Origin: an uncultured Candidatus Saccharibacteria bacterium
GTDB lineage: Bacteria > Patescibacteriota > Minisyncoccia > Phycocordibacterales > DATDWN01
Assembly: GCA_964552275.1 (NCBI GenBank)
Contig: CAZKFS010000002.1
Span: 1 to 34,428, forward strand
Direction of reading: 5' to 3'
DNA: 34,428 nucleotides
Shown: positions 1 to 34,428 of the stretch, one piece after another
How the letters are laid out: the number at the start of each line of letters is the position of its first letter
Position numbering within the stretch: position 1 is the stretch's first letter
Notes under the pieces: model-generated
What the model was told of the DNA's origin: nothing
Seen by the model: only the letters and a program-made list of their open reading frames with translations
The model's database searches: none
Translations under genes and position numbers: made by a program

Positions 1-2
1 GG

Positions 3-653
3 TTGAAAGAAGTTGGTATAAATATGGTAAGTATTGCAAATAACCACAGTCATGACTGTTTTGCAAAAGGTTTTGAAAGTACTAAAGAAAAATTGACTGA
101 AGCGGGGATAGACTACATGGGGGAGGTTGAGTTGTCAAAAACTTATAAAATAAAAAAAGTTAACGGGAAAAATATTGTGTTTGTTGGAATAGACACACTC
201 ACATCTCCTATAGGGGTTTCTGATTTTTATCCACTGATAAAGAAACTTAAATCTGAAAATGATTACGTTCTAGTTAACATTCATTGGGGAGAAGAGTACA
301 ATCTCGGTTTCACACAAGAGCAGAGAAATATTGGCCGTAAGCTCATAGATAGTGGTGCTGATGTTGTTTTCGGACATCATCCACATGTTATAGAACCAAC
401 AGAGATATATAACAGCAAAGTTATATTTTATTCGCTTGGGAATTTTGTTTTTGATCAGGATTTTGGTGATACAAAAGTTGGTTTTGGTGCAGGAGTAGAG
501 TTTTACAAAGATAAAAAAGTTTTCACTATCTTTCCATACAACATGAGAAAGTTTGCTCCAGAATTTATGAAAGATAAAGAAAGAGATGATTTTTGCGAAA
601 AACATTTGAAAAATTTAATCCAACAGGGTTGCAATTTTGAACTGAAAATATAA
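3..653 (+). CDS. CapA/PgsA-family (metallophosphatase-like, capsule/poly-gamma-glutamate synthesis family) protein, C-terminal part; 5' end lies outside the window
   Basis: ORF is open to the window edge. It carries the family-typical motifs ANNHSHD, GHHPHV and YSLGNFVFDQ and uses AT-rich backbone codons. Confidence 0.7.
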   Translation: MKEVGINMVSIANNHSHDCFAKGFESTKEKLTEAGIDYMGEVELSKTYKIKKVNGKNIVFVGIDTLTSPIGVSDFYPLIKKLKSENDYVLVNIHWGEEYNLGFTQEQRNIGRKLIDSGADVVFGHHPHVIEPTEIYNSKVIFYSLGNFVFDQDFGDTKVGFGAGVEFYKDKKVFTIFPYNMRKFAPEFMKDKERDDFCEKHLKNLIQQGCNFELKI

Positions 654-679
654 TATAAAAAGTAGAGATTGGGGGGTGC

Positions 680-1177
680 ATGGAAGATTTCGAAGGGATG
701 TTCGGTGTCACCAAGAGAGGGGCTCTAGAGTTCTTTCGGGTTCATCTGGTTGATGTCGCATCGCGACCCTTGGATGAGGACCAGCTTTTGTATAATGCAA
801 GCATCCTTGCGCATTATGCACAAGTCTCGACACAGTCTACCGGCGGATTTCCAGCGCCAAAGTGTTTAGTTGGAGTGTTTGATCAGTTCGTTCTGGACAC
901 TTCAATGGGTGAAGATCCTGAAGTGATGGAAGTCGCTGGTGCCGAATGTCTTTTCTTGGTCGGGTTCTTTGAGGATCAGATGCGCAGGCGTCATTCAATT
1001 CCTTGGTATTCAGAACTGGGCGCAACTTTTTTCTTCAAGGCTTCATTAAACAAGAAGTCTAGGAAAAGAGCTCTTTTCTTCGAGGCTTTAGCAAGGGATT
1101 TTGAAGATTGGCGTCGACTCTACGCACGCTTGAGTCGGGAACTTCGGGACCAGAGGTATCTACTCAGACCACAATGA
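680..1177 (+). CDS. hypothetical protein, 165 aa (GC-rich island A)
   Basis: ATG 680 is preceded by a GGGGGGTG SD-like run a few nt upstream. TATAAT at 649-654 overlaps the capA-like stop codon. G+C is 32/60 at 721-780 against AT-rich flanks. A hairpin terminator follows. No family recognised. Confidence 0.6.
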   Translation: MEDFEGMFGVTKRGALEFFRVHLVDVASRPLDEDQLLYNASILAHYAQVSTQSTGGFPAPKCLVGVFDQFVLDTSMGEDPEVMEVAGAECLFLVGFFEDQMRRRHSIPWYSELGATFFFKASLNKKSRKRALFFEALARDFEDWRRLYARLSRELRDQRYLLRPQ

Positions 1178-1190
1178 ACTTCACACCAAC

Positions 1191-1228
1191 GGGGCCAGGC
1201 TTGAACAGTCTTGGCCCCTTCGTTTATA
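1191..1228 (+). terminator. hairpin terminator of island A
   Basis: Stem GGGGCCAGG (1191-1199) pairs with CTTGGCCCC (1210-1218), with one G-U pair and loop cTTGAACAgt. It is followed by TTCGTTTATATTT. Confidence 0.65.
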
Positions 1229-1257
1229 TTTAATGTTTTTGATGTATAATTCTTTTA

Positions 1258-1842
1258 ATGACAAAGCTTTTGGATTTTATTAAAAAATATTGGATTGTTA
1301 TATTGGCTACTGTTTTAATCTTGGTTGCAACTGCTCTTATTGAAATGAATTCTGGCAGATCTTTGTTTGGTCCATCTGGCAAGTTTGGTTTTTGGGAGGG
1401 AAGTGTTTGGAGTAGTGAAAACTCACAGCGAGTGGCAGATGCTTATACTTTTTCCCACATTATTCACGGGATGGTTTTCTACGGGTTCCTCTGGTTGGTG
1501 GCTAGGCGAGTTCCTGTAAAATATCGTTTTATATTTGCTCTGCTTATCGAAGCTGGTTGGGAACTACTTGAAAACTCACCGATTATTATAGATCGATACC
1601 GTGCAGTCACTATATCTCTAGGGTATGTTGGTGATAGTGTTTTGAATTCTGTATCAGATATTGTATTTGCTGGAATTGGTTTCTGGATATCGAGGTATTC
1701 AAAGTTTTGGGTTTCTGTTTTTCTCATTATTCTGATGGAGCTCGGATGTTTGTTCTGGGTTAGAGACAACCTGACTTTGAATGTAGTTATGCTCGCTTAT
1801 CCGCTCGATAGTATAAAAGTCTGGCAGTCTGTTGGACATTAG
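1258..1842 (+). CDS. DUF2585/UPF0314-family integral membrane protein
   Basis: Contains SSENSQ..D.YTFSHIIHG, LENSPIIIDRYR and VRDNLTLNV blocks that I recall as UPF0314 signatures. Multiple TM segments. TATAAT at 1245-1250 lies only 7 nt before the ATG and there is no SD. Confidence 0.7.
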   Translation: MTKLLDFIKKYWIVILATVLILVATALIEMNSGRSLFGPSGKFGFWEGSVWSSENSQRVADAYTFSHIIHGMVFYGFLWLVARRVPVKYRFIFALLIEAGWELLENSPIIIDRYRAVTISLGYVGDSVLNSVSDIVFAGIGFWISRYSKFWVSVFLIILMELGCLFWVRDNLTLNVVMLAYPLDSIKVWQSVGH

Positions 1843-1898
1843 TTTGGTTGTGATATAATTATCTAATAATTTATTCATTAAGTTTTAATTTTTAAAAT

Positions 1899-2219
1899 AT
1901 GTCAGAAAATAATCAAAACAATAGTTGTCAGGTTTGTGGTTCTGGAAATGGTCGCTGTGGTTCATGTGGAAATATGTGTGGTTTCGGTAAACACAATCTC
2001 CTAAGATGGATATTAGGCATTATCATTATCACTTGGATTTTTTCTATTGGTATGAAGTTCGGTGAAATAAAAGCTCAGCTACACGGTTCTTCTTATGGTT
2101 ATAAAAGTATGAGAGTTTCACCTATGATGGGTGGTGCCACTTGGGATCAAAACACAGTTTTTTTCTCAGAGGCAGTTCCAGCAACTCAAGCTGGTTCGGT
2201 TAGAGTTATAAAGAACTAA
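1899..2219 (+). CDS. hypothetical small membrane-anchored protein with Cys-rich N-terminus
   Basis: 106 aa. The N-terminus CQVCGSGNGRCGSCGNMCG is followed by one hydrophobic helix. Backbone codon usage. A terminator lies directly downstream. Confidence 0.55.
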   Translation: MSENNQNNSCQVCGSGNGRCGSCGNMCGFGKHNLLRWILGIIIITWIFSIGMKFGEIKAQLHGSSYGYKSMRVSPMMGGATWDQNTVFFSEAVPATQAGSVRVIKN

Positions 2220-2220
2220 C

Positions 2221-2258
2221 AAACTAAAACAGCTCCCGCAAGGGAGTTGTTTTAGTTT
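2221..2258 (+). terminator. long hairpin terminator with GCAA loop
   Basis: AAACTAAAACAGCTCCC - GCAA - GGGAG(T)TGTTTTAGTTT. It begins 2 nt after the stop of the 1899-2219 ORF, and its 3' arm is T-rich. Confidence 0.65.
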
Positions 2259-2259
2259 T

Positions 2260-2284
2260 ACTAACATTTTTCTAAAATGTTAGT
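2260..2284. promoter_or_regulatory. perfect 11-bp inverted repeat (ACTAACATTTT tct AAAATGTTAGT), candidate operator or hairpin immediately upstream of the SGNH hydrolase gene
   Basis: Read directly from the sequence. It ends 8 nt before ATG 2293. Confidence 0.4.
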
Positions 2285-2292
2285 ATTAAATC

Positions 2293-2919
2293 ATGACAAG
2301 GAATAACCTAATCACAGTTTTTGTTTTGATCGGTCTACTTATCTTTGGTTTTTGGTATTTTATTTTCAATAAAGAAGACAAAATTAAAAACTACCCATCT
2401 TCTGGGACAGATATTATTGCTTTTGGAGACAGTTTGATAGAAGGTGTTGGAGCAAGTTCTTCAGAAAATAACTTTGTTTCTATTTTGTCTAAAAAAATCG
2501 GTAGACCAATAGTTAACCTGGGCGTATCTGGAAACACAACCGAGGATGGATTGAACAGAATATCTGAGTTAGACAAATATGATCCAAAAGTAGTCCTGCT
2601 TCTTCTCGGAGGTAACGATCATTTGAAAAAAGTCCCAATAGAAACCACTTTCAGTAATTTGGAGAAAATTATACAAAACATACAGGCTAGAGGAGCTGTA
2701 GTTGTTGTGCTCGGTGTGCGGGGCAATCTGTTTGGGGACAAGTTTGCTCCAGAGTTTAAGGAAATAAAAAATAAATATCAGGCAGCCTACGTGCCAGATG
2801 TCTTGGATGGGTTGTTCGGTAATACAAAATACATGTCTGACGTCGTTCATCCGAACAATGCTGGGTATCAAATAATCGCTGACAGGGTTTACGAAGTTGT
2901 GAGGGGAGTTCTAAATTAG
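2293..2919 (+). CDS. SGNH/GDSL-family hydrolase (arylesterase/lipase-like) with N-terminal membrane anchor
   Basis: Block I is FGDSLIEG, block III is GGNDHL and block V is DVVHPNNAGY. The N-terminus is hydrophobic. Confidence 0.8.
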   Translation: MTRNNLITVFVLIGLLIFGFWYFIFNKEDKIKNYPSSGTDIIAFGDSLIEGVGASSSENNFVSILSKKIGRPIVNLGVSGNTTEDGLNRISELDKYDPKVVLLLLGGNDHLKKVPIETTFSNLEKIIQNIQARGAVVVVLGVRGNLFGDKFAPEFKEIKNKYQAAYVPDVLDGLFGNTKYMSDVVHPNNAGYQIIADRVYEVVRGVLN

Positions 2920-2938
2920 TTTATCCACAGTCTTTTTG

Positions 2939-2968
2939 TTGACTGGTGAACCCTAGTTCACCTATAAT
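2939..2968 (+). promoter_or_regulatory. sigma70-type promoter of the small-ORF/lexA operon (TTGACT - 18 nt - TATAAT)
   Basis: TTGACT at 2939-2944 and TATAAT at 2963-2968. The spacer is entirely occupied by the SOS-box palindrome. Confidence 0.65.
2945..2962. promoter_or_regulatory. LexA operator (Cheo-type SOS box, GAAC-N4-GTTC) within palindrome GGTGAAC CCTA GTTCACC
   Basis: GAAC at 2948-2951 and GTTC at 2956-2959. This matches the Gram-positive SOS-box core CGAACnnnnGTTCG. It sits between the -35 and -10 elements upstream of lexA. Confidence 0.7.
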
Positions 2969-3015
2969 GTAAGTATCAAAAGTACAACATTATAAGTTTA
3001 ATAATCACCAAAAAC

Positions 3016-3216
3016 ATGAGTAAACAAAATTTAGAAAGAGAGTTGAAGAGGGAACTAGAAGCTCTAAACGAGGTTATCGACAAAAGAATAATAAGAGGTC
3101 TCTCATATGCAAAGGAGGCCAGAAGACACAAGTTTGTTTTATCTAGTTTGTCGAACCTACGCAGAGCTAGATCAAACTGGATGACAAGATCGTTTTCATC
3201 ATTTTCTCTAATATAA
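3016..3216 (+). CDS. hypothetical small basic coiled-coil protein, 66 aa, first gene of the lexA operon
   Basis: ATG 3016 lies downstream of the SOS-box promoter, and the stop is 4 nt before the lexA ATG. Charged helical N-terminal half. No family recognised. Confidence 0.5.
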   Translation: MSKQNLERELKRELEALNEVIDKRIIRGLSYAKEARRHKFVLSSLSNLRRARSNWMTRSFSSFSLI

Positions 3217-3220
3217 AAAT

Positions 3221-3802
3221 ATGAGTGAACAAGTCTATACAAATCATAAAAATAAGATTTTAGATTTTTACAGAAAAAACAGACGTTTGCCTGGATATAA
3301 AGAAATGATGACTCTTTTGGGTTTCAAATCCAAAAATGCAGTTTATAAACTTATAAACAAATTGGTTGATGATGGAGTTGTCGACAAAGATTCTAGTGGG
3401 AAGCTCACCCCGATGAAGATTTTTGGCCAAGTTCCACTTCTTGGGCTAGTAGAAGCTGGCATCCCTACTTCTGTGGATGAAGATACTTCTGAATCTCTGA
3501 ACATAGATGAATATCTTGTTGGTGGGAGCAAAGCCTCGACTTATCTTCTAGAGGTCAAAGGTGATTCCATGATAGACGAAGGTATAAGGGAGGGTGATCT
3601 GGTTGTTGTGGAGAGAAGGGGTAATCCAAAAGACGGAGACATAGTTATAGCCGAAGTTGATGGTGGTTGGACTATGAAATATTTTAAAAAGAAGGGGAAC
3701 CTTATCTACTTGAAACCTGCCAATAAAAACTATTCGCCAATATACCCTCAGTATGATCTAAAGGTGGCTGCCATAGTAAAAGGCGTTATTCGTAAATACT
3801 AG
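3221..3802 (+). CDS. lexA: LexA repressor (S24 peptidase, SOS regulator)
   Basis: N-terminal winged-helix region. Ala-Gly cleavage site in VEAGIP. Catalytic Ser in KGDSM and Lys in WTMKYF. Confidence 0.9.
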   Translation: MSEQVYTNHKNKILDFYRKNRRLPGYKEMMTLLGFKSKNAVYKLINKLVDDGVVDKDSSGKLTPMKIFGQVPLLGLVEAGIPTSVDEDTSESLNIDEYLVGGSKASTYLLEVKGDSMIDEGIREGDLVVVERRGNPKDGDIVIAEVDGGWTMKYFKKKGNLIYLKPANKNYSPIYPQYDLKVAAIVKGVIRKY

Positions 3803-3816
3803 ATTTGTAAAATATT

Positions 3817-3825
3817 TGTTATAAT
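3817..3825 (+). promoter_or_regulatory. extended -10 element TGtTATAAT; the ATG at 3832 is 6 nt downstream (leaderless candidate)
   Basis: Read directly from the sequence. No SD lies between the element and the ATG. Confidence 0.45.
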
Positions 3826-3831
3826 TTGGTC

Positions 3832-4674
3832 ATGGGTAGATTTAAAGCCAGCAAGTTAATAGCGATAGAGTCTTGGGGGGTTTTGAGGCACGACAAAGAA
3901 ATGCTACTTTTTCCTTTGTTGTCGGTTGTTCTAAGTTTTGCACTAACAGCAGTATTTCTCCTTTTTATTTTCTTTTCAGTTCTAGGTGGTGACTGGATGC
4001 AAATAAAAAACATTGAAGCTAATGAGCTAGATCCTATGGCTTATGTGCTTTTCTTTGTGTTTTATGTATTAAATTTTTTTATTATCAACTTTTTCCAGTC
4101 AGCTGTATTTATTATGACCAACGCTAGGTTTAGCGGACAAGATCATACTTTCAGTCAAACTCTCAAAGAGACCATGACAAGAGTCGATAGGATTTTTATT
4201 TGGTCTTTGATATCAGCAACAGTTGGTATTATTTTAAAAATTATTTCTGATAAATTTAAACAAATAGGTATTATAGTTTCTATGATTTTTGGATCAGCTT
4301 GGTCCGTACTAACTTATTTTAGTTTACCTTCTTTGGTTATAGGACAAACAACTGTTACCGGGTCTTTCAAGGAGTCTGCTTCCTTAATAAGAAAAACTTG
4401 GGGGGAAACAATCATAATCAATTTCGGTGCAGGTTTGTTTTTTGGAGTTTTGAACATACTCACTATTTTTGTTTGTTTAGGATTGGCTCTCCTCATTCCC
4501 GAAGCAACTGTTTTCTTTGTCTTGGTACTCATTGTTCTTTTAGTTCTTATTACTACCATATCTTCAATACTTGGTTCTATATTTAAACTCGCTATTTATC
4601 AGTATGCCAAAACAGGAGTTATTCCTCAGAGTTTTTCTTCAGAACTTGTCTTAAATGCAATAAAAAGTAAATAA
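3832..4674 (+). CDS. polytopic membrane protein (DUF6159-like), about 280 aa
   Basis: Six or more hydrophobic helices. The start is ATG 3832 (a TTG at 3826 is also in frame). The stop overlaps the next ATG in TAATG. Confidence 0.6.
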   Translation: MGRFKASKLIAIESWGVLRHDKEMLLFPLLSVVLSFALTAVFLLFIFFSVLGGDWMQIKNIEANELDPMAYVLFFVFYVLNFFIINFFQSAVFIMTNARFSGQDHTFSQTLKETMTRVDRIFIWSLISATVGIILKIISDKFKQIGIIVSMIFGSAWSVLTYFSLPSLVIGQTTVTGSFKESASLIRKTWGETIIINFGAGLFFGVLNILTIFVCLGLALLIPEATVFFVLVLIVLLVLITTISSILGSIFKLAIYQYAKTGVIPQSFSSELVLNAIKSK

Positions 4675-4931
4675 TGAAATCTTTTACTGGCAGAGTTAAA
4701 GATGTGGTTAGGAGTATAAAGAAGGGTAAAACACTTACATATAAAGAAGTTGCAAAAAAAGCTGGCAACATAAATGCTAGTCGTGCAGTCGGTAGTATCA
4801 TGAAGAAGAATTTTGACCCAGAAATTCCTTGTCATAGGGTTATAAGGTCAGACGGTACCGTGGGGGAGTACAATCGTGGAGGCACAGAAAAGAAAAAGAG
4901 TATTTTAAAAAAGGAGGGTGTTATATTTTAA
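4674..4931 (+). CDS. MGMT-family DNA-binding domain protein (minimal O6-alkylguanine-DNA alkyltransferase domain, 85 aa)
   Basis: Active-site motif PCHRV with the cysteine retained. The helix-turn-helix stretch YKEVAKKAGN..ASRAVG is typical of Ogt/Ada C-terminal domains. Confidence 0.8.
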   Translation: MKSFTGRVKDVVRSIKKGKTLTYKEVAKKAGNINASRAVGSIMKKNFDPEIPCHRVIRSDGTVGEYNRGGTEKKKSILKKEGVIF

Positions 4932-4982
4932 TAAAAATTTAAAAATGTTATAATATTTTTATTAGAATTTAATATATATTTT

Positions 4983-5375
4983 ATGTTAGCTATAATCATT
5001 GCTTCAGTTGCCGTCTTTGCCTTCGGTGCTTTCTGGTTTACAGTTTTGTTCGGTAAAAAGTGGGCAGAACTTATGGATTTTAATCCAGCAAGTAACGATA
5101 AGTATAAAGATATGGGCATGGCAAAACCTCTAGTTTTGAACTTTTTAACAAATGTTATTATAGCTGGAGTAGTTTATTCTGTTTTACCTCAAATACTATC
5201 TTTGGGTATACCAGCTTACAAAGCCCTTCTGGTTATATGGCTTGGTTTCAGTTTTCCTATTTTTGCTAACGCAGCTATTTGGGAGAGAAAATCTTGGAAG
5301 TTGGTGGTTATAAATTCTGCTCAGAGTTTAATATCGTTATTTATTCTTGCTTCTATTATTTATTACATGCAGTAA
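4983..5375 (+). CDS. small membrane protein (DUF1761-like), 130 aa
   Basis: Four hydrophobic helices. The family assignment is from memory only. Confidence 0.5.
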   Translation: MLAIIIASVAVFAFGAFWFTVLFGKKWAELMDFNPASNDKYKDMGMAKPLVLNFLTNVIIAGVVYSVLPQILSLGIPAYKALLVIWLGFSFPIFANAAIWERKSWKLVVINSAQSLISLFILASIIYYMQ

Positions 5376-5381
5376 ATTGTT

Positions 5382-5630
5382 GTGAGGATACTTGTTAAAG
5401 TTAAGGCTGGTGCAAAAGAAAACAAAGTGATCCCACCAGTCCCGAGGCTTTTGGATGTCGAAGATGAGAAAAGTTACTTTGCGGTTTTTGTAAAAGAGTT
5501 GCCAATAAACGGCAAGGCAAATGACTCTGTAATAAAAGCTCTGGCTGAATATTTTTCTGTAACCCTGTCTCAGGTTAAGTTATTGAGAGGATCCTCCTCC
5601 AAAATAAAAGTTTTTGAGATTTATAACTGA
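5382..5630 (+). CDS. DUF167 (YggU-like) family protein
   Basis: GTG start. The N-terminus ILVKVKAGAKENKV and the C-terminal KLLRGSSSKIKVFEI resemble the YggU family pattern. Confidence 0.65.
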   Translation: MRILVKVKAGAKENKVIPPVPRLLDVEDEKSYFAVFVKELPINGKANDSVIKALAEYFSVTLSQVKLLRGSSSKIKVFEIYN

Positions 5631-5646
5631 TTAATATAAGACAACG

Positions 5647-5664
5647 CCCCGGATCTCTCCGGGG
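5647..5664. terminator. GC hairpin CCCCGGA tctc TCCGGGG between convergent genes
   Basis: Read directly from the sequence. It lies 17 nt after the DUF167 stop and 32 nt after the stop of the minus-strand island B ORF. The U-tract is weak. Confidence 0.5.
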
Positions 5665-5695
5665 ACGTCAGGTTGTACTGGAAAAAACTTTAACC

Positions 5696-5878
5696 TTAGG
5701 TTGTTGAGGGCGTTTCCATCTCCTTCTTGATCTTTGTGAGGAGATTGTTCCTGGCCTCATCTGGAGTAGCCCCTGCTGCTGTCATTGCAGGAGATTCCCT
5801 CAAGGTTGCACGCCACCCATTTCTGGTGGGGACGTATCTGATCCGCTCTTCAGACATATTTAGTTTTTCCAACTCCAC
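5696..5878 (-). CDS. hypothetical small protein, up to 60 aa (GC-rich island B), weak HicB/UPF0150-like resemblance
   Basis: The pattern ..GW.A.L.E.P.....G.TP.EA..NL...I resembles HicB-type antitoxin N-domains. Start uncertain: GTG 5878 or ATG 5857. C/G-ending codons. Confidence 0.45.
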   Translation of the reverse strand: MELEKLNMSEERIRYVPTRNGWRATLRESPAMTAAGATPDEARNNLLTKIKKEMETPSTT

Positions 5879-5913
5879 ACCTCTTTCTTGGGCACGAGAA
5901 GTCCATTTGAAAT

Positions 5914-5940
5914 CTTATATTTATATATGGTAAAGGTCAA
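5914..5940 (-). promoter_or_regulatory. candidate promoter of island B (TTGACC ... TATAAG/TAAGAT on minus strand)
   Basis: The reverse complement of 5935-5940 is TTGACC and that of 5914-5919 is TATAAG. Spacer is 15-17 nt depending on the hexamer chosen. Confidence 0.4.
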
Positions 5941-6020
5941 TCTAAAATACAGGTTGGATTGTTAACATCTATGTCAAATCGACTGTGAGTAGTATGTGGA
6001 TAAGTTCATTGACATAGTTG

Positions 6021-6050
6021 TTGACAAAATATACCTACTTGACGTATACT
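6021..6050 (+). promoter_or_regulatory. candidate rpoB-leader promoter (TTGACA - 18 nt - TATACT)
   Basis: TTGACA at 6021-6026 and TATACT at 6045-6050. Two further TTGAC motifs at 6009 and 6039. Confidence 0.5.
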
Positions 6051-6182
6051 CTCTTTAGCTTCACGCGATTGAGTTTTGTCTGGTGGTGAAGGAGAATTAC
6101 AGGTTTTCTAGATAACCTGTATGGTTAATAAGTTCTCACACTATTTTGGTTTTAAATCAATAACAAACAAATAAACAAATTA

Positions 6183-6210
6183 TAGACCTTTGGGGAAAGG
6201 CCTATTTTTT
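6183..6210 (+). terminator. intrinsic terminator/attenuator inside the rpoB leader
   Basis: Stem TAGACCTTT / AAAGGCCTA with one mismatch and a GGGG loop, followed by TTTTTT at 6205-6210. It is flanked by complementary A-rich (6158-6182) and T-rich (6205-6232) tracts and lies 63 nt upstream of the rpoB ATG. Confidence 0.6.
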
Positions 6211-6272
6211 GTTTATTGTTTTGTTTGGTTTTATTTTATTAAAGGAGGGGGTTAATTAAAGTACAACATTTT

Positions 6273-9200
6273 ATGAACAAAACATCTGCACGTCCACAGA
6301 AATTTTTTGGTCGTTTCAAACAGCCTAGAATTGAAACACCGAATTTTGTTGAACCTCAAATAGATTCTTTCAAATGGTTGATAGAAAAAGGCCTAAAAGA
6401 GGTTTTTGAAGAATTTTCTTCTATAAAAGATTATTCAGAAAAGAAATTTACACTAGATTTTACTGGTTTCGAGTTAGACAGTCCAAAGTATGATGAATAT
6501 CATGCAAAAGACAACAAACTATCATACGAAGCTCCACTAAAAGTAAAAGTTAAGTTAAAGAACCACATTCTTGGTACAGAGAAGGAACAAGAGATTTTCA
6601 TGGCGGATTTCCCACTCATGACTTCTCACGGTACATTTATTATATCTGGTGTTGAAAGAGTTATCGTTCCTCAGCTTGCTCGTTCATATGGAGTGTTTTT
6701 CACAGCTTCTGATGTAAAAGGCAGACAACTTTTTGGTGCAAAAATAATTCCATCACGAGGTGCTTGGGTAGAAATAGAGTCCGATGCAGACGGAACTATA
6801 TTTGTTCGTATTGATAGAAAAAGAAAGTTTGCCGTCACAACACTTTTGCGTGTTTTGGGTGCAAAAGATGATGAATCTATAAAGAAATTATTTGCAAATG
6901 ATGCTTTCGGACTAGCTTCTATAGAGAAAACTTTGCTAAAAGATCACGGCAAGTCTGTGGACGAGGCTTTTATAGAAATACACAAGAGACTTAGAGATGG
7001 TGATCTAGCTACGGCAGAAAACGCAAAAGAATTTGTCATGTCTATTTTTGAAGGAGAGAGATACGACCTTTCTCCTGTTGGAAGATACATGTTCAACAAA
7101 CGTTTTGGTAAGAAAATGGATGATAAGGAGTTGAAAAGAAAAACTCTATCACTTGAGGATATTGCTACAATAATATCTAACATAGCTCTTCTAAACAACA
7201 CTCCTAACGCTGTTCAGGACGATATCGACCACCTAGGAACTAGAAGAGTTAGATTTGTTGGTGAACTTTTCCAGCAAAAGATCCGAACTGGTATGGCTCA
7301 GATAAAGAGAAACATCCAGAACAGAATGTCTACTATAGATACAGACGTTACTCTTCCTGTTCAATTCATTTCTCCGAAACCACTTCAGGCACGTATTAAA
7401 GAGTTCTTTACTACAAACCAGCTATCTCACTTTATGGATCAGACAAATCCTCTTTCTGAGATCGAGTATCTTCGAACACTATCTGCTCTTGGTCCAGGAG
7501 GTCTAAACCGTACTCGAGCCGGATTTGAAGTTCGTGACGTTCACACATCTCACTATGGAAGACTTTGCCCTATCAACACACCCGAAGGTCCAAACATTGG
7601 TCTTGTTTTGCGTCTAGCTATCTATGCTCGTATAAACAGTTTTGGAATGATCGAAACTCCATATGCAAAAGTAAAAAATGGAAAGGTTACATCTGAAATT
7701 CAATATCTAAACGCTGGAGAGGAAGAAGGATTTGCTATTGCCCACGCCGCAACTCCAGTTGCAGAGGATGGAAAAATTCTAGTTGATGAAGTTGAAGTTA
7801 GAATAGAAGGAAACCCAAGCACTGTTTCAAAAGACAAAGTAGATTTTATTGATGTTGCAACAAATCAAGCTTTTTCTATTGCAACTTCTATGATTCCTTT
7901 CCTAAACCATGACGAAGCAAGTAGAGCGCTCATGGCATCAAACATGCAGAGACAAGCAACACCTTGTATTATTCCAGAAGCACCTCTAGTTGCTACAGGA
8001 ATGGAAGCAGATGCTTTGAAAGATACAGGAAGATTGGTCATAGCTACTGAGGATGGAGTTGTAACACATGCAGATGGGTTAAAAGTTGCTGTTAAGAACA
8101 GTAAGGGCAAGGAAGTCGAGCACAACCTTGTTAGATTTTCACGTACAAACAACTTCACAGCTTTTCATCAGAGACCATCTGTAAATGTTGGTGACAAAGT
8201 TAAAAAAGGAGACATTCTTGCAGACACTTCTTCTAGTGAGAACGGACAATCTGCTATAGGTCAAAATATGTTAGTGGCTTTCATGTCATGGAGTGGTTCA
8301 AACTATGAAGACGCTATTATTCTTTCTGAAAGAGTTGTAAAGAACAGTAAATTTACATCAATACATATAGAAGAGTTTGTTGTTAGTGTTCGAGATACAA
8401 AACTTGGTCCAGAAGTAACAACATGCGATATTCCAAACGTTGGAGAAAGTAAGTTAAAGAACCTAGCCGAAGACGGTATAGTTCAAGTTGGAGCAGAGGT
8501 TAGACCAGGAGATATTTTGGTTGGAAAGATCACTCCAAAAGGAGAGACTCAGTTAACACCAGAAGAGAGACTACTTCGATCACTATTCGGTGAGAAAGCT
8601 CACGATGTAAAAGATACATCAAAGAGAATGGAAGGTGGAAAGAGAGGAAGAGTTATCAAGGTTCAAATTTTCTCAAGAGAAAAGGGAGATAAACTTGATT
8701 CTGGAATAATAAAAAGAATTCACATTGAAGTTGCCCAACTTAGAAATGTTTCTGTTGGAGACAAGCTAGCTGGACGACACGGAAACAAAGGTGTTATCTC
8801 AAGAATTCTTCCAGAAGAAGATATGCCATATATGGAAGACGGTACACCTATAGATGTTATTCTAACTCCACTTGGTGTGCCTTCTCGTATGAACTTGGGA
8901 CAGATTTTGGAATTGCATTTGGGTCTAGCCGCAAACACATTGGGTTACCAAGCTATAGTTCCTCCTTTTGCCGGTGCGACAGGAGAAGAAATAAGAAGCG
9001 AATTAAAAAATGCAGGTTTTTCTGAGACTGGAAAGATGAAACTGTTTGACGGAAGAACTGGAGAAATTTTTGAGCAGGAAGTAGCTGTTGGTTATATGTA
9101 CATAATGAAGTTGCATCACATGGTTGAGGACAAGATCCATATGAGATCAATCGGACCATACTCTCTTATCACACAACAGCCTCTTGGAGGAAAAGCTCAG

Positions 9201-9473
9201 AACGGAGGACAGAGATTTGGAGAAATGGAAGTGTGGGCTTTGCTTGGTCACGGAGCAGCACATACTCTGCAAGAAATATTAACTATAAAATCTGACGATA
9301 TTATAGGTAGATCAGCAGCGTTTGATGCAATAGTGAAAGGATTACCGATCACTCAACTCAACACACCGGCGTCCTTTAACGTTTTGCTAAACAACCTTCG
9401 AGGTTTGGCGTTAGATGTTCAGATTAAAAAAGGGTCGAAAGAAATATTAGACGGTCAAAATAATATAGCTTAA
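6273..9473 (+). CDS. rpoB: DNA-directed RNA polymerase subunit beta
   Basis: 1066 aa. Contains the conserved blocks NPLSEIEYLRTLSALGPGGL, GDKLAGRHGNKGVIS, MNLGQILE and GGQRFGEMEVWAL. Confidence 0.97.
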   Translation: MNKTSARPQKFFGRFKQPRIETPNFVEPQIDSFKWLIEKGLKEVFEEFSSIKDYSEKKFTLDFTGFELDSPKYDEYHAKDNKLSYEAPLKVKVKLKNHILGTEKEQEIFMADFPLMTSHGTFIISGVERVIVPQLARSYGVFFTASDVKGRQLFGAKIIPSRGAWVEIESDADGTIFVRIDRKRKFAVTTLLRVLGAKDDESIKKLFANDAFGLASIEKTLLKDHGKSVDEAFIEIHKRLRDGDLATAENAKEFVMSIFEGERYDLSPVGRYMFNKRFGKKMDDKELKRKTLSLEDIATIISNIALLNNTPNAVQDDIDHLGTRRVRFVGELFQQKIRTGMAQIKRNIQNRMSTIDTDVTLPVQFISPKPLQARIKEFFTTNQLSHFMDQTNPLSEIEYLRTLSALGPGGLNRTRAGFEVRDVHTSHYGRLCPINTPEGPNIGLVLRLAIYARINSFGMIETPYAKVKNGKVTSEIQYLNAGEEEGFAIAHAATPVAEDGKILVDEVEVRIEGNPSTVSKDKVDFIDVATNQAFSIATSMIPFLNHDEASRALMASNMQRQATPCIIPEAPLVATGMEADALKDTGRLVIATEDGVVTHADGLKVAVKNSKGKEVEHNLVRFSRTNNFTAFHQRPSVNVGDKVKKGDILADTSSSENGQSAIGQNMLVAFMSWSGSNYEDAIILSERVVKNSKFTSIHIEEFVVSVRDTKLGPEVTTCDIPNVGESKLKNLAEDGIVQVGAEVRPGDILVGKITPKGETQLTPEERLLRSLFGEKAHDVKDTSKRMEGGKRGRVIKVQIFSREKGDKLDSGIIKRIHIEVAQLRNVSVGDKLAGRHGNKGVISRILPEEDMPYMEDGTPIDVILTPLGVPSRMNLGQILELHLGLAANTLGYQAIVPPFAGATGEEIRSELKNAGFSETGKMKLFDGRTGEIFEQEVAVGYMYIMKLHHMVEDKIHMRSIGPYSLITQQPLGGKAQNGGQRFGEMEVWALLGHGAAHTLQEILTIKSDDIIGRSAAFDAIVKGLPITQLNTPASFNVLLNNLRGLALDVQIKKGSKEILDGQNNIA

Positions 9474-9490
9474 TCTCAAATTAAAAAAAT

Positions 9491-12400
9491 ATGAAAACAA
9501 GAACAACAACAGACGCAAACGATTTCGAGACAATAGCACTCAAAGTGGCTTCTCCAGAGAGAATCAAAGAGTGGTCTTTTGGTGAAGTTACAAAACCAGA
9601 AACAATAAACTATCGTACACAGAGATCAGAGAAGAACGGTCTATTTGATGAAAAGATTTTTGGTCCAGACAAAGACTACGAGTGTTACTGCGGTAAATAC
9701 AGAGGTATACGTTACAAAGGTATTATCTGTGAGAAATGTGGAGTTGAAATAACTCGATCTATAGTTCGACGTGAGAGAATGGGACATATTGAGCTCGCTA
9801 CAGTTGTTTCACATATTTGGTTTTTGAAATCAATGCCAAGTAGAATAAGTGCAGTTTTGGGAATCCCAACTGCAGATATTGAGAAAGTTATATATTTTGC
9901 TGGATATATAGTTACAAAAGTTTCAGAAGAGGATAGAACTAGATATTTGAAAGATCTTGATTCTGAATACAAAGCAAAAGTTAAATCTCTCCAAGATGAA
10001 AAAACAAAGGAAGCGGTAAAGGAAATGTTGCTTAATGCAAAGAGAGAAATCGAATCAATTCAAGAGGGTAGAGTTTTGGATGAAGTAGAGTACTACAACT
10101 TTGGAATGAAATACGGAACTATGTTCGAGGCATCTATTGGAGCTGAGGCAATCTATAACATATTTAAAAAATTAGATTTACAGAAACTTCTAGGACAACT
10201 AAAGCAAGAGTTGGAAAAAGCTAGTAGCTTAGAGTCTGTAAAAATAAGCAAGAGAATTGGACTGATTAGTTCAATGATAAATTCTAATACTCGTCCTGAA
10301 TGGATGTTCCTTACATCTATTCCTGTTATACCCCCAGCGCTTAGACCTATGGTCCCGCTTGATGGAGGAAGATATGCAACATCAGATGTAAATGATTTGT
10401 ACAGAAGAGTTATAAACCGAAACAATCGTTTGAAGAAGTTGAAAGAAATTCATGCTCCAGATGTTATTTTGAGAAACGAAAAGAGAATCCTACAAGAAGC
10501 TGTAGATGCACTTATCGACAACTCCATAAGACATGGTTCTGCATCAGGTGCGGTGAATCAAAGTCAGAGACGACCTCTCAAATCTCTAGCTGATAACCTT
10601 AAGGGTAAAAGAGGTATATTCCGTCAAAACCTACTTGGTAAAAGAGTGGATTACTCAGGACGTTCTGTGATCGTTGTTGGTCCAGACCTTCACCTAAATC
10701 AATGTGGTCTTCCAAAGCACATGGCTCTTGAACTATTTAAACCTTTTGTTATTTCTGAACTTCTACAAAAAGAACTAGCATACAACATCCGTGGAGCAAG
10801 TAAGCTTATCGAGGATGGTATCGCAGAAGTTTGGGCTATTTTGGAAGACGTTATTTCAAACAGATACGTTTTGCTAAACAGAGCTCCTACTCTACACAGA
10901 CTTGGTATTCAAGCTTTCAAACCAATCCTTATTGAGGGTAACGCTATCCAAGTTCACCCACTTGTTTGTTCAGCTTTCAACGCTGACTTCGACGGTGACC
11001 AGATGGCCGTACACGTTCCTCTTTCTGATGAGGCACAAATGGAAGCTAGAGAAATAATGGCTTCAAGTAGAAACATATTGAAACCAGGTTCAGGAGATCC
11101 TACAGTTTCTGCAAAAATGCTCGATATTACTTTGGGTTGTTACTGGATGACAAAAGAAATCGTTGGTGACAAAGGTGAGGGTAAGTTTTTCTCATCTCCT
11201 AACGCAGCAATAACAGCTTATGATCTTGGAGCAGTATCATTTAGAGCAAAAATAAAAGTTCTTCCAACAGAGGCAGAAAAGTATAAACAATTTGAAGGAA
11301 AAATATTTGATACTACAGTAGGAAGATTGTTGTTCAACTCTGTTCTTCCAAACGACTATCCTTTCATAAACAACGAAGTCGACAGAAAAAAGATTTCTGG
11401 ATTGGTTGATGAACTCATCGAAAAATACGGAATAGAGAACGTTCCACCTATCATAGACAAGATAAAATCTTTCGGATTCAAGTATGCAACTCACTCAGGT
11501 GTTACTTGGGGTCTGGATGATGTGGTTATACCAGAAGGTAAAAAAGACATAATAAGCAAATCAAAAGCTAAAGCAGACGCTATAGTAGAACACTTTAACT
11601 CAGGTCTTATTTCAAAAGATGAAAGAATAAGACAAACAATCGAAATCTGGCACAGTGCAAAAATGGAAGTTGAAAAACTTATGCCAGGTGCGCTACCAAA
11701 GAACGGTTCAGTATTGGACATGGTTCTTTCTGGAACTAGAGGTTCGATGTCTAACATCACTCAGATGGCAGGTATGAAAGGACTTATCGCAAACAACGCC
11801 GGTGAAACTATAGAATTCCCGATTCTATCTTGTTCAAAAGAAGGACTTACACCACTAGAGTACTTTATTACTACACACGGTTCACGAAAAGGTTTGACTG
11901 ACACAGCTCTAAACACAGCTAAATCAGGTTACCTAACTCGTAAAATGTTCGTTGTGGCACAGGATACTATTATCAACGAAGAGGATTGTGGTACAAAAGA
12001 GGGAATCATAATAGACAAAAATGCTATTTCTGGAATAGAGGTATCTATCGCTAAACACATCAGAGGACGATTTATTTCTGAAGATATTGTTACAAAAGAA
12101 GGAAAAGTTTTGTTCAAAAAAGGTGATTTGTTGAGCAAAAAAGATGCATTGTTTGTTGAAGCTAGTGGCGTTACTTCTGTCACTGTTAGATCACCACTTT
12201 CATGTAAAACTCTAAATGGTATTTGTGTTAAGTGTTACGGTGTTGATCTAGGAAGAAATAAAGTAGTTGATCTTGGTGAAGCTGTAGGAACAGTTGCCGG
12301 TCAAGCTATTGGTGAACCTGGTACTCAGTTGACTATGAACACAAAACACGCCGGTGCCGCATCAGTTTCTGGAGACATTGTGCAAGGCCTTCCTCGTGTT

Positions 12401-13162
12401 GAGGAGTTGTTCGAAAAGAGAAAGCCAAAGAACCCTGCAGTGGTAGCTTCAGTTTCTGGTACTATTTCAGAAATCAGACAAAATGATAAAGAAAAAGTTA
12501 TTGTTGTAACTCCAAACATTGAAGACAGAGTAAAATCAAAAGATAGAATCGAATACCAAGTTTCTCTAAACAGAACTATATTTGTTAAAGTTGGTAATGA
12601 AATAAAGAAAGGAGACATAATAACAGACGGTTCTGCTGATATTGATGAGTTGTACAAATACGCTGGCAAAGACAAAACAATAGACTATATTATTCACGAA
12701 ATAAATAAACCATACGAACTTCAAGGAGAAACTGTATCTAGAAAACACATTGAAACAATCGTAAGACAGATGATCTCAAGAAAGAAAATAAAAACTGCTG
12801 GAGACACTGTTTTCTTGGAAGGTGATATCGTGGAGGCTTCTTTCTTGGCTGAAGAAAATGCAAGAGTAAAAGCTCTAGGACTAACAGAAGCTAAAGCAGA
12901 AGGTGTGGTTATGGGTATCGGAGACGTATCTCTTTCACGAAGAAGTTTCCTTGCTGCTGCTTCCTTCCAGCACACAACTAAGATGCTTATCTCAGGTGCT
13001 ATAAGAGGTAATGCTGACAGACTAGTTGGACTTATGGAAAACGTTATTATCGGTAGACTTATTCCAGCGGGTACAGGATTCAAGGGTAGTAGAAAAGCAA
13101 AGATGATAGCGGATATGAGAGAAGCTAGACCAGTAGTTTATCCGGAAAACAGATTTCAGTAA
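9491..13162 (+). CDS. rpoC: DNA-directed RNA polymerase subunit beta'
   Basis: 1223 aa. Zinc-binding CYCGKY...CEKCGVE and catalytic NADFDGDQMAVH. It starts 17 nt after rpoB with no SD. Confidence 0.97.
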   Translation: MKTRTTTDANDFETIALKVASPERIKEWSFGEVTKPETINYRTQRSEKNGLFDEKIFGPDKDYECYCGKYRGIRYKGIICEKCGVEITRSIVRRERMGHIELATVVSHIWFLKSMPSRISAVLGIPTADIEKVIYFAGYIVTKVSEEDRTRYLKDLDSEYKAKVKSLQDEKTKEAVKEMLLNAKREIESIQEGRVLDEVEYYNFGMKYGTMFEASIGAEAIYNIFKKLDLQKLLGQLKQELEKASSLESVKISKRIGLISSMINSNTRPEWMFLTSIPVIPPALRPMVPLDGGRYATSDVNDLYRRVINRNNRLKKLKEIHAPDVILRNEKRILQEAVDALIDNSIRHGSASGAVNQSQRRPLKSLADNLKGKRGIFRQNLLGKRVDYSGRSVIVVGPDLHLNQCGLPKHMALELFKPFVISELLQKELAYNIRGASKLIEDGIAEVWAILEDVISNRYVLLNRAPTLHRLGIQAFKPILIEGNAIQVHPLVCSAFNADFDGDQMAVHVPLSDEAQMEAREIMASSRNILKPGSGDPTVSAKMLDITLGCYWMTKEIVGDKGEGKFFSSPNAAITAYDLGAVSFRAKIKVLPTEAEKYKQFEGKIFDTTVGRLLFNSVLPNDYPFINNEVDRKKISGLVDELIEKYGIENVPPIIDKIKSFGFKYATHSGVTWGLDDVVIPEGKKDIISKSKAKADAIVEHFNSGLISKDERIRQTIEIWHSAKMEVEKLMPGALPKNGSVLDMVLSGTRGSMSNITQMAGMKGLIANNAGETIEFPILSCSKEGLTPLEYFITTHGSRKGLTDTALNTAKSGYLTRKMFVVAQDTIINEEDCGTKEGIIIDKNAISGIEVSIAKHIRGRFISEDIVTKEGKVLFKKGDLLSKKDALFVEASGVTSVTVRSPLSCKTLNGICVKCYGVDLGRNKVVDLGEAVGTVAGQAIGEPGTQLTMNTKHAGAASVSGDIVQGLPRVEELFEKRKPKNPAVVASVSGTISEIRQNDKEKVIVVTPNIEDRVKSKDRIEYQVSLNRTIFVKVGNEIKKGDIITDGSADIDELYKYAGKDKTIDYIIHEINKPYELQGETVSRKHIETIVRQMISRKKIKTAGDTVFLEGDIVEASFLAEENARVKALGLTEAKAEGVVMGIGDVSLSRRSFLAAASFQHTTKMLISGAIRGNADRLVGLMENVIIGRLIPAGTGFKGSRKAKMIADMREARPVVYPENRFQ

Positions 13163-13267
13163 GTTCGTTTAAAAAACAGAATATAGAGAGGGTCATATAC
13201 TTTTCACCACTATAGAAAAGATCAGCCCTACGTGTACAAGTTTTGTTGGTGTTATTGCAAAACATAC

Positions 13268-14998
13268 ATGTCATCATCTGTTGATCAAATCAAATCAAAA
13301 ATAGATATAGTTTCACTCATCAGCTCTTATATAAAGCTGGAAAAAGCAGGTGGAAACTTTAAAGGAAGGTGTCCTTTTCATAACGAGAAGACGCCATCCT
13401 TTTTCGTATCTCCTGATCGTGGTAACTACTATTGTTTTGGGTGTCAGGCAAAGGGGGACATATTCACTTTCGTCCAAGAATTTGAAGGACTGGATTTTAT
13501 AGGATCGCTAAAAGTTTTGGCAGACAAAGCTGGGGTAAAACTAGAGCAGTTTGATCGTGGTGATAAAACAGAAAAAGAAAGATTGTTTACTGTTTTGGAG
13601 CAGGCAGTTTTGTTTTATCAGAAAAAACTTTTGGGGGACAAATCTGCTCTAGATTATTTGCATGGCCGGGGAATAAAAGACGAGACAATAAACGAATTTA
13701 GACTTGGATTGGCGCCTCTCGAGTGGAGAGATCTCTACGAATATCTGTTGAGTAAAAATATCACACCTAGAGACATGTTGTCTGTTGGTTTGATAAAGAG
13801 AAAAGAGGGCACACAAGATTCGTACTATGATACCTTTCGAGGAAGAGTAGTATTTCCTATAGCGGATTCGTCTGGAAGAGTTGTCGGATTTTCTGGGAGA
13901 ATATTGGTCCCAGATGAAAAATCTCCGAAATATTTGAACAGTCCAGAAACAGAACTTTTTAACAAATCAGAAATTCTTTTCGGTTTAGACAAAGCCAAAA
14001 AGGATATTCGATTAAAGGATTATTCTATTCTAGTTGAGGGACAAATGGATCTTGTTATGTTGCATCAGGTAGGAATCACGAATACAGTCGCTTCTTCTGG
14101 CACAGCTCTTACTTCAGATCACCTGATAAAACTTAGAAGACTTTCAAATCGTATCATCATGGCATATGACGGTGATTCTGCAGGTTTTTCTGCATCAAAC
14201 CGTTCTGCTCAAATAGCCCTTTCTCTCGGGATGGAACTAAAAGTTGCACAGATGCCACAGGGGAAAGATCCAGCAGATTTGGCCAAAGATGACATCGAGG
14301 AATTAAAAAACAGTTTAAAAAACGCAAAGCATATTATTGATTTCTACACTGACTCCCTTATTTCTAGGTCCGTTAATCCTCGAGAACTTGGTGAAGAGAT
14401 TAGAAAAAATGTTTTGCCTTATATAGCTATACTACCAAGCACTATAGAGAAATCACATTTTATAAAAAGTATTGCTCAAAAAGCTTTCATAAAAGAGGAG
14501 GCTCTTTGGGATGATCTAAAAAATGTTGGTCAAGAAGACGTGGCCAGACAGCAGACTAGAGTAGAATCTTCACCGCCAACTCCCAGAGTTGATATCATAG
14601 AACGCAAAGTTCTAGGATTTCTAATGTGGCAAGAGCAGGTGAAAGAAAAAGATTTAAATATAAACATAGGAGAGATAAAGAAAAAAGTAGAGGGGATAAT
14701 AGGAGTCAGGATAAAAGATTTGGAAAAAGAGTTGGAGAAGGAAAAAGATTTACTACTGTTCGAGATAGAAAGTTATTACAGCAACAAAGCCGACTTGTCT
14801 CGAGATCTGGATGAACTCATAGTTGGACTTGAGGAGGAATATTTAAAAAAGGAGTTCGGAGAGGTTATGTTGAAACTACAGAGAGCAGAACAAACCAAAG
14901 ACAGCAGTGAAGTTTTAAAATATTTAGAGGATTGTCAACGTATTTCACAGAGAATAAACACAATTAAAACAATAAAAAACGCTTATGAAAAAAAATAA
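13268..14998 (+). CDS. dnaG: DNA primase
   Basis: CHC2 zinc finger [17 protein letters not shown] and TOPRIM motifs VEGQMD and [11 protein letters not shown] 13268 is preferred over the upstream in-frame GTG 13232 because the family N-terminus starts there. Confidence 0.9.
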
Positions 14999-16274
14999 AA
15001 AATCAAAAGTTAAGGCAAAGCCTAAAAAACAAATAAAAAAAGTTAAGTCTTCAGAAAAGCCAACGAAGCGCAAGCTAAAACAGAAGAAAATTGTGGTTCC
15101 TAAAATACGTGCAAAAAAGAAAAACAAATCTTCTTTGGCTATGAGGGCTGCAAAAACCCCAGATAAAAAATCTGCAGTAGTTTTGAAAAAGGCCGACAAG
15201 CAAAGTCAGGGCATGGAGAAACTTCTTCATAAGGGTAAAGAGCGAGGTTACATAACATATGATGAGATCCTAAAAGAATTTCCAACTGTAGAAGAAGACA
15301 TTCTGTTTCTAGATGAACTTTATGAAAAACTCTCTGTGGCTGGAGTTGATGTTTTGGAAGGCGGTGGACTTCTCGAAGCTCCATCTACAGATGATCTGGT
15401 TAGTAAAAAATATGCGTACGGTAAGAACATGGAGTCGTCTTATGACTCTATACAGATGTATTTGAAAGAAATAGGACAGTATCAGCTTATTTCTGGTGGA
15501 ACAGAAAAAGAGTTAGCGAGACGTATTCAAGCTGGTGATGAGGAAGCAAAGAATTTGCTTGCTAGAGCGAACCTTCGTCTAGTGGTTTCTATTGCAAAGA
15601 AATACGCGAACAGATCAGCGGACCTAACTTTGCTAGATCTTATCCAAGAGGGTAACCTTGGCCTTTTCAAGGCGGTAGATAAATTCGATTGGACAAAGGG
15701 TTACAAGTTTTCAACTTATGCTACATGGTGGATTCGTCAGGCCATAACTCGTGCTTTGGCAGATCAATCCAGAACGATTCGTGTTCCTGTGCACATGGTA
15801 GAGACTATAGCTAAATATAAACAAGTCGTCCGAAGACTTTCTCAAGATTTGGGCAGAGATCCTTTGCCAGAGGAGATTGCAGTTGAGATGAACCTCCCAG
15901 TTGATAAAGTTTATACAATAGAAAAAATCGACCAAAGTACACTCTCTCTAGAAACACCTATTGGTGAAGAAGGGGATGATAGTAAAAGTAAACTGGGAGA
16001 TTTTCTAGCTGATGACAAAATACTTTCTCCAGATCAAGAATCATCACGTCGTATAATCTCCGATCAAGTAAAAGAAATTCTCAATGACTTACCAGAAAAA
16101 GAAAGAAAAATACTAGAACTCCGACACGGACTTGTTGACGGTGTGACACATACACTAGAAGAAGTGGGTAAAGAGTTTGGTGTTACTCGTGAGCGTATAC
16201 GACAGATCGAAGCAAAAGCACACGAAAAAATCCGACAGCATGACAAAATCAACAGACTTCGTAACTATTATTAA
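14985..16274 (+). CDS. rpoD: RNA polymerase sigma factor RpoD (sigma70 family) with Lys-rich N-terminal extension
   Basis: Region 2 is [35 protein letters not shown] and region 4 is [20 protein letters not shown]. It overlaps the dnaG stop by 14 nt. Alternative starts are ATG 15142 and ATG 15213. Confidence 0.9.
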
Positions 16275-16425
16275 ATAAACTTCCAAATCTGGCGAACTCC
16301 TTGTTTCGTATTTAGAAATATTCGTCACCTTACGAGATGTAAGGCTCCTCACATTTCCAAATCCTCAACATCGGATTTCATCCAGATTATGAAAGTTTGT
16401 GGTATCTCGCGTAAACCACAATCTA

Positions 16426-16453
16426 TTGACAAAAATATTTTTAGTTATATAAT
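16426..16453 (+). promoter_or_regulatory. near-consensus sigma70 promoter of island C (TTGACA - 16 nt - TATAAT)
   Basis: TTGACA at 16426-16431 and TATAAT at 16448-16453, lying in AT-rich DNA immediately before the GC-rich ORF. Confidence 0.7.
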
Positions 16454-16506
16454 AGAGTGTAGAAATTTTACAGAGGCAGTTGGTGCTTCTGTGTTTGGAG
16501 GATACA

Positions 16507-17157
16507 GTGGTAAAGAGTGTGATGATGGTTTGTGTTGCCTTGATGATGGTTTCCGTGGCTTCGGCTCAGGACAGCTTCAAGGTGACGACTGTTTCCATCG
16601 GATCGGGGGAAACCCCGATTACTGGTGGAGTCTCGGCTTCCGTCGATCTATCGACGGAGACAGGCGGTTACATTCAGATCATGGCCCAGAGCCAGCAGGC
16701 CTGGTTCATGATGGGCAAGGACTGGAAGTTCGGCAGCGGACACAAGTGTTCGCTGTACGGATCAGTGGGTCACTTCCAATCGGCCCCATGGGTCGGACCG
16801 TATGCCGGTTGCAATCTGAACGTCGCCAAGGTGTTTGGTCAGGACGTCGTGATCGGCGCCCTCACCTGGCCAGGCTGGTACATCGGTCGAGAACCGATGG
16901 ACTGGCAGAACGACGGGGTGAAGAATACCGAGGCTACCTACGTTGGGTACTTCTCAATGGCCACAGCTTCGATCGGAGCACTTCAGCTAAGTTTGTCTCA
17001 TCTGAACTTTCTCGATGAGCCGACGAACTGGTTGCCCGGTGTCGGCTACAATCAGAAAGTCAGGTCAGATACGGAAGTCACGGGAAACGTGACTTGGAAT
17101 CCCAATGCCGATCGCGCCATGTATTACATCGGCGTCGTGTGGCATCCGAAGAAGTGA
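16507..17157 (+). CDS. hypothetical secreted protein, beta-rich, Gly/Trp/Tyr-rich (GC-rich island C)
   Basis: GGAGG at 16497-16501 lies 5 nt before the in-frame GTG 16507. The signal-peptide-like N-terminus is VKSVMMVCVALMMVSVASA/QD. Strong C/G third-position bias. Terminator downstream. No family recognised. Confidence 0.65.
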   Translation: MVKSVMMVCVALMMVSVASAQDSFKVTTVSIGSGETPITGGVSASVDLSTETGGYIQIMAQSQQAWFMMGKDWKFGSGHKCSLYGSVGHFQSAPWVGPYAGCNLNVAKVFGQDVVIGALTWPGWYIGREPMDWQNDGVKNTEATYVGYFSMATASIGALQLSLSHLNFLDEPTNWLPGVGYNQKVRSDTEVTGNVTWNPNADRAMYYIGVVWHPKK

Positions 17158-17164
17158 GTGCAGT

Positions 17165-17216
17165 CTCGTGTTGTGTGGAGCCAGAATATCGGCTCCATCA
17201 GCACGAGGCTTTTTTG
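17165..17216 (+). terminator. nested-hairpin intrinsic terminator, copy 1 of a duplicated module
   Basis: Inner stem GGAGCC agaatatc GGCTCC and outer stem CTCGTGTTG / CAGCACGAG, then TTTTTT. Positions 17175-17219 are identical to 17723-17767. Confidence 0.8.
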
Positions 17217-17244
17217 TTTAATAACTAATTATTATTTTGAAAAG

Positions 17245-17272
17245 TTTACAAAATTCAAATAAATGATATGGT
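17245..17272 (+). promoter_or_regulatory. promoter of island D (TTTACA - 16 nt - TGaTATGGT extended -10)
   Basis: TTTACA at 17245-17250, TG at 17264-17265 and TATGGT at 17267-17272. Confidence 0.55.
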
Positions 17273-17291
17273 TTAAAAAGAGGGGTGATGC

Positions 17292-17705
17292 ATGATTGAC
17301 CTGCTGACTTACTCAGCCATCTCTGGTGTCTTGTTCGGACTGTGGCCACTTTTCATGCAGAGAAGTGGTATCAAGAACGTCGACGTCTCAACTGTCGTCA
17401 TGGAGATGATTGTTCTCGCGGTCCTGCTTCCTTTTGGACTCAGAAACGTGAGTACGTTCGACTGGACCCAGATGAGTTGGGTCTACACCATACTAGCATC
17501 CGTTTCCGCAGCTTTCGGGGTTCTCATCTTCAATACTGGATTGTCCAAATCTAGTGATGTGACACTCAGCACGTACTTTGTGGTGATGATAGTCATACAG
17601 ACTAGCGTTCCTGCCGTTTATGAAGTTTTTAAGAATGGCATGAGCGTATCGAAATTCATAGGATTTATGTTGGCAGGTCTTGCAGCGTACTTCCTGTTGA
17701 AGTGA
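17292..17705 (+). CDS. small 4-TM membrane protein, single EamA/DMT-like domain (GC-rich island D)
   Basis: 137 aa with four hydrophobic helices. AGAGGGGTGA SD upstream of the ATG. C-ending codons. The EamA-like assignment is tentative. Confidence 0.6.
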   Translation: MIDLLTYSAISGVLFGLWPLFMQRSGIKNVDVSTVVMEMIVLAVLLPFGLRNVSTFDWTQMSWVYTILASVSAAFGVLIFNTGLSKSSDVTLSTYFVVMIVIQTSVPAVYEVFKNGMSVSKFIGFMLAGLAAYFLLK

Positions 17706-17712
17706 GCGAGTT

Positions 17713-17764
17713 CTCGTTGTTAGTGGAGCCAGAATATCGGCTCCATCAGCACGAGGCTTTTTTG
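17713..17764 (+). terminator. nested-hairpin intrinsic terminator, copy 2 of the duplicated module
   Basis: Same inner hairpin GGAGCC agaatatc GGCTCC, ATCAGCACGAGGC and T-run as copy 1, with 45 nt identical. Confidence 0.8.
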
Positions 17765-17811
17765 TTTGTTAAAAAATTTTTTTATGGTAGAGTGTTTCTG
17801 GGAGAAACTTG

Positions 17812-17892
17812 ATGATTAAGCTCATACTCGTTACGTTCGGGTTTGCCCTTGCGGCAACCCTGGTAGTCGTCTGCTTTTTGTTGAGGGTGTAA
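17812..17892 (+). CDS. 26-aa hydrophobic peptide MIKLILVTFGFALAATLVVVCFLLRV (GC-rich island E, first ORF)
   Basis: GGGAGA SD lies 7 nt upstream of ATG 17812. The peptide is a single TM helix. Its stop is 2 nt before the next start. It is below the 60-aa ORF-track cutoff, so I translated it by hand. Confidence 0.4.
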   Translation: MIKLILVTFGFALAATLVVVCFLLRV

Positions 17893-17894
17893 AA

Positions 17895-18122
17895 GTGAAA
17901 AAAGAAAATCTAGGAACGATTTGTCCCACTGTGGGGTGTCCAAAGGATGGCAGTACCACTTCCGTCTTTGGGACCTATCCATATTTCACGTGTACGGTGT
18001 GTCACACCCTCCTCGGTGAGTTTAAGGAGGGGGATCAGGAGAATCTGGTCGACTACTCACAGGTCAAGATGGAGAAGGATCTTAAGGCTCAGGAGGGCGA
18101 CAAGAACAACGGCTTTGTGTAG
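17895..18122 (+). CDS. hypothetical zinc-ribbon-like protein, 75 aa (GC-rich island E, second ORF)
   Basis: GTG start with a GAGGGTG SD 5 nt upstream. Cysteine pairs CPTVGC and CTVC. Acidic C-terminal tail. Confidence 0.5.
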   Translation: MKKENLGTICPTVGCPKDGSTTSVFGTYPYFTCTVCHTLLGEFKEGDQENLVDYSQVKMEKDLKAQEGDKNNGFV

Positions 18123-18161
18123 GTGGGGCGAAACTTCGCTCCACCTAGACAAGGTTTTTTT
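18121..18161 (+). terminator. hairpin plus T-run after island E
   Basis: Stem AGGTGGGGCG / CGCTCCACCT overlaps the stop codon. T7 run at 18155-18161, separated from the stem by 8 nt. Confidence 0.5.
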
Positions 18162-18193
18162 GATACTCAATAATCCATGTTATCCTTATATCT

Positions 18194-21115
18194 ATGTCAG
18201 ATACTATTTTCGAAGAAAAGTATAAAAAGTTGAACAAGGCTCAAAAGGAGGCCGTGGATACCATAGAAGGTCCTGTAATGGTTGTGGCTGGTCCTGGAAC
18301 TGGCAAGACTACTATTTTGACCCTTCGCATAGCAAACATATTGAAAAAAACAGACAATCCAGCTTCGGGCATTTTGGCTCTAACTTTTACAGATGCTGGA
18401 GCAAAGGTGATGAGGATGAAACTTCGTGAGATTATTGGAAACAGAGCAGATGACGTCAGGATACATACTTTTCATGGTTTTTCCTCCAGTGTTATAGCTG
18501 AATTCCCAGAACACTTTGTTCACTTATCCAGAAGTAAACAAATCACGGACATAGAAGCTGAGTCTATTTTGCGAGAGATTTTGAAAAATAAAAAATATTC
18601 TAAACTGAGACCTTTGGGTGACACAGATTTTTATTTGAATAAAATATTGGGAGCTATAGGAGATTCTAAAAAAGAAGCTTGGAGCCCAGAAACTGTTCGT
18701 AAGTTTGCCTTGGATGAAACAGAAAGAATAAAAAATGACGAAGGCTCGATTTCTTCTAGAGGTGCAACAAAAGGTAGTTTGAAAGCAGATGCTTTAAAGC
18801 GAATAGAAAAATGTGAAAGAACTATTTTGTTTGCCGAGGTTTACGAAGAGTATGAAGCAAAGAAAAAAGACGAGAGAAAGATGGACTTTGATGATTTGTT
18901 GTTTGAGCTGGTTTCGGCTTTGCAAAAAGACGAGTTGCTCTTGCGACTATTGCAAGAGAAGTTTTTGTATATTCTTGTGGATGAACATCAAGACACAAAT
19001 GATTCACAAAACCTTATCGTTTCACTTTTAGCGAACTTTTTTGAAAACCCAAATATATTTGTGGTAGGGGATGAGAAGCAGGCCATCTATCGTTTTCAAG
19101 GTGCTTCAGTCGAAAACTTTCTCAAGTTTCAAAATATCTGGAAGGATATGAAAGTTATTTCACTAGAAGACAATTATCGTTCTCACCAACATATACTGGA
19201 TGCTACTTTCTCTATGATCGAAGAAAACTATGTTGAAGGTGAACACATTAAACTCCGAATCAAACTGAAATCTGGAGTGAAGAGTGATAAGAAACCTATC
19301 GATTTGGTTTTTGCTGACAACACAGACTCTGCGGATCAGTATTTACTACAAGAACTAAAGAATATTTATAAAAAAGAACCAGAGGCAAGCGTTGCTGTTA
19401 TTTTGCGCTGGAACAAAGATGTGGATCATGTGCTGTCTTTATGTGAATCAAACAATGTTAAAGTCACCGCAGAACGTGGAGTAGATATTTTCTCTCATCC
19501 TGTTGGGATGCTTTATTTTAGTATCCTAGAGTATCTTTATGATCCATCTAAAACAGAGGCACTGGCTCAAACCGTTGCAAGTGGTCTGTGGGGTTTGGAT
19601 TTTCAGAAATCAGTTGAGCTTATAAAGAAAATAAGAAGTGGAAGTGTGAGTAGTATAGAAAAAGAAATACCAAAACTCAGAGAATTACTGTCAGAAAAAA
19701 ACCAAGTTGGAGTAATAAACTATCTAATTTCCGTTGGGGAGTTGTCCAGGCTAGTTTCCAAAGAAAGATTGACTGAACCGACCTCTGTCGAGGTTTGGAG
19801 AACCATCATAGACTTGGCACGAGAAATAGCAGTTACCTCTGGTATAGAAAATGTTTCAGATTTAATAAAAGAAATTTTAGACTACCGAAAAACTTCTGAA
19901 AATAAAGTTATAAAGATAGGTAGCGGAAATACTGATGCCAAAATACAAATAATGACAGCTCACTCTTCAAAAGGTCTAGAGTATGACTATGTTTTCCTGC
20001 CCTTGGCTTTGGAAGAAAACTGGATGCGACGACCGCGGTCTTCATCTTTTGTTTTGCCTAGAGAAAAAGATACAAGTGACGAAGTGAGAGATGCTAGGAG
20101 GCTGTTTTATGTTGCTCTGACTCGTGCCAGAAAACATGCGGTTGTTGTTGTTCCTTTGCAGGACAATCTGGGTAAGGATTTCACCCCATTACGTTTTACA
20201 GAAGAATTAAGTAAGAAAGATGTGAACTCAGTAGACGCTCCAAAGGTAAAGTCTGAACCAAAAAGCTTGAAAAATGAGGAGTTGAAAAATCACAGGAAAA
20301 ACGAACTGATCGAATACTCAAAAAGAGTTTTGTTGGAAACTGGATTATCTGTTACAGCACTAAATCATTTTATTTCCTGTCCCTCTGAGTTTTTGTACAA
20401 AAGTATTTTGAAAGTTCCAGAGGCACCGAACCCTAGTTCTGAAAAGGGTATAGCTATGCACAAAGCCATTTCTGAAGTTTGGCGAAGTAAATCAAAAAAT
20501 GTTTCGGATATAACAAAAACAATAGAAGGATCAGTTAAATCCCATTTTGAAAATTCTCTCTTACCAAAAAACGAAAAAGAGATCGTTTTAGAAGAACTCC
20601 TAGCTTCTGCCCCAGTTGTTTCTAGAGCTTTGCTCGAGCATTTTAGTATTTCTGGAACAGTTTTTACTGATAGGTGGATAGAGAAAACGTTTGGAATGAT
20701 GCAAGGTGAAAAAGATATTTTAGTTATTTTGCATGGCCAAATGGATACCATAATAGATATGGGTGAAAAAACTTTGGTTTTTGACTATAAGACCAGAGAA
20801 GCATTGAGTGTAAATGCAATAAAAGGAGAGACAAAAGACTCCGACGGCAAATATTTCAGACAGTTGGTTTTTTATAAAATGCTACTAAGTGAAAACAATA
20901 CATTCAAATCAAAAAACATCGAACCAGCTTTGGTTTTTGTAAAACCAGACGACAAGGGTCGTTGTCCAACTATAGCTATACCAGTATCGAGAGAAGATGA
21001 AGATAGGGTTCAGGCTGAGATAAAAAGTTTGGTAGACAGTGTGTATTCAGGGGATTTTCTGACAAGTACTTGTGATGACAAGGGTTGTGTATTTTGTGCC
21101 TATAAAAATTTTTGA
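18194..21115 (+). CDS. UvrD/PcrA/AddA-type superfamily-1 DNA helicase fused to a C-terminal PD-(D/E)XK Cas4/AddB-type nuclease with Fe-S cysteines
   Basis: Helicase motifs AGPGTGKTT, DEHQDTN, VGDEKQAIYRFQGA, NYRS, AHSSKGLEYD and YVALTRARK. Nuclease motifs MDTI..VFDYKT and QLVFY. Cysteines in ISCPSEF plus C-x5-C-x2-C (TCDDKGCVFC). Confidence 0.85.
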   Translation: MSDTIFEEKYKKLNKAQKEAVDTIEGPVMVVAGPGTGKTTILTLRIANILKKTDNPASGILALTFTDAGAKVMRMKLREIIGNRADDVRIHTFHGFSSSVIAEFPEHFVHLSRSKQITDIEAESILREILKNKKYSKLRPLGDTDFYLNKILGAIGDSKKEAWSPETVRKFALDETERIKNDEGSISSRGATKGSLKADALKRIEKCERTILFAEVYEEYEAKKKDERKMDFDDLLFELVSALQKDELLLRLLQEKFLYILVDEHQDTNDSQNLIVSLLANFFENPNIFVVGDEKQAIYRFQGASVENFLKFQNIWKDMKVISLEDNYRSHQHILDATFSMIEENYVEGEHIKLRIKLKSGVKSDKKPIDLVFADNTDSADQYLLQELKNIYKKEPEASVAVILRWNKDVDHVLSLCESNNVKVTAERGVDIFSHPVGMLYFSILEYLYDPSKTEALAQTVASGLWGLDFQKSVELIKKIRSGSVSSIEKEIPKLRELLSEKNQVGVINYLISVGELSRLVSKERLTEPTSVEVWRTIIDLAREIAVTSGIENVSDLIKEILDYRKTSENKVIKIGSGNTDAKIQIMTAHSSKGLEYDYVFLPLALEENWMRRPRSSSFVLPREKDTSDEVRDARRLFYVALTRARKHAVVVVPLQDNLGKDFTPLRFTEELSKKDVNSVDAPKVKSEPKSLKNEELKNHRKNELIEYSKRVLLETGLSVTALNHFISCPSEFLYKSILKVPEAPNPSSEKGIAMHKAISEVWRSKSKNVSDITKTIEGSVKSHFENSLLPKNEKEIVLEELLASAPVVSRALLEHFSISGTVFTDRWIEKTFGMMQGEKDILVILHGQMDTIIDMGEKTLVFDYKTREALSVNAIKGETKDSDGKYFRQLVFYKMLLSENNTFKSKNIEPALVFVKPDDKGRCPTIAIPVSREDEDRVQAEIKSLVDSVYSGDFLTSTCDDKGCVFCAYKNF

Positions 21116-21123
21116 CATGACGA

Positions 21124-21148
21124 GGGGCGAGCTGTTCAAGCTCGCCCC
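21124..21148. terminator. GC hairpin GGGGCGAGC tgttcaa GCTCGCCCC between the helicase gene and convergent island F
   Basis: Read directly from the sequence. It lies 8 nt after the helicase stop and 11 nt after the island F stop. No clear U-tract on either strand. Confidence 0.5.
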
Positions 21149-21159
21149 GAATGTCGGAT

Positions 21160-21324
21160 CTACTTGCCGTACGGCCAGTAGGTGCGCAGATCTCCCACGT
21201 AGAAGAAGAGGTCACCTTGGTATGCGATGCCGATACCCACTAGTGCAATCAACGTGACCCAAGCCATGAGGACGATCAACCCCAAGCCTCCATAGTCCTG
21301 ATCACGGTTCTCTTGGTCAATCAT
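21160..21324 (-). CDS. hypothetical 54-aa single-TM protein MIDQENRDQDYGGLGLIVLMAWVTLIALVGIGIAYQGDLFFYVGDLRTYWPYGK (GC-rich island F)
   Basis: Hand-translated because it is below the ORF-track cutoff. AAAGGTGGTGA lies upstream, about 15 nt from the ATG. C/G-ending codons. Hairpin downstream. Confidence 0.45.
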   Translation of the reverse strand: MIDQENRDQDYGGLGLIVLMAWVTLIALVGIGIAYQGDLFFYVGDLRTYWPYGK

Positions 21325-21407
21325 TTGTTCGGCCAAGTGTCACCACCTTTCCTCGTGAGGTAAGACTTTCTAACTCTTATTCTATCAAGAGTTTTATAAA
21401 CTGTATA

Positions 21408-22106
21408 TTATTGGAGTAGAGCGTCTATTGTAGACTTTACTGATTCATATGGTTGAGCTCCTTGGATTACTGTTTTGAGCCCATCTTTAGTTATAAGGAT
21501 TGAGTGGGGAGTACCTCTGCCTCCAGCAGCCACAGCGTCTTGGTAGTCTTTTTCTACTTTATCTGCGTATCTTCCACTAGATAGACACTCGTTGAATGCT
21601 TTTACATTGAGACCAACAGATTCAGCGATTTTAGGTAACTGAGCTACATCCAAACCATTGTTTGATGGAGTGATATCGTAGAGCATGTTTATGTATTCCC
21701 AGAACTTGGCACTACCTCCTAGTTCATTTGCACATTCAGTTGCTTCAGATTCCTTTCGAGCTTTAGGATGAAGACCGTCTATTGGGAAGTGTCTGTAAAC
21801 CCAAGCCACTTTTCCGTTTTGACCATAGTCATTCATTATTTTCCTCAGAGTATTATGAAATTGCTTACAATAAGGGCATTCTGTGTCTGAATATTCAACA
21901 ATAATAACGTCAGCGTTTGGGTTTCCTAAAATATGATCCTCTGTAGATACATCTCTCATTGCGCCGCCTATACTAGCACTTCTTTCTTGAGTTGTTTTTT
22001 GGACAGCAACTTGTGTCTTTGCATTTATATTTGAATAATACAAAGCACCGGCCATAAGTCCTCCCGCCACTACAATCGCTATTGGTACAGATAGTTTTTC
22101 TAACAT
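21408..22106 (-). CDS. DsbA-family thiol:disulfide oxidoreductase with N-terminal membrane anchor
   Basis: CPYC active site within a thioredoxin fold and an N-terminal hydrophobic helix. Confidence 0.8.
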   Translation of the reverse strand: MLEKLSVPIAIVVAGGLMAGALYYSNINAKTQVAVQKTTQERSASIGGAMRDVSTEDHILGNPNADVIIVEYSDTECPYCKQFHNTLRKIMNDYGQNGKVAWVYRHFPIDGLHPKARKESEATECANELGGSAKFWEYINMLYDITPSNNGLDVAQLPKIAESVGLNVKAFNECLSSGRYADKVEKDYQDAVAAGGRGTPHSILITKDGLKTVIQGAQPYESVKSTIDALLQ

Positions 22107-22131
22107 ATGTTTTAATTTAAAATAAAATTAT

Positions 22132-22989
22132 ATGGTATCATTCTACTATATGGATTATTTAGTAGCAATCGTTCTGGGCTTTGTTGAAGGTGCAACCGAA
22201 TTTATACCAGTTTCTTCATCCGGACACCTCATAGTTGCAAGGGAATTGCTCGGGGTAAACACTGCAAGTGGCCTGACTTTTGATGCTGTTTTGCAGTTTG
22301 CTGCTTCTTTGGCCGTTGTCGTTTATTTTTGGAAGGATATCAAAAATGTCATAACGACTTTCTATAACATCGTTTCAGGTAGACAAGTAGAAGACAGTCA
22401 GAAAATCTTGTTCTGGTCTATGGTTATCGGTACTTTGCCAGTTGTTTTCTTTGGTTTGCTTTTGGAAAACCAAATGGCAACTGCTTTTAGAAACACCACG
22501 CTCGTTGCTTTCTCTCTGATTTTGGGAAGTTTACTTTTGGCTTTCGCTCAGTTTGTATCCAGAACTGTTTACCAAAATACAGACAAGTTCTCACCGGATA
22601 CCAACCTGCTTTCCAAAAAACTAACTATATTACGGGGAGTGAGCATAAGTTTTTTCCAAGTTCTCGCTCTTTTTCCAGGAGTCTCCAGATCCGGAGCGAC
22701 TATTTCTGGTGGACTTTTAACTGGTTTGTCCAAAGATGATGCGGTGAGGTTCAGTTTTTTGTTGTCTTTGCCAGTTATTTTGGGATCTGGCTTGAAAAAG
22801 TTGTTTGAGGTTAGGGGAGACATGCTCCACACAGGCTTTGGATTGGAGATTTTCTTGGGTTCCGTAACTGCTTTTGTTGTTGGACTGATTTCTATCGGAT
22901 TTCTTCTAAAATATTTAAAAAACCACAATCTAAATGTGTTTATTTGGTACAGAGTTGTTTTAGCAATACTCATCCTTATTCTCATTTAA
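22132..22989 (+). CDS. uppP: undecaprenyl-diphosphate phosphatase
   Basis: EGATEFIPVSSSGHL and PGVSRSGATISGG motifs. The family N-terminus suggests the true start is ATG 22150. Confidence 0.88.
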   Translation: MVSFYYMDYLVAIVLGFVEGATEFIPVSSSGHLIVARELLGVNTASGLTFDAVLQFAASLAVVVYFWKDIKNVITTFYNIVSGRQVEDSQKILFWSMVIGTLPVVFFGLLLENQMATAFRNTTLVAFSLILGSLLLAFAQFVSRTVYQNTDKFSPDTNLLSKKLTILRGVSISFFQVLALFPGVSRSGATISGGLLTGLSKDDAVRFSFLLSLPVILGSGLKKLFEVRGDMLHTGFGLEIFLGSVTAFVVGLISIGFLLKYLKNHNLNVFIWYRVVLAILILILI

Positions 22990-23069
22990 AAACGCGTTCC
23001 AAAAAAGCTTTATTTTAAGCCATATTTTTGGCTTCATGAAAACTATTTTAATTTAAACACGAAAAAACA

Positions 23070-23098
23070 TTGACGTAAAATCCATAGTGTGCTATGAT
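23070..23098 (+). promoter_or_regulatory. strong promoter of island G (TTGACG - 17 nt - TGcTATGAT extended -10)
   Basis: TTGACG at 23070-23075, TG at 23090-23091 and TATGAT at 23093-23098. Confidence 0.7.
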
Positions 23099-23167
23099 TA
23101 TAGTTGGTAAGAACGTCGTGAGATTTTCTTCTGTACACAGACAACAACAACCAACGAGGTACAACAC

Positions 23168-23392
23168 ATGGAAACCGCCACCGCCGAAGAGCAGAAGCTC
23201 GTCGATCAGGGCCAGCAGGCCACTATGGAAAACGTCCAGCACCCCATGTCCGCCGACGCCGGCCAGCATCCCCATTCCGCCATGTCCGATTCCGACGCCG
23301 ACACCCCGAACAACGACATCGGCGACCCCGCGGCCGCGGGCTCCGACATCGGCGATCCGCAGACCGAGCCCGAGCAGAAGCAGCACGCCTGA
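23168..23392 (+). CDS. hypothetical small acidic protein, 74 aa, with duplicated DIGDP motif (GC-rich island G)
   Basis: GAGGT SD lies 7 nt upstream of the ATG. About 90 percent C/G at third codon positions by eye, with a purine-rich first position. GACATCGGCGAYCC occurs twice. Confidence 0.6.
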   Translation: METATAEEQKLVDQGQQATMENVQHPMSADAGQHPHSAMSDSDADTPNNDIGDPAAAGSDIGDPQTEPEQKQHA

Positions 23393-23512
23393 TCGCGCGC
23401 CCCACGGCGGGGCGCCGACACACGGTCGCGGATTCCAGGGAGGGGGCGCGAATGGGTGAGAGAGCACCGCCGAGGAGTTGCCTGTAGGATCGTATAGGTC
23501 CGCAGGCAGGCT

Positions 23513-23550
23513 AGGGAAGGGGGAGAAATCCCCCGACCCTGGTCTTTTTT
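23513..23550 (+). terminator. intrinsic terminator of island G
   Basis: Inner stem GGGGGA gaaa TCCCCC and outer stem AGGG/CCCT, then TCTTTTTT at 23543-23550. Confidence 0.75.
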
Positions 23551-23589
23551 ATATAAAAATTATTTATTTGTAGAGTAAATTCCTAAACT

Positions 23590-23613
23590 CTTACTCAACT
23601 ATACTTTTTCTGG
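23590..23613 (+). repeat. 24-nt intergenic repeat CTTACTCAACTATACTTTTTCTGG, copy 1
   Basis: 23 of 24 nt identical to 33090-33113. Confidence 0.8.
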
Positions 23614-23688
23614 TACCAGAATAATTTCTTGCTAGAAATTTTCTTTCTGCTCACTCTTTCACAGGTTCCGCAGACACCAGAAAAAGTA
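23602..23688. repeat. 13-bp perfect inverted repeat (TACTTTTTCTGGT / ACCAGAAAAAGTA) enclosing a 61-nt spacer with inner hairpin AATTTCT tgct AGAAATT
   Basis: Read directly from the sequence. It lies downstream of the minus-strand exonuclease gene and may serve as its terminator. Confidence 0.6.
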
Positions 23689-23719
23689 CAGTTTCGACGA
23701 GTTTCTTAATTTACGATTT

Positions 23720-24301
23720 CTAAAACAGACTTTGAGTTTTGATTTCGGGCACAGGTTCCCAATGTTTAGTATCTAGTTTAACCTCTTTTGTAAAGGGTCC
23801 TTCTCTAAAGATTATTTTTTTATTTTTCATAGCAAAATCGTAGACATCTCTGGTTATCTTTACATCATCTATACAATACTTCCTTATTTCATCCACTTTT
23901 CCTTCTCTCCACCATTTAACAGCTTCTAAACCGTTACCAACTTTGTTTACACCAAAAGTTCCTTCGGCTATTTTATCCAGCTTGAGCCATCTACCAGACG
24001 AGTTTTTTATTTCCTTAAAAATATCTAGAGAACGGATTGTTTTTATGTCACCTAGACCTGCTTTTTTGTAGTATTTGTTCAGTAGCGGTATATCAAAATG
24101 TTCTCCGTTGAAAGTAATCAGAACATCAGCTTTTTGAAAGTAGGGCCACATTTTTGGAAACTCTTCCTGTCCAAAAGTTTCAAATTTATTTGTTTCGTAG
24201 TCGTATACACCCACTATAGATATATCCAAATCCGCAGGATCTTTCGAACCCACGTCTGAGAATATGTTTTTTGTTTCTATATCAAAAACTATTTTTCGCA
24301 T
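23720..24301 (-). CDS. DEDD-type 3'-5' exonuclease (RNase H-like fold, PolB-exonuclease/YprB-like)
   Basis: Exo I is FDIET, Exo II is FNGEHFDIPLL and Exo III is YCIDDV. Confidence 0.7.
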   Translation of the reverse strand: MRKIVFDIETKNIFSDVGSKDPADLDISIVGVYDYETNKFETFGQEEFPKMWPYFQKADVLITFNGEHFDIPLLNKYYKKAGLGDIKTIRSLDIFKEIKNSSGRWLKLDKIAEGTFGVNKVGNGLEAVKWWREGKVDEIRKYCIDDVKITRDVYDFAMKNKKIIFREGPFTKEVKLDTKHWEPVPEIKTQSLF

Positions 24302-25242
24302 GTCGGTAATCCGTGTGTCTCAAGAAAATCTCTCATAGTCACATCTCCCATACCAAAACCGACTGTTGGAACAGGGTCTACACCAAAAAGTTCGAGCAAA
24401 TTGTCGTATCTTCCACCACCAAAAAGAGACCGGTTGTTTTCTGGAGAAGTATCAAAAACTTCAAAGACCATACCTGTGTAGTAGTCAAAGCCACGCACTA
24501 TGCTTGGGTCAAATACTATATTATTTATTCCTTTGTTTTTGTATTCATCGAGAGAAACCACGTCTTTTATTTCCATGTCAGGATTAACACCAAATTTTCT
24601 TAATTCAGCATCGTACTCTTCTTTTGGTATTTTATCTTTTTTATCAAGCAGTCTGAAAATCGATGGGATATCTTCATTTTTTGCACCGTTTGCTATCAAA
24701 ACTTCCTCAAGTTTTTTTCTGTCATTTATTTTAATAACAAAATCCTCATCTTTTGCGCCAAAAGATTTCATTATGCTGTGAGCGAGTGTGATTATCTCAA
24801 CTTCTGCCTCGACACCAGCTATACCCATAACGTCGCAGTTCAACTGCCAGTGTTCTCTCTTCCTACCTCTCTGTGGTTTTTCGTATCTAAATACGTTTGG
24901 TATAGAGAACCATCGTAGGGGGAATTTCAAAGACCGTCTTCTGCCAGCAACCATACGAGCAAGTGTCGGCGTCATCTCTGGTCGGAGCACGACTTCACGT
25001 CCACCACGATCTGTAAAAGAAAATGTTTGGTCATTTACTATTTCTGAACTAGTTTTACTTCTGTATAGTTCTGCAGGTTCTAGGAGGGAAGCAGAGTATT
25101 CTACGTAACCAAATTCTTTTGCTACTTTTTTCCAAGTGTCAAAAATATAGTTTTGGACCGCCATATCTTCTGGGTAAAAGTCCCTGACACCTTTATAGGG
25201 TTCTGTTTCTAGTTTTGATTGCGGTTTTGTTTCTTCTGTCAT
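24289..25242 (-). CDS. histidyl-tRNA synthetase-like class II catalytic core lacking an anticodon-binding domain (HisRS/HisZ-like)
   Basis: Contains GVRDFYPED, RPEMTPTLARM, motif 2 FRYEKPQRGRKREHWQ and motif 3 GGGRYDNL. The protein ends right after GFGMGD. ATG 25242 is preferred over 25287. About 317 aa. Confidence 0.75.
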   Translation of the reverse strand: MTEETKPQSKLETEPYKGVRDFYPEDMAVQNYIFDTWKKVAKEFGYVEYSASLLEPAELYRSKTSSEIVNDQTFSFTDRGGREVVLRPEMTPTLARMVAGRRRSLKFPLRWFSIPNVFRYEKPQRGRKREHWQLNCDVMGIAGVEAEVEIITLAHSIMKSFGAKDEDFVIKINDRKKLEEVLIANGAKNEDIPSIFRLLDKKDKIPKEEYDAELRKFGVNPDMEIKDVVSLDEYKNKGINNIVFDPSIVRGFDYYTGMVFEVFDTSPENNRSLFGGGRYDNLLELFGVDPVPTVGFGMGDVTMRDFLETHGLPTCEK

Positions 25243-25263
25243 ATTGATATAGTGTATCAGAAT
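25243..25263. promoter_or_regulatory. 21-nt divergent intergenic region with back-to-back extended -10 elements (TGaTATAGT on plus, TGaTACACT on minus)
   Basis: The palindromic core TGATATAGTGTATCA was read directly. The starts of truB (25264) and the HisRS-like gene (25242) lie 8-10 nt from the respective -10 elements, with no SD. Confidence 0.45.
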
Positions 25264-26025
25264 ATGGAAAACAGAAAAGGTGTACATGTTTTATATAAAA
25301 ACCTTGGAGAAACGCCAAACGAGGCTATTTTGCGTTTCAAGAAAGATAATCCCGAATACGAAAAAGAGTCCATGACATACGCTGGACGTCTCGATCCTAT
25401 GGCCGAAGGATTGCTCCTCATACTGTCCGGAGATGAGTTACAAAACAAAGAAAAATATCTAAACCTGACAAAGACCTATGAATTTGAAATCTTGTGGGGT
25501 TTTGAAACGGATACGTTGGATGTTTTAGGTTTGGTGTCTCCAGGAATTTCTTTCTCATCACAAGTTTTTCGGGACAACATGATCTCGACTAATTTTCAGG
25601 AATTAATTGGTAAGTTTGAACAGTCTTATCCAGCTTACTCATCCAAACCAGTTAAAGGCAAACCACTTTTTCAATGGGCCAGAGAGGGGAGGTTGGGAGA
25701 TATAGAAATACCGAAACATGAAGTCGAGATGTTTGATGTACAGTATTTATCTAGAAGAACCATGTCCAAAGAAGATTTGCTCAAAGAAATAATTTACAAA
25801 GTAAACTCTGTTTCTGGAGATTTTCGACAGAAAGAAATATTGGAAAAATGGCAACAGGTTTTAGAAAAAACTAATCAAAACGAGTTTGTTTTGGATAAAA
25901 TAACTGCTACTGTTTCAAGCGGTTTCTATATTCGACAGTTTGTTTCTGACTTAGCAAAAAGTTTGGGAATAAATGGGTTAACTTTTCATATAAAAAGAAC
26001 AAGAGTGGGAGACTATGTTCTATAG
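25264..26025 (+). CDS. truB: tRNA pseudouridine(55) synthase
   Basis: Catalytic-Asp motif YAGRLDPMAEGLL. The family N-terminus fits ATG 25264 rather than 25219. Confidence 0.85.
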   Translation: MENRKGVHVLYKNLGETPNEAILRFKKDNPEYEKESMTYAGRLDPMAEGLLLILSGDELQNKEKYLNLTKTYEFEILWGFETDTLDVLGLVSPGISFSSQVFRDNMISTNFQELIGKFEQSYPAYSSKPVKGKPLFQWAREGRLGDIEIPKHEVEMFDVQYLSRRTMSKEDLLKEIIYKVNSVSGDFRQKEILEKWQQVLEKTNQNEFVLDKITATVSSGFYIRQFVSDLAKSLGINGLTFHIKRTRVGDYVL

Positions 26026-26101
26026 TTTGCTATTTTAGTAAATTGTTGGTTATATATTACAAGGATTTACCCTCGATGGGTCGAGGGAAAAGGAGTTCGG
26101 T

Positions 26102-26422
26102 TTGGATAGAGCGAAGGCAATCAGGGAACTGGCGGATATGGTGAGGTCCAGGATGGAGGAACTCAATGCGAAAGCAGAGTTGGCTCCTATCACGGATCGA
26201 GTTGGCAAGAGACCTTTCAATCTGATTCTGGCTGGCGATCCAGGTCGGTTGAAACAAAAGCAGGTCGTATTGGTCTTGTCAGCTATCGGTTTTGACCGAG
26301 ACGAGATGAACGACTGCATGATTTTGTTCCTCTTGGCCAGACAGCCCGTTGAGCGTAATGCGCAACCGAGAAAGCGTTGGAGAGGTTTCGGTCGCCGACG
26401 CCAGCCCTACCTCACGCGGTAG
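26102..26422 (+). CDS. hypothetical protein, 106 aa (GC-rich island H, first unit)
   Basis: TTG start with GGAG (26092-26095) 6 nt upstream. A 5' UTR hairpin CCCTCGA tggg TCGAGGG at 26070-26087. It has its own terminator. Confidence 0.5.
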   Translation: MDRAKAIRELADMVRSRMEELNAKAELAPITDRVGKRPFNLILAGDPGRLKQKQVVLVLSAIGFDRDEMNDCMILFLLARQPVERNAQPRKRWRGFGRRRQPYLTR

Positions 26423-26440
26423 TTGCCGGTTCAGTTCTTC

Positions 26441-26480
26441 GAAGTCCGGGTGCCCTCAGCACCTGGACTTCTTCGTTTTC
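26441..26480 (+). terminator. hairpin terminator after island H first unit
   Basis: Stem GAAGTCCGGGTGC / GCACCTGGACTTC with one G-U pair and loop cctca, followed by TTCGTTTTC. Confidence 0.6.
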
Positions 26481-26536
26481 GCACGGTATTTACAGTTAAC
26501 CGATAGTGTGATTGTATATTAAAGGAATCGCCCCGA

Positions 26537-26884
26537 ATGGCGAACTTCAAGGAGTGGCGAATGCGTGATCCGCGTGCGGCAGCTAGGGTAGCTCTGGGGA
26601 TCGAACTCAGGAGGATTCGTAGGAAGGTTAGGAGGTTGAATGTCGCCGATCTGGCGGCTTTTGACCCAGAACTCAATCCTCAGGCTTTCACTTCGGCGGA
26701 GGGGGGGTGTGTCGAGGACTGTGACCTGATGAGACGGATCATCAGCGTCTATGCCTCTGGACCGGCAGAGGTGATGTCATTGAGGCCCTATCTCGAGCGA
26801 GCCTTTCCCTCTCTCGAAATCGCAACCCCCACTTGGGCCTTGATGATGGATCCAACGGTGACTGTTGGAGCAAGGCTGATGTAG
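26537..26884 (+). CDS. hypothetical protein, 115 aa, possible helix-turn-helix N-terminus (GC-rich island H, second unit)
   Basis: AAAGGA SD lies 9 nt upstream of the ATG. The segment ALGIELRRIRRKVR.LNVADLA resembles the XRE-type HTH pattern. It has its own terminator. Confidence 0.5.
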   Translation: MANFKEWRMRDPRAAARVALGIELRRIRRKVRRLNVADLAAFDPELNPQAFTSAEGGCVEDCDLMRRIISVYASGPAEVMSLRPYLERAFPSLEIATPTWALMMDPTVTVGARLM

Positions 26885-26932
26885 CCGACCTCTTTCCACA
26901 GGTCAGGCCGTAGCGCAATACGGAAAAGTTCA

Positions 26933-26972
26933 GGGTTCCCGTCAGCACGTTGTGCTCGGGAACCCATTTTTT
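26933..26972 (+). terminator. intrinsic terminator of island H, abutting the typA stop codon
   Basis: Stem GGGTTCCCG / CGGGAACCC with inner stem AGCAC gtt GTGCT, then TTTTTT at 26967-26972. Confidence 0.75.
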
Positions 26973-28779
26973 ATTTCTTACTTACTTTTTTTCGTAGTCG
27001 AACAGATTTAGGAGTGATCTCGATGTACTCATCCTCAGACATTATTTCCATGGCTTTCTCGATATCGAGTTTCATTGTTGCAGCGAGGTATACTGATCCA
27101 TCAGAACCACTAGCTCTCATGTTCGTTAGTTGCTTACCTTTTGTTGGGTTCACTGTTAGATCTTCACCTTTTGATACGTTACCAATAACCATTCCTACAT
27201 AAACTTCTGTTCCTGGATCTATATAAAGTGTTCCTCTCTGTTGTAGGTTGTCGAGTGAAAAAGCTAGAGCCTTTCCTTTTTCCATAGAGACCATTGATCC
27301 GTATTTTGTTTTCTTTATTTCGCCGACATATTCACGGAATTCTATAAAACGAGATGACAGGATACCCAAACCTTTTGTGTCTACGACGAACTGGCCTCTG
27401 TAACCCAAAAGTCCTCGTGTTGGTATTTCAAAAATAAGTCTTTGTGTTCCGTGACCTTGTTTTATGTTCATTAGTAAACCTTTTCTTTCTGTTAGTCTAG
27501 ATATAACTGAACTAGCTATATCGTCAGGTACGTCTATAGTAACTTCTTCAAATGGTTCGGTTTTTACTCCGTCAACTTCTTTAATAATAACTTGAGGTTG
27601 AGAAACTTGGAGTTCGAAACCTTCTCGTCTCATGTTTTCACACAATATTGCGATATGGAGTTCTCCACGACCGTATACTGTGAAGTAGTCGTTGTTGTTC
27701 CAATCAACTTTTAGACCAACGTTTATTTCTAGTTCTTTTTCTAGTCTGTCTCGGATTTGTCGTCCAGTTACGAACTTGCCCTCTCTACCAGCAAAAGGTG
27801 AATCGTTTACCAAAAAGTTTAGGGAGATTGTTGGTTCGTCTATGTTTATGGATGGTAGAGCGATAGCGTTTTCGTCTTTACATATAGTATCGCCGATATA
27901 AACGTCTGATAGCCCGGCAACCATAACAATATCACCAGCTGAAGCTTCGTTTGTTTCTACTCTTTTAACTCCTTCGAAACTAAATAGTTTTGTGATTTTA
28001 CCAGAACTGACTTCTCCGTTGTGGTGTTTGTCGAAAACAACGTCACCAAGTTTGATAGTTCCTTCATATACACGACAAACTGCCATTCTTCCAAGAAAGT
28101 TATCGTAAGCTAGGTTAAAGGATTGCAATCTGGCTGGAAGTGTTCTGTCTCCAGTCGCTGGAGGAACTTCTTTGAGGATTGTTTCAAGAAGTGGAGTCAG
28201 ATCTTTGCTTTCATCAGTTAGTTTCATTTTTGCTACGCCTTCTCTTCCGATAGCGTATACAGTAGTAAAGTCTAGTTGCTCATCATTTGCTCCCAACTCT
28301 AGAAATAGTTCTAGCACCATTTCGTGAACTTCGTCTGGTCTAGCTGCTGGTTTGTCTATTTTGTTTATAACAACAATAGGTTTGAGTCCCAACTCCAGAG
28401 ATTTCTTGAGAACAAAACGCGTTTGAGGCATAGGTCCTTCCTGCGCGTCGACGAGCAGAAGAACAGTGTCGATAGATCGCAAAACTCGCTCAACTTCAGA
28501 ACCGAAATCAGAGTGTCCAGGTGTATCCACAATGTTTATTTTGGTCATCTCTCTCCCAGAATCCTTTGGAGGGTAGTAAACAGAAGTATTCTTGGCATAT
28601 ATAGTAATACCTCGTTCTTGTTCTAGAGCATTTGAATCCATAGTCACGTCGCCAGAAGTCATACCTGTCTGTTTCATCAAGGCATCAGTAAGTGTTGTTT
28701 TACCGTGGTCCACGTGGGCTATTATAGCTATGTTACGAATCTGCATTTTTTTGTAAGTTAATGATTTGAAAACCGGCAT
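26971..28779 (-). CDS. typA: translational GTPase TypA/BipA
   Basis: [25 protein letters not shown] and NKID motifs with BipA-like domain order. The likely true start is ATG 28746 (MQIRN...). Confidence 0.92.
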
Positions 28780-28884
28780 TACGCCGGCAATTTCCGATAA
28801 TTAAAGCAAATTTTTCAACTAGAGTCAAATTGGGTATTTCAATATATCCTTGCCTTAATTCATTAAAGTTGAGATTATTATGTA

Positions 28885-29475
28885 ATGTTGATGTCTCCGG
28901 AAGAAATAATATCTATATTGAGTTACTACAAGTATTGGATTATTTTTCCAGTCGCAGTTTTTGAAGGACCGATAATAGCCATTATTTGCGGTTTTTTGGT
29001 CTATTTGGGAATTTTAAATGGTGTTGGTGCTTACGTTATTATGGTGGTCGCTGATACGATAGGTGACTCACTTTACTATTTATTAGGTCGCTTTTGGCGA
29101 TATTCGGATTGGGTTAAAAAATACTCGACTTTTTTGGGGTACTCTGAAAAGAGTGAGGAGTACTTAGAGAATCATTTCAATAAACACAAAGCCAAAACTT
29201 TTCTTTTGGCAAAAATTTCTCATGGTATTGGAGGTTCGGTACAAATAGCTTCTGGCATAGCAAAAGTTAGCTATAAAGATTTTTTTATCTATAGTGTTTT
29301 GGGAACAGTTCCAAAAGTTTTCATACTCTTACTTATTGGTTTTTACTTAGGAAGTTCTTATGAAAAAATAGACGGTTATCTACAGCTGATAGCTTTTGGT
29401 ACGATAGGTATTGTCGTTCTATTTATTTTGTATAAAATATTTAATAAAAAAATAAAGGATTATCTGATACAATAA
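28885..29475 (+). CDS. DedA/VTT-domain family membrane protein
   Basis: The family-like N-terminus contains FEGPIIAIICGFL, followed by multiple TM helices. Confidence 0.7.
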   Translation: MLMSPEEIISILSYYKYWIIFPVAVFEGPIIAIICGFLVYLGILNGVGAYVIMVVADTIGDSLYYLLGRFWRYSDWVKKYSTFLGYSEKSEEYLENHFNKHKAKTFLLAKISHGIGGSVQIASGIAKVSYKDFFIYSVLGTVPKVFILLLIGFYLGSSYEKIDGYLQLIAFGTIGIVVLFILYKIFNKKIKDYLIQ

Positions 29476-29479
29476 ACTT

Positions 29480-29731
29480 ATGCAACAGCCTATATTTTCT
29501 ATGCCAGAGTTTTCCCAAGTAGATCTGTCTGTCGTTATAAACACTCCAGTACTCACATTTATACTCTTATTATTTTTGTTATTTTATATAATTATTTCTG
29601 GGATTCTTATGTATCATTGGTCTATGTATGGAATGAAAAGTGCAAAAGTTTTTCTGGTCGAAACAGTATTTTTGCTAGTGTCTGTTGTTTTGTTTGTCGT
29701 TTCGTTCTTATCCTTGTATTATTTTAAATAA
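29480..29731 (+). CDS. hypothetical 2-TM membrane protein, 83 aa
   Basis: It starts 4 nt after the DedA stop and has two hydrophobic helices. Confidence 0.5.
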   Translation: MQQPIFSMPEFSQVDLSVVINTPVLTFILLLFLLFYIIISGILMYHWSMYGMKSAKVFLVETVFLLVSVVLFVVSFLSLYYFK

Positions 29732-29736
29732 TTCAT

Positions 29737-30297
29737 ATGGTATACAACTCTCTAAATCTTGATCCCAACGAACACGTCATTATGGAAGTCCGGAAACATT
29801 GGATTGTTTTTGTTGGAAATGGATTGGTTACTATTTTTTCTGCATTGTTTCCTATGATTGTTTTTGTTTTGATAAAAAGCTATTTACCCCAAGTGTATAA
29901 CATACCCATCCCTGGCAACGCCTCGGCTTTTCTGGTTTTTGTTTATAGCATCTGGCTTCTTTTCTTGTGGATTTTATTTTTTATGGAGTGGACAACATAC
30001 TATCTGGATGTTTGGTATGTAACTGACAAGCGCATCATCATTGTTGACCAAAAGCGTTTGTTTCATAGAGAGATATCTAACGTTAGGTTTGATAAAATTC
30101 AAGACGTGTCTATTACAGTTCCAGGATTTTTATCAACTCTTTTGGATTTTGGTAATATAAAAGTTCAAACTGCAAGCGAAGGAATTTGTGAGTTTACTAT
30201 GCACGTTATCCGTCATCCCGGAGTTGTTAGACAAGTTATATTTTCAAAACACAATGAAATAGGGGATAAATATATTCCCGGGTCGTCAGGTGTATAA
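29737..30297 (+). CDS. membrane protein with bacterial PH domain (bPH_2/DUF304, YdbS/YdbT-like)
   Basis: Two TM helices are followed by YVTDKRIIIVDQK...ISNVRFDKIQDV...GNIKVQTAS, which is typical of bPH_2. Confidence 0.65.
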   Translation: MVYNSLNLDPNEHVIMEVRKHWIVFVGNGLVTIFSALFPMIVFVLIKSYLPQVYNIPIPGNASAFLVFVYSIWLLFLWILFFMEWTTYYLDVWYVTDKRIIIVDQKRLFHREISNVRFDKIQDVSITVPGFLSTLLDFGNIKVQTASEGICEFTMHVIRHPGVVRQVIFSKHNEIGDKYIPGSSGV

Positions 30298-30370
30298 CTT
30301 CATAATTATTTTTTGTCAAAATGGTATAATATTATTGTGAGATTATTATTAATTAATAAATAATTTTTAT

Positions 30371-30586
30371 ATGAAAGCATTACACATGGTTACCTTCATC
30401 CTTTTGGTGGTTGGAGGATTGAATTGGCTTCTCGTAGGATTTGACTTCAACTTGGTAGACTATATATTCGGCGTTGGCTCTATGGTTTCACAAGTAGTTT
30501 ATATCCTTGTTGGTCTGTCAGCTGTATATCAAATAGCAACTCACAAGAGTTCTTGTAGAGCTTGCTCTTCAGCACCTCAAATGTAA
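30371..30586 (+). CDS. DUF378-family small membrane protein
   Basis: VGGLNWLLVGF motif, two TM helices, 71 aa. Confidence 0.7.
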   Translation: MKALHMVTFILLVVGGLNWLLVGFDFNLVDYIFGVGSMVSQVVYILVGLSAVYQIATHKSSCRACSSAPQM

Positions 30587-30610
30587 TCTTGTCTATTTAT
30601 GTTTGATTAA

Positions 30611-30639
30611 TTTAAAAACCCCTTTAAGGGGTTTTTAAA
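30611..30639. terminator. bidirectional terminator, perfect 14+1+14 palindrome TTTAAAAACCCCTT T AAGGGGTTTTTAAA
   Basis: Read directly from the sequence. It lies between the convergent DUF378 and VanY-like genes. Confidence 0.8.
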
Positions 30640-31539
30640 TTAATCAAAAAGATTTACCAAGTAGGAGTCTATCTCTCTTTGATCTAGCTCGTAAAATGGT
30701 TTTTTTTCATTGTGTAGTCTTGTTGCTAACTCTACTCCAACGTAACGGAAATGCCATGGTTCAAATTGATAATATGTATTTTCTTCTGGATAAGATAGGG
30801 TGAAACCGTATTTATGAGCGTTATCCAAAAGCCATTTATAGCTTTCTGTTTTTTCAAAACCAACAAGGTTGGCACCGGTACTCTTGTCGGTGAAATCAAT
30901 AGTTGTTCCTAGTTGGTGTTCTGAATACCCTTGATCCGCAGAGAATTTATTTGCTGTTCCTGCTCCATAAGTCACTTTATAGTTAGATTTGAGATTGGCT
31001 TGTGTACCAAAAGATCTGTATCCAGATACGACTTGCAAGTCTATTTTGCTAGAAGTCGCATAATCCAAAAGGGCTTTGAGGTGTGGCCACACCCCGGCTA
31101 GTATTTGTGTCGTCTTATCTTTCGTAAACAAGTAGATTGGATCTACTAGGACTAGGTTCTCTGGAGTGTAGTTTTCGTTTAGGAAATATACTTTGGAATA
31201 TTTTTGGAGCAACTTTTCGTCAGTTTTACTCAGTTTATCCAAAGTGTTAACTGTGCTAGTTATGCTTTGTATCTGGCTTTGAAACAGACTACTGTTAGCT
31301 TTTTCTTCTTCTAGGTTTTTTGCTATAGAAGCATTTTGGTTGTTGGCTATAAGTAGTTTTTGACTAAGAATAATATTTTCTGTCTCTAAATTTTCTATTT
31401 TTCTCGTCAGGTTTTGATTGCTATTTTTCATAGACCAAAACTCTAGTACATCGTATGTTAGCGACAATATAAGGAGGGAAACAAACAACAGTTTTACAGA
31501 ATTGTGTTCCCAAGGTTTATGGTGACGAAGTGATCTCAT
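30640..31539 (-). CDS. M15-family D-alanyl-D-alanine carboxypeptidase (VanY-like) with N-terminal anchor and coiled coil
   Basis: SGYRS, SEHQLGTTIDF and EPWHFRYVG zinc-peptidase motifs. Confidence 0.8.
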   Translation of the reverse strand: MRSLRHHKPWEHNSVKLLFVSLLILSLTYDVLEFWSMKNSNQNLTRKIENLETENIILSQKLLIANNQNASIAKNLEEEKANSSLFQSQIQSITSTVNTLDKLSKTDEKLLQKYSKVYFLNENYTPENLVLVDPIYLFTKDKTTQILAGVWPHLKALLDYATSSKIDLQVVSGYRSFGTQANLKSNYKVTYGAGTANKFSADQGYSEHQLGTTIDFTDKSTGANLVGFEKTESYKWLLDNAHKYGFTLSYPEENTYYQFEPWHFRYVGVELATRLHNEKKPFYELDQREIDSYLVNLFD

Positions 31540-31565
31540 AGATGAATTATACCATGATAAGAAAC

Positions 31566-31907
31566 TTATTTTTCAAATGCAAATTTATCAGTTTTTATGT
31601 CCATATGGTGAGCGGTGTAAGTAACAGAACCTTTGTTTAGAACAATAACTTGTGGGGATTCGTGTTTTATTTGAAACATATCAGATATTTTTTGAGACAA
31701 GACTTTTTGGATTTGGACAGTCACTAGATATATTGGGTAATTTATTTTTTTTGCTTTCATTTCTTCCTCCAACTCAGTTTTCAGTCGGCTACTGCTACCA
31801 CATTCTGATGAGTATTTAAAAATAATCACAGGTTGTTTGTTAGATTCCTCGATTATTTCTGAGATATGAGTGGTTACAATAAAGTCATTCATTTTATTTG
31901 AATACAC
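31566..31907 (-). CDS. YtxJ-like (DUF2847) thioredoxin-fold monothiol protein
   Basis: IIFKYSSECGSS and ESPQVIVL resemble the YtxJ pattern (K.S..C.IS ... SPQ). 113 aa. Confidence 0.55.
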   Translation of the reverse strand: MYSNKMNDFIVTTHISEIIEESNKQPVIIFKYSSECGSSSRLKTELEEEMKAKKINYPIYLVTVQIQKVLSQKISDMFQIKHESPQVIVLNKGSVTYTAHHMDIKTDKFAFEK

Positions 31908-33051
31908 TATAGTATGACCTGGTTACATCATCACATATATTTTTGTAATCGGTATCCAATATAGAACAAAATTCAAAAGCCTCTTTGTCAGAATGGTAGT
32001 AGGAAACTATTTCTTTGGTTGCACCTATAATACAGTTTGTTGTGTCATTCATATCGTTTGGTAACTCACAGTTATTTTTTGTTTGTCTTGGTTCGTGACT
32101 TGCTTGGTTGGCTATGTCTCTTCCCATGCTTTGGTTGCAAATATTTCTATAAGGTTGTTCTGTTTCTGCGCACATGTCAAAAACTTTTTTCAGGTTATAA
32201 CCAGTGACTTGCAGGGCGTATGATGTTTGACCGAGGTAGCATTGTTCTTTGTATTTTTCTTCCACCATGTTGCATGGATACATTGGATCCTCGGGCTTCA
32301 AATATTTAACGGTGTTGCTCGTGTTGGCCACATTGGTGCTGTCTATGATGTTCTGCATAAAAACACCACTATAACAGGATTGCTGTTCCCAGTTGCCAAT
32401 CAGTCCATCACACATTTTTAAAGAAATCGGAACATCATCTTCAAATTCGGCCATTATTCCATGTCCCAAACCGTGTATACAGTTATAATAGTCAAAAGTA
32501 TAGTTTTCTTTGTTTGGCACATCTGCGCATATTGTATTTATTTCTGATGATATATTTTCTCTACCTATCTTTTCTATAATACCCTCCATAATCCCATGAT
32601 GGTATCCACTCCAACAAAAAGAATCACCCTTGGTAAATGCTTCAGAGACAGTTTTGTAATTTGTAGATGCCTCTCTCCCTATGACGTGCATGAGTGGGTG
32701 ACATATTGAAAGAAGGGTGGAGTTTTTTTCTGATCGGTTTTTTATGTCGTCTATTGCAACTACTGCACCTGAGTTTTTGACTAAGTCCCTGTAGTATTTA
32801 GAGTAGCATTTGTAGTTATAGGATTCATAACAAGGCTCATCTGGTGTGGTCTGAGCATTTTTTGTTGTTTGAGGGGATTCGATTTCGTTTTTAATATCTA
32901 GAGACTGGCTAACCATCTTTCCTTCTGGTTGGAAGATAACATTTTCTGGTGGAGCTTGTTCGTGTGTCGCAGATTTATTTCTTTGCAAAACAAATGAAGC
33001 CAATGTAACCAAAAAAATAACTATGACACTGTAGAGTATTTTGTTTTTCAT
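31894..33051 (-). CDS. hypothetical exported Cys/His-rich repeat protein, 385 aa
   Basis: N-terminal anchor MKNKILYSVIVIFLVTLASF. About 22 cysteines. Repeated C-x3-5-H-x-(I/G)-(G/M) units (CHPLMHVIGRE, CWSGYHHGIMEG, CIHGLGHGIMAE). It overlaps the YtxJ-like start by 14 nt. Confidence 0.6.
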   Translation of the reverse strand: MKNKILYSVIVIFLVTLASFVLQRNKSATHEQAPPENVIFQPEGKMVSQSLDIKNEIESPQTTKNAQTTPDEPCYESYNYKCYSKYYRDLVKNSGAVVAIDDIKNRSEKNSTLLSICHPLMHVIGREASTNYKTVSEAFTKGDSFCWSGYHHGIMEGIIEKIGRENISSEINTICADVPNKENYTFDYYNCIHGLGHGIMAEFEDDVPISLKMCDGLIGNWEQQSCYSGVFMQNIIDSTNVANTSNTVKYLKPEDPMYPCNMVEEKYKEQCYLGQTSYALQVTGYNLKKVFDMCAETEQPYRNICNQSMGRDIANQASHEPRQTKNNCELPNDMNDTTNCIIGATKEIVSYYHSDKEAFEFCSILDTDYKNICDDVTRSYYSVFK

Positions 33052-33089
33052 AGGTTTATTCTTATTATTGTACTCTGAATTATAAAAAT

Positions 33090-33113
33090 CTTACTCAACT
33101 ACACTTTTTCTGG
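33090..33113 (+). repeat. 24-nt intergenic repeat CTTACTCAACTACACTTTTTCTGG, copy 2
   Basis: 23 of 24 nt identical to 23590-23613. It lies in the divergent region between 33051 (-) and 33193 (+). Confidence 0.8.
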
Positions 33114-33192
33114 AACTCTGTGGAACCAATATTTTAGCATAATTTGGAGGCTTTTGATTAAACGGTTATACTTAGTTCAATAATCAATTTAA

Positions 33193-33750
33193 ATGGAAGA
33201 AAGACTAGATTTTATAAAAAATGCTATTAGTGGGGAGAAAGTTGGCGCTGTCGCTAGGAGTTCTAGGTATGTGGTAAATAAAGTTCTAAAGAACATAAAA
33301 GGGGACAGACTTATGAGTGTCATAGAGTATGGCCCAGGAGATGGAGTTTTAACCAAAGAACTTTTAAAAATATTAGATCCAAAAGGCAAGATCTTGGTGG
33401 TTGAGCTTGATAAGAATTTTGTTCAGGATCTAAAGAAAATAAATGACCCGAGGCTTATAGTTGTGGAGGGTATGATCCAAGACGTTTTGTTGGATATAGA
33501 AAAATACGGATTGGGCGGTGTTGATCTGGTGTTGTCGAGCATACCTTTTTCTCTAATCAAAAAAGAAGAGAGAGATTTTGTTGTAAAAAACACTTTCAAT
33601 CTATTGAAAGAGGGTGGAAAGTTCATTGTCTTTCATCAGTACTCGACTCTCATGAATTCTTATCTAAAGAAATATTCTAGTAATATAAAAATCTCTTTTG
33701 AAATCAGAAATATTTTTCCTTGCTTTATTATTACAGCAAAGAAAAACTGA
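33193..33750 (+). CDS. class I SAM-dependent methyltransferase
   Basis: Motif I is VIEYGPGDGVLT, the acidic loop is VVELD, and the post-I/II spacing is typical of a Rossmann-fold methyltransferase. Confidence 0.75.
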   Translation: MEERLDFIKNAISGEKVGAVARSSRYVVNKVLKNIKGDRLMSVIEYGPGDGVLTKELLKILDPKGKILVVELDKNFVQDLKKINDPRLIVVEGMIQDVLLDIEKYGLGGVDLVLSSIPFSLIKKEERDFVVKNTFNLLKEGGKFIVFHQYSTLMNSYLKKYSSNIKISFEIRNIFPCFIITAKKN

Positions 33751-33758
33751 TTCTTGTT

Positions 33759-34169
33759 TTACTTTTTCTTACTACACTTTTCACATTTACAACCAACTGG
33801 TTTTATATACTCGTCGAAATATTCTTCACCATAGTCATAGGTTAGCTCTTCACCTGGTTTGATGTTTTTTAGAGAAAATATATAAACATGACCTTTTGGT
33901 CCATCTGCTTCACAGTTCGGTTTGCATGAGTGGTTTATATACCTAGCTTTGTTGGACGGTACGTTGCCGTTTACGGTGTAGTCATCATCTATTTCAAAAA
34001 GGTATTTGGAATTAATTTTCTCGACATCCTCCGGTTTAACAGTTTTGCCGGTGTATTCAATAATACAATTACCTTTTGGTATGGCATCTATTGCGAACAA
34101 CCCTTTACCAGTTTTTGATTTTCCCACTCTAGTCTTAAATTTCCCTACGGTGTATTTACTTTTTTTCAT
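33759..34169 (-). CDS. SET-domain protein (putative protein-lysine methyltransferase) with Cys-rich post-SET tail
   Basis: NHSCKPNCE, ELTYDYG and the C-terminal CKCEKC. Confidence 0.8.
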   Translation of the reverse strand: MKKSKYTVGKFKTRVGKSKTGKGLFAIDAIPKGNCIIEYTGKTVKPEDVEKINSKYLFEIDDDYTVNGNVPSNKARYINHSCKPNCEADGPKGHVYIFSLKNIKPGEELTYDYGEEYFDEYIKPVGCKCEKCSKKK

Positions 34170-34428
34170 AATATTTTGTCTATTCTAACTTAGAGTTTTA
34201 AAAAGGGGAAATCTGGTTGTTATTTTACAGTTTTATTTCTATAGAAAAGTTTATTTTATCATCGGCAAATATTTCCTCCTTCTTTCTGACTTGAGATTTG
34301 AGGGGGAGTAGATAGCCTCCAGATTTTTTGTCTGGAAATATAGATGTTTCCCATTTTGTTTTGCCAACTTGAACTGCTACTGGGATAGAACCCTAGCCTT
34401 TACTTTTTGCACCAAAATTTTTCTTTAT

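Follow-up and report, generated by a model that had tools for sequence, protein, structure and literature searches.

The window, the whole 34,428-nt stretch analysed here, belongs to an AT-rich, tiny-genome Parcubacteria (CPR) chromosome in which small GC-rich genes are wedged between housekeeping genes. An earlier note on this DNA had described nine GC-rich units at six sites between housekeeping genes, and we confirmed this overall observation, with B weak as a gene. The units total 4.2 kb, or 12% of the window:

Unit A, 629–1229, + strand: promoter-like TTGCAA-16-TAATAT (629–656), SD GGGGGG, ORF 680–1177, hairpin terminator 1191–1229.
Unit B, 5640–5935, − strand: GC-rich segment with a 60-aa ORF (5696–5878) and a hairpin (5641–5665); coding doubtful.
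Unit C, 16426–17222, + strand: consensus promoter TTGACA-16-TATAAT (16426–16453), SD GGAGG, ORF 16507–17157, nested-hairpin terminator 17166–17215.
Unit D, 17245–17770, + strand: promoter-like TTTACA-16-TATGGT, SD GAGGGGTG, ORF 17292–17705, terminator copying that of C.
Unit E, 17771–18160, + strand: coupled ORFs E1 (17812–17892) and E2 (17895–18122), terminator 18124–18160.
Unit F, 21118–21407, − strand: promoter-like TATACA-17-TAGAAT (extended −10), SD AGGTGGTG, ORF 21160–21336, hairpin 21125–21148.
Unit G, 23070–23552, + strand: promoter TTGACG-17-TATGAT with TG extension, SD ACGAGGT, ORF 23168–23392, terminator.
Unit H1, 26027–26480, + strand: promoter-like TTGCTA-17-TATATA, 5′UTR hairpin, SD AAGGAG, ORF 26102–26422, terminator 26441–26480.
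Unit H2, 26489–26972, + strand: promoter-like TTTACA-N-TGTATAT, SD AAGGAG, ORF 26561–26884, terminator 26925–26968 facing the end of typA.

Unit GC ranges from 0.46 to 0.67 and GC3 from 0.46 to 0.87, compared with a GC of 0.37 and GC3 of 0.26–0.38 for the backbone (30 ORFs). Backbone windows of 200 nt have a mean GC of 0.367 (sd 0.043, maximum 0.495, n = 290), and windows wholly within islands a mean of 0.515 and a maximum of 0.70. Every codon class is shifted (islands versus backbone: AAG 0.80 versus 0.24, CAG 0.81 versus 0.37, ATC 0.59 versus 0.19), as is island amino-acid usage, with Ala, Arg and Pro up and Lys, Ile and Asn down. The GC-rich domain matches the extent of the predicted transcript, including the non-coding 157-nt 3′UTR of G: GC is 0.13–0.35 in the 60 nt upstream, 0.33–0.62 in 5′UTRs, 0.46–0.67 in coding sequences, 0.49–0.67 in 3′UTRs and 0.13–0.42 in the 60 nt downstream. 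These values bear out the earlier claims of GC-rich units in an AT-rich backbone, of C/G-ending codons in the island ORFs, and of a compositional jump spanning the start region to the terminator with promoters left in AT-rich DNA; the hand counts of G+C behind them (32/60, 35/60, 43/60 and 16/60) proved exact on recounting.

Each unit is a predicted stand-alone transcript, equipped with a promoter, a ribosome-binding site and a terminator of its own. The promoters and terminators are consensus predictions only, and in a 13-kb scan such sites were no more frequent than in shuffled sequence. At nine of the ten island starts the anti-SD duplex reached −7 kcal/mol or lower (−10.2 for A, −11.4 for D), a strength found in only 10% of island-internal 18-mers (binomial p ~1e-8), versus none of 29 backbone starts (median duplex +0.2); backbone genes of relatives likewise lack an SD. 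This shows that the units use a mode of translation initiation different from that of the core genes, in agreement with the earlier report of SD motifs at most islands and none at rpoC, lexA, the helicase gene, truB and other genes.

None of the ten island ORFs fell into a Pfam family, compared with 26 of 30 backbone ORFs. C, G, F, D, A and E2 showed strong codon-position periodicity, and most island ORFs passed formal coding-potential tests, so the earlier reading was not overturned on this count. ORF length was significant for A (p 0.001), and taken alone was not for B, E (E2), F or G. B, with a GC of 0.50, lacked periodicity (p 0.66) and had an ORF-length p of 0.2, a fold z-score of only −1.7, no PDB match and no homologue in a concatenated-query search, which has limited sensitivity for short proteins; the case for B as a gene is weak. 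If the islands were structured non-coding RNA genes with accidental ORFs, owing their high GC to folding like the rRNA and tRNA genes of AT-rich genomes, then the ORF lengths of B, E, F and G, the missing coding signal of B and the non-periodic 3′ region of G (GC 0.67, fold z −4.8) would follow. This is very improbable given the strong periodicity of six ORFs, the protein-level conservation and confident fold of C, the protein homologues of A, D, H1 and H2, and the correct spacing of SDs from starts; moreover, an Rfam search of the islands matched no family, even with E values as high as 5, and a scan for tRNA and tmRNA found none in any island.

Turning to relatives, whose assemblies came from ENA, NCBI, JGI and Logan, we found GC-rich units at the same gaps in about 14 close relatives, all independent assemblies, with the layout of core gene, GC island and core gene in L001, L004, L008, L009, L015, L016, L021, L031, L040, L058 and others. 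Sharp AT/GC junctions in metagenome-type sequence could point to chimeras in which high-GC reads of another organism were joined to an AT-rich contig, but that explanation is refuted for practical purposes, because same-gap units appear in independent assemblies: the arrangement recurs across samples and pipelines, the island genes are mutually orthologous, and conserved promoter and terminator sequences run through the junctions. Unsupported junctions and anomaly-free relatives had both been named in advance as findings that would count against the islands; the junctions instead recur across independent assemblies, and the relatives share the compositional anomaly. Since genes of this kind fill the same gaps in relatives, in varied combinations, the flexible gene pool is real and lineage-wide, and no assembly error.

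The gap between rpoD and the helicase gene is a hot spot, holding at least eight families in varied combinations and orders. In the window it contains C, D and E, and in L001 and L016 C along with others. L021 has D followed by memb201, and L031 has these two in the opposite order. L058 carries two β-rich signal-peptide genes there, L038 and L081 share a coiled-coil family, and L004 has a histidine-phosphatase-like gene with a zinc ribbon. The gap is empty in the close relative L005 (98 nt) and in eight more distant relatives (27–57 nt), so its occupancy is derived. Cassettes occur in both orientations (L004, L040, L001), and the β-rich family of L011 and L058 lies in two unrelated chromosomal contexts. 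C, with a 5′UTR of ~47 nt and a GC3 of 0.69, likewise occurs as a complete promoter-SD-ORF-terminator unit in two contexts, after rpoD and before mraZ. Its protein has a signal peptide and a predicted 12-strand β-barrel, and the best PDB fold matches of its AF2 model (pLDDT 86) are the KdgM and NanC porins (E 1.5e-5, TM 0.60–0.75), making C a predicted porin-like β-barrel; all retrieved genomic contexts of its 19 homologues (39–64% identity) are Parcubacteria contigs.

D encodes a 137-aa, 4-TM protein that is weakly EamA-like (Pfam E 0.005, below cut-off), with orthologues in L021, L031 and L040 (43–47% identity, GC3 0.55–0.63) in the same hot spot but in another order. In E, the 26-aa hydrophobic peptide E1 (periodicity p 0.025) precedes the 75-aa CxxC...CxxC zinc ribbon E2 (p 0.005), for which a concatenated-query sequence search, of limited sensitivity for short proteins, found no homologue; L004, L040 and L001 have zinc-ribbon genes at the corresponding position. 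The helicase promoter follows directly on the E terminator. An element of ~90 nt, comprising terminator, promoter and SD, is conserved in L031, L040, L008, L016, L038 and L058; in L040 it forms the upstream region of a zinc-ribbon ORF. D is bracketed by 95-nt direct repeats (17151–17245 and 17699–17793; 81% identical, with a 45-nt identical core), and this repeat is the terminator module. The shared 3′ module consists of TCTCGTR, a variable GC hairpin with a covarying inner stem, CACGRG and then T6; it trails different cassettes, with nine matches versus 0–3 in shuffles of 1.28 Mb, eight of the nine in the rpoD-helicase hot spot.

Such a hairpin, with conserved outer arms, trailing different cassettes in one hot spot, together with its direct repeat around D and the variable cassette order, raises the idea of an integron-like array driven by a recombinase encoded elsewhere and acting at the nested 3′ hairpins. 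We consider this highly improbable: the hairpin and T-run are fully explained as an intrinsic terminator, the module is absent at the other five island sites, and the cassettes lack the attC R-box consensus, each carry their own promoter and sit in both orientations; neither Pfam scans of the window nor the precomputed L001 gene calls revealed an integrase. Searches of the window, including Pfam scans, found no integrase, transposase, recombinase, tRNA target, target-site duplication or phage gene. The earlier statement thus stands for integrase, transposase and tRNA target, whereas its claim of no flanking direct repeats fails for D; a phage source, also proposed, was unsupported in the searches. 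With no mobility enzyme or target-site duplication found, mobility is inferred from comparative patterns only.

The earlier note had also proposed acquisition from a high-GC partner. This fits A, whose 165-aa, predicted all-helical product (GC 0.48, GC3 0.46; low-confidence AF2 model, pLDDT 63) is 50–58% identical to ~167-aa Acidobacteriota proteins from genomes of 65% GC, usually encoded next to groES/groEL. As judged by sequence, these matches show that A came from a high-GC phylum, and A alone among the units looks so captured. Extended to all units, the idea would have them recently acquired, and not yet AT-ameliorated, from a high-GC partner or host such as the organism on which the Parcubacterium lives. 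A has the lowest GC of the units, which would fit partial amelioration; all codon positions, amino acids and UTRs are shifted as in genes of 55–65% GC genomes; SD use is foreign to the backbone; and the β-barrel fold of C is of outer-membrane type, typical of diderm bacteria. For C, D, G, H1 and H2, however, a high-GC partner is a poor fit, since these are Parcubacteria-only families by sequence comparison, sit at orthologous sites behind conserved AT-rich promoters, unexpected from a 65% GC donor, and are GC-rich after saturation. Homologues of C, D and H2 outside Parcubacteria contigs were absent among 5.8 and 1.8 billion proteins (D by a concatenated query, used for H1 and F as well, with limited sensitivity for short proteins). 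Comparison of the window with relatives shows saturation at fourfold sites in either gene class (same third base 0.38–0.56), yet C has a fourfold GC3 of 0.44–0.82 versus 0.04–0.32 for housekeeping genes in all seven host genomes, and an overall GC3 of 0.65–0.81 in those hosts across 39–64% identity. Orthologues of D, H1, H2 and G are GC-rich too, at 35–47% identity or less, and in G an AT-rich promoter is conserved while the GC-rich body has diverged. Recent acquisition of all units is therefore unlikely.

Because these five units are GC-rich despite synonymous saturation, their composition appears held rather than un-ameliorated, and we infer that high GC is a maintained transcript-wide property and no leftover of recent transfer. 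In C, polarised substitutions lean mildly from GC to AT (21 versus 12), which fits near-equilibrium and also slow decay. No ribosomal-protein or EF-Ts gene in related contigs is GC3-rich, so ordinary translational selection does not explain island GC; nor does regional biased gene conversion, since the flanking core genes have no GC3 gradient. High GC in C, D, G, H1 and H2 would then have to be kept up either by selection on transcript or DNA or by a cassette-specific substitution bias.

The remaining sites differ in how widely they are shared. F, between the convergent ends of the helicase and dsbA genes, encodes a 58-aa protein with one TM helix (GC3 0.69, periodicity p 2e-4) that most likely starts at TTG 21336, upstream of the ORF first noted (21160–21324). 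The helicase-dsbA gap is 292 nt in the window. Among 11 close relatives, eight have a gap of 0–64 nt, and L081, L017 and L016 have gaps of 165, 201 and 209 nt; none of the 11 has a GC-rich ORF there, leaving F unique to the window. G encodes a 74-aa, acidic, low-complexity protein (GC3 0.87, periodicity p 1e-7) between a 63-nt 5′UTR and a structured GC-rich 3′UTR ending in the terminator. Its promoter is conserved in L021, L031, L040, L016 and L004, and its SD and stop-codon context in L021 and L040 (stop context also in L031), around an unalignable ORF body. H1 (106 aa, GC3 0.61) has a homologue at the same truB-typA site in L021 (GC3 0.70). For H2 the start first noted, 26537, is probably too early: ATG 26561, giving 107 aa, is most likely, because homologues start there and AAGGAG lies 6 nt upstream. 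In L015 the same site carries an H2 homologue, P0073 (35% identity), which has a GC3 of 0.62 next to genes of 0.25–0.28, and a weak match lies at 18863–19240 of L001. G and the H pair are present in every close relative covering those gaps, and may be native, vertically inherited, fast-evolving genes rather than inserted units.

Taken across all sites, that view would make the units ordinary native lineage-specific genes, inherited vertically and only ever lost, with GC and SD marking a separately regulated expression class, for example through selection on mRNA stability or structure or SD-dependent translation in a mostly leaderless genome. The stationary composition, the orthologous G and H loci, a compositional domain that follows the transcript and not a DNA insertion boundary, the strict SD/no-SD partition and the lack of mobility genes found all agree with it. 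It is nonetheless unlikely, though it keeps some weight, because occupancy of the rpoD-helicase gap is derived, L021 and L031 have cassettes in opposite orders, C and the β-rich family each occur in two unrelated contexts, F is unique to one genome, A is clearly foreign and D is repeat-flanked.

We favour, at a probability of about 55%, the interpretation that the nine units are autonomous accessory transcription units in a clade-wide flexible pool, housed in gaps between housekeeping operons. The earlier suggestion of a cassette-like accessory gene pool is well supported by recurring families recombined and reordered at the same gaps, some of them empty; that of a mobile promoter-ORF-terminator unit gains suggestive, partial support from C in two contexts, the order swap of D and its neighbour, the D repeat and the shared terminator, but no mobility enzyme was found. 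In each unit a sigma-70-type promoter and an SD-bearing 5′UTR would precede one or two small ORFs, closed by an intrinsic terminator. A few gaps would be hot spots for the gain, loss, replacement and re-ordering of units. Units would enter and move by recombination in which no dedicated enzyme is involved, likely through DNA uptake followed by homologous exchange via the conserved flanking core genes, or through recombination at shared terminator/promoter modules, of which the repeat around D may be a footprint. The closest known concept is the phage "moron", which these units resemble in architecture as a chromosomal counterpart. The pool would supply this lineage with small, fast-evolving genes, mostly envelope-associated or regulator-like, among them a porin-like β-barrel, small membrane proteins, zinc ribbons and HTH-like pairs.

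The window has an overall GC content of 0.383 over 34.4 kb, and its nearest public relatives are Parcubacteria/Paceibacterota MAGs (Parcubacteria bacterium C7867-006, Gr01-1014_46-like, and SO_2016_LW3_81). Its gene content comprises PGA_cap, DUF2585, GDSL lipase, lexA-like, rpoB, rpoC, dnaG, rpoD, UvrD/PD-(D/E)XK helicase, dsbA-like, uppP, RNase H-like exonuclease, hisS-like, truB, and typA genes, with more small genes. The earlier note had proposed that this AT-rich backbone is interrupted at six intergenic sites by GC-rich units, A to H2 (unit E holding E1 and E2); the compositional islands do lie where it put them, and its four hand counts of G+C were all exact. Mean GC was 0.367 in 200-nt windows outside the units (sd 0.043, maximum 0.495, n = 290) and 0.515, reaching up to 0.70, in windows inside them. 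The units sum to 4,181 bp, or 12% of the window, and have GC contents of 0.46–0.67 versus 0.37 for the backbone. GC3 was 0.46–0.87 in island ORFs versus 0.26–0.38 in 30 backbone ORFs, and the codon shift took in the Lys, Gln, and Glu codons that end in G (AAG 0.80 versus 0.24 in the backbone), extending to codon positions one and two and to amino-acid usage. The GC domain follows the predicted transcript: GC was 0.13–0.35 in the 60 nt upstream of the units, 0.33–0.62 in the 5′UTRs, 0.46–0.67 in the ORFs, 0.49–0.67 in the 3′UTRs, and 0.13–0.42 downstream. Pfam family membership was found for 26 of the 30 backbone ORFs and for none of the 10 island ORFs.

Every unit is preceded, in AT-rich DNA, by sigma-70-like hexamers that we predict to be promoters; that of C is a perfect TTGACA-16-TATAAT (12 of 12 consensus matches), and that of G is TTGACG-17-TATGAT with a TG extension (10 of 12). 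On the 3′ side, a GC hairpin followed by a T-run forms a predicted terminator at A, C, D, E, G, H1, and H2, and B and F have hairpins with weaker T-runs. Because a promoter/terminator consensus scan of the whole region gave no enrichment over shuffles, these signals stay predictions, supported by their position and by their conservation in relatives. The heptamer TCAGCAC lies in the loop or descending arm of the C, D, H1, and H2 terminators (17198, 17746, 26456, and 26942); as a shared terminator motif it is marginal, with seven occurrences in the window against about three expected and 4 of 100 shuffles reaching seven.

The contrast in Shine-Dalgarno (SD) usage claimed earlier between islands and backbone proved strong. 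Anti-SD duplexes of −7 kcal/mol or stronger were found at 9 of 10 island starts versus 0 of 29 backbone starts (median +0.2), a level that 10% of internal island 18-mers reach (p about 1e-8 for the island starts), and the backbone genes of relatives likewise lack an SD. Several backbone starts have a TATAAT-like box 6–8 nt before the ATG (for example at 1258, 3832, 18194, and, on the minus strand, 31539), which suggests that backbone mRNAs of this organism are widely leaderless.

By ORF length, A, C, and D reach significance (p ≤ 0.003) and H1 and H2 are borderline, whereas B, E, F, and G do not reach it. Codon-position periodicity is significant in eight ORFs (A, C, D, E1, E2, F, G, and H1) but not in H2 or B. 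H2 has protein homologues, so B alone is without any coding support. Two of the start codons assigned earlier are revised, that of H2 most likely to 26561 and that of F probably to 21336. Rfam (with the gathering threshold and also with E as high as 5) and ARAGORN returned no match, tRNA, or tmRNA in any island, which argues against the islands being RNA genes.

No island protein had an above-threshold match in Pfam, PHROGs, NCBIfam, or PADLOC. Protein C carries a Sec signal peptide and a confidently predicted 12-strand β-barrel of ~200 residues (AF2, pLDDT 86), whose best PDB fold matches are the KdgM and NanC outer-membrane porins (Foldseek E 1.5e-5; TM 0.60–0.75 to 4fqe/4pr7 and 0.58–0.60 to 2wjq/2wjr). 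The likeness to these monomeric porins lies in the fold of the predicted model: protein C has no Pfam, NCBIfam, or PDB sequence match, is 10–12% identical to its fold matches, matches no porin model, and, unlike KdgM and NanC, belongs to a CPR bacterium. CPR bacteria are generally regarded as having no outer membrane. Among the remaining proteins, D has four transmembrane segments and is weakly EamA-like, E1 and F are single-TM peptides, E2 is a zinc ribbon, G is an acidic low-complexity peptide, and H1 and H2 look, by eye only, like small HTH proteins. Protein A is helical, with an AF2 model too weak for fold search (pLDDT 63), and a PDB profile search with it gave nothing. The idea that B is a HicB-like antitoxin was unsupported by PDB sequence search. 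GC-rich cassettes of related loci encode further β-rich signal-peptide proteins of ~180–230 aa (L058 7514–8107 and 8308–8859; L011 10794–11372; L030 13363–14067), which end in an aromatic residue (...KFTF, ...RRNF, ...SRRF) and have no Pfam family match; these families look like outer-membrane β-barrel proteins, as C does.

We compared the window with 90 related loci obtained from a genome-collection scan, a metagenome scan with a helicase alignment, and exact-protein look-ups. About 14 close relatives (rpoD 86–96% identical), from different samples and assemblers, keep the core-gene order and carry GC-rich units (0.57–0.74) in matching gaps, namely rpoD-helicase, (uppP or dsbA)-exonuclease, and truB-typA. 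Chimeric assembly, which would make the AT/GC junctions artefacts, is excluded because these independent assemblies show the same core order with GC-rich units in matching gaps. The occupants themselves differ, as in the gap between rpoD and the helicase gene.

Content of the rpoD-helicase gap in the window and in related loci
Window: C, D, and E1/E2
L001 and L016: C with other content
L008: C; the contig stops just past C
L021: D followed by a 201-aa membrane protein
L031: 201-aa membrane protein, zinc-ribbon gene, D (the reverse of the L021 order)
L058: a paralogous pair of β-rich proteins with signal peptides, and a 150-aa ORF
L038 and L081: a 240-aa coiled-coil family
L004 and L040: histidine-phosphatase-like gene on the opposite strand, and a zinc ribbon
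L056: 484 nt without a GC-rich ORF
L005: 98 nt, empty
Eight more distant relatives (rpoD 72–80%): 27–57 nt only

Since the gap is empty in L005 and in the eight distant relatives, its occupancy is derived. The variable content of the gaps across relatives bears out the earlier suggestion of a cassette-like accessory gene pool. Unit F was found in the window alone; the helicase-dsbA gap that holds it measures 0–64 nt in 8 of 11 close relatives and usually amounts to a bidirectional terminator only. The C family follows rpoD in four loci and precedes mraZ in four others, and at every C locus (the window and seven others) it has its own TATTGACA-type promoter, a 45–60-nt leader, an SD, and a terminator. 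A β-rich family represented in L011 and L012 adjoins C before mraZ, but sits in the rpoD-helicase gap in L058. Units on the opposite strand are B and F in the window, with others in L001, L004, and L040.

The G and H1/H2 sites behave differently, being occupied in every close relative that covers them. Throughout the clade the G locus (23070–23552) is orthologous: six genomes conserve its AT-rich promoter, three (the window, L021, and L040) its SD ACGAGGTAC, and these three together with L031 its stop-codon context GCCTGATCGCGCG. The body of the G ORF is unalignable between genomes, yet holds a GC of 0.62–0.74 and a GC3 of 0.77–0.89. At the truB-typA gap, every close relative covering it has one or two small GC-rich ORFs, including an H2 homologue in L015 (35% identical), a weak one in L001, and an H1 homologue in L021; typA, in contrast to H1 and H2, is ~90% identical between relatives. 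We read the G and H loci as resident and fast-evolving. The region 3′ of the G ORF (23393–23552) contains 157 nt that are non-coding by periodicity, with GC 0.67, four hairpins, and a fold z of −4.8 versus shuffles; in L021 and L016, GC-rich 3′ regions of comparable length occur, with AGGAGG...ATG inside them. This region could represent either a structured RNA or a second, tiny ORF.

How the units might move was approached through mobility genes and repeats. The absence of mobility markers reported earlier holds for integrase, transposase, and tRNA, with none detected by Pfam scans of all window ORFs and a tRNA search of the window, and the precomputed gene calls of L001 include no integrase. 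The absence of flanking repeats does not hold for D: a 95-nt direct repeat (81% identical, with 45 nt identical), extending from the stop codon through the terminator, lies on either side of this unit and is the sole flanking direct repeat among the units. The D terminator belongs to a family consisting of TCTCGTR, a variable GC hairpin, CACGRG, and then T6, and in several genomes this module stands behind unrelated cassettes of the rpoD-helicase hot spot, among them C, D, and zinc-ribbon units (nine regex matches versus 0–3 in shuffles of 1.28 Mb). Its inner stem has compensatory changes and its outer arms are conserved in sequence.

Nested-hairpin terminators
Window: 17166–17215 and 17714–17763
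L016: 6144–6192 and 6754–6795
L021: 4296–4340
L031: 5777–5816 and 6283–6325
L081: 9067–9108

The conservation of the outer arms exceeds what a terminator alone needs. A conserved ~90-nt terminator-promoter-SD element also recurs behind different cassettes, and as read in L040 it is the upstream region of a zinc-ribbon ORF. Recombination, whether homologous or illegitimate, could plausibly use such shared terminator/promoter modules as substrates, and likewise the conserved core flanks. The earlier idea of a mobile promoter-ORF-terminator unit gains plausibility, as regards mobility, from the D repeat and the shared terminator family, with no mobility enzyme found.

As to origin, an acquisition from a high-GC source, one of the explanations offered earlier, fits A only. 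Its 23 homologues, 50–58% identical, come from high-GC genomes (GC 0.65 at the two loci checked), are assigned to Acidobacteria/Acidobacteriota wherever named, and often lie beside groES/groEL; they point to A as the one clear import among the units. Of all the units A has the lowest GC, in keeping with partial amelioration. The A-family gene adjoins groES/groEL in high-GC Acidobacteriota-type genomes (L013 6001–6708; L014 6001–6798; proteins P0033–P0042), and in several gene calls the ORF is fused or merged with Cpn10 or with the C-terminus of Cpn60, which hints at a chaperonin-linked function of this uncharacterised family. For C, each retrieved genomic context of the 19 homologues was a Parcubacteria contig; homologues of D, H1, and H2 came from within the clade only, and E2, F, G, and B had no detectable homologue. 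Concatenated-query searches, which have limited sensitivity for short proteins, recovered the A family alone in the first of two runs; the second gave no match to D, E2, H1, F, or B. A phage source, also put forward earlier, finds no backing, as viral-contig scans yielded no relatives of A or C and PHROGs no hits.

At fourfold sites with identical amino acids, divergence between the window and its relatives is near saturation in both gene classes, the same third base being kept at 0.38–0.56 of housekeeping sites and 0.20–0.44 of C sites. The fourfold GC3 of C is nonetheless 0.44–0.82 in all seven hosts (0.63–0.82 in six), versus 0.04–0.32 for housekeeping genes. More broadly, the GC3 of the resident families stays ~20–40 points above that of their neighbours through saturating divergence, with sharp edges at transcript ends. 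These comparisons argue that the GC richness of the C family is maintained, and is not a leftover of transfer. Counts of polarised substitutions in C, made on L008/L016 with outgroups, are noisy and come out about even, GC-to-AT changes being mildly in excess. Ordinary translational selection fails to explain the high GC, because on related contigs the genes for ribosomal proteins and EF-Ts have no elevated GC3 and because the shift extends to UTRs as well as to the G-ending Lys, Gln, and Glu codons. Regional GC-biased gene conversion is argued against by the core genes beside the islands, which have no GC3 gradient beyond that of the same genes in genomes with empty gaps.

Two further elements are AT-rich. 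A Y-shaped structured element of ~100 nt (MFE −30.5 kcal/mol, z −6.3) has copies at intergenic sites that differ between relatives, one such site being the left edge of the rpoD-helicase hot spot.

Copies of the Y-shaped element
Window: 23596–23700; 33085–33116 (partial)
L038: 692–776
L021: 3700–3796
L004: 15663–15727, minus strand
L058: 15674–15737 and 20026–20084

It gives weak Rfam 'mir-3914' matches on both strands and could be a small MITE-like repeat or a small RNA. Upstream of rpoB, a 340-nt AT-rich leader (5934–6272) contains several TTGACA-like boxes and a 30-nt inverted repeat, 83% complementary (6162–6225), and could serve the rpoBC operon as an attenuator or regulatory leader.

Among known systems, the units are closest in form to phage morons, the HK97/HK022-type extra genes reportedly first described by Juhala and Hendrix in 2000. 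A moron has its own promoter and terminator, differs in GC from its neighbours, and is an addition relative to syntenic relatives (Cumby et al. 2012, PMC3594210). The units, too, typically consist of one small gene with its own predicted promoter and terminator within a conserved syntenic backbone, have deviant GC, are missing from some relatives, and have no attached mobility gene or known insertion mechanism; among the sites that the related loci cover, the trait of addition relative to syntenic relatives is present for F and the C/D/E site and absent for G and H1/H2. They differ in that the backbone is a cellular chromosome (rpoB, rpoC, dnaG, rpoD, helicase, typA) instead of a prophage, in that C, G, and H appear to be long-standing residents that keep their odd composition instead of losing it with time, and in their translation-initiation mode, which departs from that of the backbone. 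A phage location is likewise unsupported by the window, which has no PHROG hits and no integrase, or by viral contigs, which hold no relatives of A or C.

In bacterial pangenomes, a few core-gene junctions concentrate the gain, loss, and replacement of accessory genes. As in such chromosomal hot spots and islets, the content here varies among close relatives between syntenic flanks, and exchange through homologous flanks is plausible; unlike the usual multi-gene islands, the units are single genes of 0.25–0.8 kb, without integrases or tRNA targets, and are GC-richer than the core, opposite to the usual AT-rich accessory genome. Integron arrays share with one hot spot their small single-gene cassettes, variable order, and imperfect 3′ hairpin of conserved structure. 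The units are not integron cassettes, however, because they lack an intI integrase (in the window and the L001 gene calls) and an attI, and because each has a promoter-like site and units lie on either strand, where integron cassettes are promoterless, share one orientation, and depend on Pc. The shared 3′ hairpin, which is limited to the rpoD-helicase hot spot, ends in a T-run like an ordinary terminator and has no attC core motifs. Nor are the units classical genomic islands: the tRNA target and integrase of such islands are absent, the one flanking direct repeat is that around D, and the composition of C has not drifted toward the host. Recent alien DNA would have homologues in a donor lineage of matching composition; A has them, those of C and H2 are Parcubacteria-only, and searches outside the clade gave none for D, E2, H1, F, or B. 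We place the units among moron-like cassettes, here occupying hot spots in the chromosome of a CPR lineage.

A wider reading, to which we give a probability of roughly 0.3, is that one chromosome would hold two 'dialects': an AT-rich, SD-less, apparently leaderless core, and recombinase-free, GC-rich, SD-led single-gene cassettes with envelope and host-interface functions, the porin-like β-barrel being one example. Along the full length of each transcript, cassette composition would be actively kept at an equilibrium of its own, for long enough that synonymous sites saturate. Our literature search found no account of GC-rich cassettes, an SD partition, or porin-like proteins in CPR bacteria. 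Both the strict coupling of GC richness to SD initiation in an otherwise SD-less genome and the long-term maintenance of cassette composition appear to be undescribed in the literature searched.

Deviant composition is routinely read as recent horizontal transfer, and a maintained cassette GC challenges the amelioration clock that this reading assumes. Composition-based gene callers, binning, and chimera filters will tend to mishandle such cassette genes. The hot-spot cassettes offer a sequence-defined handle on how the flexible genome of CPR bacteria diversifies without visible mobile-element machinery, and the predicted porin-type β-barrel family and the Acidobacteriota-derived gene are testable leads on the envelope and on host identity. 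The SD coupling provides a natural system for the coexistence of two translation-initiation modes in an uncultivated, reduced bacterium. If the two-dialect reading is true, gene-class-specific base composition would be a selected trait and not the footprint of recent transfer, coupled to a distinct mode of translation initiation or even tuned to a high-GC host.

Follow-up and report, generated by a model that had tools for sequence, protein, structure and literature searches.

In the 34,428-nucleotide stretch of DNA analyzed here (the window), a GC-rich block of four genes lies between rpoD and a helicase gene (positions 16426-18165), and we consider it probable, though well short of certain, that this block is a native and long-resident accessory envelope locus of Patescibacteria (of the Parcubacteria/Paceibacteria type) rather than a recent import. 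This reading comprises a conserved core, a first gene (C) predicted to encode an outer-membrane-type porin barrel, a later insertion of the second gene (D), and a local origin for a small hydrophobic peptide (E1). In the ancestral order, rpoD would have been followed by a structured hairpin and then by gene C, preceded by a strong sigma-70 promoter and a 5' stem-loop; the C terminator, at least one small zinc-ribbon gene, and a UvrD-type helicase gene would have come next. A cassette carrying its own promoter and gene D would then have been inserted between C and the zinc-ribbon gene, with duplication of the C terminator, and an 84-nt open reading frame (ORF) for E1 may have arisen upstream of the present zinc-ribbon gene, E2, and subsequently become translationally coupled to it.

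The CPR bacteria, or Patescibacteria, account for much of the diversity of bacteria, and both their envelope and the manner in which they draw resources from hosts are poorly understood. More tentatively, we propose that a broad set of Patescibacteria conserves and strongly expresses a Sec-exported, porin-type 12-strand barrel whose gene is kept GC rich against AT pressure, a generalization that we would at present rather doubt than assert. If it were true, it would alter the envelope or host-interaction model for these bacteria, and the accompanying GC-rich promoter-ORF-terminator cassettes would represent a gene class of their own, kept by selection.

Conservation and base composition of the block

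Gene C has 18 homologs with 38 to 63% identity that align over essentially their full length and share 21 invariant positions, which fits a maintained function rather than decay. In related Patescibacteria the gene keeps its place at rpoD (downstream of it in L004/L010, L007/L009, L011, and L028), in others it lies beside mraZ, and homologs are also found in Gemmatimonadota; the family is mainly patescibacterial. Across the syntenic genomes identity is 87% for RpoD, 68% for DnaG, 67 to 74% for the helicase, and 53 to 64% for C, and the C promoter is orthologous across these relatives, as is the C terminator in L010, L011, L027, and L028. The earlier note had described a module without recognizable family members, which proved wrong for C and also for D, whose family spans at least 232 clusters, and homology at the same locus, which it had named as evidence against its own reading, is what we find for C. 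The four-gene arrangement as a whole was found in no other organism. Genome L011 is the closest relative by helicase identity, yet its C is the most divergent, and some allelic replacement at the locus is therefore possible.

The base composition of the block stands apart from its surroundings, as previously described. GC content is 0.56 at positions 16501-17000 and 0.44 to 0.47 from there up to 18500, compared to approximately 0.37 in the flanks, and GC content at third codon positions (GC3) is 0.69 in C, 0.57 in D, 0.68 in E1, and 0.62 in E2, compared to 0.26 to 0.38 in all but one of the window's 30 other genes (background of approximately 0.31). The description of the block as compositionally distinct and built of self-contained promoter-ORF-terminator units likewise stands. 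Misassembly or chimerism was rejected because independent assemblies place C between rpoD and the helicase gene.

This composition is not peculiar to the window. A GC spike in gene C is present in every one of the approximately 17 low-GC contigs examined, with GC3 of 0.55 to 0.84 in genomes whose GC3 is near 0.3, and four-fold sites of most ortholog pairs are at or near random expectation, the closest pairs retaining a residual signal (0.41 to 0.45 observed versus 0.27 to 0.29 expected). A spike shared by all of these contigs, together with nearly saturated synonymous sites, indicates a composition that has been long maintained and is not the mark of a recent import. Translational codon optimization was rejected as its cause: third positions are most AT rich in highly expressed genes such as rpoB, rpoC, and (in L023) the S16 gene, and ordinary translational selection thus fails to explain the high values. 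They may instead be upheld over the long term by selection on the mRNA or the gene, or by biased gene conversion, and gene-specific GC3 of this magnitude bears on the debate over selection versus biased gene conversion in bacterial base composition.

One alternative concerns origin. The earlier note had favored a foreign source for the block, and in its strongest form this explanation holds that the 1.9-kb segment was recently acquired from a GC-richer donor, possibly the host, leaving a gene for an outer-membrane protein without function in a cell that lacks an outer membrane. The GC3 contrast with the genomic background, the occurrence of C homologs in GC-rich Gemmatimonadota, the variable accessory content among related genomes, the lack of D and E1 at the relatives' locus, and the presence of further GC-rich mini-islands in the window all speak for it. 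We nevertheless judge it unlikely, given that C is syntenic in diverged genomes with an orthologous promoter and terminator despite near-saturated synonymous sites, that its family aligns over its full length with 21 invariant positions, and that the Gemmatimonadota sequences form one clade, 38 to 44% identical, nested among sequences from low-GC contigs. Further, the promoters and spacers of the block are AT rich like the host genome, no integrase or transposase ORF was found near it, and searches for phage, plasmid, and defense-system relatives of the block were negative (no relative of C on viral contigs; none of C or D on plasmids). Of two further features expected of a recent island, atypical composition is present, whereas absence from the relatives' locus holds for D and E1 but not for C and the zinc-ribbon gene. 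The native reading is therefore the one that we carry forward.

Two known kinds of gene unit invite comparison. Phage morons such as lambda lom and bor are self-contained promoter-ORF-terminator units of deviant base composition between conserved genes, and Lom is itself an outer-membrane beta-barrel. The units in the window are likewise self-contained, wedged between conserved genes, and deviant in composition, but they are chromosomal, sit between housekeeping genes with no phage context, and include a gene, C, with ancient conservation and synteny in place of a sporadic distribution. Integron gene cassettes were rejected, since the units have their own promoters and no integrase ORF is present; by eye, the repeats and the palindrome described below lack the RYYYAAC/GTTRRRY cores of attC sites.

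The two GC-rich mini-islands lie at 23060-23550 and 26040-26970. No significant match to C, E1, E2, or any protein of these islands was obtained in Pfam, NCBIfam, PADLOC, or PHROGs, and a sub-threshold Rfam match to radC in the second island was dismissed. Rfam at gathering scores yielded nothing in the whole window, and nothing at an E value of ≤1 in 16200-18250; no tRNA or tmRNA genes were found in the window.

Gene C and the envelope question

The product of gene C (16507-17157, forward strand) is a 216-aa precursor that carries a Sec signal peptide and is predicted to fold into a 12-strand beta-barrel. The N-terminus is hydrophobic (Kyte-Doolittle hydropathy of 2.0 over residues 1 to 20), and the A-x-A/QD junction is kept across the family alignment, which lends support to the predicted signal peptide ending in ASA/QD reported earlier. 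A single AlphaFold model computed from 18 sequences, on which the fold assignment is based, has 12 strands and a pLDDT of 86.7. The top Foldseek match of this model in the PDB was KdgM (E value of 1.2e-5; TM-score of 0.73 normalized to the target and 0.59 to the query), followed by NanC (E value of 1.1e-4) and then by other outer-membrane barrels; all significant PDB matches were outer-membrane barrels with a probability of 1.0. In a viral structure library the named top matches were also outer-membrane-type barrels, and several of the top entries were uncharacterized. The strands are amphipathic, although two have weak hydrophobic alternation, and the protein is rich in glycine (12%) and aromatic residues (13%). 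Homologs with the same architecture are encoded in complete chromosomes of Longimicrobiales, which are diderm. Taken together, the PDB and viral-library matches, the glycine- and aromatic-rich composition, and the diderm homologs point to a porin-type fold. The earlier note had recognized an exported beta-rich protein that would be odd in a CPR bacterium, and the modeled fold would sharpen this to a 12-strand barrel of the porin type.

By the model, KdgM and NanC (PDB accession no. 4fqe and 2wjq; PF06178) are the best structural matches of C, with which they share a size class (approximately 195 aa in the mature protein), a Sec signal peptide, and, by prediction, a 12-strand barrel that is monomeric. 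The likeness does not extend to sequence: none of the 18 family members matches the Pfam KdgM model, a PDB sequence search returned nothing for C, and the sole outer-membrane Pfam model seen in the family was OMP_b-brl in one member at an E value of 0.21. A C-terminal beta-signal with a terminal aromatic residue is also absent. C ends in …VVWHPKK, the family in ...IGATWxPKK, and the Gemmatimonadota members in ...VWSP, so that the aromatic residue lies within the last strand and not at the terminus. Unlike KdgM and NanC, moreover, C belongs to a lineage thought to lack both an outer membrane and the BAM complex.

This last point is the central difficulty. CPR bacteria are reported to possess neither an outer membrane nor the machinery that goes with it (PMC6744442; cryo-TEM in PMC7906910), and in the accepted picture the cell has one membrane and is devoid of outer-membrane proteins (PMC6744442, PMC7906910). 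A porin barrel would consequently have no obvious membrane to occupy, and no BAM complex would be expected to fold it; in our literature searches, porins had not been described from any CPR bacterium. The most likely role of C would be that of a passive channel in an outer envelope layer or at the zone of host contact, and its near-consensus promoter, 5' hairpin, and strong terminator resemble those that an abundantly expressed envelope protein might have. The four-gene block may accordingly serve as an envelope or host-interface channel module, for which we infer the membrane location, the channel function, the expression level, the dimerization of D, and a functional link among the four products; what the analysis shows is the structure of the genes, their homology and synteny, the folds as predicted, the duplicated repeat, and the lasting composition. 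As a conserved and apparently highly expressed family with a predicted porin fold, C offers a clonable candidate for an envelope channel or host-interface pore.

A different way out of the difficulty would place the barrel in another organism's membrane. Gram-negative hosts are colonized by attached CPR cells that have no outer membrane of their own (PMC7906910), and C could be secreted by such an epibiont and inserted into the outer membrane of the host at the contact site as a channel for nutrient theft, while D and the small proteins would act in uptake or regulation on the symbiont side. The predicted porin fold with its signal peptide, the hallmarks of strong expression, and a family that extends across many Patescibacteria with relatives in diderm Gemmatimonadota are all in keeping with this idea. 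We think it improbable all the same, because no mechanism is known by which a monomeric 12-strand barrel could be delivered from outside to the LPS-containing outer membrane of another cell and folded there, and no secretion-system genes lie nearby, and the idea is purely inferential. Less probable still is that C is a soluble or wall-associated beta-barrel, such as a binding or structural surface-layer protein, whose porin match reflects generic barrel geometry from a shallow alignment: the lack of sequence similarity to any porin family, the query-normalized TM-score, the noncanonical C-terminus, the two weakly alternating strands, and a presumed single membrane (PMC6744442) favor it, but the uniformly outer-membrane class of the significant PDB matches and named viral-library matches, a composition typical of outer-membrane proteins, the diderm homologs, and a closed 12-strand lumen too wide for a hydrophobic core all weigh against it. 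Should C prove to be a soluble wall protein, the finding would shrink to a new uncharacterized CPR family at a variable locus. The channel reading is the one retained below.

Gene D, the 95-nt repeat, and the third unit

The 137-aa product of gene D (17292-17705, forward strand) is a membrane protein for which five transmembrane helices are predicted and which probably consists of one EamA (DMT superfamily) domain. An AlphaFold model (pLDDT of 93.4) places the helices at residues 4-23, 30-51, 63-86, 89-115, and 119-136, in agreement with five hydropathy peaks. The protein scores 17.5 bits against Pfam EamA (PF00892), below the cutoff of 28.2, while covering profile positions 8 to 134 of 135, and 22 of 45 members of its family match this model (best E value of 1.1e-9). 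The family comprises at least 232 representative clusters at an E value of ≤1e-3, and D, which had been taken to be without family, thus belongs to a widespread group of small EamA proteins. The EamA-like label given to D earlier is supported by the matches of its relatives, and the number of predicted helices is five instead of the four proposed. Foldseek returned no match for D below an E value of 1, a PDB sequence search was empty, NCBIfam provided no name, and an exact look-up in assemblies returned nothing. Half-size members of the EamA/DMT group include ArnE/ArnF- and SMR-like proteins. Full-length DMT transporters contain two repeats, whereas D has the five helices of one EamA repeat, and it may function as a single-domain half-transporter that is probably dimeric.

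A 95-nt direct repeat, overlooked in the earlier note, follows both C and D. The first copy (17151-17245, forward strand) holds the C terminator, a hairpin at 17162-17210 with a U-run, and the second (17699-17793, forward strand) holds the D terminator, a hairpin at approximately 17712-17756 with a U-run. None of the other loci retrieved contains the core of this repeated terminator. The 3' end of the second copy merges into the promoter region of the ancestral zinc-ribbon gene, and the sequence past it aligns with the sequence past the C terminator in relatives, where D is absent and the C terminator leads directly to the zinc-ribbon promoter. The repeat, its junction with the zinc-ribbon promoter, and the relatives without D argue that D is a secondary insertion that duplicated the C terminator. 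A diversity-generating retroelement was rejected, since differences between the repeat copies are not adenine specific and no reverse transcriptase is present.

The third unit contains E1 and E2. E1 (17809-17892, forward strand) is a hydrophobic single-helix peptide of 27 aa (26 from the ATG at 17812) with a mean Kyte-Doolittle hydropathy of 2.3 and its own GGGAG ribosome-binding site, and E2 (17895-18122, forward strand) is a 75-aa zinc-ribbon protein with a C-x4-C...C-x2-C pattern, an acidic tail, and a GTG start located 2 nt past the E1 stop, confirming the arrangement of the two genes noted earlier. E1 was found only in L001-L003, which are contigs of the same organism, and is absent at the orthologous spot in relatives; E2 had no homolog among 5.8 billion proteins. 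By sequence, then, both appear to lack detectable relatives, as had been claimed. In L010, L011, L027, and L028-30, however, C is likewise followed by small zinc-ribbon genes at this position, and an hhalign comparison of E2 with the profile of these proteins gave a probability of 41% and an E value of 2.8e-4.

The proposed resemblance of E1 to a type I toxin found no support. Like Hok, Ldr, TisB, and Fst, E1 is small and forms a single hydrophobic helix, but it is not conserved, matches no PADLOC or Pfam family, and is translationally coupled to the zinc-ribbon gene instead of standing alone. No credible antisense unit was identified: Rfam and PADLOC gave no match, and the only minus-strand signal was a 5-bp terminator-like site that does not cover E1 and belongs to a class found at chance frequency (2 found versus 3.1 expected).

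Transcription signals and the upstream palindrome

The C promoter (16426-16453, forward strand) reads TTGACA-16-TATAAT and matches 12 of 12 consensus positions, in line with its earlier description as near consensus. Near-consensus promoters precede most C homologs in low-GC contigs, and the TATTGACA block at the -35 position is kept upstream of C in L009, L010, and L011. A hairpin just 5' of the -35 hexamer (TTGTGGT/ACCACAA; 16397-16421, forward strand), both read from the sequence and folded, is not conserved in relatives. The 5' untranslated region (UTR) of C contains a stem-loop read from the sequence (ACAGAGGCA / TGCTTCTGT; 16470-16492, forward strand), followed by a GGAGGA ribosome-binding site (16497-16502, forward strand). 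Different hairpins occur at this position in relatives, and the stem-loop may have a stabilizing role.

The D promoter (17245-17272, forward strand) is TTTACA-16-TATGGT with a TG extension and 9 of 12 matches, and it has no counterpart in relatives. The -10 region of the third unit (17783-17795, forward strand), read from the sequence, is TATGGT overlapping TAGAGT and aligns with TAGTAT in relatives; no acceptable -35 hexamer precedes it, and the promoter scan did not list a third promoter. Strong hairpins with U-runs follow C, D, and E2 (-34.3, -26.9, and -21.7 kcal/mol; z-scores of -6.3, -4.1, and -4.6, respectively), the last at 18118-18162 (forward strand), where the E2 stop codon overlaps with the hairpin and a U-run begins 6 nt on. 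Of the three units with their own promoter and terminator that had been described, all three hairpin terminators and the first two promoters are therefore well founded, while the third promoter is weak.

The 8-mer TAGAGTGT, said to be shared by the first and third units, is indeed located at exactly 16453-16460 and 17788-17795. It is not a statistically enriched motif, having been rejected as such on its counts (2 found in the whole window versus 2.05 expected by chance); only its placement is notable, and its position in four island promoters is a lead only.

Upstream of C, an imperfect palindrome of approximately 125 nt (16275-16405, forward strand) begins at the rpoD stop codon and could form a long hairpin with the core TCGTCACCTTAC-loop-GTAAGGCTCCTC (-33.3 kcal/mol; z-score of -3.7). 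The several short hairpins reported here previously are mostly the arms of this single structure. The element is conserved in other genomes and is not specific to the island: its core is kept behind rpoD in L010, L011, and L028, and it is also found behind rpoC (L004) and rnc (L023). It had no Rfam match, and 10 viral contigs matching the core pattern were set aside as chance matches because all are coding sequence with unrelated flanks. ERIC, REP, and MITE elements are intergenic imperfect palindromes, and the element in the window resembles them in its length and imperfect symmetry, its multiple copies in transcribed intergenic DNA just past stop codons, and terminal arms that are similar in two different genomes. 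It differs in that its internal loop is strictly conserved and its stems covary across genomes with nearly saturated synonymous sites, with compensatory changes in the lower stems and in the apical stem of L028. Such a pattern is suggestive of a functional RNA or a site of protein binding, and not of a selfish repeat left to drift.

GC-rich genes between rpoD and the helicase gene

The window, with ~38% GC overall, carries rpoB, rpoC, dnaG, rpoD (14985-16274), and a UvrD/PDDEXK-type helicase gene (18194-21115), and in the interval between the last two the GC content climbs to 0.56. This interval holds four open reading frames, all on one strand: C (16507-17157, with a GTG start 5 nt past the GGAGG core of a GGAGGA site), D (17292-17705), E1 (17809-17892), and E2 (17895-18122). 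GC3 is 0.69 in C, 0.57 in D, 0.68 in E1, and 0.62 in E2; in 29 of the 30 remaining genes of the window, including small membrane proteins, it is 0.26 to 0.38, and promoters and spacers within the island are AT-rich, matching the rest of the genome. The four-gene module described in the earlier note is real and mostly as described, but C and D do have recognisable families.

Each of three transcription units had also been credited with its own promoter and terminator. A promoter scan recovered two of these promoters, a perfect TTGACA-16-TATAAT for C (16426-16453) and TTTACA-16-TATGGT with a TG extension for D (17245-17272); the third was absent from the scan output, and the third unit, comprising E1 and E2, shows just -10-like TATGGT/TAGAGT sequences. 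All three terminators were recovered, with C, D, and E2 each trailed by a strong hairpin and then a U-run, and those after C and D form one previously overlooked 95-nt direct repeat with an identical core of 43 nt. The octamer TAGAGTGT had been placed correctly in two of the units, but its count is no more than expected by chance.

Conservation and compositional age of gene C

A search of 5.8 billion proteins recovered relatives of C in 18 clusters (38 to 63% identity), one of them named from a Parcubacteria-group MAG. A C homolog lies directly 3′ of rpoD in three related assemblies, within the rpoB-rpoC-dnaG-rpoD...helicase context, and in two more distant Patescibacteria mraZ is directly downstream of the homolog. 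Among genomes with C at the rpoD locus, identity is 87% for RpoD, 68% for DnaG, 67 to 74% for the helicase, and 53 to 64% for C, and four-fold sites of housekeeping genes are ~45% identical; the -35 block TATTGACA upstream of C is orthologous across these genomes, as is the C terminator. Scanning the GTDB species representatives added homologs with 38 to 40% identity on Longimicrobiales and Gemmatimonadales chromosomes; neighbour-joining groups these into one clade, itself nested among low-GC-contig sequences, so the C family is mainly patescibacterial. By the earlier note's own standard, homology to conserved CPR proteins at this locus, C is a conserved CPR protein.

The C homolog forms a GC spike of 0.50 to 0.64 in all ~17 distinct low-GC contigs (GC3, 0.55 to 0.84; flanking GC, 0.38 to 0.48), and in Gemmatimonadota its GC equals that of the genome or is slightly below it. 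Four-fold identity in most C ortholog pairs is 0.24 to 0.35, versus 0.25 to 0.30 expected from composition alone; a residual signal is present between C of the window and its three closest relatives (0.41 to 0.45 versus 0.27 to 0.29 expected), and identity rises further in the closest pairs of relatives, reaching 0.62 (L009 versus L028, two loci from other contigs). Because most four-fold identities are at the composition-only level, the synonymous sites of C have for the most part been replaced, with GC3 remaining high. The anomaly therefore seems to be old, with no sign of recent import, and the foreign origin previously proposed for the module is made unlikely both by this apparent age and by the conservation of C at the rpoD locus in diverged relatives. 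A gene-specific force, whether selection or biased gene conversion, would have to act on the composition of C. Most family members in low-GC contigs have a near-consensus sigma-70 promoter 70 to 130 nt upstream and a 5′ UTR hairpin, which would fit an abundant, stable mRNA; ordinary translational selection is an unlikely source of the high GC3, because GC3 is lowest in rpoB, rpoC, and one ribosomal protein gene.

Predicted fold of C and the genes that follow it

Pfam and PDB searches matched C to no family by sequence. Its AlphaFold2 model (18-sequence alignment; pLDDT, 86.7) consists of an N-terminal helix, predicted to be a signal peptide, and 12 beta-strands. The best PDB matches found with Foldseek are KdgM (E value, 1.2e-5; target TM-score, 0.73) and NanC, followed by BamA barrels, Omp33, FapF, and other porins; in a viral library the named top matches are phage-encoded outer-membrane-type barrels, and several other top matches are uncharacterised. 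The strands are mostly amphipathic, the mature protein is 12% Gly and 13% Trp+Tyr+Phe, and the C terminus (…WHPKK) is without the canonical terminal aromatic residue. We regard C as a probable new sequence family with a predicted porin-type fold. Such a fold would be at odds with the view that CPR bacteria have no outer membrane: CPR genomes are without TonB-ExbBD and PilQ (PMC6744442), and cryo-TEM of CPR cells, which attach to Gram-negative hosts, reveals no outer membrane (PMC7906910). The locus as a whole is best read as a native, variable envelope locus around an old, conserved gene with this predicted fold. After export by Sec, C would act as an envelope or host-interface channel; D, a later addition, would be a small DMT transporter working as a dimer. 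Two features are surprising: a porin fold, predicted in a lineage to which a single membrane is ascribed, and the long-maintained GC3.

An exhaustive HMMER search placed D in a family of 232 representative clusters, nearly all of ~135 aa. Pfam EamA was matched by 22 of 45 members (best E value, 1.1e-9), and D itself scores under the cutoff yet aligns along the whole profile. Described earlier as a 4-TM protein, D has five helices in its AlphaFold model (pLDDT, 93.4), with concordant hydropathy; a Foldseek search with it gave nothing useful. Its homologs occur in unrelated gene contexts, such as between rnc and smc in L023. In relatives, the C terminator leads straight into the promoter region of a zinc-ribbon gene; in the window, the first copy of the 95-nt repeat adjoins C and the second adjoins the ancestral zinc-ribbon promoter sequence. 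This D-less order and the positions of the two copies argue that D and its own promoter were a secondary insertion, with the terminator duplicated along with it. The repeat is also the point at which Logan assemblies of this organism break. One D homolog lies on a mosaic contig (L024, 1-7212) where small, GC-rich, uncharacterised genes (GC3, 0.53 to 0.86) adjoin a low-GC block of EcoRII-C/Dcm/Vsr restriction-modification genes (GC3, 0.33 to 0.39).

One or two small zinc-ribbon genes lie 3′ of C in L010, L011, L027, and L028 to L030. A homolog search with E2 detected none, and comparison with a profile of the relatives' zinc-ribbon genes gave a weak match (hhalign probability, 41%; E value, 2.8e-4); locally, E2 aligns best with the gene that L011 has at the corresponding position. 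The simplest reading of E2 is a positional ortholog of these genes that evolves fast. E1 consists of 84 extra nt seen, among the loci compared, only in this organism; its ribosome-binding site and island-like GC3 make it a plausible, though unproven, gene. The promoter scan, PADLOC, and Rfam lent no support to a type I toxin-like role for E1 or to a toxin-antitoxin pairing with E2.

A hairpin element after rpoD and other GC-rich genes

The several short hairpins reported upstream of C are mostly parts of one long imperfect hairpin into which 16275-16405 folds. In L010, L011, and L028 too, the stop codon of rpoD is directly followed by the hairpin core, TCGTCACCTTAC-loop-GTAAGGCTCCTC; L004 has a copy after the stop of rpoC, and L023 has one after that of rnc, just upstream of a D homolog. 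Across these different Patescibacteria genomes, the ~125-nt imperfect palindrome (window 16275-16405; L010 5721-5851; L011 4460-4590; L028 3365-3489; L004 4473-4596; L023 5436-5559) begins within a few bases of the stop codon. Internal-loop sequences are invariant and the stems covary, with pairing in the lower stems kept despite sequence differences and the apical stem of L028 swapped to ACGUAU/AUACGU. The palindrome matched no Rfam family; it is a multi-copy structured element adjoining stop codons, outside the island proper, and may represent a new 3′-UTR element, a small RNA, or a MITE-like repeat.

AT-rich methyltransferase genes lie between this element and the C promoter in L011 (5209-5901) and L028 (3507-4893), so the junction accepts genes of host-like composition too. 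The rpoD-helicase locus also carries, on the minus strand, a GC-rich, perhaps frameshifted gene of ~120 aa in L010 (7137-7773) and a GC-rich 223-aa lipoprotein gene with a lipobox in L011 (7472-8143), and this differing cargo suggests a hotspot for variable GC-rich genes.

Two further GC-rich mini-islands are present in the window. One (23060-23550; promoter TTGACG-17-TATGAT) encodes an acidic, low-complexity 74-aa protein (23168-23392; GC3, 0.87) and ends in a highly structured GC-rich tail of ~150 nt (-78.6 kcal/mol; z-score, -4.4) with a terminator at its end; it matched no Pfam family, and its sole Rfam match was a sub-threshold radC. The other (26040-26970), between truB and typA, has two open reading frames (26102-26422, 106 aa, GC3 0.61; 26537-26884, 115 aa, GC3 0.63), each with a strong terminator hairpin 3′ of it and no match in family searches. 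At 680-1177 lies a 165-aa open reading frame that matched nothing in Pfam; its GC3 of 0.46 is intermediate, and it may belong to this compositional class as an older member or one that is partly ameliorated. The motif TAGWGTG has six copies in the window, four of them in promoter regions of GC-rich cassettes (16453, 17788, 23085, and 26504, plus strand), where they adjoin or overlap the -10 hexamer, and the C promoters of L009 and L010 also contain TAGTGTG and TAGTGTC; totals for this type of motif are at chance, its placement alone being unusual. In other low-GC Patescibacteria loci, several short genes, including mraZ, a TSCPD-domain gene, and small hypothetical genes have raised GC3 (0.57 to 0.72) relative to neighbouring core genes (L006 8584-9036 and 12190-14886; L023 8423-8659 and 11775-11975), suggesting that bimodal GC3 may be a general trait of low-GC Patescibacteria genomes.
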